64,000 nt of DNA from Alphaproteobacteria bacterium (GTDB taxonomy: Bacteria > Pseudomonadota > Alphaproteobacteria > GCA-2731375), in the NCBI GenBank assembly GCA_965232515.1, contig CBDDPY010000002.1:5280001-5344000 (forward strand). The letters are read 5' to 3'. How positions within the stretch are numbered: the first letter of the stretch is position 1; every line of letters begins with the position of its first letter. The notes under the pieces were generated by a model that was given only the letters and a program-made list of their open reading frames with translations, did not search any database and had not been told where the DNA came from. Below, one piece after another: positions 1-64,000 of this stretch. The position numbers and the translations under genes are program-made.

Positions 1-555
1 CCGTTCCGACAGCCAGATGGCGAGCCGCGTGCCGGCCTTGATGCCGCGGCTCAGCACCGGGTAGGCGGGCGCCTGCTCGGCGTCGTGTTCGAGTGCCGTT
101 TTCCGGTGCTCTTCTTCTTCCGCGCCGAAGGACTCAATGGTTTTTTTCAGCGCCGGCTCGTCGTCGCCGAGTGCGTCCGCCTGTTTCTTGTAGTGCTCGA
201 CGATCACCTCTTCGACCGCCTCCGTGCAGGCCATGGCGGCCTTCTCGCCGATCAGCGCCGTGCCCGCGCCCAGCATGAACCCGGCCGCGCGCCACAGCGG
301 TGTCAGCGCCGTCGGCCGCACCCGCCGCTCCACCAGCAGGCGGTTGAACTCGGCCAGGTGCACGTCCTCGGCCGCGGCCATTTCGGCCACCACCGGCTCG
401 GATTTCGTGCCGGCCAGGACGGCCAGCTGTCCTTTGTAGATCTGCACCGCGCCGAACTCGCCGGCCTGGTCGACGCGGATGATGCGTTCGATCAGCGCCC
501 GGTCCGACGGGTCGCCGGGCAGGCGTTTGCGGGGCGCGCGCTTTTTCGCCGTCAT
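1..555 (-). CDS. coq7: Demethoxyubiquinone hydroxylase (Coq7 family), 3' end runs off the window
   Basis: Manual translation from ATG at 555 gives MTAKKRAPRKRLPGDPSDRALIERIIRVDQAGEFGAVQIYKGQL, matching the Coq7 IRVDHAGEYGA di-iron motif. Not in the ORF track because it is partial. Confidence 0.9.
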   Translation of the reverse strand, partial: MTAKKRAPRKRLPGDPSDRALIERIIRVDQAGEFGAVQIYKGQLAVLAGTKSEPVVAEMAAAEDVHLAEFNRLLVERRVRPTALTPLWRAAGFMLGAGTALIGEKAAMACTEAVEEVIVEHYKKQADALGDDEPALKKTIESFGAEEEEHRKTALEHDAEQAPAYPVLSRGIKAGTRLAIWLSER

Positions 556-1052
556 GCCGATCGTCCGGCGCGCCGCGCCATGCTGAGGCTGAAGCCGGCC
601 AGCGCCAGCGAGGCCAGCAGGTTGTAGCCGGCCATAGAGATCCCGAACAGCGACCAGGCGACCTCGTCGCAGCGCACCACCGGCGTCGCCTGGATCTGCG
701 CCAGCAGCTCCTGCACCGAGCCGGCCGCGCCCGATGGGCCCGTGCAGGCCTCGGTGCCGGCCCACCAATGCTGCTCGATGCCGACGTGATAGCCGGCGAT
801 GCCGGCATTGACCATGAACGCGAGCGCGCACAGACCCAGCAGAATGGTCAGCGGCGCCCGGCGCCCAGCGAGCACGAGCGCCAGCAGGCTGATAGCCAGC
901 GCCACGCCGTAAGGCCAGCGCTGGTAGATGCAGAGGACACAGGGCTGAAGATCGAAGCCGTATTGCGCCAGAAACGCCGCCGCGAGCGCGCCGGCGCTGG
1001 CGAGTGCGATCAGGACCGGCGACCGTGCCGGTGTGGCCATGGCCATCAGCAT
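552..1052 (-). CDS. dsbB: Disulfide bond formation protein B family
   Basis: PCVLCIYQR motif, four hydrophobic helices, second Cys pair (EACTG...VRCDE). Confidence 0.9.
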   Translation of the reverse strand: MLMAMATPARSPVLIALASAGALAAAFLAQYGFDLQPCVLCIYQRWPYGVALAISLLALVLAGRRAPLTILLGLCALAFMVNAGIAGYHVGIEQHWWAGTEACTGPSGAAGSVQELLAQIQATPVVRCDEVAWSLFGISMAGYNLLASLALAGFSLSMARRAGRSA

Positions 1053-1094
1053 GGAGAGAGATATAGCGCTTGGACGGGGGTCGCGAAACCCGCG

Positions 1095-1673
1095 TCAGAG
1101 CAGTTTCAGTGCGGCGAAACCGCCCACCAGCAGGATCACGAACAGCACGAACAGCAGGTTCAGCCGCTTCTCGATGAAGCCGCGGATCGGTTCGCCGAAC
1201 TTCCACAGCAGCCCGGCGACGACGAAAAAGCGCAAGCCCCGGCCGATCACCGACGCGGCGAAGAACGCGCCCAGGCTGAGCGCTGTGACGCCGCTGGTAA
1301 TGGTGATCACCTTGTAGGGAAAGAAGGTCAGCGCGAAGATGAACACGGCCCAGGCGCCGTATTCGTTATAGCCGGCCTGGAAGCTGTCGAACTTGGCCGC
1401 GGCGCCGTAGAAATCGATGATCGCCTGGCCCACGGTCTCGAACAGGAAGAAGCCGATGGCGTAGCCCGCGAACCCGCCCAGCACCGAGGCGATGGTGCAG
1501 ATCGTGGCGATCTTCCAGGCCTGCCGGCGGTTTGCCAGCACCATGGGCATCAGCATGACGTCGGGTGGAATGGGAAAGAACGAGCTCTCGATAAAGCTGA
1601 TCGCGGCCAGCGCCCAGTTGGCGCGCCGGTGGCCGGCCAGGCGCATGGTCCAGTCGTAAAGCGGGCGGATCAT
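1095..1673 (-). CDS. YqaA/DedA family membrane protein
   Basis: SFIESSFFPIPPD and PYKVITI...GRGLRFF motifs. Confidence 0.9.
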   Translation of the reverse strand: MIRPLYDWTMRLAGHRRANWALAAISFIESSFFPIPPDVMLMPMVLANRRQAWKIATICTIASVLGGFAGYAIGFFLFETVGQAIIDFYGAAAKFDSFQAGYNEYGAWAVFIFALTFFPYKVITITSGVTALSLGAFFAASVIGRGLRFFVVAGLLWKFGEPIRGFIEKRLNLLFVLFVILLVGGFAALKLL

Positions 1674-1766
1674 CGGTGACGGGCCTGTGCGATTGCCAGG
1701 TCGGCGGGACGTGACGGCCTCTTATCAGCAAGGCCGCCTGCGTTCAACGGCAAAGGCCCACGCATA

Positions 1767-1794
1767 TTGACGGCGGCCGGGGCCGCTCTATGAT
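1767..1794 (+). promoter_or_regulatory. Sigma70-like promoter of the host tRNA-Leu gene
   Basis: TTGACG (1767-1772), 16-nt spacer, TATGAT (1789-1794), 20 nt before the tRNA 5' end. Confidence 0.65.
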
Positions 1795-1813
1795 GCCGCT
1801 CGCTGCAACCGCT

Positions 1814-1854
1814 GCCCCCGTGGCGGAATTGGTAGGCGGGCGTGACTCAAAATC
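1814..1854 (+). pseudogene. 5' half of host tRNA-Leu(CAA), truncated at the left att site
   Basis: GCCCCCG TG GCGGAATTGGTAGGCGG G CGTGA CTCAAAA TC, then non-tRNA sequence. The acceptor strand GCCCCCG and anticodon strand CGTGA pair with CGGGGGC and TCACG in the 3' half at 33818-33871. Confidence 0.9.
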
Positions 1855-1972
1855 GGCTTAAAAGACCCAAAACCGGTTTCATAATTCATATAAAACAATA
1901 GGTTATTGACGATCCCGGCTGATGTGATACCTTACACAGGTCTTTCACATTCTGGCCATTCGGGAGGGGTCA

Positions 1973-3151
1973 ATGGCCGATGCGAACATCAGCCTGATGG
2001 GCGGCAAGCTCCACGTCTACAAGCGGGAGAACAGCCGCTACTGGCAGTGCTCCACCTACCTGGCCGGCAGGAACCGGCGGGTCAGCACGAAGGAAGAAAG
2101 CCTGGCCAACGCGAAGCTCTTCGCGGAGGACTGGTATCTTGAACTACGCGGCAAATACCGCCGCGGCGAGGTCAAGAACGAGAAGACCTTCCGCGAGGCG
2201 GCGAAGGTGTTTGAGCGCGAGTTCGAGATCATCACCGAGGGCGAGCGCAGCCCCCGCTATGTGCAGGGCCACAAGGAGCGCCTGCGGGTGCATCTAAACC
2301 CGTTCTTCGGCAACAAAGGCCTTTCGGAGATCACGCCCGGTCTGGTCCAGGAATACCGGCTACATCGCCGCGAGACGTCGCGCACAGGCAAGCCGCCGGC
2401 GCGCAGCACGATTCATCAGGAAATCGTGTGCCTGCGACAGGTGCTTAAGACAGCCATCCGTCATGGCTGGTTGCAGCATCTGCCGGACCTGTCGATGCCT
2501 TACAAGACATCGGGAAAACTGGAGCATCGAGCGTGGTTCTCACCAGATGAATACCGCAAGCTTTACGAGGCGACGCGCCGCCGTGCCCAACAGGCAAAGG
2601 GCCGCCGCTGGCAATGGAATTGCGAACAGCTGCATGATTTTGTGCTGTTCATGGCCAACACGGGCCTGCGGCCGGACGAAGCCCGTCGTCTTCAATACCG
2701 CGATGTGGAGATTGTCGAGGATGACGCCACCGGCGAAACCATCCTTGAAATCGAGGTCCGGGGTAAGCGCGGCTTTGGCTACTGCAAGAGCATGGCCAAT
2801 GCGGTGCGTCCGTTTGAGCGCCTGGTCAGGCGCAACGACCCGGAGCCGTCAGACCTGATCTTTCCGGGCAACCACCGGGAGCTGCTGAACACCATCCTCG
2901 AGGAAGAGGGCCTGAAGTTTGACCGGGATGGCCGGCGACGCACGGCGTATAGCCTGCGCCACACCTACATCTGCTTTCGCCTCATGGAAGGGGCGGATAT
3001 TTACCAGATCGCCAAAAACTGCCGTACCAGCGTCGAGATGATCGAGAAGTTTTATGCCTCTCACATCAAGACCAGCCTCGACGCCGCTGCGATCAACGTC
3101 CGCCGCCAGCGGCCGAACCGCAACAGCCGACAACCGGCCAGTCCTGCCTAA
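1973..3151 (+). CDS. Tyrosine recombinase/integrase (Int1)
   Basis: N-terminal arm-binding-like region; catalytic motifs TGLRPDE, RGKRG, YSLRHTY and IEKFY; adjacent to the left att site. Confidence 0.92.
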   Translation: MADANISLMGGKLHVYKRENSRYWQCSTYLAGRNRRVSTKEESLANAKLFAEDWYLELRGKYRRGEVKNEKTFREAAKVFEREFEIITEGERSPRYVQGHKERLRVHLNPFFGNKGLSEITPGLVQEYRLHRRETSRTGKPPARSTIHQEIVCLRQVLKTAIRHGWLQHLPDLSMPYKTSGKLEHRAWFSPDEYRKLYEATRRRAQQAKGRRWQWNCEQLHDFVLFMANTGLRPDEARRLQYRDVEIVEDDATGETILEIEVRGKRGFGYCKSMANAVRPFERLVRRNDPEPSDLIFPGNHRELLNTILEEEGLKFDRDGRRRTAYSLRHTYICFRLMEGADIYQIAKNCRTSVEMIEKFYASHIKTSLDAAAINVRRQRPNRNSRQPASPA

Positions 3152-3197
3152 CGACGGACTTGGCCGTTGCGCTGCCAACGGTTATGTATGGCCCCGT

Positions 3198-3284
3198 GCG
3201 GGCGTGGCGGAATTGGTAGACGCGACGGCCTCAAAAGCCGTTCTTCGAAAGAAGGTGTCGGTTCGACTCCGACCGCCCGCACCA
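3198..3284 (+). tRNA. tRNA-Leu(CAA), island-encoded, intact
   Basis: Acceptor GCGGGCG/CGCCCGC plus ACCA, D arm GGCGGAATTGGTAGACGC, anticodon arm ACGGC-CTCAAAA-GCCGT, long variable arm CTTC-GAAA-GAAG, T arm GTCGG-TTCGACT-CCGAC. Confidence 0.95.
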
Positions 3285-3385
3285 ACAAAAGGGCCTGTCC
3301 CGTTCATGTTATGGGCGAATCAGCCACGCGGATATATTGTGGTGGTTCATGTTCATTAGTCCTTAGATAATGATAGGTAGCCGCA

Positions 3386-4519
3386 ATGGCACACGATTCC
3401 TCCCAAGTAGTTCTTCCGGATTTGGACTACGAAATGTGGGAGACAATTCGGGCGGAAATTGCAGCCGAGTACGCGGAACCTCACAACAAGCCCTGGATTT
3501 TGGGCTTCTCAGGCGGCAAGGACAGCACCGTCGTCGCCCACCTGGTTATCGAGCATTTGTTGTCGCTGCCGCGCAGCGAAAGAATCCGTGAGGTTCATAT
3601 CGTTGCCAACGATACGCTCGTGGAGAGCCCGTTGGTCATCTCGCATATCTGCAAGGTCCAGGACGATATCCGCAAGGCCGTCGATGCGTTTCAGCTGCCT
3701 GTCGTTGTCGAGACAACGTCACCGGACCCTGAGCATACCTTTTGGGTAAACCTCATCGGACGCGGATATCCATCGCCGAATCGGTCCTTCCGCTGGTGCA
3801 CGGATCGGATGAAGATTCAGCCGACCAGCACTTACGTCAAAAAGCGCGCCCATGAATCCGGTGAAGTGATCTTGCTCCTGGGTGTAAGGCGCGACGAAAG
3901 CGCAACGCGCGCCGGGAGTGTCGCCCGCTATGACAACGGTGAGCGCCTGAACCGCCATAATGACCTTCTGGGCTGCTGGGTTTTTCGTCCGATCGTTGAC
4001 GTGACAACGGATGAGGTTTGGGAGTTGCTGGCGACGGAGGTTCCGCCGTGGGGTGGGTCGCACGACGACCTTATAAAGCTGTACCGCAATGCCGGTGGTG
4101 GTGAGTGCCCGGTCGTGACCAGCCAGAGGGATGCGCCGTCATGCGGCACGACGTCGTCCCGGTTCGGTTGCTGGACATGTACGGTGGTCGAAAAGGACCG
4201 AAGCTTGCAGGGCTTCGTTGATGCGGGTTTTGGAGAGTTTACACCCCTGCTCGACTTTAGGGACTGGCTCGTATCGATCCGCAATGACCCGGAGAGACGG
4301 TTGGCGCGTCGCCGCGATGGACGCGTTACGATTGCATCAAATGGTATTCACATACCTGGCCCCTTTACACTCGCTACCCGAGCAGAAATACTGGAGAGAC
4401 TACTGAAGCTACAGCAGGAAGTCGGGCGAGAGCTTATTTCAGAAGCGGAGATAGAACGTATCCGAAGCCTTTGGGCGGAGGATGCTCTCAGCGCTGCGGC
4501 ACGGTCCGCAGCACAATAA
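3386..4519 (+). CDS. dndC: DNA phosphorothioation sulfurtransferase DndC (PAPS reductase family), short form
   Basis: PP-loop FSGGKDS, DTLVE, FWVNLIGRGYPSP, RWCTDRMKI and SRFGCWTCTVV motifs. Confidence 0.9.
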   Translation: MAHDSSQVVLPDLDYEMWETIRAEIAAEYAEPHNKPWILGFSGGKDSTVVAHLVIEHLLSLPRSERIREVHIVANDTLVESPLVISHICKVQDDIRKAVDAFQLPVVVETTSPDPEHTFWVNLIGRGYPSPNRSFRWCTDRMKIQPTSTYVKKRAHESGEVILLLGVRRDESATRAGSVARYDNGERLNRHNDLLGCWVFRPIVDVTTDEVWELLATEVPPWGGSHDDLIKLYRNAGGGECPVVTSQRDAPSCGTTSSRFGCWTCTVVEKDRSLQGFVDAGFGEFTPLLDFRDWLVSIRNDPERRLARRRDGRVTIASNGIHIPGPFTLATRAEILERLLKLQQEVGRELISEAEIERIRSLWAEDALSAAARSAAQ

Positions 4520-4549
4520 ATACTAGCTCCGCTGTATCGGGGGTCTTCG

Positions 4550-4756
4550 ATGCCGAAAAACGTTGTCGTGTTGCTGCAAAGCGACGAAGGGCGCTCTTTG
4601 GTTCGTAAGAAGTGCCGCGCAGCAAGTGTGCGCATGAGTACGGTCGAAGAATTGATAGAGGCTGAGCTGGATCAGCAGGGCAAGATGCGGAAGGCCGGTC
4701 TTTGGGAAGAATTTGACCGGGTATTCGACGAAGCCGCTCCGGAGGATGCAGAGTAA
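4550..4756 (+). CDS. Small Dnd-associated protein resembling the DndC C-terminal helical domain
   Basis: 68 aa between dndC and dndD; stop overlaps the dndD start (TAATG); pattern ELIEAE...RKAGLWEEFDRVF. Confidence 0.65.
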   Translation: MPKNVVVLLQSDEGRSLVRKKCRAASVRMSTVEELIEAELDQQGKMRKAGLWEEFDRVFDEAAPEDAE

Positions 4757-6822
4757 TGCATTTGCGTGCCGTGGATCTCCGGGACTGGCGCTCTTACCGA
4801 CACGCTCGATTTGAGTTTCCCACACCAAACGACGGCCGCAACGTCATTCTGGTTCGAGCACCCAATGAATACGGCAAGACGTCGTTCTTCGAGGCGATCG
4901 CTCTCGGTCTGTTCGGTCGAGAGGGGTTGTTCCTGGTGCCGCGCGCACGTGTCGCGACCAATGGTGATCTTTCCGAACGACAGGCCGTCACCTACAGCCA
5001 GTTCCTGGCCGGTACGCTCCACAGGCGTGCGCTTGCCCAGGGGCGGCAGAGCTGTTCCGTCACGCTTGAGTTAGAAGACGAAGACGGTGAACCCGTCGAA
5101 TTAACGCGCAAATGGCACTTCGCGTCGAATGGCCAGCACAAGCCTTACGACGATGAACTTCTGATTTTTGAAGGCCACGGCCGTCGCCCGGTGGCGCCGC
5201 CTGCTACGGTGACTGATCGCGACGGCTGGTACCGGGAATACATTGCCAACACCTTTATCCCTGCGCCGCTGGCTGAGTTCTTTCTCTTCGACGGAGAGCA
5301 GGTTCAGCGATACGCCAACCGGGGCATGTCGGGGCAAATTCGCATCGGCATTGAAGGCCTGCTTGGTCTTCCTGTTCTCCGAAGCCTGAAGGATTCGCTC
5401 CTGCGATATGCGCAGGCACGCCGGTCCAGTGCCGCGTCGCCCTCCGATGAAAAGGTCCGGGCAGTGGAGCTTGATATCGATCGCCTGAAACAGGATATCG
5501 CAAGCAAGGAGAAGGTGCTCGAAGACGTGGATTCGCTCCTTCCGGGATTGCAGTCGGAAAGCGATGAACTTGCGCAGCGTCTCGGCGGCGGCGGTGAAGG
5601 CACAATGGCCATGGTCGCCGACCTTATCCGCGAGGAAGAACGCTTTAGGTCGGAGGCGGGCAGGCAAACTGAAGCTCTTATGAAGCTGCTTGCCGAGGAT
5701 GTTTCGCTGGCGCTGGCTGGTTCCGCGCTCCGTGAACAAACGGTCAAGCGCTTGCAAGCGGAAGAGTTGCGCGAAAGCTGGGAGTCCGGCCGTAACCAGG
5801 GGAATGTCAATCTGGACCGCTACATCGCAGACCTGTCTGGTCGCGTTGCGAGTCTGGAACCGCCCATTGAAGGACAGCAGCGTGATGATGTTCTCGATGC
5901 GGCCCGCACGGCCTGGGAAGCGCTTTGGCACCCACCGCCGGAGGGATGTGCCGACGACTATCTCCACAAGGGACTGACTGGATCGGCGCGATCACAGGCA
6001 ATTGAGCGGCTGACCGCAATCGGTGAGCGCTCGGGCAGCGAACTGGCAAAGCTGATTGCCCAGCGACGATCATTCGTGGAAATGGCGGAAGCGAAGAAAC
6101 GCGAATGGTTGTCTGTCGAACAGAATGCCCCTGAGGCGGAGCGCCTGAGTGAACGCCTGAAGGAGGTCAGCGAAGAGATCGGTGAACTCAAGACCCGGCG
6201 CGACACGGCGAAGCGGGAGATTGAGTCTCTGCAAGGCGAGCTGGCTGCGCGCCTGCAGGAGTTTGGCCGCTATACCGACAGCATCGGACGCGGGGCGCCG
6301 GCGCTTCGTCGGGCTTCTCAAGCCGAAGCGGCCGCCAAGCTCATTGACGATATTCTCAGGGATGCAGTGCCGACGCAGGTGAATGCTGTGGCCGATGCGA
6401 TGACGAAAGCGTGGAAGTCGATGGCGCACATGGACTTCCGTGTCGATCGCATCGAGATCACTGCGGACTGTGAAGTGAAGATGCTCAATAAGAAGGATGA
6501 AAACCTGCACGACGTCGAAAAGTCTGCCGGTGCCAGCCAGATTTTTACCCAGGCACTGATTTGGGCGATCAACCATGTGAGCGGTCAGGAGTTCCCGTTC
6601 ATTGTTGATACGCCTTTGGCCCGGCTAAGCCGGGATCATCGTCTCGGCGTATTGAAAACCTTCCCTGATCGAAACGGCCAGGTGATCCTGCTTTCGACTG
6701 ACGAAGAGGTGGTAGACGACAAGCTTGAGGCGATTGAGAAGCGGATCGCGGCTGCCTATCAGCTGCGTGTGCGTGACGATGATGGCGTGGCGGTGACCAC
6801 TATCGAAGAAGACAAGCTGTAG
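4756..6822 (+). CDS. dndD: DNA sulfur modification SMC-like ATPase DndD
   Basis: Walker A APNEYGKTS, FFLFDGEQ, long coiled coil, signature KSAGASQI, Walker B IVDTPLARL, ILLSTDEE; follows dndC. Confidence 0.88.
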   Translation: MHLRAVDLRDWRSYRHARFEFPTPNDGRNVILVRAPNEYGKTSFFEAIALGLFGREGLFLVPRARVATNGDLSERQAVTYSQFLAGTLHRRALAQGRQSCSVTLELEDEDGEPVELTRKWHFASNGQHKPYDDELLIFEGHGRRPVAPPATVTDRDGWYREYIANTFIPAPLAEFFLFDGEQVQRYANRGMSGQIRIGIEGLLGLPVLRSLKDSLLRYAQARRSSAASPSDEKVRAVELDIDRLKQDIASKEKVLEDVDSLLPGLQSESDELAQRLGGGGEGTMAMVADLIREEERFRSEAGRQTEALMKLLAEDVSLALAGSALREQTVKRLQAEELRESWESGRNQGNVNLDRYIADLSGRVASLEPPIEGQQRDDVLDAARTAWEALWHPPPEGCADDYLHKGLTGSARSQAIERLTAIGERSGSELAKLIAQRRSFVEMAEAKKREWLSVEQNAPEAERLSERLKEVSEEIGELKTRRDTAKREIESLQGELAARLQEFGRYTDSIGRGAPALRRASQAEAAAKLIDDILRDAVPTQVNAVADAMTKAWKSMAHMDFRVDRIEITADCEVKMLNKKDENLHDVEKSAGASQIFTQALIWAINHVSGQEFPFIVDTPLARLSRDHRLGVLKTFPDRNGQVILLSTDEEVVDDKLEAIEKRIAAAYQLRVRDDDGVAVTTIEEDKL

Positions 6823-6834
6823 AGACCGTCCGCC

Positions 6835-8367
6835 ATGCCTCTGAGCATCATGGATGTCGTGAATTCGCAGTACCGTACGACAAAGGCGGCGGACGATCAG
6901 TGCGACCAGCTTCTTCGGCGATTGGGTTACAGGGTGCGGTACCTGCCGGCGCGCTTGGCAATTGCGCGGTCGCTGTCTCTACTTGAACAACCGGAGCCGC
7001 TTGGCTCGGGCGAAGAGGAAGAGATGGCCGTTGGTATCCGCGGTCAGCAGCTCTTCGGAGACGGTAGCGACCCTGCGGCCTGGATGGCGCTGATTTCCCA
7101 GCGATCAGGCACCAGCGACCTCGAACGCCGTGAGTTTCAGAATATTGTCGGCGCACACTGGCAACGCGGCGCGGACTTGTTGGCGAGGGATTGGGAGGAA
7201 TCGGCTGAGAGCCTTGGCACATTCGTGTCGCGTCTGGCTGAGCTTGCCAATCTCGCCATAGATGATGGTGGCAAGTCCTTCGGTGGAGAGTTTGTTGAGT
7301 CCCCGGCACCGCTTGCGACAAACGTGACGCTGCCAGTCGGGCCTGTTGCCGAGGACGCCGAAACGGGCGAGCCGGTGGAGTTTCCGCTGAACGCTCCCGG
7401 CGGCAGTCCGCACATGGCAATCATGGGTGGCACCAACTCCGGCAAGACATATACGGCGGTGACGATGCTGAAGCGGCTTAGGTCCATCGGGCCGGTGCCG
7501 ATTCTTGCGTTTGACTTCAAGGGTGACCTGTCCGAGCGGCTTGCGCCTGACATAGGTGCGGACGTGGTGTCGCCGCCCAGATCGCCGGTACCGTTGGACG
7601 TCCTTGCGGTGCAGCTGCAGGACGAAGTTGGACTGCGTGAGGCGGCGGGGCGCATTCGCGAGTCGATCGGTCGCGTAAAGAGTTCAAGAATCAGCGGCGT
7701 TCAGTCTGATGCCCTGCGCGAGGCGGTGTTTCAGACGCTGCGAACACGGAGGGATGATACACCGTCAACGCTGAGCAACGTGTCGCGCGCACTGGAAGCC
7801 GAGTACCAGCGGCGAAACCGCCGCCCTGACGAATTGACGGCGACCCTCAACGAGCTGAATCAGTTTTCCCTCTTCGATCCTCAAATGAGGCCGGAGGAGT
7901 TTTTTAGCCGGAGCTGGATTATCCGGCTGCCGCAGGATAGTACGGCTGAAGTGCGCCGCCTGATCATCAACCTGACGCTCGATGCGCTTGATCGGTGGCT
8001 AAACTCGCAAGAGGACGCCCCTGAGGTGGACGGCCGACGTGCATTGCGCCACGTGTGTATGCTCGATGAAGCGCATGTGATTCTGGCGACGAAGCTGCCG
8101 GCCCTGACAAACCTGATCCGAATGAGCCGGTCCAAGGGCGGGGTCATTATGCTCGTCTCGCAATCGCCGGACGATTTTGAAGGCGAGGAAGAAGGCTTTT
8201 TAGACAACATGGGGCTGGTGCTAGCTTTCAATACGCAGGCGAAAGCCGGACCGACGCGTCGGATTTTCGGTGCCGGTGCCTCTCTCCCTGACCTGACAGT
8301 CGGTGAAGCCCTGTGCCGAATTAGGTCGGAAGCCCGGACGCGCAGGATAACAGCGTGGCGGGCGTGA
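6835..8367 (+). CDS. DndE domain fused to a HerA/DUF87-like P-loop ATPase (DndEi-like)
   Basis: N-terminal ARLAIARSL DndE-like helix; C-terminal GGTNSGKT, FDFKGD, LDEAH and SQSPDDF motifs. Confidence 0.75.
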   Translation: MPLSIMDVVNSQYRTTKAADDQCDQLLRRLGYRVRYLPARLAIARSLSLLEQPEPLGSGEEEEMAVGIRGQQLFGDGSDPAAWMALISQRSGTSDLERREFQNIVGAHWQRGADLLARDWEESAESLGTFVSRLAELANLAIDDGGKSFGGEFVESPAPLATNVTLPVGPVAEDAETGEPVEFPLNAPGGSPHMAIMGGTNSGKTYTAVTMLKRLRSIGPVPILAFDFKGDLSERLAPDIGADVVSPPRSPVPLDVLAVQLQDEVGLREAAGRIRESIGRVKSSRISGVQSDALREAVFQTLRTRRDDTPSTLSNVSRALEAEYQRRNRRPDELTATLNELNQFSLFDPQMRPEEFFSRSWIIRLPQDSTAEVRRLIINLTLDALDRWLNSQEDAPEVDGRRALRHVCMLDEAHVILATKLPALTNLIRMSRSKGGVIMLVSQSPDDFEGEEEGFLDNMGLVLAFNTQAKAGPTRRIFGAGASLPDLTVGEALCRIRSEARTRRITAWRA

Positions 8368-8375
8368 CGGTGAAG

Positions 8376-9437
8376 TCAGGTTCCGCCGTAGGCTAATTGG
8401 AAGGCGTGCCAGGTTACTTCTGGACGCCCAAGAAGGTCGGGCTTCTGGCCCAGATCCTTCACAATCAGACCGTTCACTTCGGCAAGGTACCGTATTTCGT
8501 CGGCTGTGACGCTGTAGATGCCGCGTTCAAGCTGCGCCGGTCCATGCCGCAGGCTCACGTAAATCTTTCCAGCAGGCTTCAGAAGAGATGAAAGTACGGT
8601 CAGGGCCTTCGGTCGGTCCTCGGGATGCAGGTGCATCCAGACAGCACTGACGAGAATATAGTCATATTTTTGCTCGAAATTCAGGACTTTGTTCAGCTCA
8701 GGGAGTGCATCCTTTATCCATCGGATGCCTGATTTCGGATGCTGATTGCGCGCGAGAGCGAGCATCTTCTCGGAAGGCTCCACGGCAACGACATCTGCGC
8801 CGTGTAAAGCCATCCATGCTGCATCTCTCCCGGAGCCGGTGCCTACATCGAGCACATTCGGTTTCTTGTCTGCTGATTTGGTTATCTCGGCTGCGAGGTC
8901 GGGGTGAATATCCTCGAACTGGACGGACTCGTAGTTGTCAGCGAGGTCACGCGCGTAGGTGTCGTAATAGGCCAAAGATCGCAGGCTACGGTCTGTATCG
9001 GATGGTTTGGCCTCATTATTCACTAATAACGCTCCAAAGAGACCAAGGCTGATGGCAGCCGCTGCGCCGAGCAGGCATTGAAATACAGTTCTGACCAGCC
9101 TGGACCGGGTAAAGAAACCCGTCCCTTCGCCTGACACGTACCCTGCTGCGTTGTAGGCCTCGATCCAGTCGAGATACTTCTGCATGAGGTACCGAAGGCG
9201 GGTCAGCACAAGTATCAAGCCGATATTGCCCACCGCCGCGAGGAAGAGCAGTGCAAGCTTGAACAGAGCGAAATCGCCAACCTTGGTGACGCCGAACCAT
9301 AGGCCGCCGGTGAGGGTCATGGCAATCAGCGGGATTTGCCACATCAACTGGTTCAAAGACCTGAAGGTGATGCAATTCTGTTCGTATGCGACCTGCATCC
9401 GCTCGAATTCCATATCTTCAGGCGATTTGGTCATCAC
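8376..9437 (-). CDS. Membrane domain fused to a class I SAM-dependent methyltransferase
   Basis: About 3 hydrophobic helices in the first 140 aa; then LDVGTGSGRDA, VEPS, SAVWMH and LKPAG. Confidence 0.8.
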   Translation of the reverse strand: MMTKSPEDMEFERMQVAYEQNCITFRSLNQLMWQIPLIAMTLTGGLWFGVTKVGDFALFKLALLFLAAVGNIGLILVLTRLRYLMQKYLDWIEAYNAAGYVSGEGTGFFTRSRLVRTVFQCLLGAAAAISLGLFGALLVNNEAKPSDTDRSLRSLAYYDTYARDLADNYESVQFEDIHPDLAAEITKSADKKPNVLDVGTGSGRDAAWMALHGADVVAVEPSEKMLALARNQHPKSGIRWIKDALPELNKVLNFEQKYDYILVSAVWMHLHPEDRPKALTVLSSLLKPAGKIYVSLRHGPAQLERGIYSVTADEIRYLAEVNGLIVKDLGQKPDLLGRPEVTWHAFQLAYGGT

Positions 9438-9592
9438 TCCACCGGATCAAAGATGTGCAGGAATGGCTGAATGTGGCGGCAGCATTGGGACTGACCATCA
9501 GGCTCCGATCGGCACCGGATCGGCTAGCTGTGTCATATCTGTGTCATGGATTTTACTCGGGCGTGGAAACTTCTCATAACCCTTTGAAATAA

Positions 9593-9637
9593 TGGCGACG
9601 ATGAGAAGATTCGAACTTCCGACCTACGCATTACGAA
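9593..9637 (-). pseudogene. 3' half of tRNA-Thr(CGT): att-site fragment
   Basis: Reverse complement reads TTCGTAA TGCGT AGGTC GGAAG TTCGAAT CTTCT CATCGTC GCCA (anticodon loop to CCA); no 5' half; 200 bp upstream of Int2. Confidence 0.75.
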
Positions 9638-9837
9638 CGTTGTCCGGCTGATTTTCAATAATTAAATAAATCAACAAGTTAAAAGTTCCTGACGCACTGC
9701 TCTAATAAGCAATATTGTATACTTTGAAGCATTTTTGGATTTTACTGTATCATAACTGTGTCACGGGTTATATTCAGAATGCCGCACGAACAAAAACATA
9801 TAAGACGATGAATACAAAATAAACGAAGATTTGACGC

Positions 9838-11160
9838 ATGGCAAATATTAGAAAGCACGTTGGGAAGAACGGAGAGGTTAGTTACAAGGTTCAGATTCGC
9901 ATGGCCGGTACCAAGCCGAGATATGCGAGTTTCAGGAGGCTGTCGGACGCAAAAGAATGGGCGCGGGAGGAAGAGACGAAGCTCCAGCGTCGTCGTGGCG
10001 GGTTGCAGCCGCAGGACCGCCATACGCTTGCCGAAGCCATCGATAAGTTCATTGCAGAGGAGATGGCGCGGCGGCCGGAGCGCGACCAGTACTGGTTCAA
10101 GTGCGGCCTTGCATGGTGGCGCAGGGAGCTTGGCCCGATGCAGTTGCGCTCGATTACACCGGCTGACCTCGAGCGCGGGCGGGATATGTTGGCGCGAGAG
10201 CCGAAGATCAAGCCAAACGGAAAGCCGTATGACGATCTGCGTCCGCGGGCACCTGCGACGGTAAAGCGCTACATGGCCATGCTGTCGATCGTGTTTACGA
10301 CGGCGGTGAAGAAGTGGGATGGCTGGCTCGAAGACAATCCGATGGCGCGCGCGGAGAAGCCGAAGCTTGAAAACGAGCGGTGTCGCTGCCTGTCTGGCTA
10401 TCTCTATCATTTTCCCGGTGATAACGAGCCCCGGCATTGGGACGATCTAACAACGGAGGAGAAGAGACGGGTTCCGCACGATGCATACGAGCTACCGCGC
10501 CTGCTGGAGGCGTGCCGCAAGCAGGTCGTGGAGGCTTCCAGGAAAGATGCGGCCCAGGCGTACCGGGCCTTCGGCTATCACCCGGAATGGCTTTACAGCC
10601 TGATCGTTCTGCGGGTTTCCACGGGGCTGCGATCAGGAGAGGCTGAGGGCCTTCGGTGGTCGAACGTGGACCTTTTTCTGTCAAGCAATCAGGGCCGGGC
10701 GACGATCGGTAAGACCAAGAACGGTGATCCCATTACGGTGCCGCTGGTGGGCGAAGCGTTGCGCGTGCTGCGTGAGATGCACCAGACGCGCCGCCTTGAT
10801 TGTAACTGGATCTTCCCGAGGAAGGACCGGCAGAAGCCCATCGACTTCCGCAAGCGCTTTGCGCGGGCAATCGCGGACGCGGGCATAGAGGACTTTCGCC
10901 CGCACGATCTGCGCCATACGGCTGGTTCCTACTTTGCGATGGCGGGCGGCTCGCTGCCGGAGATCATGGCGGCGCTCAACCATAAGACTCCGCAGGTGAC
11001 GAAGCGCTATATGCACTTTGCCCAGGCGCATACGGCGGGGCTGGTGTCGCTGATGAACGAGGCGGTGTTTGGCGGACGTGGATCGGTCAGCCGATTTGAG
11101 CAGACAGCCGCCAATGACAATGACAGTGATGACGAAGAGCCGGCTCGCTCTTCTGCCTGA
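9838..11160 (+). CDS. Tyrosine recombinase/integrase (Int2)
   Basis: TGLRSGE, KTKNG, HDLRH, LNHK and KRY catalytic motifs. Confidence 0.92.
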   Translation: MANIRKHVGKNGEVSYKVQIRMAGTKPRYASFRRLSDAKEWAREEETKLQRRRGGLQPQDRHTLAEAIDKFIAEEMARRPERDQYWFKCGLAWWRRELGPMQLRSITPADLERGRDMLAREPKIKPNGKPYDDLRPRAPATVKRYMAMLSIVFTTAVKKWDGWLEDNPMARAEKPKLENERCRCLSGYLYHFPGDNEPRHWDDLTTEEKRRVPHDAYELPRLLEACRKQVVEASRKDAAQAYRAFGYHPEWLYSLIVLRVSTGLRSGEAEGLRWSNVDLFLSSNQGRATIGKTKNGDPITVPLVGEALRVLREMHQTRRLDCNWIFPRKDRQKPIDFRKRFARAIADAGIEDFRPHDLRHTAGSYFAMAGGSLPEIMAALNHKTPQVTKRYMHFAQAHTAGLVSLMNEAVFGGRGSVSRFEQTAANDNDSDDEEPARSSA

Positions 11161-11226
11161 AGGTTGGCTTTTGCGCATTAGGTTTCCCGGCAGACATATT
11201 GAGCGGTGCCGGGCAAATCTTGGTCA

Positions 11227-11328
11227 TATACGCAAAAGCGCATAAACCATCCTTATACGGCTAAGCGCATAAAATTTCTCAATACGCATTAGCGTATATT
11301 GACATACATACTAAATACCGTATATTTT
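11227..11328 (+). promoter_or_regulatory. hipBA promoter with four 18-bp palindromic operators
   Basis: TATACG-N6-CGYATA-like boxes at 11227, 11254, 11281 and 11307; TTGACA at 11299-11304 with an AT-rich -10 near 11321-11328. Confidence 0.75.
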
Positions 11329-11349
11329 GAATTTAGGAGGAAGCCAAAC

Positions 11350-11601
11350 TTGGAACAGATTGCACGAAACCCGAAGCAGCTTGGCGCGGCGCTACGTCGG
11401 CGACGCAAGTCCCTTGGCCTGATGCAGGCCGGTCTCGGGGAGAAGACGAGCCATCGACAGGCCACGATCTCCGGTCTCGAGACTGGGGAGGCGCATGCGC
11501 GCCTTACGACCCTGTTTGATGTGTTGAGAGAGCTGGAGCTGGAGTTGGTGCTGCGGCCGCGGACGAAGGCGTCTTCAGACGATATCGAGGAACTGTTTTA
11601 A
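11350..11601 (+). CDS. hipB: HipB-like HTH antitoxin
   Basis: XRE HTH (QLGAALRRRRKSLGLMQ...QATISGLETG); start placed at TTG 11350 after the AGGAGG RBS; stop overlaps hipA. Confidence 0.85.
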   Translation: MEQIARNPKQLGAALRRRRKSLGLMQAGLGEKTSHRQATISGLETGEAHARLTTLFDVLRELELELVLRPRTKASSDDIEELF

Positions 11602-12941
11602 TGCCGCGTCGGCGGACCCGCATACCTCTGAGCGTCCATTTGAACGGCCGACTGGTCGGTGTGCTCAGGCGGCAAACGAGTGGCGCGATCGATTTTCAGT
11701 ATGACGCCGAGTGGCTGGGGTGGCCGCATGCCATCCCTGTTTCGCTGTCTCTGCCGCTGCGTGAGGATCGGTATATTGGCGACCCGGTTATTGCGGTGTT
11801 CGAGAACCTGCTGCCGGACAATGACGCGATCCGCCGCAGCCTGGCTGAACGGGTCGGCGCCGAGGGAACGGACGCCTATAGTCTGCTGAGCGCCATTGGA
11901 CGTGATTGTGTGGGTGCGCTTCAGTTTGTCCCGGAAGGACATGATCCCGGCCCGGTCGGTGAGATTGCCGGCACGCCGGTGGGGGATGACGATATCTCCG
12001 CGATCCTCGCGGATTTGCAGCGCACACCTTTGGGCGTGGTCCCTGAGAGGGACTTCCGTATCTCCATTGCGGGTGCGCAGGAAAAGACGGCGCTGCTTCA
12101 TCTCAATGGGCAGTGGCACATTCCGGTCGGCGCGACGGCGACGACGCACATACTTAAGCCGGAGATCGGCAGGCTGCGAAACGGGCTCGACCTTTCGCTG
12201 AGCGTTGAGAACGAGCATTTGTGCATGCAGCTTGCGGCGGCATTTGGCTTGCCGTGCGCTGCCACCGAGATGGCGCAGTTTGCCGGGCGCAAGGCGCTTG
12301 TGGTCGAGCGGTTTGATCGCCGGTGGACAGGTGATGACCGCCTGTTGCGACTGCCGCAGGAAGATTGCTGCCAGGCACTCTCGGTGCCGCCGGGGCTGAA
12401 GTACGAGCCGGATGACGGACCGGGCATGAGACAGATTCTCGACCTGCTGGCGGCATCCGACGACCCGGCTGGGGACCGGATCGCCTTTGTGAAGGCGCAG
12501 ATCGTCTTCTGGCTCTTGGGTGCTACGGACGGGCACGCCAAGAACTTCAGCATTCATCTGTTTCCGGGAGGGCGCTTCAGGCTGACGCCGTTGTACGACG
12601 TCATGTCTGCGCAGCCGAATGTCGATGCCGGCCAGATACGCTGGAACGAGATGAAGATGGCGATGGCTGTCGGCACGAACCGTCACTACGTGTTTCGCAC
12701 GATCCTGCCGCGACACTTTGCTCAAACGGCCGAGGCAGTTGGCCTTGGGGCTGATGCGGTGGACGGCATATTCGATGAGCTGAGAGAAACGGTCCCCGAC
12801 GCAATCGAAAGGACGTTGGTCGCGCTGCCACCTGACTTCCCGGCAGAACTGGCAGACAGCATCTGCGTGGGCGTGCGCACGCGGCTAAACCTGTGCACTG
12901 CTGAGGCGGAGAATGCGGCACCGGCGGCAAGGGACGCCTGA
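11601..12941 (+). CDS. hipA: HipA serine/threonine kinase toxin
   Basis: FENLLPD, ISIAGAQEKTAL, THILKP, RLPQEDCCQAL, DGHAKNFS and LTPLYD. Confidence 0.95.
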   Translation: MPRRRTRIPLSVHLNGRLVGVLRRQTSGAIDFQYDAEWLGWPHAIPVSLSLPLREDRYIGDPVIAVFENLLPDNDAIRRSLAERVGAEGTDAYSLLSAIGRDCVGALQFVPEGHDPGPVGEIAGTPVGDDDISAILADLQRTPLGVVPERDFRISIAGAQEKTALLHLNGQWHIPVGATATTHILKPEIGRLRNGLDLSLSVENEHLCMQLAAAFGLPCAATEMAQFAGRKALVVERFDRRWTGDDRLLRLPQEDCCQALSVPPGLKYEPDDGPGMRQILDLLAASDDPAGDRIAFVKAQIVFWLLGATDGHAKNFSIHLFPGGRFRLTPLYDVMSAQPNVDAGQIRWNEMKMAMAVGTNRHYVFRTILPRHFAQTAEAVGLGADAVDGIFDELRETVPDAIERTLVALPPDFPAELADSICVGVRTRLNLCTAEAENAAPAARDA

Positions 12942-13102
12942 TTGCCCAGGGTGAATGATGTCGCTGGTTTCGCTTTCGGTAAGGAGGCTGCATCAGTATA
13001 CACGCGGAGATCAGCGGTTCTAATCTCCGCAAATTTCGTGAGCAAAGCCTGACTGGTTGCTGAAACAAAAAAAAGCCGTCCATGAGGACGGCTGAACGTT
13101 CA

Positions 13103-13339
13103 TCAGCGTTGGGCATTGCCCAGTGTGGTCATGGCCAGGGCGGCGCATCCCTCGGGATCGCCGCAGCGGCCCTGGGCGATGTAGCCCATCAGGGTCGAAA
13201 GGAAGTAGTGGTGCTCCATCAACGCATCGCTGTCGCGGAGACCACCTTGCTTTTCAACGTAGTCATTGAGCTTATTCGGCTCATTCCTGACCCAGGCTCT
13301 GTCGATCTTCGGCTCAGTGTACTGAATGTCAAACGGCAT
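13103..13339 (-). CDS. Small hypothetical protein
   Basis: 78 aa ORF with a GGAG RBS, downstream of the HEPN-like ORF. Confidence 0.45.
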   Translation of the reverse strand: MPFDIQYTEPKIDRAWVRNEPNKLNDYVEKQGGLRDSDALMEHHYFLSTLMGYIAQGRCGDPEGCAALAMTTLGNAQR

Positions 13340-13400
13340 ATTCTTTCTCCGTGGAAAGTATACATGCCGTTTTGTATCACAAATATTGATAAATATCAAA

Positions 13401-14087
13401 TTATCGTTGAATATACTCCAATATTTCTTTGTCTAAATCAGTTAATATCATTTGGCAATCAAGTATTTGTCGGGTTCTTGTTTCTAATGGCTCTATGGGT
13501 GATGCGAGGTGGTCGAGGACAAAGGTCTCATCCAGAACGACCACGGCGTTCTGCGACGTATCAAAGCCGATTGCCAAGCCGAGCGGGTTGGCGTGGCGAA
13601 CATCTTCGGGGAAGATGATTTGCGTTTGCTCCTGCGCGCCCGCCTCCCAGCGGTGAAACCTTGCCGACCTGTCGATTCTTTCTTGTATGTACGTGTCAAC
13701 ATACTCGTCAAGATGCGCGAGCCTGTTGCGCGCTGTCCGGTCGGCAAACCTCTCCACCGCGAAATCGATGTCCAGGGCGAACTTCAGGAGGGCCGCGCGA
13801 AATTTGCCGAAATCGCCGGCCCTGCGCTGCGGGAAGAGAGTTGTCGAGATCTGGGCGAAGTTTTGCAGAAAGGCATAAAGGGCGTCGAAAAAATCATGCC
13901 GCCGCTCAAAGCCCTCGGAGATATGAAGATTGATATGGTCGATATTCTTCCGGGCGAGCTGAGCCTGTCGATGTAGCTCAAAGATATGGACGATCATCCC
14001 CTGTGAATACAGGCGATGAATACGTGACGAGTCGCGCGGTACAAACTGAGGGTACGAGTCTAGTATCGTGCGCAGTCTATCGTTCAC
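13401..14087 (-). CDS. Hypothetical helical protein with a HEPN-like Rx4H motif
   Basis: 228 aa with RNRLAH motif; lower GC than neighbours. Confidence 0.55.
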   Translation of the reverse strand: MNDRLRTILDSYPQFVPRDSSRIHRLYSQGMIVHIFELHRQAQLARKNIDHINLHISEGFERRHDFFDALYAFLQNFAQISTTLFPQRRAGDFGKFRAALLKFALDIDFAVERFADRTARNRLAHLDEYVDTYIQERIDRSARFHRWEAGAQEQTQIIFPEDVRHANPLGLAIGFDTSQNAVVVLDETFVLDHLASPIEPLETRTRQILDCQMILTDLDKEILEYIQR

Positions 14088-14444
14088 ACTAACGCCTCAA
14101 AAAAAGTCGAAACCCGCCCAAGGCGACTGACGATGTGAGCCTGCGTCAAGCCCTTTCGCGGGGAACCGCCTGCACAAGTCCGGCTGGGCCGGACGCGGAA
14201 GGCGGGCGGAAAGGGCTTGACGCCTCTTCTGACAAGCACCCTCCCAAACGGGGTGCGGCCTGCCTGCACCCCTGCCCAGCGGCGAGCGCCAACGCTTTAA
14301 GGAACCAGCGCGCCCGCGGTGATCCTTAGAGCGTTACCTAAAAAGGACTGCGGGCGCAGGCCGATTGTAAGACGAATAACACCCCGACGTCTAATGCTTC
14401 TCTCCATAAATATTCAGAGCGTTACTGAATAAGGGGACAAAGCC

Positions 14445-14900
14445 ATGACAAATACCGCTTCCATTGACTACAGATACTTGCAAATCGTTGACCAGATCAT
14501 CGAGCGTGCACCGGCACTCACACGCGGCGGCATGCGCTACTGGATCTTCCGGGCGAGGAAGAATGGGCTTGAGAAGGCCCTCGTGAAGATCGACCGCAAC
14601 GTCTTCATCGACACCCGTGCCTTCAACAAATGGCTCGCCGAAGGCAAGGCCACACCGTGCGACTACCGAAACCTGCGCACCATCAAGCAGATTCTCCAGA
14701 CGTCACACTTCAAGGAGAGCAAGCTGCGCTACTGGCTCCAGCACGCTCACGAAAACGGTCTTGAAGAAGCGATCATTCGCAAGAACCCGAAGAAGCTGCT
14801 GATCGACATTGTCGCCTTCAACGACTGGCTGTTTCAGCAGAACACCAACGCACACTACACAACAGCCAACGGCGAACCACGACCCGCCAGCGCCGGCTAA
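14445..14900 (+). CDS. Excisionase/MerR-like DNA-binding protein with an internally duplicated domain
   Basis: Two repeats of RYW...NGLE.A......ID..AFN.WL. Confidence 0.6.
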   Translation: MTNTASIDYRYLQIVDQIIERAPALTRGGMRYWIFRARKNGLEKALVKIDRNVFIDTRAFNKWLAEGKATPCDYRNLRTIKQILQTSHFKESKLRYWLQHAHENGLEEAIIRKNPKKLLIDIVAFNDWLFQQNTNAHYTTANGEPRPASAG

Positions 14901-15003
14901 TTTGTCTCAATTCGAGACATAAGTACATGTAATGTAAGATATTTTTGGCAACGCACCATTTCGCCGACATCCATAAATCCCTGGAGCGTTACCTAAAAGG
15001 GAT

Positions 15004-16533
15004 ATGGATATGTTTTGGTTTAAAGTCGGCGGCTTTACCGCCCCATTACTCGCCTGGTTCTATTTTGCGTATGACAGCAACCTACCTCTTCCGGCCGATG
15101 TAGCACTTCTGGTCTCGGCGGTCGGCTTCATGCTCGGCGGCCTCGCCACGAGCATCTTTCATGAGCTGGAGCGCTGGTACGAGCAGCTGAGCAACGTCCA
15201 CGGCTCGGCCGCATTCGCCACAGCCACACAAATGTGGCGCTTCGGCCTCTTCAAGAGTAGGGGCGTCACCCTCGGCCACTTCACCGGCAGGCCCATCTAC
15301 TTCGACAAGCCCGGCCACTTGCTCACCATTGCCCCGACAAGATCTGGCAAGGGTACCTGCGCCGTCATCCCCAATCTTCTCGAATACCCCGGTTCCACCA
15401 TTACGGTGGACATCAAGGGCGAGAACCACGCCATCTCGGGCAGGCGCCGTGCCAATTTCGGCAAGATCTACCGCTTCGCGCCGTTTGAGACCTACAGCGA
15501 GCGGTTTAACCCGCTGGACATTATCTGCAGGGACGAAGACGCCTGGGATGACGCGGCCCTGATCGCAGATATGCTGATCGTCCCATCCGGCTCGGCAAAG
15601 TCAGTTTTCTTTGAAGCCGAAGCCAAGGCCCTGCTCACCGGTGTCATTCTCTATGTGGCAACGGAGATGCCGTACAAGCACTGCAATCTTTGCCATGTGC
15701 GCCACCTCATCACACTGGGCGGGGATGCCTTCGATGCCTTCCTCGCCAAAATGAGCAAGGCCGACCATCCCCTTGTCCGCCGCACGGCCATCGCGTTTGC
15801 CCAGAAGGAGCCGAAGCTGCAATCGAGCATAATGGCGGAAGCCCAAAGCCATACGCTGATCTTCGACAGCGAGCGGGTTGCCCGCCTCACCAGCTGCTCG
15901 GACTTCACGCTCAACGAACTGAAACAAAAGCCGACATCATTGTTCCTGATCATCCCGCCGGAGCACCTGAGCGTCTACCGTCCGCTGCTGAGGCTGATGC
16001 TGGGCCTGTCGGTCAATGCTATGACCCGCACAAAGGTCCGACCGGATGACGACGTTCTGTTCCTCGTGGACGAGTTTCCGGCCCTTGGGCCTATGACCCC
16101 GCTACAGGAAGGCCTGGCCTACCTTGCCGGCTACGGCGTGAAGATTTGGCTGTTTGCTCAGGACCTCGGCCAGATCGATACGGTCTACGGCCGCAGCGCC
16201 GCCCGTTCCATCGTCGCCAACACCAACCTCCAGACCTTCAGCAACATGGATAATGAGACGCTGGAGATGATCTCGAGCATGCTGGGTAAAGCAACGGTTC
16301 GCACCCACCACAAGAGCAAGACGCGGCACTCGTTCATGCTGCCCGACTACGACAACTTCAACGTCTCCGACGGTGAAACCGGCCGCCCGCTGCTCACCCC
16401 CGATGAAATCCGCTGCCTTGGCAACGACCGCCAGCTCCTGTTCATCCAGGGCCTGCGTCCGATCCTCGCCGGCAAGCGCCCGTACTACACCCAGCGCCGT
16501 CACCGCACGCTGTGGGACAAGTGGCTCGGCTGA
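15004..16533 (+). CDS. VirD4/TraG-like type IV coupling protein (copy 1)
   Basis: Two N-terminal TM segments, HGSA.FA, APTRSGKG, DIKGEN, FNPLD, LVDEFPALG, QDLGQI and GRPLLTPDEI. Confidence 0.92.
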   Translation: MDMFWFKVGGFTAPLLAWFYFAYDSNLPLPADVALLVSAVGFMLGGLATSIFHELERWYEQLSNVHGSAAFATATQMWRFGLFKSRGVTLGHFTGRPIYFDKPGHLLTIAPTRSGKGTCAVIPNLLEYPGSTITVDIKGENHAISGRRRANFGKIYRFAPFETYSERFNPLDIICRDEDAWDDAALIADMLIVPSGSAKSVFFEAEAKALLTGVILYVATEMPYKHCNLCHVRHLITLGGDAFDAFLAKMSKADHPLVRRTAIAFAQKEPKLQSSIMAEAQSHTLIFDSERVARLTSCSDFTLNELKQKPTSLFLIIPPEHLSVYRPLLRLMLGLSVNAMTRTKVRPDDDVLFLVDEFPALGPMTPLQEGLAYLAGYGVKIWLFAQDLGQIDTVYGRSAARSIVANTNLQTFSNMDNETLEMISSMLGKATVRTHHKSKTRHSFMLPDYDNFNVSDGETGRPLLTPDEIRCLGNDRQLLFIQGLRPILAGKRPYYTQRRHRTLWDKWLG

Positions 16534-16578
16534 AGGGGTGTCAGGAAGACGCCGATAAAACTTTCGTGCCCGCCCATA

Positions 16579-17925
16579 TCAGCGATCGGAATGCTCATCG
16601 CTCCGACTTCGAGAACGCGCGCGCTTCCAGCTCCTTGTCAGGTCGTCCTTCTGCGCGTTTGAAAGCGAACTCCGCTGGATATCAAACGGACGCACATCTC
16701 TTAGCGCTTGCTCGTGTGACCGGCGAACCTGCTCCCGCGTCTTTTCCGCCCGCAATCTCCCCAGCCGGCTTTTCAGATTCCGGTACCTGATTGCGGCCCG
16801 CTGAACCTTGCGCGACTGTCGGTCCGCAGCCTGCCGCTGCCTCTGGAACTGCTGTGCACCTGATTCGAGACGAAGCAGCTGATACGCCAGATAGACTTCG
16901 ATGCGCGGCACCGGTCCATTGATCCGCCGTATCATCTCAAGCGTCTCGCGCACATGCCTGCGCTGGTCTGCAAGTGACCGCGCCGTGCGCTGTAACCGAT
17001 CCTTATCTCTGCGAGCCCGCTGGCTCAGCTTGCCAAGTTCCTTGCCGGCATCCCGTGCACTCGACCAGGCCTGGGCAAGCTGCCGGTGATGAAGATGCAC
17101 TTCGACCAGCCGCGTGACCCGCGCACCTGAGTCCCGTCTGACCTTGTTGACCCATGCGATCTGCTGATTGCGCTGCGCCCTGGTACGACCCTGATCGGTC
17201 TTTTGGTAGTTGACCCGCCGCGCCTTGTTGTTCCAGCTGCGCCGGATAGCCTTGCCGGACCCCGGCTCATACCCGCGCTCGTGCATCCGGCGTGCCTTCG
17301 GTCCTTCGTGAATCTGCGCAATCTTTTCGATATCGCGGTCACGATAGCTGCGATGGTCCACGCGCACGGCATGCCCGGCGTCGCGAAGCACGTCGTTCTG
17401 ATATCGCGACCATGCCTCGCGCCACTGCCGGACGTTCTTGATCTCGTTCCATTCGCGCACCTTGTTGCCGAAGCCGTCCGGCGTGAGCTTCCGCATGGTC
17501 AGCATGACGTGTGCGTGGACGTTTCTTTTGTCGGTGTGTCCTTCGTGAATCGCGAAGTCGGCTACCATGCCCCGACTGACAAACTGATCGGTCACGTACT
17601 GGCGCAGTAGGGCCAGATTCTGCTCCTGGCTGAGCTGGTGTGGCAGGGCAAGCTCGACTTCGCGGGCAAGCTGGGCACGCGGGTGCTTTTCACAGGCCTC
17701 CACCGTATTCCAGAGCTTGTCTCGGTCGAAGACCCAGTCCGCGGCCCCGTCAGGGGCAAGGATCTGCGTGTGCAACACGCCGTGCCGACGGGAAAAGTCG
17801 CTGTAGCCGCCCTCATATCCGTTTGAGAGCTTTTCCCCGGCACGGTAGGCAGCGGCGGCTACCGCCGAGCGTCCCGCACTTCGTTTAATGATGCGGGTGT
17901 GCGAGTGGTAGTGCCCCTCCTTGAT
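16579..17925 (-). CDS. MobA/MobL (MOBQ) relaxase, copy 1; start uncertain (candidate ATC at 17925)
   Basis: The frame extends 5' of the track ORF as HYHSHTRIIKRSAGRSAVAAAAYRAGEKL (catalytic Tyr motif); AREVELALP, AIH and NVHAHVML (HUH) follow. Confidence 0.85.
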   Translation of the reverse strand: MKEGHYHSHTRIIKRSAGRSAVAAAAYRAGEKLSNGYEGGYSDFSRRHGVLHTQILAPDGAADWVFDRDKLWNTVEACEKHPRAQLAREVELALPHQLSQEQNLALLRQYVTDQFVSRGMVADFAIHEGHTDKRNVHAHVMLTMRKLTPDGFGNKVREWNEIKNVRQWREAWSRYQNDVLRDAGHAVRVDHRSYRDRDIEKIAQIHEGPKARRMHERGYEPGSGKAIRRSWNNKARRVNYQKTDQGRTRAQRNQQIAWVNKVRRDSGARVTRLVEVHLHHRQLAQAWSSARDAGKELGKLSQRARRDKDRLQRTARSLADQRRHVRETLEMIRRINGPVPRIEVYLAYQLLRLESGAQQFQRQRQAADRQSRKVQRAAIRYRNLKSRLGRLRAEKTREQVRRSHEQALRDVRPFDIQRSSLSNAQKDDLTRSWKRARSRSRSDEHSDR

Positions 17926-17952
17926 TGCCGCTGCCTCCTTCCCGGCGCCGCA

Positions 17953-17983
17953 ACAAGTCGCAGACTTGTATCAGTGCGCCGTT
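17953..17983 (+). other. Putative MOBQ oriT 1
   Basis: Hairpin ACAAGTC-GCA-GACTTGT followed by ATCAGTGCGCCGTT, similar to the MOBQ nic consensus TAAGTGCG^CC; directly upstream of relaxase 1. Confidence 0.65.
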
Positions 17984-18586
17984 AAACCCGGTCTGTTTAC
18001 TTATGGAGGCGCGTACAAACTTGTTCGTTTGCACATTTTGACACGGTATTCGATTTTCACGTATTTTTCAATTTGTCAGTAAACTTTCATATTTTTACTG
18101 ACGTTACCAAATATATGCATTCCGCACAGGACAAAAATATTTTCGGAGCGGAATATGCTGAAGAAGTCTCCACCATTCAGATCGGCGCAGCCATCGATCA
18201 TTGGAGCGTCACAACCGCCCCATAAGCATCCGACGCAGCATTTCCTCTGAAGCCCCTTCTACTCCTTTGCTTCACTTCCGAAGCCATCACTTAACCTGAC
18301 ACCTGTCACGTCCTGCCAAGTCCGCTGCCCGCACCGGAAAGGGTTGCGAACGGCATGACAGCTCCTTGCGGTTTCAAAGACCGCTCATGTCCTTCGGGAC
18401 GTTGAAACAAAGGAGATAGAGGTATGAGTCTTTTTAGAGGAACCTGCGGCCTGACCGGCCTGCTCATTCGGGCGGCGGTGATCTGCTTCACCTTCGATGT
18501 CGTTGTCGGCGTCGATACATCGTGGTTCGCATGCAGCTGTCAGCTGCTCGGCAACGAAGAAGCGTCGGCTTCAAGCTGACGCCCGC

Positions 18587-18619
18587 TCAAAACATCCCGC
18601 CCTTCGGGCGGGATTTTGA
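18587..18619. terminator. Hairpin downstream of the yhaN-like gene
   Basis: ATCCCGCCC-TTC-GGGCGGGAT stem flanked by A and T runs. Confidence 0.55.
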
Positions 18620-18633
18620 AGCTCAACTCAACC

Positions 18634-21600
18634 CTACGCCGCCGCCACCGCCGCCTGCTCGTTCAACGACACACAGCTGACGGAAGCCCCGAGCGTTGCC
18701 TGTGCGATATCCACGAGATGCTGATGGTGTGTGAAAAACAGCACCTGCGTCTTCTCGGCCAGCTGCCCCAATAGCCGAAACCCGGCTGCCGCCCGGTCAT
18801 CATCGAAGTTGATGAACAGGTCGTCGGCGACGAACGGCAGCGCATCGGCCCGCTCAAGATAGTCCTCGATGGAAGCTACCCGCAGCGCGAGGTAGAGCTG
18901 ATCTCTGGAGCCCGTGCTCATACCGGATACTGATACAACGCTGACATCCGGCCGCACCCCGGTGAGATGGGCATTGTCCTGGTCGTCAAATTCCACGCGC
19001 AGGCTGGCGAACGAACCGCCGGTCACGAGCTGAAACAGCTCCCCGGCGCGCTTGAGCAAGGGCGCCTGCTTTTCCCGGCGGTAGCGGTCAATGGCCCATT
19101 GCAGCAACATGGCGGACGTTTTGACCCGGACGTACCGCTCGGCCACCTCGCCCATTTCAGCAAGCGCTTCTTCCTTGGCTGCGGCAGCCTTGGCGGCGGC
19201 ATCATCGCCGCCGATCGCCTGATATGCCTGCCGAGCCTGCGAGCGAATTTCACCTGCCTCGCCCTGCTGTGTTCTCAAGTCCTTCAATTCGGCATCCAGC
19301 GATTCTTCCTGCGCCGTCACTTCATCGATGACCAGCCCCTCGCACTCGGCTTCAAGCTCTTCAACGGTCTTGCCATCACCATCCTGCTGAAGCTTGTCGA
19401 TGATCTCTTGCCGTTCCTTTCGAAGCGCCCCTTGATTGTCGGACCGTTCGATCGCCGCCTTCAGCTGCGCGTTCTCATCAACGCCTGCGGTCTGCTTGAG
19501 GTGGGAGATGGAAGCCGCCAGCTCCCGCCGCCGACCTTCAAGGGTCTCGATCTGCTCTCTTAGCCCTTCCACGTCCTCGTCCTGCTTTTCCCGCAGACCC
19601 TGAATCCGCTCGGCCTTGTTAAGCCGCGTCTCCAACGTGGCCACGGCATCATCCGGGCCTGCATCAACTAGGTTCGACGCAACAACGGTAACCAGCTCGC
19701 CGACCACTTTCTCGAAGTCGGCAATGTCGCTTTGAATCTTCTCGATGCGGTCGTGCCGCAGTGAGCTGATCCGACCGGCTGTTTCGCGCATCTGGTCGAT
19801 AATGCCGATCTGCGCATCGACGGCTTCGGCGGCGGTATCGGCGGCAAGCCCGAGATCACCAAGCGCGGCAGCCCATTTCTTCTGCCATTCACCCAGCGCC
19901 TTTTCTGCCGCTTCAAGGTCCCGCTCCCGACGCGAAACAAGCTTGTCTGCTTCGGCGATATCCTCTTCGAGCTGGGTCTTCTTATCGGCCTCCGCCTGCC
20001 GAACCCGCAGCTCTTCCGCCGCCCGTTCGACGACAGTGTTCAGCCCATCCTTTTCCAGCGAAGCGATATCAACGCCCAGCGCTGCCAACTCACCAAGCAG
20101 CTGCTGCCGCGCCGCCTGCTCCTCACCACGAGCGGCCTCCAGCGCGCTTTGAGCTTCTTCCCGCACTTCGATGGCCTCTATCACCTCATCGCGGTCCTCA
20201 AGCCATTCCAACATGGTCTCAGGCGCTTCCGGCTCAAACGGCGCCGCAGTCCACAGCGCCGCCCAATCAGCCTTCAGCTGCCTGCCTTCCTCTACAAGCT
20301 TCGTCTCGTTTTCCTGCACCTGCTCGAGATGGGTTTCCTGCTCACCGATCTTGCGCTTGATCTCGGCGATGCGCCCGGCCGCTTCGGCATGGTCGAAGCG
20401 CCGGTCCGCCAGCTCGTCGGCCCTGACGACGGCGGGTTCAAAGGCACCTGCCAAGTCCTCGATCTCATTTTTGTACTGTGCAGCCTGGTCCGCCGGAATC
20501 GGCTGGCCCTCGATATGGTTGAGCTTCACCAGCTGCCATACGGCATCCCGACGCCCGCGTGCGTCTTTCAGCTCTTCGGCGGTAACCACCTGCTCGTCGC
20601 GTACGGCCCGCTCAAGGGCTGTAAGGGCACCGTCCAGCTCCTGCTGAACGGATGCAGCCTGCTGCTGCGTTTCCTTCAGCCGCCGCTGCCAGTCATCCTG
20701 CTTTTCATGTTGGGCCTGCACCTTCGCCCGAGCCGGCACGGTCATCTCCGTCAGCGCCGGTTCATCTTCAACACCGGGGTCGAGCGCACCAAGCCGCCGG
20801 CTTACCCGACCCCTGGCGTTCTTCAATCCCTCATCCGCAGCACGTACCCGCCCGGCAATGTCTCCCTGCTCGCGGACGGTCTTCAGGGCAATGGCCAGCC
20901 GGGACACGTCGGCAGGCTCACCGGTCTCGGCAAGCTCGTCCTTCAGTCCCACATGCTCTTCTTTCGCTTCTGCTAGCAACTGGGCCTTGCTGCCAACATC
21001 ACTCTCCAACTCACCCTTTTGATTCAGAAGAGACCGCACGACACTGACCTTCGGCCGCGGCGGAATGCGCTCGATCAGAGCAGCTGAATCTTCATCCCGC
21101 CAGCCAAGCTCGGCGGCATCGCCTTTCAGCTCGTTTTCAGCGGCATGAAGCTCGGCCTCGCGCTTGGGCAGGTCTGCCTTTTCACCGCGAATCTCGATAC
21201 GCCGCTCGCACACCTGGCGCACATCCGCTGCCCGCTGGATGATGGTCTCGTCGAATGTCAGCTTTCCCAGCGCCTCTTTGGCGCCCTGTAACTGCTCCTT
21301 CAACGTGCCGATACGTGCGTCTATCCCAGCGTCCTTACGCTCCGCCTCGACGACAAGCTCGGCTGCATCCTCGGGGAGGGCGATGACGTCCCCAAGGGCA
21401 TCAATTAGCCCGTCCAGCTCTTGCTTGCGCCGCACATCGCGAAACACCCGCCGTATCCGGCTCAGGCGGTTGCGCGTGGTCGTCGCTTCACTGATCGCCT
21501 CATCAATTTCGCCGTAAGCCTCTTCGGCCTCTTCATAGGTCTTCTTCAGCTCCCGCCATTTTGCGGCGCTGAGGGTGTGCTCGCGCAGCTCCTTCGTGGC

Positions 21601-22185
21601 CTCGCCAAGCTTGTCTTCGGCGATGTAGAACTTGCGGTGCTTGGCCCGCCGCGCGCTCCAAAGGTCATCCGCCTCGTCCGCAAGCTGGGTCAAGCGCTCC
21701 CGCAATCCCCCGATACCGGCACCGGCGGCGAACAGCGCCTGGCCGACGTCGTCCTTGGCCTCCAGGATTTCCCGGCCGCCGGCTTCAAGGCGTGTGTGAT
21801 CAAGGCAGAACATGCGCTCGAAGAACGTGCGATCGGCCCCGGCAAGGTAAGGCCGCAACACGCCTTCTCCGCCGGGAACAGGCGTGCCCTGCGGCCCCAG
21901 CAGCGTGTCCTTGTTGCCTTTGCGGCGCAGCACCTCCAGCGTATCCGCGCCGTTTTCCAGAACGGCGCCGATGCGCATGTCCTTGTAGTCATGCAGGAAG
22001 CCGTAGGGCGAGTGCATGGGGATGTCGAACAGAAGATCCTCGATCGCGGAGAGCGCCGTGGACTTACCGGCCTCGTTCGGCCCGAAGACGATGTGGAAGT
22101 CGGACTTGCCGGCAGGCAGCTCAAGCGACCTGTCGGTGAAGTGGCCGTAGCGCAGCAGATCAAGACGTCTTACCCGCACGCTCAA
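18634..22185 (-). CDS. YhaN-family SMC/Rad50-like ATPase (AAA_27)
   Basis: YGHF, GPNEAGKST, long coiled coil, MSTGSRDQLYLALR, DDLFINFDDDR and FFTHH. Confidence 0.9.
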   Translation of the reverse strand: MSVRVRRLDLLRYGHFTDRSLELPAGKSDFHIVFGPNEAGKSTALSAIEDLLFDIPMHSPYGFLHDYKDMRIGAVLENGADTLEVLRRKGNKDTLLGPQGTPVPGGEGVLRPYLAGADRTFFERMFCLDHTRLEAGGREILEAKDDVGQALFAAGAGIGGLRERLTQLADEADDLWSARRAKHRKFYIAEDKLGEATKELREHTLSAAKWRELKKTYEEAEEAYGEIDEAISEATTTRNRLSRIRRVFRDVRRKQELDGLIDALGDVIALPEDAAELVVEAERKDAGIDARIGTLKEQLQGAKEALGKLTFDETIIQRAADVRQVCERRIEIRGEKADLPKREAELHAAENELKGDAAELGWRDEDSAALIERIPPRPKVSVVRSLLNQKGELESDVGSKAQLLAEAKEEHVGLKDELAETGEPADVSRLAIALKTVREQGDIAGRVRAADEGLKNARGRVSRRLGALDPGVEDEPALTEMTVPARAKVQAQHEKQDDWQRRLKETQQQAASVQQELDGALTALERAVRDEQVVTAEELKDARGRRDAVWQLVKLNHIEGQPIPADQAAQYKNEIEDLAGAFEPAVVRADELADRRFDHAEAAGRIAEIKRKIGEQETHLEQVQENETKLVEEGRQLKADWAALWTAAPFEPEAPETMLEWLEDRDEVIEAIEVREEAQSALEAARGEEQAARQQLLGELAALGVDIASLEKDGLNTVVERAAEELRVRQAEADKKTQLEEDIAEADKLVSRRERDLEAAEKALGEWQKKWAAALGDLGLAADTAAEAVDAQIGIIDQMRETAGRISSLRHDRIEKIQSDIADFEKVVGELVTVVASNLVDAGPDDAVATLETRLNKAERIQGLREKQDEDVEGLREQIETLEGRRRELAASISHLKQTAGVDENAQLKAAIERSDNQGALRKERQEIIDKLQQDGDGKTVEELEAECEGLVIDEVTAQEESLDAELKDLRTQQGEAGEIRSQARQAYQAIGGDDAAAKAAAAKEEALAEMGEVAERYVRVKTSAMLLQWAIDRYRREKQAPLLKRAGELFQLVTGGSFASLRVEFDDQDNAHLTGVRPDVSVVSVSGMSTGSRDQLYLALRVASIEDYLERADALPFVADDLFINFDDDRAAAGFRLLGQLAEKTQVLFFTHHQHLVDIAQATLGASVSCVSLNEQAAVAAA

Positions 22186-23456
22186 TCCTCCTGCGCTGTG
22201 AGCCGTGCGGACAGATAGGGCGAGACCTCGGTCATAAGCGCGGCATAGTCACCGTCAATAGCGGCCTTTAGGATACTGTCGTCAATATCGCCGCGCACTT
22301 CGTGGGGCAGCTGGCGCACGAGCTTGCCGATGTCGTCCTCTATCTGCGCCAGCAGGGCCGTATCGCCACTCGCCTCCTGCAACAGCCGCTGTAGTTCACC
22401 GATGGCGTCTTCGCGCTGGGCCAGGGTATGCGCATCGCTTTCCGGCTCGGTGTTGATGACCACCTTCTCCACCCAGGCAACTTCATCACCAAGGCCAAGC
22501 GCACCGGCACGGGCGTCGGCCAGCAGCCGGTCTTCGGACGCGACAAGCTGATCGTGAACGACCGTGCGTGCTTCAAGCTGGATGCGGCAGGCCAGAAGCC
22601 GCCCGTCGGCCTCATTGGCGACGGCGGACGCCACGGCATCGCGGATGCGATCGGTCACATCACCGACGTTATCGATATCCTTGAGAGAAACGGACAGGAC
22701 CGCCCAACGCACCACGTCACAGGGTACTGTCGTCAACTCAACGATTTCACCGTCTTCCACAGTGACGAGAGCTGCTCCCTTGGCCCCAGTCTCCCGCGCG
22801 TGCCGGCCCTGAAGATTGCCGGGGAAGACGACATGGGGCTTTTCGCGCAACACGCTTGCCTGATGCACGTGTCCCAGCGCCCAGTAGTCGTAGCCCTTGT
22901 TGGTCAGGTCTTCGAGTGCGCACGGGGCGTAGTTTTCATGGCCGCCCATGCCGCCAAGGCCCGTGTGCAGCACACCGATGTTGAAGGCCCCCGAAACCGG
23001 GCCGGGATAGTCGGGCACAAGGTTGTCGGTAACATCGCGCTGCCGGAAGCTCTGTCCGTGCAGCGCGACCTTCAGCTCGTCGAGCGCAAAGGTATCCGGC
23101 TTGCGCGTGCCGAAGACATGCACGTTTTCGGGCAGGTCGAGCCGCCGGGTGATCTGGCTTGCGGCATCATGGTTGCCGTGCAGCAGGTAGACCGGGATAC
23201 CTTCCTTATTGAGCCGCCCCATCTGGGCGGCGAAGAACAGCCCGGTCTTATAGTCGCGCCAGTCTCCGTCATACAGGTCACCGGCGATGATCAGGAAATC
23301 GAGGTTTTCCTCGACCACCAGCCCGACAAGCGTATCCAGTGCCTCACGGGTCGCCGTGCGCACCCGTTCGACGAGGTTGCCTTCTTGGCTGGCAAGGCCC
23401 CTGAGCGGGCTGTCGAGATGAATGTCGGCGGCATGCAGAAAGCGGAAGGATGTCAT
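22182..23456 (-). CDS. YhaO-family Mre11/SbcD-like DNA nuclease (metallophosphoesterase)
   Basis: HAADIHLDSP, AGDLYD, GNHD, YWALGHVH and PGNLQGR; overlaps the yhaN-like start. Confidence 0.92.
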   Translation of the reverse strand: MTSFRFLHAADIHLDSPLRGLASQEGNLVERVRTATREALDTLVGLVVEENLDFLIIAGDLYDGDWRDYKTGLFFAAQMGRLNKEGIPVYLLHGNHDAASQITRRLDLPENVHVFGTRKPDTFALDELKVALHGQSFRQRDVTDNLVPDYPGPVSGAFNIGVLHTGLGGMGGHENYAPCALEDLTNKGYDYWALGHVHQASVLREKPHVVFPGNLQGRHARETGAKGAALVTVEDGEIVELTTVPCDVVRWAVLSVSLKDIDNVGDVTDRIRDAVASAVANEADGRLLACRIQLEARTVVHDQLVASEDRLLADARAGALGLGDEVAWVEKVVINTEPESDAHTLAQREDAIGELQRLLQEASGDTALLAQIEDDIGKLVRQLPHEVRGDIDDSILKAAIDGDYAALMTEVSPYLSARLTAQED

Positions 23457-23554
23457 TACATCCTCCTGTTCATTTGCTTGTTTATTGCCGCATTAGTTCG
23501 TCTCATACGAGCACGGTACCAGTCGATGCGATATAGCAGCAAGAAAAAGGCGGC

Positions 23555-24460
23555 CTATGCGGCCGCCTCCGTCGTCTCCTGCAAGCCGTCGAGATAATCG
23601 ACCGCCTGACTGGCCTTGCAGGCGGCGGTGAAGATCGCCTTCTTATCGCCCTTCATGATCCGCAGCCAGTGGTCGATGTAGGCGGCGTGATCATCACGCG
23701 GCGTCGCCGTGATACCGAGCGCTGCACATAGAAAAGCTGAACCAAGCTCGGCCACCAGTTCCTCGGCTGCATAGGCGCCGTCGCCGAAGCGCTTGCCGAA
23801 TTGCCGGTCACAGCGCTTGAGCGGTCCGGTCCAGTGCGTCAGCTCGTGAAGCAATGTGCCGTAGTAAGCTTCGGTTGCGCTGCTGCTGTCAGACCCGACG
23901 AATCGCTCGCGGTCGGGCAGCTGGATGAAATCATCGCCCGGACGATAGAACGCCCGCGTCCCGCCATGACGGATGTCGGCGCCGGTGCTCCGCACGAAGC
24001 TCTCGGCATTCTCGTCGATCTCCACCGGGTCCTTCGGCTCGGGCAGATCGACCTCGTAGCCGTCGACCTGATCGGTGTTGAAGACCCGGCTTGCGCGGGC
24101 GAACAACCGCTTGCCATTTACGACTTCGCCGTCGTCGTTTTCGCCTTCGATCTCGAACTCCTTGTAGAAGACGACGAGAGAGGATTTCTCACCCTTGCGG
24201 ACCTGGCAGGCCATATTTTGCCACTGACGATAGGTGCCCCACGTGCCGGACGAAAAGCCGCGGACCTCGGACGCTGCCCACAGGGCCACGATGTTGACGC
24301 CGCGATAGTGGTTGCCGGTGTCGATGTTGACAGGGCGGTTGAGGCCGCTGCCCGCGCGGTGCCACGGCATCTGCCACTGGCCTGCGCCGTTTTCGATGGC
24401 GGCGATGATGGTATCGGTCACCTGCTGGTAGACGTCGGTGCGATTGGTTGCACTCATCAT
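23555..24460 (-). CDS. ardC: Antirestriction protein ArdC (ssDNA-binding plus zincin-like domain)
   Basis: W.MPW, YRGVN, TYRQW, VRKGEK, HELTHWTG, YAAEELVAELGS and YIDHW. Confidence 0.93.
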   Translation of the reverse strand: MMSATNRTDVYQQVTDTIIAAIENGAGQWQMPWHRAGSGLNRPVNIDTGNHYRGVNIVALWAASEVRGFSSGTWGTYRQWQNMACQVRKGEKSSLVVFYKEFEIEGENDDGEVVNGKRLFARASRVFNTDQVDGYEVDLPEPKDPVEIDENAESFVRSTGADIRHGGTRAFYRPGDDFIQLPDRERFVGSDSSSATEAYYGTLLHELTHWTGPLKRCDRQFGKRFGDGAYAAEELVAELGSAFLCAALGITATPRDDHAAYIDHWLRIMKGDKKAIFTAACKASQAVDYLDGLQETTEAAA

Positions 24461-25372
24461 TCTCTCCTTGCCGTTGCTCCGGCCGCCCCATGCGGCCTTC
24501 TGACGGCAACCGGAGAGACGACGGCTCAGCCGGGCGGCAACACCCGAAGGGCCGCAACGGAGTGGAGGATTGGCGTAGACCGCCTTTTTGGAGCGCAGCG
24601 ATCGCGAGGAAGGTCGAAGGCCGGGGAAAAAGGCGCACGAAGCCTATTGCGCCGAACGGCGCCGGCGTCAGGTTTGCCGATTTGAAGAAGGACGCGGGGC
24701 GTGCTGGGTCAGTGAACGCATGGTTGGAGAGCCAGCGCCCAATTCGTCACGATCGACGAAGAAGAAGGGCCGGAATTAGTCGCATGTCCGATCGATATTC
24801 AGGAGATGGTCATTGCCTGGGACGGTCCGTCCCGACCACAGCGATCAAATACCGACGACCGGTACAAATGGCTCGACGGGGCCTGACGACAAATCCCCCG
24901 CTGGACGGGGGCAAATGCAGCCGACTCCAATAAGACTCGCTTTGCACAGGTTCCCAATGTTCTGGTAACCGGTCCAGGTGGTGCCGCAGAATGCGTAGGT
25001 CGTACCATTTTCTTCAATCTGCCCCATCTGCCTGTCCCAGAAAAGAAAGCTTTCCCGGTCCTGGTTAGAGAAGATGGTGTGGCCGCCTGTCGAACATTCG
25101 CCGGGATTGTCACCTCGGAGCTGGGATCCAATACACCAGTCATTGTCAGCACCAGTACACCCCGTGCTTGCACAGGTTTGGGACGACGTTCTGGACCAAC
25201 TCTGATAATGAGTTCGCATTTGTCAATGACAGACGCGTAGCGTTCTTGGGCACTGGCGACGAAAATCAGCAGGGTATCTATATCGAAAACGGAGACACGC
25301 TCGAGAGATTGATCGAGAAGTCTATGGAGCTGGACAACAAAATTATCTCGGATCGTATGTTTCGTGGTTTGA

Positions 25373-25680
25373 CGCCACATCGTTTGGTTCGCCCCCGACC
25401 GCGAAAACGAGCCCTGGACCCGTATCGGAGCGCAGTGGCCGCCGAAGAACGGCAAAGGCTTCCGGCAGGTGCTCAACGTCATCCCGATCGCGCCGGGTCG
25501 GATCTTCGTCCGCCCCAACGAGCCGAACACCGGAGCAGCCGCTTGAGGCGGCTCCACAACTCCGGAGGACCACGCCATGAGCCTCAAGGACACCTTCCGC
25601 CAACTCGCCCAATCGTCCTGATCCGGAACTGCAAATGGAACGGCGTGCGGATCGAAATCCGCTACCGTCCCTGCTGTTAC
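25373..25680 (+). pseudogene. Decayed, inverted relics of leading-region genes
   Basis: The start-less frame 25373-25546 (WTRIGAQWPPKNGKGF) resembles the 28714-28959 protein; WNGVRIEIRY at 25636-25665 resembles WRGIRIEVRY of 28002-28325. Confidence 0.6.
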
Positions 25681-25873
25681 TCTGTTTCCTCGAGATTAAC
25701 GGAAAGTCATATCGCCTCGCCCAGAGCAAAGCACGTAAACTGGGCTGACGACCCCCCAGAAATAAAGGAGGCACGGGTGCGCTCTAAACTCTTGCGGTCA
25801 GCGCGCCCTTAGCGCCGGCTGCAACGACGCGCCTCGCAATGGCCGGAAATCAGGGTGCCCAGATGGTCGGGTT

Positions 25874-27700
25874 TTACTGCGCCATTGACAGATATTCGGA
25901 ACACAGATTTTCAATTATCCAGGTTCGCTGGTTTCCCCATTCCTTTGCAGCAATTCTCCTGTCTAAATGCGCATTCCTGTTTGTCGGCTCTTCGGCCCAA
26001 TAGGCGTAATCCAGCCAGCGAGACACTCGATAAGTTACATCTGGTCGAAAGTCCTCCCATTCTGCCACTTTTTTGGCAACCTCCGGCCGGATTACATATG
26101 AATCTTTGCGATAGTGTTTGAGAAATTCAGCTACCTTCAGGGCTGTTTGTCCTCCCATTGCAAAAACCAAATCGTGACCCCATTTTTCAAACAGGAGTTT
26201 CTTAAACTCATTGTCAAGATTATCTTGATCCAGATCTCTATAGATGAGGCCCTCATCAGCTGGATCTATGATAGGACCAGTCATGTGATTTGCTTCTCGT
26301 TGAGAGTCGTACCTTGTCTTTTGTTGGTCGCCTACACTCTCTAAAGCAAACCTTTCAACAAACGCAGATCTAAACTCCTTACACATTTTTGCCAGTACCG
26401 CCTTCGATGCGGCATTAATATTGTTTGCTTTAGTCCAATCTATGGGTTCGACGCTCCAAAGCCGAAGTTTCATGCATTCATCGATTAAATTTCCGTCTTT
26501 GTCTAAGGGCTGAGTTGACTGGTAGCACTTTGCGCCAAAGCCCTCCAGTTTTAGAAGCATTTCTTTAAGTTCATCCCGCTTGGCTTTAATTTCTTGCCTG
26601 AATTCGACAATATCTGTGTTAGAGATCGAAACTGTCGCGTTGAAGATTGAACTCAGCCTTTCGACCTGATTGTTAAGCCGCCTATGCGCCTTCAAGCCAG
26701 CCTTGACCGCCTCGTCCTGGAGGCTGGATCGAGAAAACTTCGCAGCGCCAGCCAATTGGACTTCAGTTGGCCAAACCTTCTTCTCTTTGTCGAATATCGT
26801 GTCGACTATCGTCAGTTGATGGTTCCTTGCTGCAGACGTGTAAATATTCAATTCTTTGATATGATTTGACAAGGCGTTTCTCACCGCACCAAAATCTTCA
26901 TAGTCATTGGAAATTCCCGAAACAACATCTATGCTATTCGCACCTATGAAGTACCCATAAGCTGATACAGACGCGATCTTTGATAGTTTATTAAGAAAGC
27001 TTGAAAAGTCACGTCTTACCTTTCCACTGAAACTTGCGCCCTTTGCGTGGGCAGACATGCTTTCCTCAACTTCACTTATGATTTGATTAGAGATGTTTCT
27101 TGCCGAATAAACTGCGACGACAAGCGCAAACCGGTTTTGACTCGAGACAAAATGTGTACCGCATTTACTGTAAAATTCGTCCGGGCTTTCTGAATTTTTG
27201 AGTGCGGCCTTTCCTAATTCCGTAAGCTCTATCTCCGAGGCAATAACGTCCCCAAAATCAATGTCTGCAAAGAGCATCCAGTGGAGGGAGTCGGAATGAA
27301 AATCTAAATGATCAAATGTTGATTGAGAATAATTAAAGCCTCCCGAGACCGCACCAAATTTAGCATTGGCCTTTGCGGAAATACTTTCTGATACTGTGGA
27401 TATCAAATCTTGTTCGCTGGATATTTTTTTCAATCTAAACAGAGCGCTCTCAATCGGGTTCTTTAAAAGCGACTTATCAATTTTTTCCCCATTTATCTTT
27501 ATTGTTTGAATTTTGTCAGCTAAAGCTGGGATATGACTGAAGCAAAGCGTCGGATTTATTGAGATATTCCGATAATCAACACCTTGACCAAGATATACTT
27601 TTTTTGTCGGCATATATCCATCAATGCTATCAGCATATGCGGAACAACTTGCCAAGATAGACAAATAAACTAATTGGCGGAGTTTGGACTTTTTCAACAT
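25874..27700 (-). CDS. Secreted low-GC protein, possibly MACPF-like
   Basis: Signal peptide MLKKSKLRQLVYLSILASCSAYA, LGQGVD, Ser/Ala/Gly-rich strand region and FYSKCGTHFVSS; strongly AT-rich. Confidence 0.55.
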   Translation of the reverse strand: MLKKSKLRQLVYLSILASCSAYADSIDGYMPTKKVYLGQGVDYRNISINPTLCFSHIPALADKIQTIKINGEKIDKSLLKNPIESALFRLKKISSEQDLISTVSESISAKANAKFGAVSGGFNYSQSTFDHLDFHSDSLHWMLFADIDFGDVIASEIELTELGKAALKNSESPDEFYSKCGTHFVSSQNRFALVVAVYSARNISNQIISEVEESMSAHAKGASFSGKVRRDFSSFLNKLSKIASVSAYGYFIGANSIDVVSGISNDYEDFGAVRNALSNHIKELNIYTSAARNHQLTIVDTIFDKEKKVWPTEVQLAGAAKFSRSSLQDEAVKAGLKAHRRLNNQVERLSSIFNATVSISNTDIVEFRQEIKAKRDELKEMLLKLEGFGAKCYQSTQPLDKDGNLIDECMKLRLWSVEPIDWTKANNINAASKAVLAKMCKEFRSAFVERFALESVGDQQKTRYDSQREANHMTGPIIDPADEGLIYRDLDQDNLDNEFKKLLFEKWGHDLVFAMGGQTALKVAEFLKHYRKDSYVIRPEVAKKVAEWEDFRPDVTYRVSRWLDYAYWAEEPTNRNAHLDRRIAAKEWGNQRTWIIENLCSEYLSMAQ

Positions 27701-28001
27701 CGAACTACCCTCCAAGTCTGTGCGATTCTAATGTAGATACGCACGTTGCTGATGAAATTTGAGGCGCAGTACGAGGTGCTGGAGGCGTTGGTCACCAAGT
27801 TGAATGAAACCACCACGCTGGTGGAAAACATGGAGATCTGTATGGACGCATCGCAGCATTACGACCGTAAAGAAAACCGACTTGTATTTCAATAAAAAGA
27901 AGGCGCTCCCCATGTTTGGCTCCCCTTGCCATCTGTTCGTCTTATGGGGCGTATACAAACTGCTGACTGACGTTTCTTGACACATGCTGGAAGCGCACCA
28001 G

Positions 28002-28325
28002 TCAGAACAGCGTCATCTGCCGATTCCGAGCCTCCTGCTCGATCCAAACGTCGCCCTCGGCCGCCTTGTCCAAAGCCTCGCGGATGTAATCCGCAGGCCC
28101 GCCGGCGGCCTCAATGTTCGCTGCTGGCTCAAAATGAGACAGGCACCCTGTCTCGGTGAGCGGCAATGGAGAACGCGCCGGCTCGACGCTCGTGATTTCG
28201 ATGTGCGCCATCGCCGTGCCGAACACGTCACGATAAGCTTTCGACCAATCGGCACAGTAGCGCACTTCGATGCGAATGCCGCGCCAGTCGAGGTGATGCA
28301 CCTCGCAAGGGTGGGAGGTGGTCAT
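28002..28325 (-). CDS. Conserved hypothetical protein of mobile elements
   Basis: ATG overlaps the DUF2958 stop (ATGA); WRGIRIEVRY and PLPLTETG motifs. Confidence 0.65.
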   Translation of the reverse strand: MTTSHPCEVHHLDWRGIRIEVRYCADWSKAYRDVFGTAMAHIEITSVEPARSPLPLTETGCLSHFEPAANIEAAGGPADYIREALDKAAEGDVWIEQEARNRQMTLF

Positions 28326-28681
28326 GCGACCACCTTCCCTTTGGAGCGCGCCTCGTTCGCATAGGCCGACAGAGGTTTGTCGGCTTCGAAGTAGCGGTCG
28401 CGCTCGATGCCGAGGCCGTACGGGAGCCGCACACTCGCCAGCTCGCTGATGCGGACGGAGCCAAGCTCCGGGGTGCCGAAGCCGAGGTCGCACAGACCGA
28501 AGGCGATGTCGGTATCGTCCGGGTCCAGTTCGGTCAGCAGCCAGGTGGCCGCACCGACCGGGTTAAACAGTTTCACGACGGGTCGATGGTCTAAAGGCTC
28601 GAGGCTCTCCATCAACCGCTCGTGATTGATGCGTCCGTTGCGCAGCAGCTTTCGACGGATTTCCTGTGTCAGCAGTTTCAT
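28322..28681 (-). CDS. DUF2958 domain protein
   Basis: PVVKLFNP.GAATWLLTELD, FGLCDLGFG.PELGSV and IERD.YF. Confidence 0.88.
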   Translation of the reverse strand: MKLLTQEIRRKLLRNGRINHERLMESLEPLDHRPVVKLFNPVGAATWLLTELDPDDTDIAFGLCDLGFGTPELGSVRISELASVRLPYGLGIERDRYFEADKPLSAYANEARSKGKVVA

Positions 28682-28713
28682 CGCTGATTCTCCTATTGGG
28701 AGAGCGCGAGGGG

Positions 28714-28959
28714 CTATTGCCCCCCGGCTCCCGTGTCGTTGTCGAAGTCCGTCGGCATGCGCAGGGTCAGCTTGCCGTCGAATCTGATCGGCATGGCCTT
28801 CAGCTGGACGTTGAGGCCGTTGCCGTCCTCGTGCATCCAGGCTGCGCCGATGCGGTTCCACTGGTTGGACTTGCCGTTTCCGCGTTCCTCTACATGGAAG
28901 ACGATGAAGTCCGGGTTGTTGGTGGCCTTGTTGCCGCCAGTCTTGCGTTTGGTCGCCAT
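28714..28959 (-). CDS. Small leading-region protein (DUF736-like fold suspected)
   Basis: WNRIGAAWMHEDGNGLNVQL; GGAGAG RBS. Confidence 0.65.
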   Translation of the reverse strand: MATKRKTGGNKATNNPDFIVFHVEERGNGKSNQWNRIGAAWMHEDGNGLNVQLKAMPIRFDGKLTLRMPTDFDNDTGAGGQ

Positions 28960-29476
28960 GGTTCTCTCTCCTTTTGATCTGTTGGGCCGCGCCCATCGCG
29001 GCCTTTCCGGCTGGGCGACTTGGACGAAGAGTTGAGGGACGGACGTCATACGGTCTTCTCGGGAGACCGATTGCGGCGGAAGATCGTTGCGAACGGTCCG
29101 CTTCGGCCTATCGATTGCTGGGGAAAAAGGCCGGCGTGGGTGGCTGGCCCGTTCAAAAGGTTTGGGAGACCGCGACCGGCGAAGAGCGGCCACAAGCCCA
29201 ACTACCGGCACCGGCGGCGGCGAGAACTGCGAAGCGCGAGACCTGTGGAACGGCGGCGCCTTGCAAGGTTTGGACACGGGCACGCGCCGCGCACCGAAAG
29301 AAATGCCGATCGCCTGACAGGCGAGAAGCGAATGACTGCTTTGGCAATTAACTGCTGGTGAGAATTGCGTGTTTCAAATTGAAAGAATTGACGGCTAAAC
29401 TGCTCTACTGAAGCTGGTGCAGTAAGTGGTCAGGCACGACGGACGGTCGCGGGAACGTTCCTCGTAAGAAGGGGGA

Positions 29477-29908
29477 ATGACCATGTACTCGATCTGGTTA
29501 CCGCTGTTCTTTGTCCTGACGCTGGTGCTTGCGGTCAGGAGCTTTCTCGTACTTCGACGCAATCGCTACAATCGCGGTTGGGGAACGCGCTGGCCTCTGG
29601 CAATAGCGACGGCGCTATACACGCTGGCGGTACTTGTGTGGTGGGGCGATCCGGGACTCGGTTTCGGCTGCCTGCTCATCGGGGCCGCCTTTTCGATCGT
29701 CAATCTGATCGTGAGGTTTTTTACGCGAGGGACCCGGAAGGAACCCGCCGCTGCGCCTGAGACAGCGGCGCAACCTGGAATAGCGTCTCAATCGAGCGAC
29801 GACGGTTCGGCAACTGCGGGTCAGCAGACTAGCGCCACCGTGTCTGCATCGGTCGTATCGGCGGAAGGTGTCGGCGGGTTCGGCTCGTTCGCCGGCGCCG
29901 CGGACTGA
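29477..29908 (+). CDS. Membrane protein (3 TM plus low-complexity tail) upstream of coupling protein 2
   Basis: Three hydrophobic segments; GGGGG RBS; 10 nt before the next ATG. Confidence 0.65.
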   Translation: MTMYSIWLPLFFVLTLVLAVRSFLVLRRNRYNRGWGTRWPLAIATALYTLAVLVWWGDPGLGFGCLLIGAAFSIVNLIVRFFTRGTRKEPAAAPETAAQPGIASQSSDDGSATAGQQTSATVSASVVSAEGVGGFGSFAGAAD

Positions 29909-29918
29909 GGGGGATCGC

Positions 29919-31745
29919 ATGTCGCTTTCGAACATGTTCATTCAGATGGCTCAGAGGAAGCTGACGGAGAAGGCTTTCGAGGGCGGCTCGCGGATAGGCT
30001 TCAGTGTGGCGCTTAAACGACATGCTGAACAGCTGGGAGACGCCGGCACAGCGCGCGCCCGAGAGGCGTTCGATCACTATCTGAAACACACAGGTGATTC
30101 TGGACTCGCGACGGAACTCGCCATCGAAGAAGCCTATGAATGGTTGCGGAAGCAACAGGAGCCGGAACCGGCCCCGGACATGCACGGCTCGGCCCGGTGG
30201 GCCTATTTCTCGGAGTTGGAACGCGGAGGACTACTCGGCGACCCGTACGAGATGGACAACCTTTCCAGCCGGATCGGTTTGGGCAAGCTTGCCGTCGCCC
30301 AAAACGATTCGGGCCAGTCAGCCGAAAACCTGAACAACGAAGTTTTCTGGTCGGGCGAAGGACCGATGCTCACCGTGGCTCCGACACGGTCGGGCAAGGG
30401 TATGAGCCAGATCGTTCCGACGCTGTTGCGCTATCCTGGCAGCGTGCTGGTGATGGACCCGAAGGGTGAGAACTACAGACTCACGGCGGGCTACCGCCAC
30501 ATTCAGGGTTCGCGCATTTTCAAGCTGGACCCGTTCAATGTCCTGAACGGAACGAAGGATGCCAACGATCCAATCGACTACGGTGAGACGGACGCGTTCA
30601 ACCCGCTGGACTATCTGCGCACCGAAAGCGATGCGCGTACACTTGCCCACCTGCTGCATCCGCCGGTCCCGGCGGGCCAGTCGGCTGGCGCGAAGTTCTT
30701 CGCGGACGAAGCGATCAACTTTCTCACTGCGGTGATCCTGTTCGTCAGCCAATCCGCTTCACGAAAGAACCTGGCTGAAGTCCGGCGTGTGACGACGCTG
30801 GACCCTGAGGATCAGAAAAACTTCCTCGCGGCGATGGCGAAGAGCGACAACGACACCGTCGCCAGTGAAGGCAAACTCGCCCTTCAGAAGCCGCGAGACA
30901 AGCGTGTGGAGCTTTTCCGCAGCCTGAACTCGGAGCTGGCCATCTGGAGCGAGAAAGCCCTCCAGAAAGCGACAGAGCGCTCCGACTTCAACTTCGCCGA
31001 CATGAAGGACGAAACGATCACGGTCTACGTGATCCTGCCGTTCGATCAGATGGAGGCGTTCAGCAGCTTCATTCGCATCGTGTTCACGACGGCGATCGGC
31101 GCGATGCTGAAAAGCCAGCGCAACCTTCAAATACCGGTTCTCTTCCTGATGGACGAGTTTCCAAGCATGGGTGCGCAGGACAAGATCGTCGACAGCGTGA
31201 GTTACCTTTCGGGCTACGACGTACGTCTGTGGATCATCACGCAGACGATCAAGCGACTGACGGACACCTACCCGACAAAGTGGGAGGACCTGATTGAACA
31301 GGCTGCGGTCAAAACCTTCATGGACGCCCGCACCTCGACAGCCGAGCTGGTGTCACGTTGGATGGGGCTTTCGACGGTGGCGTACGAAACGAAGAGTTCC
31401 GGGTTTTCGTCCAGCTACTCGTCAGCACGGGAACCGTTTTCGACTGGCGCTGCTGGCGGCGGCGAAAGCCAGACGACGGGCATGGCCTATACGGGCAGAC
31501 CGCTGATGACGCCTGATGAAGTGCAGGAGTGGTTCGGACGCAAGTACCAGAGCCATCCGAATCTCGGCTTGCTGACCGCCTGCTTCGTCGAAGGCCAGCG
31601 GCCTTTCGCGACCATGCGTCCGTTCTGGTTCCTGAACCCGTCGCACACGGCGATGGTGGAGCGTGGCCGCGATCATCTCGGGGGACTGGCGCCGGGCGCA
31701 TGGCGCGAAAAAGCCAGCGGTTCAGCGGCCAAGCGAGCGATCTGA
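29919..31745 (+). CDS. VirD4/TraG-like coupling protein (copy 2), no evident N-terminal TM
   Basis: HGSARWA, APTRSGKG, DPKGEN, FNPLD, LMDEFPSMG and GRPLMTPDEV. Confidence 0.9.
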   Translation: MSLSNMFIQMAQRKLTEKAFEGGSRIGFSVALKRHAEQLGDAGTARAREAFDHYLKHTGDSGLATELAIEEAYEWLRKQQEPEPAPDMHGSARWAYFSELERGGLLGDPYEMDNLSSRIGLGKLAVAQNDSGQSAENLNNEVFWSGEGPMLTVAPTRSGKGMSQIVPTLLRYPGSVLVMDPKGENYRLTAGYRHIQGSRIFKLDPFNVLNGTKDANDPIDYGETDAFNPLDYLRTESDARTLAHLLHPPVPAGQSAGAKFFADEAINFLTAVILFVSQSASRKNLAEVRRVTTLDPEDQKNFLAAMAKSDNDTVASEGKLALQKPRDKRVELFRSLNSELAIWSEKALQKATERSDFNFADMKDETITVYVILPFDQMEAFSSFIRIVFTTAIGAMLKSQRNLQIPVLFLMDEFPSMGAQDKIVDSVSYLSGYDVRLWIITQTIKRLTDTYPTKWEDLIEQAAVKTFMDARTSTAELVSRWMGLSTVAYETKSSGFSSSYSSAREPFSTGAAGGGESQTTGMAYTGRPLMTPDEVQEWFGRKYQSHPNLGLLTACFVEGQRPFATMRPFWFLNPSHTAMVERGRDHLGGLAPGAWREKASGSAAKRAI

Positions 31746-31806
31746 TCGAAAAGCTGGACGAACATCGAAAGCAACTGGATTACTCGTACGGCTAAGCGCG
31801 GCAAAT

Positions 31807-33429
31807 TTACCTCTGCTTGTCACGTGATCTGTCCTCGCGCTCTTCTTGGCGCATATCATCGCGAAGGTCTGGTTCCTGCTCCCTGACGCTCTCCCACCAG
31901 CGATCGTTATCGGAGCCCTGATCGTCGCGCCGCCCTTCTGTCTCGGATCGAGACACCTCGCGCGTTTGATCGCGTGCCGAACCGTCCTCGTGGCGGGCAT
32001 CGACGCGATCCGGCTCAAGCTCGTTTTCCCACCATTTGTCGTTATCGACGCCACGGCTGCGCTCGTACTGCCGATCCGCCTCGTCGAAGTCGCGGTCCAT
32101 GCGCTCCTGAACCTCCTGCGGTGCAGGTTCGCGCTTGAGCCCCATTTCGCGTTCACTCAGTTGCGCTGACTGCTGCATCAGCCGGTGGATCTTTTCTGTC
32201 TTCTGATCATCGGACAGCAGCGGGTCTTTCTGGACCATCTCGAGATCACGTTCGATCTGGCGCCGCTCGGCGCTTATCGCGCGCTCGGAACGCCTTTCTT
32301 CGATAGGTGCTTCGCGGATTTGCTCGGGTGGCTCGGTCCGAAGATATGGCTGTACACGGTCACCGTCCTGCTCATCGTCTCGATCGTCTCGTTGAGCATG
32401 GTCGCTTCCCGGGGACACGGGGCGCCCGTCCCGATCCGGAACGGGCCGATTTTCCCGGTCCCAAAGGTCGAGTAGTTCTCGCTGATCGGTTTCTCCCAGG
32501 CCGAGTCCCCGTTCCAGCTCTTCGCGATCTACCCGCGTGATCAAGTGCTCACGCTTGGCGTGCAGGGCTACCAGGTTTTGGTCCTGAGCACGGATGTCGT
32601 CGAGTTTCTCCGGCTCACGTTTGCCGAGTTCGCTGATTTGACGCTGAGCTTCAACAAGCTCCTTGTAGTTGGTTTCCATAGCCTGAACCTCCTGCGAGCG
32701 CTCGACCCTGCTGCCGGTGTCGATCTTGCGGTAGTCCACCTCGCGAACGTTACCCCACTTGCTGCGGTATCTGACGACTTTCGACTCGGGTTGCTTACCG
32801 CGTGCGACCATTTCCCGGACACGCGGCCCCTGATGGACCTGAGGCGGCCGATCGATACCCTGTGCCTTCAGGGAACGATGATCGACCGATTTGGCGATGC
32901 CTGCATTTTTCAGGGCGGCGTTAGTCAGCTCTTCCCATGCCCGGCGTGTGCTGGTGACGAACATATTGCTGTCGAGCGACCGATTTTTCTTCCCGAAAGC
33001 GTCTCCTTCGATCGGTCGCGTCGTGAGCAACATGTGACCATGAGGGTTGCCTTCCTCATCGTCGTGGATGTTGAAGTCGACAATCAGTCCCAGGGCCACG
33101 AACCGCTGGGCGAAGGCGCGGCCCAGCTCGATGTTCTGTTCGAGTGACATCTCTACCTGAAAAGCGAGTTGAACTTCCTTGCATAGCCTCGCGTCTTTAC
33201 GCTTCTCCGCTGCCTCTGCCCTGTTCCAGAGTTGCTCGCGATCATGTGCCCACAGGGGCGTGTCATCCGGCGTGATGATCTCACTATGGGTGACGTCCTG
33301 TTTTCGCGAGAAATCGGAATACTGCTTCTCGCGCTCGTTCCAGAGTTTTCGACTGCTGCGATACGCCGCTGCCGCGACCGCACTTTTGCCATCGCGCCTG
33401 CTGACGTTTTTTATGGTCAGGTGATACAT
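31807..33429 (-). CDS. MobA/MobL (MOBQ) relaxase, copy 2
   Basis: YHL...SAVAAAAYRS, LWNRAEAAEKRKDAR, NIH, NPHGHMLL and VDHRSL; charged C-terminal tail. Confidence 0.92.
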   Translation of the reverse strand: MYHLTIKNVSRRDGKSAVAAAAYRSSRKLWNEREKQYSDFSRKQDVTHSEIITPDDTPLWAHDREQLWNRAEAAEKRKDARLCKEVQLAFQVEMSLEQNIELGRAFAQRFVALGLIVDFNIHDDEEGNPHGHMLLTTRPIEGDAFGKKNRSLDSNMFVTSTRRAWEELTNAALKNAGIAKSVDHRSLKAQGIDRPPQVHQGPRVREMVARGKQPESKVVRYRSKWGNVREVDYRKIDTGSRVERSQEVQAMETNYKELVEAQRQISELGKREPEKLDDIRAQDQNLVALHAKREHLITRVDREELERGLGLGETDQRELLDLWDRENRPVPDRDGRPVSPGSDHAQRDDRDDEQDGDRVQPYLRTEPPEQIREAPIEERRSERAISAERRQIERDLEMVQKDPLLSDDQKTEKIHRLMQQSAQLSEREMGLKREPAPQEVQERMDRDFDEADRQYERSRGVDNDKWWENELEPDRVDARHEDGSARDQTREVSRSETEGRRDDQGSDNDRWWESVREQEPDLRDDMRQEEREDRSRDKQR

Positions 33430-33596
33430 CGCCGTTCTCGATCACCTACGTAGCTCACAGGTCGGACGGCAGGCAGGCTCGACGTGGTCCCCCTCACTTC
33501 GGGGGGACCCGGCGAGACTGCCGGGGTGCAGGGGGTATCCCCCTGCCGCACTTCCGCGTTCGTGGCGGCAGCTTCGCTGCACCGCGAACACGGCAG

Positions 33597-33642
33597 CGTC
33601 GCGTCAATGCGTACGCGTTGCGCGATGCGTAAGTGCGCCGTT
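33597..33642 (+). other. Putative MOBQ oriT 2
   Basis: Imperfect inverted repeat (CAATGCGT/ACGCGTTG) followed by TAAGTGCGCC at 33630-33639, upstream of relaxase 2. Confidence 0.75.
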
Positions 33643-33817
33643 CTTTTTGAATGTTACATCAACGGGATGGCGACGAGGACCGCCAGAAGCACCCGAGTCG
33701 GCGCCAGGCGGGATATCAAATGCTTAGCTGGCCCAGAAATACACAGTTTCTTACACATACACAAATACATTCGAAAATATATCAATAATATCAAATAATT
33801 ACGATATACCCAACAAC

Positions 33818-33871
33818 ACTCAAAATCACGTTTCTCCGGAAGTGCCTGTTCGAGTCAGGCCGGGGGCACCA
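33818..33871 (+). pseudogene. 3' half of host tRNA-Leu(CAA) at the right att site
   Basis: ACTCAAAA TCACG TTTCTCCGGAAGT GCCTG TTCGAGT CAGGC CGGGGGC ACCA, preceded by non-tRNA AT-rich island sequence. Confidence 0.9.
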
Positions 33872-34072
33872 CCCTTCGCTCTTCGAGCTTCGGGTGGCAG
33901 GCCACCAGAAGATAATTAGACGAAGGCGTGTCCTCCGAAGCCTTGGCGTAGGCGGGCGTGGTCAATCTCGTTTTGCGGCAATTTCTGCAAAAAATCTCTC
34001 TTTACGGCAATTTAACACGGGTCTCCGACACTTCGCGGCAACCGAACACCGCCATCGGGCCTGGAGACCGGC

Positions 34073-34492
34073 ATGACACCCGAACAGATCGCGCATGTGC
34101 AGAACACCTTCAAAATGGTGCTGCCCATCAAGGAAACCGCCGCCAAGCTGTTCTATGACCGGCTGTTCGCGCTCGATCCCGATCTCAGGCCCATGTTCAA
34201 GGGCGATATGGCCGAGCAGGGCCGCAAGCTGATGACGGTGCTGGCGACGGCCGTCGGCAACCTGGAGAAGCTGGACGAGATCCTGCCGACCGTGCAGGCG
34301 CTGGGCGAGCAGCACGCCGAGTTCGGCGTCACGCCCGAGCACTACAATACGGTCGGCGAGGCGCTGATCTGGACGCTGGAGCAGGGGTTGACCGACGCGT
34401 TTACGAGCGAGGTCAAGGAGGCCTGGGTCGCCGTTTTCAGCGCGCTGTCCACCGTCATGCAGGATGCCGCCGCGAAAAAGGCGGCCGCATAG
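34073..34492 (+). CDS. Single-domain bacterial globin
   Basis: FYDRLF..DP..RPMF, QGRKL, LGEQH..FGV.PEHY..VGEAL and AW motifs. Confidence 0.92.
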   Translation: MTPEQIAHVQNTFKMVLPIKETAAKLFYDRLFALDPDLRPMFKGDMAEQGRKLMTVLATAVGNLEKLDEILPTVQALGEQHAEFGVTPEHYNTVGEALIWTLEQGLTDAFTSEVKEAWVAVFSALSTVMQDAAAKKAAA

Positions 34493-34885
34493 AAATCGCC
34501 GCCGTTCCGCATTCGCTTGCGGCGCCGCTGGCGGCATCGACGGTCTCGGCCGCTTTGGCGCGGGCCGCGCTGTCGCCGGCCAGTATCGCCGCGCTCCCGA
34601 CCCCACTGATCGGCCTTGGTCTCGCGCGGCGCGGCGTCCACAAGACATAGACACAGCCGAAAACACGCGTGATCACGGCGGCCCAACGGGTCGCCGTTTT
34701 TGGTCAAACCATTGATTTTGCGAAAACTTGTGATGCCAAGCGCGGTCTCACCCGTGGTTGCGGCATCCCCTAATTTTTCCCACGTTAAGCGATTATTTGC
34801 TCTCGCTGATCTAAGCTCGGCAACGTTCGGCGGTCGTCCGAACGCCGTTGCGGCACGCGCCGCGGACGACGATGAGGGGGTCATC

Positions 34886-35440
34886 GTGCAGGTAATCAGC
34901 GATCGGCAACAGACGCCGGCGGCCGATGCGCCGCAAGGCGAGGATCTGTCCAATTTGGAGATACTGGTGGTCGACGACAGCTACCACATGCGTCGGCTGC
35001 TTCGAACGCTGCTTCAGGTTTTGAAGGTCCGCAACGTCCACGAAGCCGAAAACGGCGCCGACGCGCTCGCGGCGCTCAGGTCGTCCCCTATCGACATCGT
35101 GCTGGCCGATTGCCAGATGCAGCCGGTCGATGGCATTCAGCTGGCGCAGAAAATCCGGCGCTCGGACAAGCTGCCGAATTCGGCCGTGCCGATCATCATG
35201 ATCTCCGGCCATTCCAGTCCCGAGCTCATTACCCAGGCGCGGGACGTCGGCGTGCATGAATTTCTGCTGAAGCCGGTCTCGGCGACATCGCTGCAGGAAC
35301 GTATCACGTCGGTATTGGCGCGGCCGCGTCCTTTCGTGCGCAGCGCCGGCTATGTCGGGCCCTGCCGGCGCCGGCGCGACCGCAATGCCTATGCCGGGCC
35401 GGAACGGCGCGGAACGTCCCGGACGGCGAAGTCCGACTAA
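34886..35440 (+). CDS. CheY-like receiver with Arg-rich c-di-GMP-binding tail (Cle-like)
   Basis: REC (VVDD, LAD, ISG, LLKP) followed by YVGPCRRRR and YAGPERR; start set at GTG 34886 after GAGGGGG. Confidence 0.75.
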   Translation: MQVISDRQQTPAADAPQGEDLSNLEILVVDDSYHMRRLLRTLLQVLKVRNVHEAENGADALAALRSSPIDIVLADCQMQPVDGIQLAQKIRRSDKLPNSAVPIIMISGHSSPELITQARDVGVHEFLLKPVSATSLQERITSVLARPRPFVRSAGYVGPCRRRRDRNAYAGPERRGTSRTAKSD

Positions 35441-35482
35441 CGGAACACGGTGTCGGTTGGGTCGTTCCGATCGGCGATCGGG

Positions 35483-36184
35483 TCAGCCGCCGTTCTGAGC
35501 GGCGGGGCCGTTCAGGCGCATCTTGATCTTACCGAGCAGGCTCTTGGTTTCGCCGTCGTCCTCGACCACCTGGTTGTAGTCGACCTGGTGCTGCGACCGC
35601 ATTGACGCCACCAGATTGGCGTCGGCGGCGTCCGGCGCGGGATTCTGGACCGGCGTGTCGGCGGGGACGGGGGCTGGCGTGGGCGCCGGATCGCTCACCG
35701 GCAGGGATTCGGCCGTGGCGGCGGGCACCGTCGCCGGCGGTTCGCTGGCGGGTACGTCCGGCGGCATCTGCGGTGCCGGCGGATCGGCCGGCGCGGCGCT
35801 GACCGACGCGGTTGCCGGCGTCGGCGGCGGGTTGGGCGCCTCGGCTTGCGGCGTCGGCGGGCTCTCCGGGCCGGCGGCTTGGGCCGGTGTCTCGGGGCCT
35901 GCCGGCGGCGCGTCCGCCGCGCCGCCGGCGCCCCCCGACAGCATGTCGACGTCGGCCTGCGAGATCGGCGAGTCCTCGTCGTGCTGCTCGATCAGGCGAA
36001 TCATCGTCTGCAGCCAATTCTTCATCAACTTGTTTTCGTCGATCAGCTTTTTGTTCTCGTCCTGCAGCCGCAACAGCTCCAGTTCGACGTCCTTGTTCTT
36101 GTCCTGGCGGCCGGAAAGCGCGGCGGTTGCCTGCGCCACGCGGCCTTCCAGATCCCGCATCTCGAGTTCACGAAGATCGACCAT
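35483..36184 (-). CDS. Hypothetical protein: coiled coil plus Pro/Ala-rich disordered linker
   Basis: Heptad-like N-terminus and low-complexity middle. Confidence 0.7.
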   Translation of the reverse strand: MVDLRELEMRDLEGRVAQATAALSGRQDKNKDVELELLRLQDENKKLIDENKLMKNWLQTMIRLIEQHDEDSPISQADVDMLSGGAGGAADAPPAGPETPAQAAGPESPPTPQAEAPNPPPTPATASVSAAPADPPAPQMPPDVPASEPPATVPAATAESLPVSDPAPTPAPVPADTPVQNPAPDAADANLVASMRSQHQVDYNQVVEDDGETKSLLGKIKMRLNGPAAQNGG

Positions 36185-36484
36185 TGCTGCCCTGTCGTCT
36201 GATGTGTCCGACCTGCCAATGCAGCAAACACTAGTGAAGATCGCTTAAGAGCCGGTAAAACGCGTGTCCTCGCGGGCGGGACGGGAAGACAAAAAATCCC
36301 CAGTTCTTGCCGGATTTTCGAATCTCGCCGCTGCCGGGGCTTGTGGCAATTTTGCGACCTGCGGGGTTGGGCGGACGGCGTCGGCCGCCGGTCGTTGCCG
36401 ACCGGGAAGCGTCGTCTGACCGCAAGGCAGGTCGATTGTGGTCGCGAATTGCGCTAGGATTGCGGCTCCGCCGACGGGCAACGG

Positions 36485-37816
36485 GTGATGACCCGACAAC
36501 GCGCGACAATAGCCGCCCACCGCTTCGGCATGGGCCCCCGTTCGGGCGACGTCGAGCGTATATCCGGCGACCCGAAAGGCTGGCTGGCCGGGCAAATCGA
36601 CACCGGGCCGGAGATGCCCTCGGCGTTTCGCGGCCTCGCGCCGTCGGGCGAGCATGCCGTCGCCTTTCTCGACGCCGTTTATGTCAGCGTCGCCGAGCTC
36701 GTGAGCAAGATCGGCGGCGAATTTCGTCAGGTCTACCGGCAGGAAGCAAAGGCGCGGATGACCGCGGCCATCGACAGCCCGCATCCTTTCCATGAGCGCC
36801 TGGTATGGTTTTGGGCCAACCACTTCACGGTCTCGGCCCGGCGCGCCATCGTCATCGGGCTGGCCGGCGGCTATGAGCGTGAGGCCATTCGCCCGCACGT
36901 GACCGGCAGGTTCGAGGATTTGTTGACCGCCGCGGTCTCGCATCCGGCGATGCTGCTCTATCTCGACAACGCCAACTCGGTGGGCGGCGGTTCTCGCCGC
37001 GGCGCCTATCTGGGCCGCGGCCTGAACGAGAACCTGGCCCGTGAAATCCTGGAGCTGCACACCGTCGGTGTCGATGCCGGCTATACCCAGGACGACGTCC
37101 GGGAACTGGCCAAGATCCTGACCGGCTGGACCTTCAGCGGCCGTTCGGGCTCGCCGCCGGGTGCCTTCGTCTTTACCGGCGGCAGCCATGAGCCCGGCAG
37201 CAAGACGTTGCTCGGCGAGCAGTATCTCGAAAACGGCGTCGAGGAGGGGCGGGCGGCGCTTCGGCGCTTGGCGAAACACCCGGCGACGGCAAGACATATC
37301 GCCGGCAAGATGGCCCGCCACTTCATTGCCGACGACCCGCCGGCCAGCGTTGTCAATCGGTTGGAGTCGGTGTTTCTGGAAACCGACGGCGATCTCAAGC
37401 AGCTCGCGCTGGCGCTGATCGAAATGCCCGAGGCCTGGGATCCGACATTGCGCAAGGTGAAATCGCCGCAGGAATATGTCGTCGCGGTGCTGCGGGCCGC
37501 CGGCGGCGACCACGATCCGGACGAGGTGCTGGCGACGCTGGAAAGTTTCGGCCACCTGCCGTTCATGGCGCCGTCGCCCGCCGGTTGGCCGGATTCGACG
37601 GACGCCTGGATCACGCCCGACGCGATGCTGCGGCGGGCCCGCTGGTGCGCCGAGGTGGCGCGCCGACATGCCGGGCGGATCGACGCCGGGACTGTCATGC
37701 GGGACGCCATCGGCCCGTTGGCCCAGGCGGCGACACGGCAGGCGGTCGAGCAGGCAGGCGACAATGAGGAGGCGCTTGCCTTGATGTTCGCCAGCCCGAC
37801 CTTTCAGCGGAGATAG
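36485..37816 (+). CDS. DUF1800 family protein
   Basis: ERLVWFWANHF, PAMLLYLDN and NENLAREILELHT.G. Confidence 0.92.
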   Translation: MMTRQRATIAAHRFGMGPRSGDVERISGDPKGWLAGQIDTGPEMPSAFRGLAPSGEHAVAFLDAVYVSVAELVSKIGGEFRQVYRQEAKARMTAAIDSPHPFHERLVWFWANHFTVSARRAIVIGLAGGYEREAIRPHVTGRFEDLLTAAVSHPAMLLYLDNANSVGGGSRRGAYLGRGLNENLAREILELHTVGVDAGYTQDDVRELAKILTGWTFSGRSGSPPGAFVFTGGSHEPGSKTLLGEQYLENGVEEGRAALRRLAKHPATARHIAGKMARHFIADDPPASVVNRLESVFLETDGDLKQLALALIEMPEAWDPTLRKVKSPQEYVVAVLRAAGGDHDPDEVLATLESFGHLPFMAPSPAGWPDSTDAWITPDAMLRRARWCAEVARRHAGRIDAGTVMRDAIGPLAQAATRQAVEQAGDNEEALALMFASPTFQRR

Positions 37817-37819
37817 CGG

Positions 37820-39010
37820 ATGTTGTCACGGCGCCAGATCCTGATGACGGCCGCCTATGGCGGCACGTTGCTGACCGCATTGCCCTTGAACGCGGCCATC
37901 GCACCGGCGCCGACCGACCGGCGTCTGGTTGTCATCAACCTGCGCGGCGGCGTGGATGGCCTGGCGCTGGTGCCGGCGATCGGCGATCCGGCTTTCGAAG
38001 CCCTGCGCCGCGAGCTGTCGCCGCTGACCGACGACATCGTCGCGCTCGACGGCTATTTCGGCCTGCACGAAAAGCTGGCGCCGCTCGGCGCCTTCTGGCG
38101 CGAAAAGCAACTGGCGGTCGTTCACGCGGCCGCGACCGCGCACCGGGGCCGCTCCCACTTCGACGCCCAGGACGAACTCGAGACCGGGCTCGACCGCCCC
38201 GGCGCGACGACGGCCGGTTGGCTGAACCGCGCGCTCGGCTATTTCGACGTGGCCGCGCCGCGTCTCGGCCTGGCGGTCGGCTATGACAAGCCGCGGATCC
38301 TGTTGGGGCCCGTGCCGGTCGCGACCTGGGCGCCACGTCGACTGCCGGCCGCCGACGGCCAGTTCCTCGACAAGCTGTTGCAGGTCAGCCGGCACGACGC
38401 CGCGCTCGGCCAGGCGCTCGCCGACGGCATGGCGTTCGCCGCGGCGAACGATGAACGGCTGGGCGAGGACGCGCGCGTCGCCGGTCCGGCCAGCGGCGGC
38501 CGCGCCAGGATCAGGCAGTTGGCGCGGGCCGCCGGCAAACTGCTCTCGGCCGAGGCGGGCGGGCGCATCGCCGCCCTCGACATCGGCGGCTGGGACACGC
38601 ACGGTTTCCAGCATATCGCCCTGTCCTATCGCATGCCGTACCTCGCGGACGCGGTTCTGGCGCTGCGCGACGGCCTGGGCGATGCCTGGCGGCAATCGCT
38701 GATCCTGGTGGTCACGGAATTCGGCCGCACCGCCGGACCGAACGGCACGCAAGGCACCGACCACGGCACCGCCAGCGCGGCGTTGTTGATCGGCGGCGCC
38801 GTCGAGGGCGGCCGGATCGTCGCCGACTGGCCGGGGCTGCGCATCGACGATCTCCATGACGGTCGCGACCTGCGTCCGACCATGGATCTGCGTGCGCTGT
38901 TCAAGACCGTCCTGACGGCGCATCTCGGCATCGACCTGGCCTATGTCGATCGCCGTGTCTTTCCCGACCATGCCGGTATCCGGCCGCTCGACGGACTGGT
39001 GCGGACTTAA
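37820..39010 (+). CDS. DUF1501 family protein (Tat-like signal)
   Basis: SRRQIL, LRGG.DGL, RSHFDAQ, GGWDTH, TEFGRT and GTDHG. Confidence 0.92.
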   Translation: MLSRRQILMTAAYGGTLLTALPLNAAIAPAPTDRRLVVINLRGGVDGLALVPAIGDPAFEALRRELSPLTDDIVALDGYFGLHEKLAPLGAFWREKQLAVVHAAATAHRGRSHFDAQDELETGLDRPGATTAGWLNRALGYFDVAAPRLGLAVGYDKPRILLGPVPVATWAPRRLPAADGQFLDKLLQVSRHDAALGQALADGMAFAAANDERLGEDARVAGPASGGRARIRQLARAAGKLLSAEAGGRIAALDIGGWDTHGFQHIALSYRMPYLADAVLALRDGLGDAWRQSLILVVTEFGRTAGPNGTQGTDHGTASAALLIGGAVEGGRIVADWPGLRIDDLHDGRDLRPTMDLRALFKTVLTAHLGIDLAYVDRRVFPDHAGIRPLDGLVRT

Positions 39011-39090
39011 GCATACGGCCCACAGCTGCATATTTTTCTCGCCGCGCGGGCGGCGTTGCCGGGCTAGACTGTGCGGCGACGGAGGCATGT

Positions 39091-40200
39091 GTGACGCGGA
39101 ACCTGATCATTCTCCCGGGCGAGGGCATCGGACCCGAGGTGATCCGCCAGGCTCGGCGCGTTATCGAATGGCTCGACGAGTATCGTGGGCTCGATATCGC
39201 TGTGCGCGAGGAAGCTTACGGGGTGGAGGCCTATCGCCGCCATGGCAGCGTCATCGCCGACGAGGTGCGGGCCGATCTGGCGACCGTCGACGCGGTGCTG
39301 TTCGGCGCCACCGGCGGCCCGGAATTCGAGGAAATCCCGCTCGAGGTGCGCCGCGCCGGCAGCCTGCTGGCGATCCGCCGCGAGATGCAGGTCTTCGCCA
39401 ATCTGCGGCCGATCGTCGGCTATGCCGAGCTGGCTGACGCGTCCGCATTGAAGGCCGACGTGGTCGCCGGCGTCGACCTGATCGTCGTGCGCGAGCTGAA
39501 CGGCGGCCTCTATTTCGGCGAGCCGCGCGGCATCGAGGATCTGCCCGAGGGCGGTCAACGCGGTTTCAACACGCTGACCTACGCGACCTGGGAGATCGAG
39601 CGCATCGCCAGGGCCGCGTTCGCGCTGGCGCAGGGCCGCGACGGCCGGCTCTGCTCGGTCGACAAGTCGAACGTGCTCGAGACCGGCCGGCTCTGGCGCG
39701 AGGTCGTGACGCGCGTCGGCGCCGAGGAATTTCCGGACGTCCGGCTCAGCCATATCCTGGTCGACAACTGCGCCATGCAGCTTGCGCGCGAGCCAAAGCA
39801 GTTCGACGTGCTGTTGGCCGACAACATGTTCGGCGACATCCTGTCCGACATTGGCGGCGCCGTCTCCGGCTCGCTCGGGATGCTGCCGTCGGCCTCGCTG
39901 GCGGCGCCCGACGCCGACGGCCGCCGCGCTGCGCTTTACGAACCGGTGCACGGCAGCGCGCCCGACATCGCCGGCCAGGGCATCGCCAATCCGCTGGGCG
40001 CTGTTCTGAGCGTCGCACTGATGCTGCGGCACTCGTTGGATCGCGAGGATGACGCGGCGCTGCTGGAACGGGCCGTGCGCAGGGCGCTGGGCAAGGGTGC
40101 GCGCACGCCCGATATCCGCGCGCCGAATCGGCCGGCCTTGTCGACCGAGGGTATGGGCGATGCGGTCGTCGCGGCGCTGGCGGAGGTCGCCTCGGGCTGA
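39091..40200 (+). CDS. leuB: 3-isopropylmalate dehydrogenase
   Basis: GEGIGPEV, NLRP, RELNGGLYFGEPRG, DKSNVL, NMFGDILSD and EPVHGSAPDIAG. Confidence 0.88.
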   Translation: MTRNLIILPGEGIGPEVIRQARRVIEWLDEYRGLDIAVREEAYGVEAYRRHGSVIADEVRADLATVDAVLFGATGGPEFEEIPLEVRRAGSLLAIRREMQVFANLRPIVGYAELADASALKADVVAGVDLIVVRELNGGLYFGEPRGIEDLPEGGQRGFNTLTYATWEIERIARAAFALAQGRDGRLCSVDKSNVLETGRLWREVVTRVGAEEFPDVRLSHILVDNCAMQLAREPKQFDVLLADNMFGDILSDIGGAVSGSLGMLPSASLAAPDADGRRAALYEPVHGSAPDIAGQGIANPLGAVLSVALMLRHSLDREDDAALLERAVRRALGKGARTPDIRAPNRPALSTEGMGDAVVAALAEVASG

Positions 40201-40227
40201 TCGCGCCACGCGGAATCGGAGGAGACG

Positions 40228-41397
40228 TTGATGGACTACCGCGTGATTTCCGCCGACTGCCACGTCGATCTGATCTGGCTGCCGCCCGATCTCTTCACCG
40301 CCAACGCCACGGCGGCCATGAAGGACCGTATGCCGTTTGTGACCGACGGCGAGAAGGGGCCGGTCTGGGTCTCCCGTAACGGCGCCTATTTCGGCTTGCA
40401 GAACGGCATGGGCTCGGCCGGCCGCGAATACGTGCCCGGCCAGATCCATCGCTCGGACCGCATGGCCGAGCAGGGCCTTTATAACGACGGCAAAAAGGGC
40501 ATCCGGCGGCTCACCGATCCCGATCTCAGGATCAAGGACCAGGATCTCGACGGCATCCAGGCCGAGGTGCTCTACGGCATCCTCGGCGCGGCGCAACGCC
40601 TTGACGACCCGCCGGCCGCCGTCGAGATGATGCGGATCTACAACGAATGGCTGGCCGACTTCTGCGCCACCCACCCCGAGCGTTTCGCCGGCATCGCCTC
40701 GATCCCGGGCGACGACATGGACGCGGCCGTCGCCGAGATCGAGCGGGTCGCCAAGCGCGGCGTCGTGCGCGGGCTCGAAGTGCCCCTGCAGGCCGACATG
40801 GCGCCGCTCTACGACGAGCGCTGGCGGCCGCTCTGGCAAGCTGCGAACGCCACCGGCCTGCCCGTGCATTTCCACACGATCGGCGGCAAGCGGCCGAACC
40901 TCGAGGCCATGGAGCCGTTGCAGGCGCGCCGGGCCTTCGCGGTCTACATCACCGGCTTTCAACTCAACATGGCGTCCAAGCTGATGGAGGTCGTTTATGG
41001 CGGCGTGCTGGAAGCCTGTCCCGACCTCAAGGTCGTGATCGGCGAGAGCGGCATCGGCTGGATCCCTTACGTGCTCGAGCACATGGATCTGGAATGGGAA
41101 GATCAGTTCAAGGACCTGACGCTGACCATGAAGCCGTCGGACTACTGGCGCCGGCAATGCCTCGCCACCTATCAGAGCGATCCCGTCGGCATTCGGCTGA
41201 TCGACATCCTGGGCGAGGACAACGTCATGTGGGGTTCGGACTTTCCGCATCCCGACGGCGTTTGGCCCGACAGCCAGGACTTCATCGCGCGCGAGCTCGG
41301 CGGCGTGTCGCCCGCGATCCGGCGCAAGATCGTCTGTGACAACGCCGCCCGCCTCTATGGCTTTCGGACCGCCGCCGCCGATCGGTTGACCGCCTAA
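40228..41397 (+). CDS. Amidohydrolase family protein
   Basis: ISADCH, PVHFH, ESGIGWIP and WGSDFPH. Confidence 0.9.
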   Translation: MMDYRVISADCHVDLIWLPPDLFTANATAAMKDRMPFVTDGEKGPVWVSRNGAYFGLQNGMGSAGREYVPGQIHRSDRMAEQGLYNDGKKGIRRLTDPDLRIKDQDLDGIQAEVLYGILGAAQRLDDPPAAVEMMRIYNEWLADFCATHPERFAGIASIPGDDMDAAVAEIERVAKRGVVRGLEVPLQADMAPLYDERWRPLWQAANATGLPVHFHTIGGKRPNLEAMEPLQARRAFAVYITGFQLNMASKLMEVVYGGVLEACPDLKVVIGESGIGWIPYVLEHMDLEWEDQFKDLTLTMKPSDYWRRQCLATYQSDPVGIRLIDILGEDNVMWGSDFPHPDGVWPDSQDFIARELGGVSPAIRRKIVCDNAARLYGFRTAAADRLTA

Positions 41398-41613
41398 AAC
41401 GGCTCTCTGTTGCCTTCGACGGCCGGCGCTGTGACGCGCCGACAGATCCTTGCCCGCGTTTGAACGCGCCATTGCCCTCGCCGATCGCCAATCTTCAAAC
41501 ATGGTTTAGGAGTTCTTAACCACTCCAGGCGACGATGATTCGTTTCTTAAGCGTAGCGAATCAATTTGGGGGGAAGAGGCGATGAGGACCTAGCGGAATG
41601 ATCGGAGCAAGTA

Positions 41614-42360
41614 ATGGGCATTGAACGCATGTCGGTTTTTTCGGGCGCAACGGGCGCTGTTGACTATGCCGGATTTTCCGGCGGCGCCTCGGATAAGTCC
41701 GATCAGTCCGCGACGGCGGCGTCATTGCTCGGCGATGCCCAGAAATTCTTGCTGCTGCTCCAGTTCATCGTCGTCAACCTGCCCGCGTTCGCGCTGCTCG
41801 CGGCGGCCTATCTGCAGGGCTGGATCGATGTCGTCATCGCCGCCGACGGCACCGGCCTCAGTGTCGGCATCTTCCTGGTGTTTCTGGGCGGCCTGGCGAT
41901 CTGCGCGCAGAAAATCTGGGCCGTCAGCGCCGAGTTGAACAACGTCGACCTCGCTCAGCCCAATCCGCTGTCCTGGGCGGCCCGCTATCTCGGCGAGGTC
42001 GCGAACCGCGAAGCCGGCAGCCGCGCCATTTCCGCTTCCGCCCTGCGCGTCAAGGTCTTCAACCGTATCGCCGTCGTCCGCCACGTCGCCAACAGCCTGG
42101 TGCTGCTTGGCCTGATCGGCACCGTGCTCGGCTTCATCATCGCGCTGTCCGGCGTCGACCCGTCGGTCGCCGGCAACGTCCAGGCCATCGCGCCGATGGT
42201 CACCGGCCTGATCGAGGGCATGTCGGTGGCGCTCTACACCACACTCGTCGGCGCCGTGCTGAACCTTTGGCTGATGGTGAACTACCACATGCTGGCCGGC
42301 GGCGCCGTCAAGCTGGTGACCCGCCTGATCGCGATCGGGGAAGCCAATGCACGGCATTGA
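41614..42360 (+). CDS. MotA/TolQ/ExbB proton-channel family protein
   Basis: LLGLIGTVLGFI and GMSVALYTTLVG. Confidence 0.85.
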   Translation: MGIERMSVFSGATGAVDYAGFSGGASDKSDQSATAASLLGDAQKFLLLLQFIVVNLPAFALLAAAYLQGWIDVVIAADGTGLSVGIFLVFLGGLAICAQKIWAVSAELNNVDLAQPNPLSWAARYLGEVANREAGSRAISASALRVKVFNRIAVVRHVANSLVLLGLIGTVLGFIIALSGVDPSVAGNVQAIAPMVTGLIEGMSVALYTTLVGAVLNLWLMVNYHMLAGGAVKLVTRLIAIGEANARH

Positions 42361-42949
42361 TTTCGCCGAGGATGCCAACGACGACAGCACGGTCTTCCGC
42401 GATGTCATCATGCTGGCGCTGCTCGGCTTCGTCACCATCGTCATCCTGCTGCTGCCGCATATAAATCCGCCGACCGTCGCCGAGGCGACCACCGATCCGC
42501 CCGGCAATGTGCTGGTCGAGGTGCGCTGGCCGGACGAGTTCGACAGCGATGTCGACCTCTGGGTGCAGGCGCCGGGCGACCTGCCGGTCGGCTATTCCAA
42601 TACCGGCGGCGACGTCTTCAACCTGCTGCGCGACGATCTCGGCCACAGCAAGGACGTCACCAACGTCAACTACGAGGTCGCCTACAGCCGCGGTACGCCG
42701 GCCGGCGAATACACGGTCAACCTGCATCTCTACCGCAACAATGCCGGCCGCTTTCCGATTCCCGTCACCGTCCAGGTCAGCCTGAAGAACCGCAAGAAGG
42801 GCCCGCCGGCCAAGATCGCGCTCGAACAGGTCGAGATGCGGCGGATCGGCGAGGAGCAGACCATCGTGCGGTTCTCGCTCGACGACGAGGGCAATCTCGT
42901 GCCGGGCAGCGTCCATCATCTGCCGCGGGGCCTGCGCACGTCACGCTAG
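42347..42949 (+). CDS. Single-TM partner protein (ExbD/TolR-position subunit) with a beta-rich periplasmic domain
   Basis: Asp-bearing TM FRDVIMLALLGFV; DVDLWVQAP, DDLG and GEYTVNLHLY. Confidence 0.65.
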   Translation: MHGIDFAEDANDDSTVFRDVIMLALLGFVTIVILLLPHINPPTVAEATTDPPGNVLVEVRWPDEFDSDVDLWVQAPGDLPVGYSNTGGDVFNLLRDDLGHSKDVTNVNYEVAYSRGTPAGEYTVNLHLYRNNAGRFPIPVTVQVSLKNRKKGPPAKIALEQVEMRRIGEEQTIVRFSLDDEGNLVPGSVHHLPRGLRTSR

Positions 42950-42981
42950 TCCGCGGCACGGCCAGATCCGGATAGAACGCC

Positions 42982-43461
42982 ATGGATAGCCAGATCTACC
43001 TGTTCGCCATCATGGTCCTGGTCGCGGCCGGTCTCGCCGGCATCACCATATGGTCGCGACGGCGCATCGCGGTCAAGCTGGTGGCCATCGGCCTGGCCGC
43101 GATCCTGATGGCGGCGTCCTATGTCAGCCTGGTCGAGCTGCTCGGCCGGCCCAAGCCGGTGGTCCTGGAATGGACGCAAGCCCATGTCGATCAGGCCGAG
43201 GTCCTGGCCGCCCGCCTGCACGAGGGCGAGGCGATCTACGTCTGGCTGCAGTTCCCGGACAACCCGCAGCCGCGCGCCTATGCCATGCCGTGGGACAAGG
43301 AGCAGGCCGAGGAACTGCAGCAGGCCCGCCGCAAGGCCGAGGCCGAGGGCGCGGCCTTGCAGATGCGCAATCCCTTCGTCGGCACCCGCGACCCGAACGA
43401 GCCGCTGTTCCACCCCGAGCCGCCGAAAGCCCTGCCGCCAAAGACCGCGTCCACGAACTAG
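42982..43461 (+). CDS. Hypothetical membrane protein (2 TM, Pro-rich C-terminus)
   Basis: Third gene of the apparent operon. Confidence 0.65.
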   Translation: MDSQIYLFAIMVLVAAGLAGITIWSRRRIAVKLVAIGLAAILMAASYVSLVELLGRPKPVVLEWTQAHVDQAEVLAARLHEGEAIYVWLQFPDNPQPRAYAMPWDKEQAEELQQARRKAEAEGAALQMRNPFVGTRDPNEPLFHPEPPKALPPKTASTN

Positions 43462-43489
43462 CGCCGGCGTCCGGGCTCTCCGAGCCGAC

Positions 43490-44893
43490 CTAGAACCGCA
43501 CCACTGCCGAGACCGAGACGATGTCGACGTTGCTGTCGTAGCTGCCGCTGAGGTCGCCGCGGGCGAGATTGCCCTGGTCGGACGCCCGCAGATTGGTCGA
43601 CACGTCAGGCAGGAACAGATGCGTGTAGGCCGCGCTCAGGCTCAGCCAGTCCTTCACCTGATAACCGGCGCCGATCGAGATCCAGTAGCGGTCGGCCTCG
43701 GGGATGCGCGGCGTGCGCCGTTCGGCGTCTTTCACGGTGCCTTCGTCGAAGGCGATGCCGCCGCGCAAGGTCAGCGCCTCGGTCGGCCGGTAGGTGGCGC
43801 CCAGCGACAAGAACCAGGAGTCCTTCCAACTCTCGTCCGTGAAGCTCGGATCGTCGGCCGGATTGTCGAACTCGATGATCAGCGCGTCGAAGGCGCTCCA
43901 GCGCGTCCAGGCCGCCTCCGCCATCACCGACCACTGGTCGTTGATGTCGTGGTGGACACCGAACGAGAACGATTCCGGCGCCTCGAAGTCGGCCTTGACG
44001 CCGCCGTCGGCGAACTGGCCGGTCGCGGCGTTCAGCACGCTGCCGACATTGCCCAAATCGAAATCGACATCGTCGTCTTCCAGCGTGTGCTCGATGCGCG
44101 ACCGGTAGGCGATACCGAAGCGGGTCGCGTCGGAAAGCTCGTACAGCATGCCGAGATTGAAGCCGAAGCCGACATCGTGGCCGCGCAGCACCACCCGGCC
44201 GTCCTGCTGCACGTTGCCCGGCGACGGCGTGATGCCGGCGCCCGCCAGCACGGCGGCCAGGGTCGGCGAGCTCGCGGCGCCGAGCGCGGCGATGGTACCG
44301 AAGTCGACGGCGTTCGACAGCTTCACGTCGATATACTGGATCTGTGCGCCGACGCCGATCGACACGCCGTCGGCGACCTCATAGGCGGCGGCCGGGTTGA
44401 TGTTCACGGTGGTCGCGCGGGAATCGAGGGCATGATAGCGCCCGGCCCAGTCATCCTCGTAGTGCGTTTTCAAGCCGAACGGCGCGTTGACGCCGAGGCC
44501 GAGGTGCAGATCGTAGCGCGTCGCCCAGGTCAGATAGAGCGACGGCACGAAGGCGTCCTTGCCGATATCGCCGCCGCCGTCGTCGCCGGAGATCGGCGTG
44601 CCCAGCACGGTCGAGGCGCCTTCCAGATCGAACGTGGCCTTGGGAACGATCAGCGACAGCGACGTCGCCGCCTGCTTTCCCTCGTGCCGCGTCAGCCCGG
44701 CCGGATTGAAGAACATGTAGGAGATGTCGTCGGCGCCGGCCGTGGCGCCGGCAAAGGCGTTGCCTTGCGCCGTCGCCGACTGTTCCTTCAGCGCGAAACC
44801 GGCCGCGAACGCGGCCGGCGCGACAGCAAGCATCGCCAATCCTGCGGTCAGTGCAACCGCCGCTGACCGTGCTTCACCCATGGAACCGAGCAT
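43490..44893 (-). CDS. fadL: OmpP1/FadL/TodX outer-membrane transporter
   Basis: AGFALKEQS...GNAFAG, NPAGL, PFGL, RTPRIP and terminal Phe. Confidence 0.88.
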   Translation of the reverse strand: MLGSMGEARSAAVALTAGLAMLAVAPAAFAAGFALKEQSATAQGNAFAGATAGADDISYMFFNPAGLTRHEGKQAATSLSLIVPKATFDLEGASTVLGTPISGDDGGGDIGKDAFVPSLYLTWATRYDLHLGLGVNAPFGLKTHYEDDWAGRYHALDSRATTVNINPAAAYEVADGVSIGVGAQIQYIDVKLSNAVDFGTIAALGAASSPTLAAVLAGAGITPSPGNVQQDGRVVLRGHDVGFGFNLGMLYELSDATRFGIAYRSRIEHTLEDDDVDFDLGNVGSVLNAATGQFADGGVKADFEAPESFSFGVHHDINDQWSVMAEAAWTRWSAFDALIIEFDNPADDPSFTDESWKDSWFLSLGATYRPTEALTLRGGIAFDEGTVKDAERRTPRIPEADRYWISIGAGYQVKDWLSLSAAYTHLFLPDVSTNLRASDQGNLARGDLSGSYDSNVDIVSVSAVVRF

Positions 44894-45154
44894 GTGCTTT
44901 CCCCAGTTATTGTCCCCATCGCTCCCCCAACTCCGCGCCGGCGTAAACCCGCGGTAACGACACTGTCGTCGTTCTTTCACAATCCTGGGTGGTTGGTATA
45001 GTCCGGTCGGGCTGACGACCGTTCAAATTCTCGTGCGATATCCGACAGTCGCGGCCGCCGGACCGTTCCGGTTCCGCGCATCGGTCCGTCATGTTAGCTT
45101 CGCGGAAAAGCCCGAGACGCCGGCTATTCGACCGGCGCCGTGGGCGCGTAATTT

Positions 45155-46348
45155 GTGCAAGGGGCCCTCGACGTGGCGCTTTCCGGTATCCGTATCATCG
45201 ATCTCACGCGCATTCTGGCCGGGCCGTTCTGCTCCATGCTGCTGGCGGACATGGGCGCCGACGTGATCAAGGTCGAGTCACCCGGCAAGGGCGACCCGGT
45301 GCGCGGTCAGGGAGCCAAGAAAGACGGCCTCAGCTGGTACTACGCCCAGTTCAATCGCAACAAGAAGTCGATCACGCTCGACCTCTATACCGACGACGGC
45401 CGCGACGTGCTCGCCGATCTGCTGCGCGGCGCCGACGTCCTGATCGAGAACTACCGGCCCGGCGTGCTGGACAGGATGGGTTTCGACGAGGCCCGCCTGC
45501 GCGACCTAAACCCCGACCTGATCGTCACCAGCGTCAACGGCTATGGCAGCACGGGGCCTTATGTCGACCGGCCGTCCTTCGATTTCATTGCCCAGGCCAT
45601 GAGCGGTTTCATGAGCGTGAACGGCACCGCCGAGGGCGGCCCGCTCAGATCGGGACCGCCGATGAGCGATCTGGTCGCCGGCCTTTATGCCGCCTTCGGT
45701 ACGGCCTGTGCGCTCGCCGGTCGCGGCCGTGCCGGCGGGCAACGGGTGGAAGCGAGCCTCACCAACGGCCTGATCAGCATGCTGGCCTATCTCAGCGCCG
45801 ATTATTTCATCACCGGCCAGCCGCCGGCGCGCACCGGCAACGATCATCCCATCGTCGCGCCCTACGGGCTGTTCCACGCATCCGACGGCGATGTCGCCGT
45901 CGCGCCCAGCAACGACGCGTTCGTGCGCCGCTTCCTCGAGATGCTGGATCTCGAGCATCTGCTGGACGATCCGGATTTCGCCAGCAACGACCGGCGCATG
46001 GCGAACCGGGATCGCATCCATGCGCTGGTAAACGAGAAGATCGGCGGGCAGACCGTCGATCACTGGATCGAGGTGCTCAATAAGGCCGGCGTGCCCTGCG
46101 GCCGGGCGATGGGCCTGGACGAGGTGTTCGAAGATCCGCAGGTGCTGGCCCAGGACATGGTGATGGACGTGCCGCATCCGGGCCACGGCAATGTGCGGAT
46201 GACCGGCTTTCCGGTCAAGCTGAGCGGCACGCCCTGCCAGGTACGGCTGCCGGCGCCGGCGTTGGGCGCGCATACGGACGAGGTGTTGCGGGCGCTCGGC
46301 TACGTCGACGACCGCATCGCCGAATTGCGGCGGCAGGGAACGATCTAA
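45155..46348 (+). CDS. CaiB/BaiF family III CoA transferase
   Basis: LAGPFC, GADVIKVE, NRNKKSITLDL, ENYRPG and LGAHT. Confidence 0.93.
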   Translation: MQGALDVALSGIRIIDLTRILAGPFCSMLLADMGADVIKVESPGKGDPVRGQGAKKDGLSWYYAQFNRNKKSITLDLYTDDGRDVLADLLRGADVLIENYRPGVLDRMGFDEARLRDLNPDLIVTSVNGYGSTGPYVDRPSFDFIAQAMSGFMSVNGTAEGGPLRSGPPMSDLVAGLYAAFGTACALAGRGRAGGQRVEASLTNGLISMLAYLSADYFITGQPPARTGNDHPIVAPYGLFHASDGDVAVAPSNDAFVRRFLEMLDLEHLLDDPDFASNDRRMANRDRIHALVNEKIGGQTVDHWIEVLNKAGVPCGRAMGLDEVFEDPQVLAQDMVMDVPHPGHGNVRMTGFPVKLSGTPCQVRLPAPALGAHTDEVLRALGYVDDRIAELRRQGTI

Positions 46349-46352
46349 TCCG

Positions 46353-47945
46353 CTAGCCGCGTCGCGCTTCCAGCGGCGCGCGGGCGCCGCCGACCTGGGT
46401 CAGGGCGTAGCTGGGATCGTCGACCGTCGACAGGTCCACGACGCCGGATTCCTCGATGCCGAATTCGTTGCGCACCCGGTGCGCCGGCAGCACGACGGTC
46501 ACCGACGTGCCGTGACCGTACTCGCTGTCGACGCTGATCGTGCCGTCGTGGCGCTCGACGAAGTTCCGGCACAGGGCCAGCCCGAGCCCGGTGCCCTGCT
46601 GGTCCTTCCGCGTATCCGACGGGCCGGCCTGGACATAAGCGACGAAGATGCGCGACAGGTCCTCGCGTTTGATCCCGATGCCGGTGTCGCTGACGCGCAG
46701 CGCGAAATCACCCTCGTCGGTCAGTCCGCACTCGACCCGGACTTCGCCCTGGGCCGGGGTGAACTTGATGGCGTTCGAAATCAGGTTCAGCGCGATCTGC
46801 GAGATCATTCGGTCATCGGCATAGAGCAGCGTGCCGCGCGGCATCATGTCGTCGAGCTGCAGCCGGACATTGCCATGCTCGGCCTGGGCCTGCATCGAGC
46901 CGACCGCGTTCTCGATGGTCTCGGAGACATCGAATGTGGCTTCGTACAGCTCCAGACGGCCGGCCTCGGCCTTCGACAGGTCCAGCAGTTCGTTGATCAG
47001 GTTCAGCAGGTGCGCACCCGATCGGTGAATGAAGTCGACATACTCCACATACTTCAAATTGCCGACGGGCCCCAATGCCTCGGTCTGCATCATTTCCGCG
47101 AAACCCAGGATCGAGTTCAGCGGCGTGCGCAGTTCGTGGCTCATGTTGGCCAGGAACTGCGACTTCATCTCGTTCGCCTGCTCGGCTTGCTGCTTGGCCA
47201 GTTGCAATGCCTGCTCGGCTTCCTTGCGGGCGCTGATATCGCGCAGGGTCGCGAGATAGGCCGGCGCGTCTTCCCAGACGGTCCGCATGACCCGCATTTC
47301 GGCCGTCGTGCGCTGGCCGTCGTTCCGCATCAGGTTGATCTCGGTATTGTCGCCGCCTTCCAGGGGAATACCGAACCGGCTGCCGATCAGATGCACGATC
47401 GGCCGCTGCATCAGTTGTCCGGCGACATCGTTCGCGAAGCGGATGACCCCGTCTTCGTCGATCACCAGCATGGCGTCGGAGTTGCTGGCGATCAGGCTCT
47501 GGAACTGCTCCTTGACCGCCACGGCGTTGCGGCGCTCCCGGATCAGCTGGGTCGCCATGCCGTGACGCTCGACCGCCTGACGCAGGGTCCGCATCAGCGC
47601 CCGGCCGTCCAGCGTGCCCTTGACGACATATTCGACCGCGCCGGCGCGGATTGCCGCTTCGGCCGTCTCGGCGTCCTCGACGTCGGTCAGCACGATCAGC
47701 GGCGCGTCGGCGCTGCCGTGCAGCGCGGCGATGTCGCTGGCCAGGTCGGTCGCGTCGGCGATGAAGGGGTCGAGCAGAACGATGTCGACCTGATAGCGGG
47801 ACAGTATATCCACGGCCGACGAAATAGACACGACATGGAACAGCTCGTACGAACAGGGCCCGAACCTTGAAAAGCTGTTCCGGATCGTCTGCGCCGAATC
47901 CCGATTGGGATCGATCAGCAGAACGGTCAACGCAACGCGATGCAT
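46353..47945 (-). CDS. Hybrid sensor histidine kinase (REC-PAS-HisKA-HATPase)
   Basis: SHELRTPL, NLISNAIKF, DTGIG and GTGLGL; the N-terminal REC has an atypical acidic pocket. Confidence 0.9.
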   Translation of the reverse strand: MHRVALTVLLIDPNRDSAQTIRNSFSRFGPCSYELFHVVSISSAVDILSRYQVDIVLLDPFIADATDLASDIAALHGSADAPLIVLTDVEDAETAEAAIRAGAVEYVVKGTLDGRALMRTLRQAVERHGMATQLIRERRNAVAVKEQFQSLIASNSDAMLVIDEDGVIRFANDVAGQLMQRPIVHLIGSRFGIPLEGGDNTEINLMRNDGQRTTAEMRVMRTVWEDAPAYLATLRDISARKEAEQALQLAKQQAEQANEMKSQFLANMSHELRTPLNSILGFAEMMQTEALGPVGNLKYVEYVDFIHRSGAHLLNLINELLDLSKAEAGRLELYEATFDVSETIENAVGSMQAQAEHGNVRLQLDDMMPRGTLLYADDRMISQIALNLISNAIKFTPAQGEVRVECGLTDEGDFALRVSDTGIGIKREDLSRIFVAYVQAGPSDTRKDQQGTGLGLALCRNFVERHDGTISVDSEYGHGTSVTVVLPAHRVRNEFGIEESGVVDLSTVDDPSYALTQVGGARAPLEARRG

Positions 47946-48105
47946 TTTCCTTAACCTTTAACGACCGGCATCGATGTGAATATTGGCCGTCAATTGGTAA
48001 ACATGCCGTAAACCATGTTCAGCAACGGCTAATTAACCATAGCGGGGAAAAGGAAGAGGGTATTTCGTCTTTGCTGATCGGGCCCGGATCGACGCGGACT
48101 TAGGT

Positions 48106-49620
48106 TTACTCTTCGAACAGCTTCGCCAGGCGTTCCGCCTCGTCGGGCGCGACGTTGTGGGGATTGCCCGACAGGATGCCGACGACGTTTCGGAACTGGG
48201 CGCCGAGCGTCATGCCGGTCTTGTCGATCCGATACTCGCGGATGCTCTTTTCGTGCACCGAACCGCGCATCTTCAGAACGGTCAGGCCGCGCCGCATCTC
48301 GCCGAACATCTCGACGTAACGCAACAGCACGATGGAGTCCGTGATGGTCGAGATATGAGCCTCCGTCACCGACGTGCCGCCCAGCAACGTCGGTGTGGTC
48401 GACGTGACCATCGTGGCGATTTCCTTCTGCTTCACGAACGACGTCAAGCCGATGCAGAACTCGCGGAAACCTTTCTCGCTGGAGATCCGTTCCAACGCCG
48501 ACAGGCTGTCGACGGCGACGCGGTCCGGCCGGAACTCGTCGATCTGATCGCGGATGCTGATCAGATGGTCTTCCAGGCTCTGCATCTCGGGATAGACGCA
48601 GGACACACGCAGTGTGCCGTTCGCCTCCAGCGAGCCGAAGTCGTAACCCCAGCTCGCGGCATTGCGGGACAACTGGTCGTGGCTTTCTTCGAAGGCCAGG
48701 AACAGACATTTGTCGCCGGCCTGCGCGCCGGCGCCGATGAACTGCGTCGCCGACAGCGTCTTGCCGGTGCCCGTCGCGCCCGACACCAGGATCACCGAAT
48801 CCCGGAAGAAGCCGCCACCGCACATCTCGTCCAGCTTGTCGTTGCCCGACGTGACACGAATATTGGTCGAGCCCTGGGTCAGGCCGATGGCGGCCAACGG
48901 AATGACCTCGACGCCCTTATGCGGCACGACCGAGAACGGATACTCGCCCTTCGCATGCGTGGTGCCGCGGAACTTCAGGACTTCCAGCGTCCGGCGGCGC
49001 TTTTCGGCGTCCAGTGCATTGCGCAGGATGATGACGTTGTCGGCGACGAACTCCTCGACGCCGAAGCGGGCGATCTCGCCGTATTCGTCGGTGCGCTCGA
49101 CGGTCAGGACCGAGGTCACGCCCAGCTCGCGCAGCGAGGCGGTGATGCGCAACAGCTCGCGCCGGACCGTGGCCGCGTCACTGAATTCGGCGAACACCGC
49201 GCCCAATGAATCCAGCGTCACCCGCTTGGCGTTGGTCCGGCTGATCGCCGCTTCGACCCGGACCAGCAGACCGCCGAAATCGAAATCGCCGGTCAGGATC
49301 GGCTCGGCGCCGGGCGTGGGCGACGCGTCGATGAACGTCCACTTGCCTTCCTCTTCCCAGGTGGCGACGTCCCAGCCGAAGCCGCGCATGTTGCGGCGGA
49401 TTTCGGCAGCCGGTTCCTCGAAGGTGATGAACACGCCGGCTTCGTCGAACTGCTGGATCCCGGCCGCCAGAAAATGCGAGGCGAACACGGTCTTCGCGCT
49501 GCCCGAGGTACCGGCGACCAGGGTCGTCCGGGCCTCCGGCAGACCACCGAACGAAATATGGTCGAAGCCGGAAACGCCGGTATTGATCTTTGGAATCGAC
49601 TGATCGGCCTGGGTCATCAT
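48106..49620 (-). CDS. kaiC: Circadian clock ATPase KaiC
   Basis: Two RecA-like domains (GTSGSAKT, GATGTGKT), FEE motifs, phosphosite region HISTITD and KMRGS.H. Confidence 0.95.
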   Translation of the reverse strand: MMTQADQSIPKINTGVSGFDHISFGGLPEARTTLVAGTSGSAKTVFASHFLAAGIQQFDEAGVFITFEEPAAEIRRNMRGFGWDVATWEEEGKWTFIDASPTPGAEPILTGDFDFGGLLVRVEAAISRTNAKRVTLDSLGAVFAEFSDAATVRRELLRITASLRELGVTSVLTVERTDEYGEIARFGVEEFVADNVIILRNALDAEKRRRTLEVLKFRGTTHAKGEYPFSVVPHKGVEVIPLAAIGLTQGSTNIRVTSGNDKLDEMCGGGFFRDSVILVSGATGTGKTLSATQFIGAGAQAGDKCLFLAFEESHDQLSRNAASWGYDFGSLEANGTLRVSCVYPEMQSLEDHLISIRDQIDEFRPDRVAVDSLSALERISSEKGFREFCIGLTSFVKQKEIATMVTSTTPTLLGGTSVTEAHISTITDSIVLLRYVEMFGEMRRGLTVLKMRGSVHEKSIREYRIDKTGMTLGAQFRNVVGILSGNPHNVAPDEAERLAKLFEE

Positions 49621-49929
49621 TTACGCGGTATCTCCGTTACTGCCATCCGGATTCAGATTCAGGCCGACCAGCACACGTTCCTTTTCCGTCAGGTCGCCGA
49701 TTATGGTGCGCATGGGCGGCGGCAATTCCTTGATCACCGTCGGCGTCGCCAGGATCCGGTCCTCCTCGGCCAGGTTCGGGTGCTCCAGCACGTCGATGAT
49801 CAACAGTTCGTATCGGTTATCCAGGGTGTCGCGGCAGATCTGCCGCAGTGTCGTGATCGCGTTCTCCGAGCGCTCGGTGCGTCCGGTAATGAACAGCTTC
49901 AAGACATACCGTTCCGTGTCGCTATTCAT
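49621..49929 (-). CDS. kaiB: Circadian clock protein KaiB
   Basis: YVLKLFITG, IIDV..HP.LAEEDRILATPT.IK.LPPP.R.IIGDL; abuts kaiC. Confidence 0.95.
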   Translation of the reverse strand: MNSDTERYVLKLFITGRTERSENAITTLRQICRDTLDNRYELLIIDVLEHPNLAEEDRILATPTVIKELPPPMRTIIGDLTEKERVLVGLNLNPDGSNGDTA

Positions 49930-50806
49930 GGCCGGACCCCCTTTCAACTGGATCTGCTGTGGGACCATGGCCGCGTCCCAGGGCGAAGACGCGATACTCG
50001 CCGGCGAGATATCCCATCATTTCGAGCAGGACAATCCGGCCCTCTGTCGACATCGCTTTGGCTTTGCGGCCGGTCATGTTTGCTGTCCGTGCCTTCATTG
50101 CAGACAAATGAATTTCGATGACGTCGCGGGGCGCGACCTTCAGGCGTCCCAGTCGCACGGCCAGCTGCTTCAAACGCGGCGGCACGTTCAGATCGGCCTG
50201 GGTGACGGTCTGGTTGACCGCGGCTTCCATCAGCTCGCCATACTCGTTGACAATGTCCGAAAACTGCAGCGGCGCCCCGTCCTGAAGCCGGGTGACCTGG
50301 AATGCCCGCGCCGACGTGCTGGCCAGCGGCGGCGCTGCCAGGCGCTCCAGCGATCCGCGTTCTCGGGCCTGCTGCGCTTCGTATTCCGCCGCTTCCAAAC
50401 GCATCAATATCTTGTGACGCTCCAACGCGTAGCGTACCGAGCGGCGTACCAGTTCCGGATTGAGATCGCCCTTGACCAGAAAGTCCTGCGCACCGACCTG
50501 GATCGCCTTCAGGCCAAGGTCGGCGTCATCGAGTCCCGTCAGCACGATGATCGGCACCGAAGGCGCCGCCGCGTACAGAGATTCCAATGTCGCCAGGCCT
50601 TCGGTATCGGGCAGGTTCAGATCGAGAATCGCCAGATCGACAGGCTCATTCTGGATCAGGCCGAGGCTGTCGCTCAGCGTCTCGGCCTCGCGAAAATCGA
50701 AACTGTCGCTCTCGACGTCTTTGAGCCGCTGGCGAAACAATGCACGCTCGGCGGCGTCGTCGTCGATCAGGAGGACGCTCTTCGGTTGCCGATGTGCAAG
50801 CTGCAC
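49922..50806 (-). CDS. Response regulator receiver fused to a KaiA-C-terminal-like domain (KaiA3-like)
   Basis: Canonical REC (IDDD, ILDL, LTG, LVKG); C-terminus DVIEIH...R.VLLEMMGYLAGEYR; overlaps the kaiB start. Confidence 0.75.
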   Translation of the reverse strand: MQLAHRQPKSVLLIDDDAAERALFRQRLKDVESDSFDFREAETLSDSLGLIQNEPVDLAILDLNLPDTEGLATLESLYAAAPSVPIIVLTGLDDADLGLKAIQVGAQDFLVKGDLNPELVRRSVRYALERHKILMRLEAAEYEAQQARERGSLERLAAPPLASTSARAFQVTRLQDGAPLQFSDIVNEYGELMEAAVNQTVTQADLNVPPRLKQLAVRLGRLKVAPRDVIEIHLSAMKARTANMTGRKAKAMSTEGRIVLLEMMGYLAGEYRVFALGRGHGPTADPVERGSGHE

Positions 50807-50977
50807 GGATTGACCTCGAAACCGCCCGCGCGACCCCCTCGGACGGATAATGCCTCAATATTCCACTTAGTCGAGGAAAATCCTGAAATAATTCGGTAAT
50901 TTAGAACCTTCTTATACTATTCGCTTGGCGTCGGTTTGCAGACAAGCCGAGTAAAAGCGCGCGAGTTATTCACGCTA

Positions 50978-52054
50978 TTAGTCGGCGCGACGGCGCAACG
51001 TAAAGAAGAACGTGCTGCCGCCAAGCTCGTTCGCCGCCACCCAGATCGTGCCGCCATGTTCGTTAACGATTTTCTTGCAAAGCGCGAGGCCGATGCCCGT
51101 GCCCTCGCCTTCGCCACGCGGCCGCGTGCGCTGAAACATGCGGAAAATCCGCTCTCTATGCCGTTCCTCGACGCCAATGCCGTTGTCCGCGACCGAGAAC
51201 AGCCAGTCGTCGTCCTTGGTCTCGGCGGCGACATGAATGCGGGGCGTTTCCGCGCCGCGATAGGCGATCGCATTGCCGATCAGATTCTGAAACACCCGCA
51301 TGATCTGCGGTCCACTGCAGGTGATTTCCGGCAGTGGGTCCTGGCTGATGGCGGCCCCGCTTTCGTTGATTGCGGCGTTGAGATTTTCCAGCGCCGTCGC
51401 CAGCAAATTGTCGGCCTGGAACGTCTCGAACGGCTCGGGCCGCGCACCGATTCGCGCATACGACAGCAGATCGTCCATCAGATTCGCCATCCGGTCCGCC
51501 GTCGTGTCGACATGCTCGAGCAGTTCGCCGGCGTCGGCGTCGCCGGATTTGTCGTTGCGAAGGCGCAGCAGATCGATGAAGGCCTTGATGTTCTTCAGCG
51601 GCGCCTTCAAGTCGTGCGAGGCGACATAAGCGAACTGTTCGAGTTCGCGGTTCGAATGTTCCAGCGATTTGCGCTGCGTGATGTCGTTTTGAATGCCGAC
51701 GAAGGCCGTCAATTCGCCGCCGGCATCGAACACCGGCGTGATCACCACATCGTTCCAGAACGGCCGGCCGTCCTTGCGATAGTTCAGAATCTCGGCGCGC
51801 ACGCTTTCTTGCGCAGCGATCGCGTCGCGGATGCGGGTAACCGTCGCCGGATCCGTGTCCGGGCCCTGCAGGAACCGGCAGTTCGCACCCAGACAATCGT
51901 CGGCGCCGTAGCCCGTCAGGCTGGTGAAGGCGGGATTGACGAAAACGAGCGGATTGTCGGGCAGCGACGGATCGCTGATCGAAACGCCCGACAGCGTGGC
52001 TTCGACCGCCGCCTCGAAGCTGAGGCGGAGTTCCGGTCGTGCGCGATTAGGCAT
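50978..52054 (-). CDS. LOV-domain (blue-light) sensor histidine kinase
   Basis: DNPLVFVN, GANCRFLQG, NYRKDGRPFWN and FVGIQ; SHDLKAPL, NLIGNAI, DNGIG and GTGIGL. Confidence 0.92.
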   Translation of the reverse strand: MPNRARPELRLSFEAAVEATLSGVSISDPSLPDNPLVFVNPAFTSLTGYGADDCLGANCRFLQGPDTDPATVTRIRDAIAAQESVRAEILNYRKDGRPFWNDVVITPVFDAGGELTAFVGIQNDITQRKSLEHSNRELEQFAYVASHDLKAPLKNIKAFIDLLRLRNDKSGDADAGELLEHVDTTADRMANLMDDLLSYARIGARPEPFETFQADNLLATALENLNAAINESGAAISQDPLPEITCSGPQIMRVFQNLIGNAIAYRGAETPRIHVAAETKDDDWLFSVADNGIGVEERHRERIFRMFQRTRPRGEGEGTGIGLALCKKIVNEHGGTIWVAANELGGSTFFFTLRRRAD

Positions 52055-52080
52055 TCTGTGTCCTCAAAATTCCGATCTGC

Positions 52081-52566
52081 CTAGATCAGTTGAAACTGTC
52101 CGGTCGCCTTGAAACGCAGATAGGCCTCGATGCTGCGGACCATGTTCGGCAACGTCTCGGGCAACGCGGTCGGCGCGAACCAATCGAGCGCCAGGGTTTC
52201 GTCATCGCCGCTGAGTTCGCCGGAAAATGCGGTCGCGTAGAACATCAGGACATGGGCGTGCAGCCGGTGGCCGTTCGGATAGGTGAAACGTTCGAATTGC
52301 GGTTCGCTGCCATGGCCGAACGGCCGCGGCGCGACGACGTCCAGGCCGGTTTCCTCGCGGGTTTCCCGCACGATGGTCTGCAGCACGGAATCGCCGTCTT
52401 CGGCATTGCCGCCAGGCAGTCCCCAAACGCCGAAATCTGCCCGCTTCTGCAACAGGATTCGGCCGTCATCACGCTCAATGACAATACGGGCGCCAGGCAC
52501 CAGCAGCAGCCGATTGCCGACAACATCGCGTAATCGTCCGAGATAGCTCTCCGCGAATCCAGTCAT
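52081..52566 (-). CDS. NUDIX hydrolase
   Basis: PGG...RETREETG Nudix box. Confidence 0.9.
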   Translation of the reverse strand: MTGFAESYLGRLRDVVGNRLLLVPGARIVIERDDGRILLQKRADFGVWGLPGGNAEDGDSVLQTIVRETREETGLDVVAPRPFGHGSEPQFERFTYPNGHRLHAHVLMFYATAFSGELSGDDETLALDWFAPTALPETLPNMVRSIEAYLRFKATGQFQLI

Positions 52567-52708
52567 GCCACCGTCCAGGCGATTTCGCCGGCCGTACTGC
52601 CTTTGTTGATGCCGATCAACGCGCGATTCGGGGGTGAAGTTAGCCTGCCAAGCGCCGACGGCCAACGGTTCCGTTGGTCAGAACGTGTGGCAAAGCGGAG
52701 GGCCCGAG

Positions 52709-53002
52709 ATGCGACTGTCTGGAATTGTCAGGGCTTTGCCTGCCCTTGCGACAGCCTTGATGCTCATCGCCGGTCAGGCTGCCGCGCAGGCCGACTGGCG
52801 CGCGCATCTGGAATGGCAGATGGCCGATCAGCACGAATGCGAGGTTGCCTTCCTGACCGGTGTGCTCGAGCAGGAGGTCAACGGCAAGCCCGTCGTCTTC
52901 GCGCGCGTGCACTGCGCCGATCAGCGCAGCTTCGACGTCTCGCGCACCGACGCGTTCACCGACTTCAAGGTCACCGCCTGCAAGAAGGAGCGGACCTGCT
53001 AG
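52709..53002 (+). CDS. Small secreted protein with four Cys
   Basis: Signal peptide ending AAA-Q; GGAGG RBS. Confidence 0.65.
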   Translation: MRLSGIVRALPALATALMLIAGQAAAQADWRAHLEWQMADQHECEVAFLTGVLEQEVNGKPVVFARVHCADQRSFDVSRTDAFTDFKVTACKKERTC

Positions 53003-53032
53003 GGCGCCTTCTGATTCCGCGAAGCGCGAAGG

Positions 53033-53117
53033 GCTCGACCCGTCCCGCTCCCCCACCCGACCACCCACGGAAGTATGCTTGATGGGTGGTCGGGTGGGGG
53101 AGCGGGACGGGTCGAGC
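53033..53117. repeat. Perfect 35-bp inverted repeat with a 15-nt loop between convergent genes
   Basis: 53033-53067 is the exact reverse complement of 53083-53117. Confidence 0.9.
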
Positions 53118-53146
53118 ATCGGCCGTAAGGCCGACACTGTCAGACC

Positions 53147-54322
53147 TTATCCCCGCGCCAGGCGCCGGGCGATCGACCAGCGGTGGGTCTCGTTCGAGCC
53201 GTCGTAGATGCGGAAGCCGCGGATGTCGCGGAAGATGCGCTCGACCTCGGTGTCGCGTGTCATGCCGAGGCCGCCCAGGAGCTGCAACGACCGGTCGACG
53301 ACGCGGTAGACGGCTTCGGAACAGACCACCTTGGCCATGCTGGATTCGCGGCCGCCGCGCCGGCCCTGGTCCAGCACCCAGGCCGTGTGCCAGATCGCGA
53401 GGCGCGCCGTCTGCAGGTCCATCTCGTTGTCGGCCAGCTGGAAGCTGGCGCCCTGATGCTCGATCAGCCGGTTGCCGAAGACCTCGCGCTTCGACGCATA
53501 GTCCGTAGCGATGTCGTGTGCCCGCGTCGCCGCGCCCAGCCAGCGCATGCAGTGCGTCAGCCGCGCCGGCGCCAGCCGCACTTGCGCATAGCGGAAGCCG
53601 TGGCCGATCTCGCCCAGCACCGAGTCCGGCGTTACCCTGAGGTCGTTGAAGTTCAGCACCGCGTGGCCGCCGGTGAAGCTGGAATCGAGCGTGTCCAGTG
53701 TGCGCTCGATCTCGATCGCCGGGTCGTCCATGGGCCAGAGGAACATCGACGCGCCGAGATCGTTGCCGCCGGCATCCACGGTGCGCGCCATGATGATGGC
53801 GAAGGCCGCGCCCTCGGCTCCGGTGATCAGCCACTTCTGGCCGCTGATGACGTATTCGTTGCCGTCCTGGCGGGCCGTGGTCAGCAGCGCGCTCGGGTCC
53901 GAGCCGGCGCCCGGCATCGGCTCGGTCATGGCGAAGCAGGACCGGGTCTCGCCGGTCGCCAGCGGCTTCAGGTAGCGCTCCTTCTGATCGTCGCGCGCGA
54001 CCTCGTCCAGCAGGTGCATGTTGCCCTCGTCGGGCGCGGCGATGTTCAGCGCCACCGGCCCCAGCATGGAATAGCCCGCCGCCTCGAACAGCACCGCCTT
54101 GGTGCGGTGGTCATGGCCGAGACCGCCCCATTCCGGGCTCACATGCGAGGACAGCAGGCCCTCGGCCCTGCCCAGCGCCACCAATTCGGCGCGCAGGTCG
54201 TCGGTCGGCCCGTGCGGCGTGCGCCGCGGATCGTTCTCGAACGGAATGATCTTCTCCCGCACGAAGGCGGCGGTGCGCGCCTGCAGGTCTTCCTGTTCGG
54301 GCGTCAACGCGAAATCGATCAT
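53147..54322 (-). CDS. Acyl-CoA dehydrogenase
   Basis: APDEGNM, FAMTEP..GSD, G.KW.ITGA and RIYDG..E.H. Confidence 0.93.
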   Translation of the reverse strand: MIDFALTPEQEDLQARTAAFVREKIIPFENDPRRTPHGPTDDLRAELVALGRAEGLLSSHVSPEWGGLGHDHRTKAVLFEAAGYSMLGPVALNIAAPDEGNMHLLDEVARDDQKERYLKPLATGETRSCFAMTEPMPGAGSDPSALLTTARQDGNEYVISGQKWLITGAEGAAFAIIMARTVDAGGNDLGASMFLWPMDDPAIEIERTLDTLDSSFTGGHAVLNFNDLRVTPDSVLGEIGHGFRYAQVRLAPARLTHCMRWLGAATRAHDIATDYASKREVFGNRLIEHQGASFQLADNEMDLQTARLAIWHTAWVLDQGRRGGRESSMAKVVCSEAVYRVVDRSLQLLGGLGMTRDTEVERIFRDIRGFRIYDGSNETHRWSIARRLARG

Positions 54323-54359
54323 GCACACTCTCTCTTCATTGAATTGTCGACGGGTAGTG

Positions 54360-55505
54360 TCAGCGCAGGCCGCGGGCGAAATCCCGGATGTCGTTGACCA
54401 GCAGGTCCGGCTGCTCCATGGCGGCGAAGTGGCCGCCGTGCCGCATCTCGGTCCAGCGCTCGACATTGTACGCCTTCTCGGCGTAGGAGCGCGGCGGCCA
54501 GAAGATCAGATCTTTTGGGAACTGCGCGATGCCGACCGGCGCCTCGACGCGCTCGCCCGGCGGCAGCGCGTTGCTCTCGTGGCCATAGCCGTAATACATC
54601 CAGGTGCTGGTGTTGAAGGTCCGGGTGACCAGATAGATCATCACGTTGGTCAGCAACTGGTCCATGGAATAGACCGATTGCAGGTCGTCCCCGTCGATGT
54701 CGGACCAGCCGTGGAACTTCTCGACGATCCAGGCGGCGACGCCGACGGGGCTGTCCATCAGCGCATAGGACAGTGTCTGCGGCTTGGTCGACTGCATGCG
54801 GAAATAGCCGCCCTCGACCGAAAAGATCTCGCGCGACTGTTTGGCCCAGGCGATCTCCGCCTCCGTCTCCGGCCGCGCGCCGCCCGGGCGCAGGCCGTTC
54901 ATGTTCAGGTGGATCGCCTGGCAGGCCGGCGTGTGGTCGAAGCCGAGCCAGCTCGTGATCACGCTGCCCCAGTCGCCGCCCTGGGCCATATAGCCGTCGT
55001 AGCCCAGCACCTGGTTCATCAGCGCCGCGAAATAGGCCGCCGTCTTGCGCGGCCCGATCGGCCTGTCCGGCTTGGACGAGAATCCATAACCCGGCAGCGA
55101 CGGCACGATCACATCGAAGGCGTCGGCCGCGTTGCCGCCATGGCGTTCGGGATGCGCCAGCGGTCCGATGATCTCCTGGAACTCCCAGACCGAGCCCGGC
55201 CAGCCGTGGCTGATGATCAGCGGCACCGGGTTCGGGCCGCTGCCGCGCTCGTGGATGTAGTGGATGTCCAGGCTGTTGATCTGAACAATGAAATGCGGCC
55301 AGGCATTCATCGCCGCCTCGTGCACCCGCCAGTCGTATTCTTCGACCCAATAGGCGCAGAGCTCGCGCATATAGTCGAGGTTGGCGCCATAGCCCCAGCC
55401 GCCGTCATCAGGCATCTCGTGCCAGTCGTAGTCGGCCACCCGCTGCCGGATGCGCTCCAGCGTCGCGTCCGGAATGTCGATCGTGAACGAAAACGGCGTC
55501 GTCAT
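54360..55505 (-). CDS. Epoxide hydrolase (EHN plus alpha/beta hydrolase)
   Basis: HGWPGS, PSLPGYGFS, QGGDWG and GGHFAAME. Confidence 0.92.
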   Translation of the reverse strand: MTTPFSFTIDIPDATLERIRQRVADYDWHEMPDDGGWGYGANLDYMRELCAYWVEEYDWRVHEAAMNAWPHFIVQINSLDIHYIHERGSGPNPVPLIISHGWPGSVWEFQEIIGPLAHPERHGGNAADAFDVIVPSLPGYGFSSKPDRPIGPRKTAAYFAALMNQVLGYDGYMAQGGDWGSVITSWLGFDHTPACQAIHLNMNGLRPGGARPETEAEIAWAKQSREIFSVEGGYFRMQSTKPQTLSYALMDSPVGVAAWIVEKFHGWSDIDGDDLQSVYSMDQLLTNVMIYLVTRTFNTSTWMYYGYGHESNALPPGERVEAPVGIAQFPKDLIFWPPRSYAEKAYNVERWTEMRHGGHFAAMEQPDLLVNDIRDFARGLR

Positions 55506-55585
55506 GCCGCCATGATAACGGCTAAGCGGCCAAACGTCCGACCGTTTCCGAACGTGACGAGGTGGTTCGCCATAGAACAAACGTC

Positions 55586-55670
55586 GTCATGCTGGCGAAG
55601 GCCAGCATCCAGCGGCTTCTCCATTCGTTCAGACGTTGACCATGTGGATCCTGGCCTTCGCCAGGATGAC
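55586..55670. repeat. REP-like inverted pair (REPIN-type element)
   Basis: GTCATGCTGGCGAAGGCCAGCATCCA (55586-55611) and an inverted copy at 55645-55670 that differ by one compensatory base pair. Confidence 0.75.
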
Positions 55671-55704
55671 CAAGAGGTAAAGGTTTTTCGCGATGCGCTT
55701 TTTG

Positions 55705-56502
55705 TTACTCCGCGGCATCCGTTTCGCGCGCCAACGCCAGCAAACAATCGTCTCCCAGCAGCTCGAGCGGCGTGAAGTCCTGGTTGGCGTAGTAGTCGGG
55801 CCGGGTCGGTTTGCGGATCGCGTTGTCGACGCGGTTGCAGGTCAGATAGACGATGTGCCGCGTCCATGGCGAGATGTTCGGCGCCGAGGCGTGCGCCAGG
55901 CAGCCATGGAAGAATACGCCCGAGCCCGAAGGTCCCTTCGGCGCGACGATGCCGTTGGTCTCGGCCAGGCGCGATACGTCTTCCGGGGACAATGTCAGCA
56001 GCGGCGTCGCGCCGGGCAGCGGCTCGGCCTCGGCAGCCATGCGGCCGTCGCGATGCGAGCCGGGGATGAAGCAGATCGGCCCGTTGAACTCCGTCACCTC
56101 GTCCATGAACAGCGCGAAGTTCATGGCCCTCGGTTCCGGCATGCCGTCATGCGCGTGCCAGGAGGCGAAGTCCTGGTGCCAGGGAAAGTCGAGCTTGCCG
56201 AACGGCTCCTTGGGGATGACCTTGTACTGGTGCGCGTAGACCGGGCCGCCCAGGATCTGCAGTGCCGGTTCCAGCAGCCGGGGATGCGACAGCAGGCGGC
56301 GGAACGGTTCGCTGTAGCGCTCCATGGCGAGGCAGGCGCGCACCTCGCCGTCGTCGGCGCGCAATACCTCCGGCCGTTGCATGCCCCAGATCCGCGGCAT
56401 GTCGCCCATCAGCACCGCGATTTCCGCGGCCGAGAACAGCTCGGGCAGGAACAGATAGCCGTCGCGTTCGAATGCGGCCACCTGGCCGTCGGTCAGTTGC
56501 AT
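55705..56502 (-). CDS. Phytanoyl-CoA dioxygenase family Fe(II)/2-oxoglutarate dioxygenase
   Basis: WHQD, NGP...IPGSH and HAS..N...R. Confidence 0.9.
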   Translation of the reverse strand: MQLTDGQVAAFERDGYLFLPELFSAAEIAVLMGDMPRIWGMQRPEVLRADDGEVRACLAMERYSEPFRRLLSHPRLLEPALQILGGPVYAHQYKVIPKEPFGKLDFPWHQDFASWHAHDGMPEPRAMNFALFMDEVTEFNGPICFIPGSHRDGRMAAEAEPLPGATPLLTLSPEDVSRLAETNGIVAPKGPSGSGVFFHGCLAHASAPNISPWTRHIVYLTCNRVDNAIRKPTRPDYYANQDFTPLELLGDDCLLALARETDAAE

Positions 56503-56512
56503 CTCCGGTTCC

Positions 56513-57340
56513 TCACATGTCTGCCGTTTCGATCACGCGTTCGACGACGGCTTGCAAGGCCATGCCGGCCTCGGCGCCGATCGCGTGACCGGTTTCGTTC
56601 ACGTGACTGACGATACCGTCGTCCCAGGCCGAGCGCGCATCGCCGATACGCGCCGTCTCGGCCGAGACCGTGGCGGCGATCATCGGGTACTGGTCCAGCA
56701 GCTTCAGCCGTCGAATGCCGGCGTCGTCCTTGCCGACGCCGGCGTCGTTGAAGGTGACGGCCAGCAGGCCGTTCGGGATCGCCGTGTCGGCCTTGCCGCC
56801 GAGCAGCGCGCCGTGCGAGCCGGTAATGACGATGGCGCCGGCGTCGCCCGGCGTGATCAACGAGGCGGAATCGCAGCCGATCACGCGCGGTTCGCCCGGC
56901 GCCTCGCGCAGCACGAAGCGCGCCTCGTCGTAGGCCGGCGCCGCGCCGCGCCAGACCGGCGCTCGCAGCAAGGCCCCGGCGCAGGTCATCGCCGCCTGGC
57001 CCGGCCGGCAGCCGAGCGCCGTCGCCGCCTCGTTCACATGGCTGATGCGGCCGTGTTCGGCCATGTCGCCGGCATTGGCGATGCAGCCGGTCGCGGCGTC
57101 GACGGTCGCCGCCGGCAGGCCGAGGCCCTGCAGATAGGCGAGCCCCCCAATGCCGGCCTCGTCCTTGCCCACCGAGGCGTCGTTCAGGATCACCGCCCGC
57201 ACGCCGGCCTTGGCGGCGCAATAGGCGGCATAGACGCCGCCATGGCTGGCGCCGATCAGCACCACATCGCGGTGGCTCTCGTCCAGCTTGGTGACCGTGT
57301 CGATCAGCTTGATCTCAGGCTGCGCCATGGCGCCCGACAC
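56513..57340 (-). CDS. Hypothetical protein made of two similar halves
   Basis: Twice SHG...NDA.VGKD.AGI..L...AATV...G..SHVNE. Confidence 0.75.
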   Translation of the reverse strand: MSGAMAQPEIKLIDTVTKLDESHRDVVLIGASHGGVYAAYCAAKAGVRAVILNDASVGKDEAGIGGLAYLQGLGLPAATVDAATGCIANAGDMAEHGRISHVNEAATALGCRPGQAAMTCAGALLRAPVWRGAAPAYDEARFVLREAPGEPRVIGCDSASLITPGDAGAIVITGSHGALLGGKADTAIPNGLLAVTFNDAGVGKDDAGIRRLKLLDQYPMIAATVSAETARIGDARSAWDDGIVSHVNETGHAIGAEAGMALQAVVERVIETADM

Positions 57341-57434
57341 CTCCCATGGCCATTCTGCGCGGTCATGGCCGGCCTGGCAATTTTGTCGGTCGGCGATGCC
57401 GATGCCGGCCGGACCGGGTCGGGGATCGTCGGCG

Positions 57435-58532
57435 CTACTTCTGCGCTTCCATGTATAGCGAGACCTTGGCGACCGAATTGCGGTCGAAGTAGGTGATGTC
57501 CCGCATCACCGGGCACCGGCTCTGACCGATGCCGGACCGCTCGACCCGGCTGAAACCGGTATCGTGCAGGGCTTGCGTCAGTTTGTCCGCCGTCCACCAG
57601 GTCACATTGTTGTTCGGACTGCGTTCGATCAGATCGAGGTCGATCTCGCAACAGAGCGCATCGAGGATGTCCGGCAACGGCCGGCCGCTCCGACAGAGCG
57701 CGTCGATCTCCGCGTCGGTCGGTTTTGTCGTCTTTGCAAACGTGGCTGCCTGGTAGCGGTGGCCGGCCACGTGACCGATGAACTTCTGTGCGATTGTCGG
57801 CCCCTCGCCAACGGGATGCCAGCTGAAGAAGCTCTCGTCGCCGTCAAGATAGGCATTGAGCATCCGCTCGGCATCGATGCAGACGAGGCGGAAGAAGCCG
57901 CCTGGCTTAAGGCAGCGGAAGACGTCGCCAAGAAAGAACCGGATATCGTCCTCGGGCAGCAGGTTGATCACATGCGAGCAATAGAATGCCTCGGCCCGAT
58001 CGTCCGGCAGCGATAGCGGCCGGCGCTGCAGAATGTCGTATTCGATATCGACGTTGTCGAAGTCGTACGCGTCGGTGGTCTTTTCGACATTGGTCCAGCG
58101 GCGATGTCGGAAATCGCCCGGTCCGACGTTGTAGAACCGCTTTTCGACCAACACGTCGCGCGGATAAAGCTGTTCGTACAGCGCGTCGTAGTCGATCTTG
58201 CCGTTCTCGGGTGGATTCCGGGCGTCGATCTGCGCCTGTTCCAACGCCCTCCTCAGCTTCTCGATCTCAAGATCCCGCTGGACCACGGTTTCGCGCAGCA
58301 TGGACAGCAGGTCCTGAAAGGCATCCTCGTGTCGCCCGATCATGGCGTGGCTGAGGGCGTTGCCGATGCGGGCGCCGACGTCGTCGGGATCGTCGGCCAG
58401 GATCCGTTGATAGGCGGCGATGGCGTCGGCTCCGCGACCGTCCATCTGCGCCGCCATCGCCTCGGTCAGCAGATCCCGTTCCGTCGCACGTTTTGGCTGC
58501 ATCTTGGATCCCGACGATTGTTGAGCCGCCAC
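57435..58532 (-). CDS. TPR-like N-terminus plus SAM-methyltransferase-like domain
   Basis: YCSHVI and FRCLKPGG.FRL. Confidence 0.7.
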   Translation of the reverse strand: MAAQQSSGSKMQPKRATERDLLTEAMAAQMDGRGADAIAAYQRILADDPDDVGARIGNALSHAMIGRHEDAFQDLLSMLRETVVQRDLEIEKLRRALEQAQIDARNPPENGKIDYDALYEQLYPRDVLVEKRFYNVGPGDFRHRRWTNVEKTTDAYDFDNVDIEYDILQRRPLSLPDDRAEAFYCSHVINLLPEDDIRFFLGDVFRCLKPGGFFRLVCIDAERMLNAYLDGDESFFSWHPVGEGPTIAQKFIGHVAGHRYQAATFAKTTKPTDAEIDALCRSGRPLPDILDALCCEIDLDLIERSPNNNVTWWTADKLTQALHDTGFSRVERSGIGQSRCPVMRDITYFDRNSVAKVSLYMEAQK

Positions 58533-58645
58533 AAAGGCGCCCGAATTGAACTACTCGGCTTCAATACGCCGATCATTCGGGGTTATGGTTTAAAAGTCGT
58601 AACCGAGCTGTTGCCTGAGACGACAGCGAAGCGGGAGGTTGTCGC

Positions 58646-59425
58646 GTGCCCATAAACGCCGTGCCGGGGTCGGATGCCCGGGCCAAGTATTCAGACGACG
58701 AATGGCGGGTGCGGGTCGATCTCGCGGCCTGCTACCGGCTGGTTCAGCACTACGGCCTCAGTGACCTGATCTACAACCACATCACCGCTGCCGTGCCCGG
58801 CGCCGACGGCCGGGTGCTGATCAATCCCTACGGCCTGCGCTACGACGAGGTCACGGCATCGAACCTGATCCGCATCGATCTCGCCGGCAACATCCTCGAA
58901 GAGACGCCGCACGAGATAAACCCGGCCGGCTATGTCATCCATTCCGCCGTGCACGCGGCGCGCTCGGACGTAAAATGCGTGCTGCACACCCACAGCCGCG
59001 CCGGCTGCGCGGTATCGGCCATGAAGCGCGGCCTGCTGCCGCTCGACCAGCAATCCATGCAGTTCTACAACCGCGTCGCCTATCACGATTTCAACGGCTT
59101 CGCCCTCGACGACGACGAAAAGAAGCTGCTGGTCGCGAACCTCGGCGACAAGCGGGCGATGATCCTGCGCAACCACGGCCTGCTGGTGGCGGCCGGCTCG
59201 GTATCTGAGGCCTTCCGGCTGATCTTCTACCTCGAGCGCGCCTGCCAGCTGCAGCTCGATGTGCTGCAAACCGGTGAGGAACTGCATTTGCCGGGGCACG
59301 AGATCTGCGAGCACACGGCCCGGCAATGGGAGAGCGGCGCCGCCGGCATCGGCATCGGCGAGACCCGCGAATGGCCGGCGCTGATGCGCATGCTGGAAGT
59401 CGACGATCCGTCGTTCATGACGTAG
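58646..59425 (+). CDS. Class II aldolase/adducin family protein
   Basis: DLAACYR, NHI, IHSAVH, HTH and LRNHG. Confidence 0.93.
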   Translation: MPINAVPGSDARAKYSDDEWRVRVDLAACYRLVQHYGLSDLIYNHITAAVPGADGRVLINPYGLRYDEVTASNLIRIDLAGNILEETPHEINPAGYVIHSAVHAARSDVKCVLHTHSRAGCAVSAMKRGLLPLDQQSMQFYNRVAYHDFNGFALDDDEKKLLVANLGDKRAMILRNHGLLVAAGSVSEAFRLIFYLERACQLQLDVLQTGEELHLPGHEICEHTARQWESGAAGIGIGETREWPALMRMLEVDDPSFMT

Positions 59426-59573
59426 AAAGACCTGGAAACGTCACACGGGGAAACTACTATCGATTGTTAGGTTTCTGCATTTTCGCGATTCGATGCGGAA
59501 GTACTGGCGTGATGGCTGCGGTCAAGACGGCCACACGAGGGACCGGGACGGCAACGGGAGACGGGGTGAGGGC

Positions 59574-59969
59574 ATGCGTCTATTCAATCGCAACAAGCTG
59601 CAGGTGATTTTCCTGGTGCCGGTGGCGGTGGCCATGTCGGACAGCGACGGCTGTTCCAGCACGCCGCCGGCCGAGCCGCTGACGGCAACGCAGATCTCCG
59701 ACGTTCTGACCGGCAACACGGTCACCGACCCGGACCAGACGTCGTTCGCGCTTGTGCTGGCGGACGGCAGTCTGCGCGGCCGCGATACGCCGAACGGCGG
59801 CACGGTTGGCCAGTGGCGGGTCAGCGACAACGGCGTGCTCTGCGCCACCTGGACCGACGTTCAGGGCGGTCAGGAGAACTGCGATGTCGTCCGCTTTACC
59901 GGCGACAAGCAATACAGCTGGGGCGGCCGCGTGTTCATGGTGGTCGAAGGCAATCCGCAAAACCTCTAG
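59574..59969 (+). CDS. Hypothetical exported protein
   Basis: LTGNT and G.W.V...LC.TW...C pattern; start uncertain. Confidence 0.6.
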   Translation: MRLFNRNKLQVIFLVPVAVAMSDSDGCSSTPPAEPLTATQISDVLTGNTVTDPDQTSFALVLADGSLRGRDTPNGGTVGQWRVSDNGVLCATWTDVQGGQENCDVVRFTGDKQYSWGGRVFMVVEGNPQNL

Positions 59970-60071
59970 ACGGTCGCGTCGGGTGGCCAATATGTCTTTG
60001 CAGATGCGGATGCCGCCGGCACGGTCGCTGACGCGCATCCGTGAATATCTACGTTTGGGGAAGTCGGAGCC

Positions 60072-61175
60072 ATGACGAAATCGTTTGTCGCCGCGGTGGG
60101 CGCGATGCTGGCGGCCAGCCTGGCCTTGAGCGCCTGTCAGGAGGAACAGGCCGCCGAGGCGCCGGAGGTGGTGCGGCCGGTCAAGGCGATCAAGATCGGC
60201 GATGCCAGCGTCCTGCAGGAGCGCTGGTTTCCCGGCCGGGCTCAGGCGGCGCGGGAAGTGGAGCTGTCGTTCCGCGTCGCCGGGCCGCTGATCGAATTCC
60301 CCATCAACGTCGGCGACCGGGTCGAGGAGGGCGCTGTCCTCGCCAGGATCGACCCGGCCACGTTCAAGGCCGAGGTCGACCGCATCGCCGCCAACGTCAA
60401 CCGCGCCCAGGCGTCGCTGCAGAATGCGAAGCTGCAGCTCCAGCGCCAGGAGACGCTTTACCAGAAGGGCCACGTCGCCAAGGCCGCGCTGGACCGGTAT
60501 ATCGCCGCGGAGGGCGAAAACAGCGCCGAGGTCCGCTCGCAACAGGCCAACCTGCAACGCGCCCGGCTCGACCTCGGCTACACCACCATCACCGCGCCGT
60601 TCGCCGGCGTGGTCGTCGCCACCTACGTTGAGAACTTCGAGGAAGTGCGCGAGAAGCAGCGCATCCTGCGCCTGCTCGACCCGGCGCAAATCGAAATGGT
60701 CGTCAACATTCCGGAAAGCATGATTTCGCTCGCGCCGCAGGTAGAGGAGGTGGTCGTCATCTTCGACGCTTTTCCGGACGTCGAGATCACCGGCACGATC
60801 AAGGAGATCGGCGCCGAAGCCTCCGAAGCCACGCGCACCTATCCCGTGACGCTGGCCATGGAGCAGCCCGACGGCATCGAGATCCTGCCCGGCATGGCCG
60901 GACGGTCGACCAGCAGGACCGTGATCGGACCCGACAGGAACGGGCTCGAGGTCGAGGTGCCGGTTTCGGCGACCTTCGGCGGCGCCGACGGCGCCTCCAT
61001 GGTCTGGGTGATCGACGAAAGCACCATGCAGGTGGCGCAACGCGCCGTCACGACGGGCAGTCTGACCAACCAGGGCATCCTGGTGACGGACGGACTCGAA
61101 TCCGGCGAATGGGTTGTCACGGCCGGCGTCAACTCGCTGAAGGAAGGCCAGAAGATCCGAATCCTCGAGAACTAG
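60072..61175 (+). CDS. RND efflux periplasmic adaptor (lipoprotein)
   Basis: Lipobox LSAC; LSFRVAG, ITAPFAG, TRTY.V and GL..GE.VV. Confidence 0.93.
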   Translation: MTKSFVAAVGAMLAASLALSACQEEQAAEAPEVVRPVKAIKIGDASVLQERWFPGRAQAAREVELSFRVAGPLIEFPINVGDRVEEGAVLARIDPATFKAEVDRIAANVNRAQASLQNAKLQLQRQETLYQKGHVAKAALDRYIAAEGENSAEVRSQQANLQRARLDLGYTTITAPFAGVVVATYVENFEEVREKQRILRLLDPAQIEMVVNIPESMISLAPQVEEVVVIFDAFPDVEITGTIKEIGAEASEATRTYPVTLAMEQPDGIEILPGMAGRSTSRTVIGPDRNGLEVEVPVSATFGGADGASMVWVIDESTMQVAQRAVTTGSLTNQGILVTDGLESGEWVVTAGVNSLKEGQKIRILEN

Positions 61176-61189
61176 TGTAGGAGCCGGTC

Positions 61190-64000
61190 ATGCAGGCAAT
61201 CGTCGCCTTCGCGCTCACCAAGCGCACCGTCACATATTTCGCGACCGTCCTGCTCTTCATCGGCGGCATCGCGTCCTACTTCACCCTCGGTCAGCTCGAA
61301 GATCCGGAATTCACCATCAAATCGGCGGTGATTTCGACCGCCTATCCCGGCGCCAGCCCGCAGGAGGTCGAGCTCGAGGTGACCGACCGGATCGAGCTGG
61401 CGATCCAGGAAATGCCGCAGATCGACTACATCGAGTCGCTGTCGCGCGCCGGCCTCTCGATCATTCAGGTCAACATTCGTCCCAGCTTCGTCTCCGAGGA
61501 AATGCCGCAGATCTGGGACGAGCTCAGGCGCAAGATCCGCGATGTCGAGGGCTCGCTGCCGCCCGGCGCCGGCCGGCCGGACGTGGCCGACGACTTCGGC
61601 GATGTCTTCGGCTTTCAGCTCGCCGTCACCGGCGACGGCTTCAGCTATGCCGAGCTCGAGCGCTACGCCAAGGACCTGAAACGCGAGCTCAGTCTCGTCA
61701 AAGGTGTCGCCCGTGTCGATCTCTGGGGCGCCCAGCAGAAGGTGATCTATCTCGACGTCGCCGAAACCCAGCTCACCCAGCTCGGCATCAGCGACCAGAG
61801 CATCGAATCGACGCTGCAGATCCAGAACATGGTGGTCGACGCCGGCAGCGTCGATTTGCTTGACCGGCGGCTGCGCATCGCGCCGACGGGCGCGTTCGAG
61901 ACGCCCGAGGATATCGGCAACCTGACGATCCAGCCGAGCCTGACCGACAGCCTGCAGATCCTGCGCGAGGAAGACACGCCCAGCGTATCGGGAGAACTGA
62001 TCCGGATCCGCGATATCGGCACCGTGATCCAGGGCTATGCCGATCCGCCCAACACCATGATGCGCTACAACGGCCTGCCGGCGATCGGCGTGTCGATCAC
62101 CAACACCAAGGGCGTCAATATCGTCGAGCTCGGCACGGCGATCGACGCACGCCTCGCCGAGCTCACATCGGCGCTGCCGGTTGGCATCGAGGCCCATCGC
62201 GTGCACTGGCAGTCGGACATCGTCGACGCGGCCGTGATGAACTTCCTGATCTCGTTCCTCGAGGCCGTCGCCATCGTCCTGGTCCTGATCGCCCTGTTCA
62301 TGGGCTGGCGCATGGGCGTGATCATCGGCACCTCGCTGGTGGTGACGATCCTGGCCAGCTTCATGCTCATGGCGCTGTTCGAGATCGACCTGCAGCGCAT
62401 GTCGCTCGGCGCGCTGGTCATCGCGCTCGGCATGATGGTCGACAATTCGATCGTCGTCGCCGACGGCATATCCGTGCGGCTGCAGAAGGGCATGAGCCGC
62501 ATGCAGGCGGCGATCGAGGCCGCCGCCCAGCCCTCCATGCCGCTGTTGGGCGCGACCGTGATCGCGGTCATGGCCTTCTTCCCGATTTTCGCGTCCGAGG
62601 AGGACGCCGGCGAGTACTGCGCCACGTTGTTCAGCGTCGTCGCCATCTCGCTGCTGACCAGTTGGATCATCTCGATGACGCTGACGCCGTTGCAGTGCAT
62701 CGACATGCTGCCCGATCCGAAGCAGGGCGAGGGCGCCGATGACCCCTATGGCGGCCGCTTCTTCGGCGTCTTTCGCGGCCTGCTCGAGCGTTGCATCCGC
62801 GGCCGCTGGCTGACCATCGCCAGCATGGTCGGGCTCCTGGTCCTGGCCGGCTTCAGCTTCCAGCGGGTCGAGCAGCTGTTCTTCCCGGAATCCTCCATGA
62901 CCAAGTTCATGATCGACTATTGGGGACCGGAAGGCTCGCGCATCGAGCAGACCGCGGCCGCCGTGCGCCAGGCCGAGGAAAAGATCATGGCCGACGAGCG
63001 GGTCACCGGCGTCGCCTCTTACATCGGCGCCGGCCCGCCGCGCTTCTACCTGCCGGTCGAGCCGGAGAAGCCCTATGCCTCCTACGCGCAGCTCGTTGTC
63101 AACGTGAAGGACTATCGCGACATTCCCGACATCATCCGGGAATGGACGCCGTTGTTCGCCGAAAACTTCCCCGATGCCGTGGTGCCGCTCCGGCAGTTCG
63201 GTGTCGGTCCCGCCTTCACCTGGAAGTTCGACGTGCGCGTGATCGGGCCGGGCGATGCCAGGCCCGAGACGCTGCGCGCCATCGCCACCGACCTGCGCGG
63301 TCTGGTCGAGGCCGACCCGCTGACGGCCTACACCCGCACGGACTGGCGGCAACAGGTGCTCAAGGTCGTGCCCGAATACAGCCAGGAGCGCGGCCGCTGG
63401 GCCGGCGTGACGCGTGAAGACATCGCGCGCGCCACCAAGCGCGCCTTCGACGGCCGGCAGATCGCGCTCTACCGCGAGGACGACGACCTGATCCCGATCG
63501 TCCTGCGCAACATCGAGGACGAACGCCGGAATGTCGGCGGCCTCGACGTGATCGACGTCCAACCCGCGCTGTCGACCGACCCGGTGCCGCTGTCGCAGGT
63601 GACGCAGGTCATCGATACCCAGTGGGAAGAGCCGCTGATCTGGCGCCGCGACCGGCGGCGCACCATCAAGGTCCAGGGCAACCCCGTTCTCGGCGAAACC
63701 CTGCCGACGATGCAGCAGTCGATCGCCGGCGACCTGCAGGGTTACCAGCTGCCTGCCGGTTATAGCTGGGAATGGGGCGGCGAGCACGAGTCGTCGCGTG
63801 ATGCCCAGGCCTCGCTGATCCCGGGGATCATCCCTGCCGCCGTCGTCATGCTGTTCATCATGGTGGCGCTGTTCAACGACTTCCGGCCGCCGCTGGTGAT
63901 CGTGCTGACGATCCCGCTCGCCTTCATCGGCATAACGTTTGGCCTGTTGGCGACGGGCGCCGCCTTCGGCTTCCTGGCCCTGCTGGGCGCGATGTCGCTC
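61190..64000 (+). CDS. RND efflux permease (AcrB family), 3' end runs off the window
   Basis: Manual reading from ATG 61190: MQAIVAFALT, EDPEFTIK, YPGASPQEVE and ALGMMVDNSIVV. Confidence 0.93.
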   Translation, partial: MQAIVAFALTKRTVTYFATVLLFIGGIASYFTLGQLEDPEFTIKSAVISTAYPGASPQEVELEVTDRIELAIQEMPQIDYIESLSRAGLSIIQVNIRPSFVSEEMPQIWDELRRKIRDVEGSLPPGAGRPDVADDFGDVFGFQLAVTGDGFSYAELERYAKDLKRELSLVKGVARVDLWGAQQKVIYLDVAETQLTQLGISDQSIESTLQIQNMVVDAGSVDLLDRRLRIAPTGAFETPEDIGNLTIQPSLTDSLQILREEDTPSVSGELIRIRDIGTVIQGYADPPNTMMRYNGLPAIGVSITNTKGVNIVELGTAIDARLAELTSALPVGIEAHRVHWQSDIVDAAVMNFLISFLEAVAIVLVLIALFMGWRMGVIIGTSLVVTILASFMLMALFEIDLQRMSLGALVIALGMMVDNSIVVADGISVRLQKGMSRMQAAIEAAAQPSMPLLGATVIAVMAFFPIFASEEDAGEYCATLFSVVAISLLTSWIISMTLTPLQCIDMLPDPKQGEGADDPYGGRFFGVFRGLLERCIRGRWLTIASMVGLLVLAGFSFQRVEQLFFPESSMTKFMIDYWGPEGSRIEQTAAAVRQAEEKIMADERVTGVASYIGAGPPRFYLPVEPEKPYASYAQLVVNVKDYRDIPDIIREWTPLFAENFPDAVVPLRQFGVGPAFTWKFDVRVIGPGDARPETLRAIATDLRGLVEADPLTAYTRTDWRQQVLKVVPEYSQERGRWAGVTREDIARATKRAFDGRQIALYREDDDLIPIVLRNIEDERRNVGGLDVIDVQPALSTDPVPLSQVTQVIDTQWEEPLIWRRDRRRTIKVQGNPVLGETLPTMQQSIAGDLQGYQLPAGYSWEWGGEHESSRDAQASLIPGIIPAAVVMLFIMVALFNDFRPPLVIVLTIPLAFIGITFGLLATGAAFGFLALLGAMSL

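What the first reader, a model, noticed from the sequence alone, without database searches (positions are those of the whole stretch)
1814..33871. Island that breaks the host tRNA-Leu(CAA) and carries a recoded full-length replacement
Seen: the host tRNA is cut at the anticodon loop and neither junction rebuilds it. The 5' half (1814-1854) and 3' half (33818-33871) share only ACTCAAAATC, and joining them restores the acceptor and anticodon stems. A complete tRNA of the same anticodon sits 47 nt after the integrase stop (3198-3284) with different acceptor, anticodon, variable and T stems. Established: tRNA-targeting islands normally restore the gene with a fragment carried in attP. Inference: this element complements in trans with a whole gene. 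Its changed anticodon stem (GGC-CTCAAAA-GCC versus TGA-CTCAAAA-TCA) keeps only the 7-nt loop of the core and may stop the integrase from targeting the replacement.
Basis: partly seen in the sequence, partly recalled or inferred. Interest (0 to 1): 0.85.

Follow-up and report, generated by a model that had tools for sequence, protein, structure and literature searches.

The report
Island replaces host leucine tRNA gene
A mobile DNA island has cut a bacterial leucine tRNA gene in two and carries its own complete copy as a substitute, a trick known from a few phages but seen here in a widespread family of non-phage islands.

Summary
Observation confirmed. A 31,973-bp island (1855-33827) sits in the anticodon loop of the chromosomal tRNA-Leu(CAA). 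The halves (1814-1854; 33818-33871) share only ACTCAAAATC and neither junction is a tRNA. Joining them in silico gives a normal tRNA, and a same-genus genome has the intact gene at the empty site. The island's own tRNA-Leu(CAA) (3198-3284, 47 nt after int) is the only Leu(CAA) gene found in the 7.39-Mb assembly.

I examined 82 loci with Int1 relatives. Of 44 evaluable loci with a Leu junction that is not rebuilt, 38 carry a tRNA-Leu right after int. None of 23 evaluable loci with a rebuilt target tRNA does.

The mechanism is not new in kind. It is the island counterpart of 'tRNA-dependent lysogeny', published for actinobacteriophages in 2024. My searches found no description of three things:
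- the non-phage, mobilizable carrier;
- the family's spread over several phyla;
- a group I intron in 19 of the 38 replacement genes.

Of 17 intron-free CAA copies, 10 lack the core and 7 keep it. Complementation itself is inferred, not shown.

The parts
1767..1794 (+). Promoter-like site of the host tRNA gene (TTGACG, 16 nt, TATGAT). It still faces the 5' half, int and the island tRNA.
   Evidence: Consensus scan, 10 of 12 matches. Function is inferred.
1814..1854 (+). [quoted passage not shown] It differs from the same-genus gene at two D-arm positions.
1845..1854 (+). Common core ACTCAAAATC at attL.
1931..1949 (+). Two direct CTTACACA / CTTTCACA repeats before int. Candidate arm-type integrase sites.
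   Evidence: TTACACA lies within 110 nt before int in 59 of 82 related loci.
1973..3151 (+). Int1, a divergent tyrosine recombinase of 392 aa.
   Evidence: Pfam Phage_int_SAM_5 above its cut-off, Phage_integrase below it. AlphaFold model pLDDT 82.1. Foldseek top hits are XerA, Tn1549 Int, XerH, lambda Int and Cre. R233, K265, R329, H330 and Y361 are invariant in 29 of 29 sequences.
3198..3284 (+). Island-borne complete tRNA-Leu(CAA), the only Leu(CAA) gene in the assembly.
   Evidence: (60.8 bits).
3386..8367 (+). Cargo: dndC-like gene (3386-4519), dndD/pbeC-like ATPase (4756-6822), DndE-domain plus HerA-like ATPase (6835-8367).
8376..9437 (-). SAM-dependent methyltransferase.
9593..9637 (-). 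3' half of a tRNA-Thr(CGT)-like gene starting in the anticodon loop, flanked by CTGTGTCA-type repeats. It looks like an unused classical attP that belongs to Int2.
   Evidence: I read it by eye; ARAGORN calls no tRNA there.
9838..11160 (+). Int2, a second tyrosine integrase.
   Evidence: Pfam Phage_integrase 92.9 bits.
11299..12941 (+). HipB-like HTH protein and HipA kinase (toxin-antitoxin pair).
15004..17778 (.). First mobilization set: TraG/VirD4-type coupling protein (15004-16533, +) and a short MobA/MobL relaxase (16579-17778, -).
18634..23456 (-). AAA_27 ATPase of 1183 aa and a metallophosphoesterase.
23555..24460 (-). ArdC-like anti-restriction protein.
28322..28996 (-). DUF2958 protein.
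29868..33429 (.). Second mobilization set: VirD4/TraG coupling protein (29868-31745, +) and a MobQ-family relaxase (31807-33429, -).
33740..33763 (+). TACACA / TTACACA / TACACA repeats at the right end. Candidate arm-type sites on the other side of attP.
   Evidence: The same motif lies left of the core in 10 of 13 attP-like related loci, against 1 of 33 and 0 of 25 loci with host DNA there.
33818..33871 (+). [quoted passage not shown] The core is at 33818-33827.

Best explanation
A roughly 32-kb integrative mobilizable island integrated into the anticodon loop of the chromosomal tRNA-Leu(CAA). It carries a tyrosine integrase, two relaxase and coupling-protein sets, and defence-type cargo, but no phage structural genes.

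Its attP shares only the 10-bp core ACTCAAAATC with the target. Conservative recombination therefore leaves two hybrid junctions and no working host gene. The island carries a complete, foreign tRNA-Leu(CAA) 47 nt after int, in the same direction as the broken gene. That copy takes over decoding of UUG.

Carrying the whole gene instead of a matching 3' half frees the element from needing a host whose tRNA sequence matches its own. It needs only the nearly universal anticodon loop with one or two flanking bases.

Shown: the split, the empty site in a relative, the single remaining gene, and the family-wide link between a junction that is not rebuilt and an own tRNA.

Inferred: that the copy is expressed and needed, that it is transcribed with int (possibly from the surviving host tRNA promoter), and that this layout widens host range.
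For: Split gene and empty site.

Only one Leu(caa) gene in the 4 contigs. The pattern search also finds one match in the own genome.

UUG makes up 9.5% of Leu codons, 9.4 per 1000 codons, in 596 long ORFs.

The island tRNA scores 60.8 bits against Rfam tRNA and ends ACCA after the acceptor stem. It is 65.5% identical to the host gene and 83.9% identical to the island tRNA of a Planctomycetaceae locus.

Family pattern (82 loci):
- 38 of 44 evaluable loci with a split or core-only Leu junction have a tRNA-Leu within 13-319 nt after int.
- 0 of 23 evaluable loci with a rebuilt upstream tRNA (Arg, Met, Phe, Leu) have one.

Int1 has a tyrosine recombinase fold and invariant catalytic-type residues. 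TTACACA repeats lie on both arms.

Host acceptor stems differ widely among target genomes while the core stays the same. The island acceptor is GCGGGCG in 15 of 23 parsed loci.

GACTCAAAATC occurs in 116 of the 150 listed Leu(CAA) genes of a class-wide sample (my hand count).

Non-phage nature: MobQ relaxase and VirD4/TraG proteins. Only 1 weak Int1 hit in 50,697 phage records. Only 3 loci in IMG/VR, against 433 in genome contigs.

Precedent for the principle: PMC10865867 (abstract and sections 10 and 11 read).
Against: No expression data. No listed holder of the stretch is on record as RNA, and the two RNA runs laid gave 0 reads, which is no test.

The genome keeps a tRNA-Leu(UAA) gene. By general knowledge it may read UUG by wobble, so the island copy need not be essential.

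No promoter-like site was found directly before the island tRNA.

Six of the 44 evaluable non-rebuilt loci show no tRNA right after int: L058, L060, L067, L070, L071, L092. L070 carries a 3' half in the classical way. L071 has an intron-bearing copy 2.3 kb away. L060's hybrid junction scores as a tRNA in Rfam.

The assembly is 96.25% complete by marker genes, so a missed second gene cannot be fully excluded.
Confidence: 0.8

Rival explanations
1. The island tRNA is passive cargo or a relic, for instance a former host's gene picked up by imprecise excision. The cell copes with the broken gene because tRNA-Leu(UAA) reads UUG by wobble, so there is no functional link between the split and the carried gene.
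For: A tRNA-Leu(taa) gene exists at C2:485896-485984. No expression data could be obtained. In L022 and L030 the island tRNA's first 26 nt equal the host half, which would fit capture from a host lineage.
Against: The association is 38 of 44 against 0 of 23. It spans at least three switches between rebuilding and not rebuilding on the quick Int tree, which is hard to explain without selection. In 5 of 5 genomes checked, no other uninterrupted Leu(UAA)-like 3' part was found apart from the attR half.
Confidence: 0.1
2. One reading: the replacement gene is recoded at positions 31 and 39 next to the loop so that Int1 cannot use it as a target. This would prevent the element from destroying its own tRNA or deleting int.
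For: The island arm keeps only the 7-nt loop and one further base of the 10-bp core.

A 31-39 pair other than A-T occurs in 6 of 17 intron-free island CAA copies, against 4 of 150 listed background genes (one of the four is this island's own gene); Fisher p = 7e-5.

A contiguous ACTCAAAA is kept in 7 of 17 island copies against 119 of 150 background genes, p = 0.0015. The rows are not independent.

In all 19 intron-bearing copies the core is split in the DNA, while the exons keep ..GGACTT / AAAATCC...
Against: Seven of 17 CAA copies and all 3 intron-free TAA copies keep the full 8-nt core.

C32T, which accounts for 4 or 5 of the changed copies, is common in ordinary genes: 26 of the 150 listed.

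Rare stem types are not a marker of island origin. Only 1 of 5 such background genes lies next to an Int1 relative.

Thirteen attP-like junctions in relatives suggest that tandem insertion at hybrid sites is tolerated.
Confidence: 0.35
3. The split is an assembly or binning artefact.
For: None found.
Against: The island lies inside a 7.33-Mb contig. Independent Logan contigs of two samples cross attL without differences. Both halves sit between flanks that are syntenic with G001. The same layout recurs in dozens of unrelated assemblies.
Confidence: 0.01

Closest known systems
tRNA-dependent lysogeny of actinobacteriophages: Fionnbharth, LeBron, and Gaia at tRNA-Leu-CAA (Guerrero-Bustamante and Hatfull 2024, PMC10865867; abstract and sections 10 and 11 read)
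   Same: A tyrosine integrase acts on an attB inside a tRNA gene. The common core is only 8-17 bp and no tRNA is rebuilt. The element carries a tRNA of the same anticodon; in Gaia it sits downstream of Int and is Leu-CAA. Close relatives that rebuild the tRNA carry no own tRNA (Omega versus Gaia). Here the matching pairs are L070 versus L049/L054, and L014 versus the window.
   Different: The carrier here is not a phage. It is an integrative mobilizable island with relaxases, coupling proteins and defence cargo. The hosts are Gram-negative phyla. The integrase family is unrelated at sequence level to anything in the phage collection searched. Half of the family's replacement genes carry a group I intron. 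The requirement for the tRNA is shown experimentally for the phages and is not shown here.
Classical tRNA-targeting genomic islands of the anticodon-loop sublocation (Williams 2002, seen only as a reference entry; Islander, PMC4383910, abstract read)
   Same: The crossover lies in the anticodon loop and int sits next to the junction. Many Int1 relatives do exactly this: 25 of 82 loci have a complete Arg, Met, Phe or Leu tRNA 95-217 nt before int.
   Different: In the classical case attP carries the 3' half and the gene is regenerated. Here attP keeps only the 10-bp core, and a whole gene is carried elsewhere in the element.
Sinorhizobium meliloti prophages like Mesorhizobium phage vB_MloP_Lo5R7ANS (PMC11476347, passages read) and prophage Lj965 of Lactobacillus johnsonii (known to me only through the discussion of PMC10865867)
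   Same: The attachment site lies in the central part of a tRNA-Leu gene, which is inactivated. The element carries a tRNA of the same anticodon that resembles genes of distant bacteria.
   Different: Those are prophages, with a different anticodon (UAG) in S. meliloti, and only two cases were reported. No integrase family survey was reported in the passages I read.
[quoted passage not shown]
   Same: In relatives of this island the replacement tRNA-Leu(UAA) is interrupted at CTT/AAAA, the classical site. Three CAA copies carry an intron as well.
   Different: The preprint does not mention that such genes sit next to an integrase that has split the host's own tRNA-Leu. This window's copy has no intron.

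Membership tests
Tyrosine recombinase (Int1) | Catalytic domain fold shared with lambda Int, Cre and Xer | tested here: met
   AlphaFold2 model from a 29-sequence alignment, mean pLDDT 82.1. Foldseek against PDB gave 53 matches with E <= 0.001. All 34 listed are tyrosine recombinases or integrases; the best is XerA 5hxy at 6.6e-9.
Tyrosine recombinase (Int1) | Conserved catalytic residues: two Arg, Lys, His and the nucleophilic Tyr | tested here: inconclusive
   R233, K265, R329, H330 and Y361 are invariant in 29 of 29 sequences. Their assignment to catalytic roles is my reading of recalled motifs, not a superposition.
Tyrosine recombinase (Int1) | Match to a curated sequence model | tested here: inconclusive
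   Pfam Phage_int_SAM_5 scores 25.3 bits (cut-off 22.3). Phage_integrase scores 20.2 bits, below its cut-off of 27.1. No NCBIfam hit. No PDB sequence hit with the single sequence or the profile.
tRNA-dependent lysogeny / integration | attB overlaps a host tRNA gene | tested here: met
tRNA-dependent lysogeny / integration | Short common core, with no functional tRNA rebuilt at attL or attR | tested here: met
   The core is 10 bp. ARAGORN and Rfam call no tRNA at either junction.
tRNA-dependent lysogeny / integration | [quoted passage not shown] | tested here: met
   tRNA-Leu(caa) at 3198-3284.
tRNA-dependent lysogeny / integration | The element's tRNA is required for survival of integrants | not testable with these tools
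   Indirect evidence only: it is the sole Leu(CAA) gene, and the family shows the same link.
tRNA-dependent lysogeny / integration | The element is a temperate phage | tested here: not met
   Pfam scans of 27 ORFs in the island gave relaxases, coupling proteins, ArdC, dnd-like genes and HipBA, and no capsid, portal, terminase or tail family. Eleven ORFs had no hit. So the island works like the phage system without being a phage.
Integrative mobilizable element | Integrase with att sites, plus a relaxase and coupling protein, without a full type IV secretion system | tested here: met
   Int1 with attL and attR. MobQ relaxase at 217.8 bits (cut-off 200) and VirD4/TraG-like proteins. No VirB4/TrbE-type family appeared among the ORFs scanned. 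oriT was not looked for.
Dnd phosphorothioation system (cargo) | DndC, DndD and DndE together (with DndA or IscS, and DndB) | tested here: inconclusive
   DndC 390 bits. The second protein matches PbeC (712 bits) better than DndD (250 bits). The DndE domain is fused to a HerA-like ATPase. No DndA or DndB was seen.

The most novel reading that the evidence does not exclude
Int1 belongs to an integrase family of integrative, often mobilizable islands found in several phyla. These islands do not repair the tRNA-Leu gene they split; they swap it for their own copy.

They keep that copy out of reach of their own integrase in one of two ways. Either they recode the bases next to the anticodon loop, as in this window. 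Or they carry a self-splicing group I intron that splits the att core in the DNA while the spliced tRNA keeps a normal anticodon arm.

If so, these islands would be vehicles that spread intron-bearing tRNA-Leu genes between phyla. The intron would have a use for the element that carries it. And whole-gene replacement would be what lets one integrase family work in Alphaproteobacteria, Acidobacteriota, Planctomycetota and Verrucomicrobiota alike.
Probability: 0.35. Interest if true: 0.85.

Novelty: new variant of a known kind. Interest (0 to 1): 0.66.

Why it matters
This case shows that breaking a tRNA gene and bringing a replacement is not a curiosity of a few mycobacteriophages. It appears to be a recurrent strategy of a large family of non-phage islands: 433 relatives in one-genome-per-species contigs, with 46 of the 82 loci examined of this type.

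Three consequences follow.
- Such islands escape tools that map islands by looking for a regenerated tRNA and its displaced fragment.
- Once the host halves decay, the host depends on the island for a tRNA. Here there are two substitutions in the D arm relative to the sister species. That dependence would act as a simple addiction mechanism.
- The family replaces conserved host tRNA genes with foreign ones, half of them carrying group I introns. This offers a concrete, testable route for the patchy distribution of tRNA-Leu introns in bacteria.

The short, nearly universal core also makes the integrase a candidate broad-host-range integration tool, provided the tRNA gene is kept on the vector. 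The phage work noted the same requirement.

Tried and rejected
Expression of the island tRNA: no RNA holder was listed. The two RNA runs I laid (X7, X11) gave 0 reads on 1700-3400, and the organism was not shown to be in them, so this is no test.

Excision products: the contigs of X1 and X3 show no loose end at the core. Contigs drop rare forms, so this says nothing.

PDB sequence searches with Int1 and with the 29-sequence profile found nothing. The fold search gave the answer instead.

Rare anticodon-stem types as markers of island origin: of 5 background genes with such stems, only 1 (G117, L116) lies after an Int1 relative. Two of the 5 stretches were cut close to the tRNA. I rejected this as a general rule.

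Excisionase: I listed the 45-130-aa ORFs in the gaps of the island and recognised none by eye. They were not scanned with HMMs.

Ends of an Int2-borne element: repeat searches in 9300-18800 gave no convincing pair. The tRNA-Thr-like 3' half with flanking repeats reads better as an intact attP.

Tandem copy of the core inside the island: none. The only near match is at 11691-11700 on the minus strand, inside hipA.

Careful maximum-likelihood tree: not finished after two 288-s runs. Only the quick tree with SH-aLRT support is used.

Literature on a non-phage version: searches found the phage papers and Williams's intron preprint, but no description of islands doing this. The library lacks most subscription journals, and supplements were closed. 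I could not see the supplementary tables of PMC10865867 and PMC11476347, nor Table 1 of the preprint, and they may bear on this.

The background count is my hand count of the 150 rows listed out of 186 matches, so small errors are possible. The pattern required AGACRC and GTTCRA, so it cannot show that those bases are invariant.

Full report
**The observation**

ARAGORN finds two tRNA genes in the window: Val at 260-341 and Leu(caa) at 3198-3284. Rfam at a permissive threshold finds only that Leu gene in 1-36000, at 60.8 bits.

The sequence at 1814-1854 reads as the acceptor 5' strand, D arm and anticodon stem of a tRNA-Leu, as far as the loop. The sequence at 33818-33871 continues from the loop through the variable arm and T arm to CCA. 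Their only shared stretch is ACTCAAAATC, which has no other exact copy in the window.

Joined by coordinates in a script, the halves give an 85-nt tRNA-Leu(caa) with complete stems. The one other genome of the same genus that is held, G001, has this very gene uninterrupted. It lies after a left flank that is 92% identical over 555 nt and before the same globin gene.

The island is therefore 1855-33827, which is 31,973 bp counting one core copy. Its G+C is about 0.56-0.63, with a dip to 0.43-0.44 at 26-28 kb. The flanks are at 0.63-0.72.

Independent contigs from two samples cross attL without a difference. Both samples belong to one study, and one may be the source of the assembly.

**What remains for decoding**

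A scan of all four contigs (7.39 Mb) finds one Leu(caa) gene, the island's. It also finds one each of Leu taa, gag, tag and cag. UUG is 9.5% of Leu codons in 596 long ORFs and UUA is 0.39%.

The island tRNA is foreign. It is 65.5% identical to the host gene, and 83.9% identical to the tRNA carried by a related element in a Planctomycetaceae contig.

The host halves differ from the G001 gene at three positions. Two of them are in the D arm, where every other tRNA-Leu I saw reads GGTAGACGC or GGCAGACGC. By my numbering these changes are A21G and C25G, and C25G breaks the G10-C25 pair. This suggests the fragments have begun to decay. Three changes in 85 nt against 8% flank divergence is only suggestive.

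**The element**

Int1 (1973-3151) matches curated models only weakly. A model built from 29 relatives has mean pLDDT 82.1. All 34 listed structural matches are tyrosine recombinases or integrases: XerA, Tn1549 Int, XerH, lambda Int and Cre. R233, K265, R329, H330 and Y361 are invariant in the family alignment.

TTACACA-type repeats lie between the core and int (1931-1949) and left of the attR core (33740-33763). This is where arm-type sites of an attP would lie.

The cargo is as follows:
- a dndC / pbeC-dndD / DndE-HerA cluster with a methyltransferase;
- a second integrase, Int2;
- HipBA;
- two sets of coupling protein plus MobA/MobQ relaxase;
- an AAA_27 ATPase with a phosphoesterase;
- ArdC;
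- a DUF2958 protein.

No phage structural family turned up. I read the island as an integrative mobilizable element.

**The family**

A scan of one genome per species found 433 Int1 relatives. The best 80, at 61-82% identity, were fetched. I added the window and one further locus, classified each locus by the 330 nt before int, and searched for tRNAs after int, with and without introns. The 82 loci fall into four groups.

- **Rebuilt tRNA (25 loci).** A complete tRNA lies 95-217 nt before int: Arg 12, Met 7, Phe 3, Leu 3. None of the 23 evaluable loci has a tRNA after int.
- **Split Leu (33 loci).** Only a 5' half of tRNA-Leu is present, ending in the loop: CAA 15, TAA 18. Of 31 evaluable, 27 have a tRNA-Leu after int.
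- **Core only (13 loci).** Only the core is present, preceded by right-end-type TTACACA repeats. This reads as an attP-like junction, probably from tandem elements. Eleven have a tRNA-Leu after int.
- **Unclassified (11 loci).** Several of these show a carried 3' half of Met or Phe.

The six exceptions among the non-rebuilt loci are L058, L060, L067, L070, L071 and L092. L070 carries a Leu 3' half in the classical way. L071 has an intron-bearing copy 2.3 kb away. L060's hybrid junction scores as a tRNA.

The gap from the int stop to the tRNA is 13-112 nt in 37 of the 38 loci. That is often too short for a separate promoter. The only strong promoter-like site in the window's left end is the host tRNA's own, at 1767-1794. 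Co-transcription with int, possibly from the host promoter, is my inference.

On a quick tree of the 82 integrases, rebuilding and non-rebuilding types are interleaved. The non-rebuilding label needs 6 changes, at least 3 of them forced by well-supported branches. The window's Int pairs with a tRNA-Met-rebuilding one at SH-aLRT 96. The careful search did not finish.

**Introns**

Nineteen of the 38 replacement genes were invisible to the plain tRNA search. They are interrupted by an insert of 203-259 nt. Rfam's group I intron model matches all 19 at 32-59 bits, and 5 of them reach the gathering score (first seen).

In 16 of the 19 the exons read ..GGACTT / AAAATCC.., which is the classical Leu(UAA) site. 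Three are CAA copies.

In five genomes with TAA-type islands, the only uninterrupted Leu(UAA)-like 3' part found was the attR half. It lies about 22.7, 34.7 and 52 kb from int in three of them. These are MAGs and the test is pattern-limited.

**The self-targeting idea**

The window's copy keeps only the loop and one further base of the core. Among 17 intron-free CAA copies, 10 lack a contiguous ACTCAAAA: 6 through a different 31-39 pair and 4 through C32T alone. Seven keep it. All 3 intron-free TAA copies keep theirs.

In a class-wide sample of 201 genomes I hand-counted the 150 rows listed. Of these, 116 read GACTCAAAATC, 26 have C32T, and 4 have a 31-39 pair other than A-T, counting this island's own gene.

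The enrichment is nominally significant. However, the rows are related, C32T is common anyway, and only 1 of 5 rare-stem background genes sits beside an Int1 relative. The introns split the core in the DNA in 19 of 19 cases, which fits the idea but also fits simple inheritance.

**Comparison with what is known**

The principle was published in 2024 as tRNA-dependent lysogeny (PMC10865867; abstract and sections 10 and 11 read). It has a core of about 10 bp, no reconstruction, and a phage tRNA of the same isotype that lysogens need. The paper includes phage Gaia, with an 8-bp core in tRNA-Leu-CAA and its own Leu-CAA gene downstream of Int. It also includes sister phages that rebuild the gene and lack a tRNA.

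Two S. meliloti prophages do the same with tRNA-Leu(UAG) (PMC11476347, passages read).

I found no paper describing this for non-phage islands, and none linking intron-bearing tRNA-Leu genes to such an integrase. Williams's preprint on tRNA introns (whole text read) lists proteobacterial Leu introns without that context.

Int1 has one weak hit among 50,697 phage records and 3 loci in IMG/VR.

**Verdict**

The main interpretation is well supported by comparison, though not by experiment. The shielding idea remains open. The case is a new variant of a known kind rather than a new principle.

Noticed in passing
Related loci L013, L021, L022, L026, L038, L040, L041, L043, L055, L059, L064, L068, L073, L076, L080, L082, L087, L088, L091 (13-112 nt after int); L071 6437-6726 (- strand): The replacement tRNA-Leu gene is split by a group I intron of 203-259 nt. 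Sixteen are UAA copies at the classical CTT/AAAA site and three are CAA copies. Rfam Intron_gpI matches 19 of 19. In five host genomes no other uninterrupted Leu(UAA)-like gene was found by pattern search.
   Followed up: partly
window 9528-9767, with the tRNA fragment at 9593-9637 (- strand), just before Int2 (9838-11160): A 3' half of a tRNA-Thr(CGT)-like gene starts in the anticodon loop and is flanked by CTGTGTCA-type repeats. It looks like an intact, unused classical attP of a second integration module inside the island. Its acceptor strand differs from the host's tRNA-Thr(cgt).
   Followed up: partly
window 3386-9437: A dndC-like gene, an ATPase that matches PbeC (712 bits) better than DndD, a DndE domain fused to a HerA-like ATPase, and a divergent methyltransferase. 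This is an unusual make-up for a phosphorothioation-type cluster, and no DndA or DndB was seen.
   Followed up: partly
window 25874-27715 (- strand): A 613-aa ORF in the lowest-G+C stretch of the island (0.43-0.44) has no Pfam, PADLOC or NCBIfam match.
   Followed up: no
Related loci L019, L026, L028, L029, L034, L042, L044, L045, L049, L058, L070, L075, L082: The junction before int has right-end-type TTACACA repeats and only the core, with no host half, often inside long contigs. This probably marks tandem arrays of two elements or circular forms. L034 carries two tRNAs after int, Leu(taa) and Leu(caa).
   Followed up: partly
L022 and L030: The host 5' half and the island tRNA's 5' part are identical over the first 26 nt. 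In most loci they differ, and 15 of 23 island copies share the acceptor GCGGGCG. This hints at capture from, or gene conversion with, a host gene.
   Followed up: no
L113 (G204:C36, contig positions 15617-18624): Three Leu(CAA)-like D-arm-to-T-loop pattern matches lie within 3 kb, one with the same rare GCC...GGC stem as this island's tRNA. ARAGORN calls only one tRNA there and no Int1 relative is present. Unexplained.
   Followed up: partly
L112 3320-4875 (island of G042): Twelve evenly spaced sub-threshold matches to a CRISPR repeat model lie inside a related 34.7-kb island.
   Followed up: no
G000 C2:6535854-6535943, and the tRNA-Cys(aca) and tRNA-Tyr(ata) calls: ARAGORN makes odd calls in the own genome: a 90-nt 'Thr(ggt)' with an atypical sequence, plus Cys(aca) and Tyr(ata). 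These are probably false positives.
   Followed up: no
window 3194-3224 in runs X1 and X3: Short contigs matching only the first 31 nt of the island tRNA have a depth of 656-850, against 95 for the island contig. They are presumably other tRNA-Leu genes, or a more abundant organism in the same sample.
   Followed up: no

Follow-up and report, generated by a model that had tools for sequence, protein, structure and literature searches.

A gene for a sensor histidine kinase with a LOV photoreceptor domain adjoins a KaiA3-KaiB-KaiC gene module in an alphaproteobacterial genome, which suggests that light may be fed straight into a clock-like system in this organism. The locus lies in the stretch of 64,000 nucleotides that we analysed (hereafter the window; assembly GCA_965232515.1, contig CBDDPY010000002.1, positions 5,280,001 to 5,344,000), and coordinates below count from the first nucleotide of the window. 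In the reading we favour, to which we give a probability of roughly one half, the LOV kinase would feed blue light into the Kai module via the receiver domain of the KaiA3-like protein. What is new here is a candidate connection between the published KaiA3B3C3 system and a LOV two-component input, and with it a candidate input kinase and signal for KaiA3. Passages in Koebler et al. 2024 (PMC11372060) and in a review of July 2026 (PMC13421787) call the cognate kinase and signal of KaiA3 unidentified.

Gene organisation of the Kai locus

Translation of the open reading frames resolved the minus-strand range 49922–52054 into two genes in the same frame rather than one open frame: reading straight through yields 711 codons interrupted by several stops, which lie between residues 358 and about 418. 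The upstream gene (50978–52054, minus strand; ATG start, 358 aa) encodes a LOV-HisKA-HATPase sensor histidine kinase, recognised by Pfam, NCBIfam and solved-structure matches, and the downstream gene (49922–50806, minus strand; GTG start, 294 aa) encodes a protein with a receiver and a KaiA3-like domain. The ends of these frames enclose a minus-strand spacer of 171 nt (50807–50977), in agreement with the preliminary description, which had placed a co-oriented kinase 171 nt upstream of a REC-KaiA-like gene.

Three further minus-strand genes follow. From the listed ATG, kaiB (49621–49968; Pfam KaiB) encodes 115 aa, with an alternative internal start at Met14 (49929), and from either start it overlaps the 3′ end of the KaiA3-like gene. 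The stop codon of kaiB adjoins kaiC (48106–49620; 504 aa), after which comes a gene for a REC-PAS-HisKA-HATPase hybrid kinase of 530 aa (46353–47945), a candidate output kinase that bears the second receiver of the cluster (Asp59). Judged by its predicted products, the region is a five-gene minus-strand Kai module: LOV kinase, receiver-KaiA3-like protein, KaiB, KaiC and REC-PAS kinase.

A canonical LOV domain on a complete histidine kinase

The LOV domain spans about residues 15–127 of the kinase (51674–52012, minus strand) and includes DCLGANCRFLQGPDTD, with Cys59 (codon 51878–51880), Arg60 and Gln63; the motif GANCRFLQ, which starts at 51889, was the sole exact occurrence of G.NC[RK]F[LM]Q in a scan of the whole genome. 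Other LOV residues are also present, namely Arg76, Asn91, Asn101 and Gln122, the last within FVGIQND. The NCBIfam model of the YtvA-family LOV domain covers residues 14–140 (E 1e-44), and over 50 LOV domains of known structure are matched at E < 1e-29. The top solved-structure match of the kinase is the YtvA-LOV/FixL chimera 4gcz (E 3.6e-46, residues 15–354), with NCRFLQG, NY.KDG, FWN and FVGIQNDIT identical in the alignment, a resemblance that is far above chance. Alignment with the YtvA LOV domain is free of gaps, and Arg60, Gln63, Arg76, Asn91, Asn101 and Gln122 pair with identical YtvA LOV residues in 4gcz; we take the Arg, Gln, Asn, Asn and terminal Gln to be flavin contacts.

Pfam recognised PAS_9 at residues 32–127 (E 3.3e-22), a HisKA/DHp domain at 138–204 (51443–51643, minus strand; E 1.6e-11) with the putative phospho-accepting His147 (codon 51614–51616) in the H-box FAYVASHDLKAPL, and an HATPase_c catalytic domain at 250–355 (50990–51307, minus strand; E 1e-25). 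The last, which was aligned to kinase 8f71, is complete and contains NLIGNA, DNGIG and GTGIGL stretches. On the evidence of its residues, the LOV domain is canonical, having the full set of residues diagnostic of photoactive LOV domains, and it sits on a complete kinase. The earlier claims of an intact LOV motif (GANCRFLQG with the photoactive Cys, plus the Gln of FVGIQ) and of its fusion to a complete kinase were thus borne out by the predicted protein: Cys59, Gln122 and the YtvA-family match for the former, and HisKA with His147 and HATPase_c within a single open reading frame for the latter.

Brucella LOV-HK, Caulobacter LovK and Erythrobacter EL346/EL368 are known LOV histidine kinases. 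Like bacterial enzymes of this kind, the kinase of the window has a single N-terminal LOV domain, GXNCRFLQ, a short helical linker and a kinase core, in a size and layout almost those of 4gcz, and its matches include the solved ‘blue-light-activated histidine kinase’ structures 3t50 and 6ph2-4. It differs from the NCBIfam blue-light-activated histidine kinase type (NF052306, BluLightHisKinLov), against which it scores 136.1 bits with a cut-off of 450: residues 15–138, the LOV part, alone match, and the kinase core is of HisKA type with H-box FAYVASHDL. Our literature search returned no known LOV histidine kinase described beside kai genes.

Flavin-binding PAS domains can serve as redox sensors, and the LOV-type domain might accordingly respond to redox state or oxygen by way of its flavin, or show no photochemistry at all, with metabolic input to the Kai proteins as in Synechococcus. 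In G133, a genome from another coded family of the same class, the upstream kinase carries a LOV-derived PAS domain (41% identity) and keeps its position despite having lost the Cys and other flavin-contact residues. The sensors of other upstream kinases vary between PAS, GAF and 4HB_MCP (four-helix-bundle) domains; ordinary PAS or GAF sensors occupy this position elsewhere. With all photoactive-LOV residues in place and a gap-free alignment to YtvA, and with the LOV motif retained in a congener (G001) whose kinase is 88% identical overall, we nevertheless consider this explanation very improbable.

A KaiA3-like protein ahead of KaiB and a cyanobacterial-type KaiC

The receiver domain (residues 11–113; 50468–50776, minus strand; Pfam Response_reg, E 1.1e-20) has all the catalytic residues, Asp15/16, Asp62, Thr90 and Lys112, which are nearly invariant in 35 aligned relatives; Asp62 (codon 50621–50623) is the putative phospho-acceptor. 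The C-terminal helical domain, at about residues 179–275 (49982–50272, minus strand), contains the motifs PRDVIEIH and EGRIVLLEMMG...YR. The Pfam KaiA model PF07688, which detected KaiA in all five cyanobacterial genomes used as a control, gave no match in the C-terminal 153 residues even at E up to 10, where RsbU_N alone appeared (E 0.048). A profile of the domain searched against solved structures had the KaiA C-domains 1q6a and 1v2z as its top matches (E 2.4e-4), with apolipoprotein A-I close behind (3.9e-4). Comparison with four canonical KaiA C-domains using hhalign gave 76% and E 2.3e-5 over 90 columns, with His233 and Tyr271-Arg272 paired to residues invariant across the four KaiA rows. 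By profile methods the C-terminal domain appears related to KaiA, as a probable remote homologue, and the protein fits its preliminary description as a receiver joined to a KaiA-like domain. It resembles canonical cyanobacterial KaiA (PF07688; 1q6a, 1v2z, 1r8j) over those roughly 90 columns, in the IEIH and YR motifs and in the A-B-C gene order, and departs from it in the missing Pfam KaiA match and in having a genuine receiver as its N-terminus; the canonical N-terminus is a quinone-binding pseudo-receiver in the account given in passages of the 2026 review (PMC13421787).

A profile made from relatives of the window protein (profile A3) found matches in 22 of 301 genomes of a cyanobacterial sample, in open frames of about 290–330 aa. 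Twenty of the 22 scored E 1e-41 to 1e-46, a range that brackets the window protein itself (9e-43), and all 20 that were fetched stand before kaiB. From their length and context, these cyanobacterial proteins are probably KaiA3 (Sll0485 family). In passages of PMC11372060, KaiA3 of Synechocystis sp. PCC 6803 is described as a receiver with a phospho-acceptor Asp plus a KaiA-like C-terminal domain, encoded directly before kaiB, and orthologs outside cyanobacteria are placed in five genera. The window matches that description of the KaiA3-KaiB3-KaiC3 system, with a receiver-KaiA-like protein directly before kaiB. Among our loci, kaiB follows the KaiA3-like gene in 23 of 25 from genomes, 74 of 78 from metagenomes and 20 of 20 from cyanobacteria, while kaiC, adjacent in the window, is adjacent in only five of the 20 cyanobacterial loci.

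The kaiB product scores 89.5 bits against Pfam KaiB (cut-off 27) and falls below the cut-offs of the NCBIfam equivalogs (102.4 vs 110; 99 vs 145.3). KaiC exceeds its NCBIfam equivalog cut-offs (NF006799, 694 bits, cut-off 408; TIGR02655, 618.8 bits, cut-off 546.25) and aligns end to end with the solved KaiC 8zn5 (E 1.4e-201). It has two RecA-like domains and the Ser424/Thr425 pair in HISTITD, and is without a long C-terminal extension. With this Ser-Thr pair and short tail, the predicted KaiC is of cyanobacterial type.

Purple-bacterial KaiBC timers show hourglass behaviour. The window resembles them in having a non-cyanobacterial kaiB-kaiC pair with a neighbouring PAS kinase, and a kinase of the REC-PAS type comes after kaiC in most related loci. 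The KaiC structures 8dba and 8fwi (568 aa), presumably from Rhodobacter, provide the comparison: KaiC of the window scores 674 bits to cyanobacterial KaiC versus 305 bits to this type, is 504 rather than 568 aa long, lacks the long C-terminal extension and is accompanied by a KaiA-like protein. The module could be a free-running oscillator, an hourglass timer or a stress switch.

A conserved upstream kinase with varying sensors

Counting a kinase as upstream if co-oriented and within 1.5 kb of the KaiA3-like gene, we found one of the same family in 18 of 24 evaluable genome loci of the window’s phylum, spread over nine coded families, and in 10 of 35 metagenome loci; none was seen in the remaining six genome and 25 metagenome loci or in any of 20 cyanobacterial loci. 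The window’s KaiA3-like gene, with a LOV-sensor kinase as its direct neighbour, thereby stands apart from the cyanobacterial arrangement. In each of five other genomes tested, the best genome-wide match to the window’s kinase core was the Kai-adjacent kinase. The Kai-adjacent upstream kinases share the H-box FAYVASHDLQEPL and form a clade apart from the downstream kinase type (support 100/99).

The LOV motif occurs at this position in the window and in G001, of the same genus, and was absent from the other 25 genome, 80 metagenome and 20 cyanobacterial loci; a search of 33 genomes of the order found the LOV kinase in these two genomes alone. A lack of conserved synteny, which the preliminary description had named as refuting its reading, is thus half borne out: the position of the kinase is conserved, its LOV sensor is not. 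When the Kai-adjacent kinase cores of other genomes were compared with the window’s genome, the best match was in 21 of 22 cases a multi-PAS paralog of 977 aa at 4.64 Mb, with the LOV kinase second in 20 of 22. In the tree, the LOV kinases form a long branch whose placement is unresolved, and they are therefore only candidate orthologs of the other Kai-adjacent kinases.

These observations bear on the possibility that adjacency means nothing here, the LOV kinase being transcribed separately and signalling to a partner elsewhere, with another kinase, for instance the 4.64 Mb paralog, acting on the KaiA3-like receiver. Kai-adjacent kinases of other genomes resemble that paralog more than they do the LOV kinase, and LOV holds this position in one genus only. 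The spacer has a terminator-like hairpin (50959–50975) just past the stop codon of the LOV kinase, and the 80 or so nucleotides nearest the KaiA3-like start (about 50807–50888), a promoter-proximal block, hardly differ from those of the congener when G000 and G001 are aligned. No contig from the RNA libraries bridges the gap between the LOV kinase and the KaiA3-like gene, and one contig of 1423 nt links the kinase gene with the NUDIX gene upstream of it. Hairpin, conserved block and unbridged gap are compatible with separate transcription, but terminator-like sites are no more frequent in the region than in shuffled sequence; nor is the spacer predicted to fold in any unusual way (z -0.59). 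Against a meaningless adjacency stand the same-subfamily kinase in the same position in 18 of 24 genome loci, its rank as top match in five of five genomes and the pairing of kinase and receiver paralogs described below. Furthermore, no receiver domain other than the cluster’s own two lies near the kinase, the next match to a receiver query being about 15 kb off. We regard a partner elsewhere as quite unlikely.

Choice of receiver

Within the window’s genome, the paralogs of the LOV kinase core rank in the order 4.64 Mb, 3.51 Mb and 1.84 Mb, and those of the KaiA3-like receiver in the order 4.6407 Mb (44% identity, 105 bits), 3.513 Mb, the REC-PAS kinase of the cluster and 1.8426 Mb. Thus, of the four receivers closest in sequence to the KaiA3-like receiver, three adjoin the three nearest paralogs of the LOV kinase, and the remaining one, at rank three, belongs to the cluster’s own REC-PAS kinase.

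Fusion proteins join a LOV-type domain and a KaiA3-like domain in one chain. The metagenomic protein P0190 (407 aa) consists of a degenerate receiver, a canonical LOV domain (GRNCRFLQ; 47% identical to that of the window) and a KaiA3-like domain (38% identical), and a second, more diverged metagenomic fusion, P0277, combines a Cys-bearing LOV-type domain with a KaiA3-like domain. Such fusions suggest that light input to KaiA3-type domains may have arisen more than once. The preliminary description held that the link between the two genes rests on adjacency only, a view overtaken by the conserved upstream kinase, the neighbouring paralogs and these fusions.

The LOV kinase might instead feed the cluster via Asp59 of the REC-PAS kinase (46353–47945), or via both receivers, with light gating an output or feedback branch. 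This second receiver belongs to the same cluster, and across 15 loci its distance matrix tracks that of the upstream kinase at least as well as does that of the KaiA3-like receiver (partial r 0.66 versus 0.55), a comparison that does not separate the two. In several related clusters the more canonical receiver motif, EDNPxD, is found on the downstream kinase; this motif goes together with FAYVASHDLQEPL kinases, of which the 4.64 Mb pair of this genome is an example, and in the paralogous cluster there the closest counterpart of the KaiA3-like receiver is fused to a kinase. Within this genome, however, the downstream receiver shares only 31% identity with the KaiA3-like one, as the fourth of 25 listed matches (the first being the query itself) and third among paralogs. 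It is separated from the LOV kinase by 3 kb, three genes along, while the KaiA3-like gene lies directly beside that kinase; the fusion proteins, too, join LOV to the KaiA-like domain and not to the output kinase. An input by way of the downstream receiver therefore appears unlikely to us, and the KaiA3-like receiver remains our preferred target.

Proposed mechanism and implications

If phosphotransfer runs to the KaiA3-like receiver, as we favour, the predicted LOV domain would bind flavin and, under blue light, form an adduct at Cys59, which would alter autophosphorylation of His147. The phosphoryl group would then pass from His147 to Asp62, a step to which the conserved gene order, the paired paralogs and the fusion proteins point. 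By analogy with the published Synechocystis KaiA3B3C3 system, phosphorylation of Asp62 may alter the action of the KaiA-like domain on the KaiC C-terminal tail and thereby the phosphorylation of Ser424/Thr425, with KaiB as antagonist; the state of KaiC could in turn be read out by the REC-PAS kinase encoded after kaiC.

ATP/ADP is one route by which the Synechococcus clock is entrained. Passages of the 2026 review (PMC13421787) describe its entrainment as indirect, through quinone sensing by KaiA and CikA. The proposed input resembles that of Synechococcus in acting on or through a KaiA-type component and differs in that the candidate is a dedicated photoreceptor kinase working by phosphotransfer. 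Light would thereby reach a Kai timer directly in an organism in whose genome we found no reaction-centre, phytochrome or photosynthesis genes.

More generally, proteobacterial-type KaiA3BC clusters may combine a conserved input kinase with an exchangeable sensor, a LOV domain having been fitted in this lineage. We tentatively extend this to KaiA3-type timers as a class, at somewhat under even odds: they would be sensor-programmable, with a dedicated kinase phosphorylating the KaiA3 receiver outside cyanobacteria, blue light as the signal here, and LOV fused independently to a KaiA3-like domain in other lineages.

On sequence evidence, this locus and those related to it single out one kinase subfamily, conserved beside kaiA3 outside cyanobacteria, with blue light, which is easy to control, as the candidate signal in this genus; if true, the proposal would give KaiA3 both an input kinase family and a natural cue. 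Whether a photoreceptor can set a KaiC phosphorylation cycle could be asked with no more than a lamp and four soluble proteins, and the locus bears on whether non-photosynthetic bacteria track the day with Kai proteins.

Materials and Methods

Loci were collected by searching with a profile of the C-terminal KaiA3-like domain (a single protein in the case of the relatives) and fetching the surroundings of each match, with the named locus L005 added. A receiver-pattern scan of genome contigs, based on a 13-row alignment, returned 80 loci, 79 of which held unrelated receivers; the family was present in L005 only. Loci were scored as positive when a co-oriented open reading frame ended ≤1.5 kb upstream of the KaiA3-like gene, matched the window kinase with ≥100 bits through the C-terminal end and matched the LOV kinase better than the downstream REC-PAS kinase.

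Profile A3 comprised 17 rows of the C-terminal KaiA3-like domain alone, and its partner in profile–profile comparison was built from four canonical KaiA C-domains out of cyanobacterial genomes. The cyanobacterial sample was drawn from the phylum to which a cyanobacterial locus belongs and comprised 301 genomes; 20 loci were fetched and two weak matches omitted.

Results

Gene order and transcription signals

The cluster is read on the minus strand. According to the ORF listing, the LOV kinase gene (50978-52054, 358 aa) is followed in the same frame, after the 171 nt given in the preliminary description, by the gene for the receiver plus KaiA3-like protein (49922-50806, 294 aa), whose 3′ end is overlapped by kaiB (49621-49968); kaiC (48106-49620) begins one base past the kaiB stop, and a gene for a 530-aa REC-PAS-HisKA-HATPase kinase (46353-47945) is the last of the cluster. 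A NUDIX hydrolase gene (52081-52665) precedes the LOV kinase gene on the same strand, with 26 nt between its end and the kinase start. Straight translation of the minus strand revealed several stops after residue 358; because these separate the two frames, 49922-52054 is not one gene, and a single fused gene was rejected.

A weak hairpin with a T-run 3′ of the kinase stop (50959-50975) is not kept in G001, a genome of the same genus, while the ~80 nt ahead of the KaiA3-like start (50807-50888) are near-identical in G001 and in G000, the window's own genome, the remaining spacer having diverged. A short inverted repeat (CCTCGA...TGAGG) lies within this block, which might therefore serve as a promoter or operator, and its conservation, set against the non-conservation of the hairpin, means that the kai genes may have a promoter of their own. 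A promoter scan returned no sites, the terminator count was no higher than in shuffled sequences and the RNA fold of the 171-nt spacer was unremarkable. Contigs from three RNA libraries (X4, X6 and X7, under another organism label), which may include DNA and so indicate presence in the libraries rather than transcription, matched parts of each of the five genes at low depth and with 90-99% likeness. No contig of these libraries bridged the 171-nt gap between the kinase and KaiA3-like genes; one 1423-nt contig links the LOV kinase and NUDIX genes which, since it covers both, may be co-transcribed.

Elsewhere in the window, G+C falls to 0.433 at 26001-28000, against 0.53-0.70, and this stretch may be foreign DNA. 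Two contigs of G000, C3 (5516 nt, G+C 0.458) and C4 (10862 nt, 0.423; main contig 0.655), could be small replicons or contaminants. Searches of G000 (96% complete) for the reaction-centre (PF00124) and phytochrome PHY (PF00360) families gave no match, and control genomes responded.

The LOV kinase

Pfam placed PAS_9 at residues 32-127 of the LOV kinase, HisKA at 138-204 and HATPase_c at 250-355, and the NCBIfam model of the YtvA LOV family matched residues 14-140 (E 1e-44). The LOV part alone was matched by another NCBIfam model, ‘blue-light-activated histidine kinase’ (136 bits, cut-off 450). The motif GANCRFLQ supplies the adduct residue Cys59 together with Arg60 and Gln63, and is accompanied by Arg76, Asn91, Asn101 and Gln122. 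The top match among solved structures was the YtvA-LOV/FixL chimera 4gcz (E 3.6e-46, residues 15-354), followed by dozens of LOV domains at E < 1e-29, with identical motifs in the alignment. Together, the domain matches, motif residues and 4gcz alignment confirm a canonical LOV domain joined to a complete HisKA kinase, as the preliminary description had it.

The exact LOV motif occurs once in the 7.39-Mb genome. A LOV-GGDEF protein of G000 (contig C2, ~1019098-1020201; L224:2098-3201, minus strand) carries GRSCRLLQGPDTD, keeps the Cys and is 49% identical to the window LOV; a CHASE5-PAS-PAS hybrid kinase (C2, ~3609110-3611722; L225:2110-4722) has a LOV-like domain with GHNPRILQG, in which Pro replaces the Cys.

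The KaiA3-like protein, KaiB and KaiC

The N-terminal half of the 294-aa protein is a genuine receiver (Response_reg, E 1.1e-20) with Asp15/16, the phospho-acceptor Asp62, Thr90 and Lys112. Its C-terminal half drew no match from Pfam KaiA, even at E 10; the only Pfam match was RsbU_N at E 0.048, and a single-sequence search of solved structures gave one chance-level match. A database search recovered ~35 full-length relatives, with the conserved motifs PRDVIxIH and EGRxxLLELMGxLxxYR. Against all solved-structure sequences, profile A3 placed the KaiA C-domains 1q6a and 1v2z first (E 2.4e-4), with apolipoprotein A-I close behind at 3.9e-4; profile–profile comparison with canonical KaiA reached 76% probability (E 2.3e-5, 90 columns), pairing IEIH with VEIH and EYR with MYR. 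These results support a remote kinship of the C-terminal domain to KaiA proper.

Profile A3 matched 22 of the 301 genomes in the cyanobacterial-phylum sample, 20 of them at E 1e-41 to 1e-46 in open frames of ~290-330 aa; all 20 genes lie directly before kaiB, with kaiC next as well in five. On the grounds of the profile matches to KaiA and of these cyanobacterial relatives sitting before kaiB, we file the 294-aa protein as a putative member of the KaiA3 family. Clustered at 50% identity, the family comprises 1896 clusters scoring E up to 0.001 and 425 up to 1e-30. A tblastn search of plasmids with the KaiA3-like protein returned 26 records, all matching the receiver only and none covering 80% of the query.

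Four loci (L123 of genome G537, L138 of G579, L154 and L204) hold two adjoining KaiA3-like/kaiB/kaiC sets, the second set of L123 running kaiB, KaiA3-like, kaiC on the opposite strand. At L090 (genome G005, from the window's family and just 78% complete), a REC-PAS kinase directly follows the KaiA3-like gene; the 17 kb retrieved there held neither kaiB nor kaiC, and upstream, in the opposite orientation, is a family-type kinase.

KaiC scores above the cut-offs of both NCBIfam equivalogs and aligns end-to-end with the solved cyanobacterial-type KaiC 8zn5 (E 1.4e-201), its match to the 568-aa type being far weaker (305 bits); it retains the Ser424/Thr425 pair, and its short C-terminal tail aligns with the solved KaiC tail. 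KaiB has a Pfam KaiB match and scores slightly below the NCBIfam cut-offs. The first Walker A of KaiC (residues ~35-43) reads GSAKT, with Ala in place of the usual Gly before Lys; 50 pattern-picked KaiC frames of related loci read AKT in 39 cases, SKT in six and GKT in five, and AKT may be a signature of KaiA3-linked KaiC proteins. In many clusters of the phylum sample, kaiC is followed by another, divergent kaiB-like gene, whose product shares 25-43% identity with the window KaiB where scored.

A kinase upstream of KaiA3-like genes

KaiA3-like matches were found in four of 41 relatives; at class level four genomes out of 401 had one, and at phylum level 25 out of 401. The genome loci held 26 KaiA3-like genes, of which 24 were evaluable (upstream sequence was too short for the other two) and 18, over nine coded families, were positive; the six negatives were L005, L090, L093, L125, L131 and L139. 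Among 82 genes of metagenome loci, 35 were evaluable and ten positive, and no upstream kinase was found in the 20 cyanobacterial loci; these tallies are counts, not statistics, because related genomes are non-independent.

In all five other genomes searched, the best whole-genome match to the window kinase core was the kinase adjoining the KaiA3-like gene, and in two genomes of the same class it stood well clear of the next match (181 vs 84 bits and 179 vs 90 bits). Kai-adjacent kinases have the H-box FAYVASHDLQEPL in common and group in one clade (100/99), separate from the downstream kinase type. Conversely, when 22 Kai-adjacent cores from elsewhere were compared with G000, a 977-aa multi-PAS kinase at 4.64 Mb was the best match for 21 and the LOV kinase second-best for 20; the two LOV kinases are on a long branch of the tree, their placement within the clade not settled. 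These best matches and the long branch indicate that the LOV kinase is, by sequence, a diverged family member at a conserved position, not necessarily a strict ortholog.

The sensor is another matter. Only the window and G001 (88% identity, 170-nt gap) have NC[RK]F[LM] in the upstream kinase; the motif is absent from all ORFs of the other 25 genome loci, 80 metagenome loci and 20 cyanobacterial loci; an order-wide search of 33 genomes likewise found the LOV kinase in G000 and G001 alone. Full-length kinase matches were also found in genus g6 (two, 37% identity) and at three further loci, and all of these lack a LOV-type motif. The synteny survey envisaged in the preliminary description thus came out against conservation of LOV kinases beside kaiA3BC, which among the loci and genomes searched were seen in the window and one congener only.

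At the ten Kai-adjacent kinases examined, the sensor varies: one to three PAS domains, a GAF domain or a four-helix-bundle module. In G133, from another coded family of the class, the PAS domain of the upstream kinase shares 41% identity with the window LOV and keeps LQGPNTDPAT, with Cys-Arg and the final Gln replaced, a pattern compatible with older LOV ancestry followed by loss, or with convergence. Amid such variety the window's LOV domain might signal something besides light; with Cys59 and the canonical motif intact, we give this very little credence.

Paired paralogs and fusions

The LOV kinase core has its nearest paralog in G000 at 4.64 Mb (49% identity, 223 bits); cores at 3.51 Mb (171 bits) and 1.84 Mb (152 bits) come next. 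Among the 25 matches listed, the receiver closest to that of the KaiA3-like protein lies at 4.6407 Mb (44% identity, 105 bits), in a REC-kinase two genes past the 4.64 Mb kinase; it is followed by a receiver a short way past the 3.51 Mb kinase (3.513 Mb, 64 bits), that of the cluster's own REC-PAS kinase (63 bits) and one adjoining the 1.84 Mb kinase (1.8426 Mb, 59 bits). From these paired positions, the kinase and receiver families thus appear to travel together, a pattern that would match the expectation for duplicated cognate pairs.

The 4.64 Mb cluster (C2:4637284-4641882; L223:5285-9883) comprises the 977-aa multi-PAS HisKA kinase, a single-domain receiver and a 391-aa REC-HisKA kinase; the first gene's kinase core and the third gene's receiver are the nearest in-genome kin of the LOV kinase core and KaiA3-like receiver. 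A further kai cluster beside this paralog was ruled out, as a genome-wide search found kaiB, kaiC and the KaiA3 domain in one copy each.

Both partners in the window are altered, the LOV kinase in its H-box region (SHDLKAPLKNIKAF vs SHDLQEPLRxVxG) and the KaiA3-like receiver in its first helix (DDDAAE vs EDNPGD), which is only suggestive of co-divergence of a pair.

Scanning of 146 representative family members, 45 of which exceed 340 aa, found the LOV motif in one, the 407-aa metagenomic protein P0190. Its N-terminus is receiver-like, lacking the acidic pair and Lys; its LOV domain is canonical (GRNCRFLQ, NY.KEG, FWNE, GIQRD; 47% identical to the window LOV), and its KaiA3-like domain is 38% identical to the window's (E 2e-26). 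One more full-length relative of P0190, P0277 (43% identity), has GHNCRFLH, with Leu replacing the terminal Gln. Further long forms, L199 included, carry PAS, several PAS or PAS plus GAF ahead of the KaiA3-like domain. A sensor is, as judged from these proteins, wired to a KaiA3-like domain in independent cases, two of them with a Cys-bearing LOV-type domain. Other N-terminal partners are seen in P0137, P0143, P0163, P0192, P0216, P0221 and L199:203-1426, the types being a receiver with one, two or three PAS domains, a run of five PAS domains lacking a receiver, and PAS combined with GAF.

The link between kinase and KaiA3-like protein, which had rested on adjacency, is therefore partly strengthened by the conserved upstream kinase, paired paralogs and fusions, although the LOV sensor itself is not conserved at that position. 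That non-conservation leaves some room for a neighbourhood in which kinase and Kai genes are functionally unrelated, which we regard as improbable.

Discussion

Neither LOV kinases nor the KaiA3B3C3 system is new in itself; what appears to be new here is a LOV kinase gene beside kaiA3BC. In the portions of Koebler 2024 (PMC11372060) and of a July 2026 review (PMC13421787) available to us, the cognate kinase of KaiA3 and its signal are described as unidentified. Neither a LOV kinase nor another conserved kinase is described as adjoining kaiA3 in the portions of the literature available, whose supplements (e.g. Koebler 2024 Supplementary Data S1) might list such neighbours.

Two receivers in the cluster could accept phosphate from the LOV kinase. 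Across 15 loci, pairwise distances of all cluster components correlate at r ~0.92-0.93, and for the two receivers partial correlation with the upstream kinase gave 0.55 (KaiA3-like) and 0.66 (downstream), values not separated at 15 loci; the cluster evolves as a unit, and nothing more is drawn from this. The downstream receiver, in the REC-PAS kinase, keeps a substantial share as the target, unlikely as we hold it to be. Asp62 of the KaiA3-like protein is favoured as the putative target on three grounds: the gene for this protein directly adjoins that of the kinase, the paralogs are paired, and in the fusions LOV is tied to the KaiA-like domain.

The observation behind the preliminary description was confirmed, and its proposal that blue light acts through the LOV kinase on the KaiA3-like Asp and then KaiC is partly supported and somewhat strengthened, while still being something that we infer. 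At roughly even odds (a probability of about 0.5), light would reach the Kai module of this organism via the LOV kinase, most likely at Asp62.
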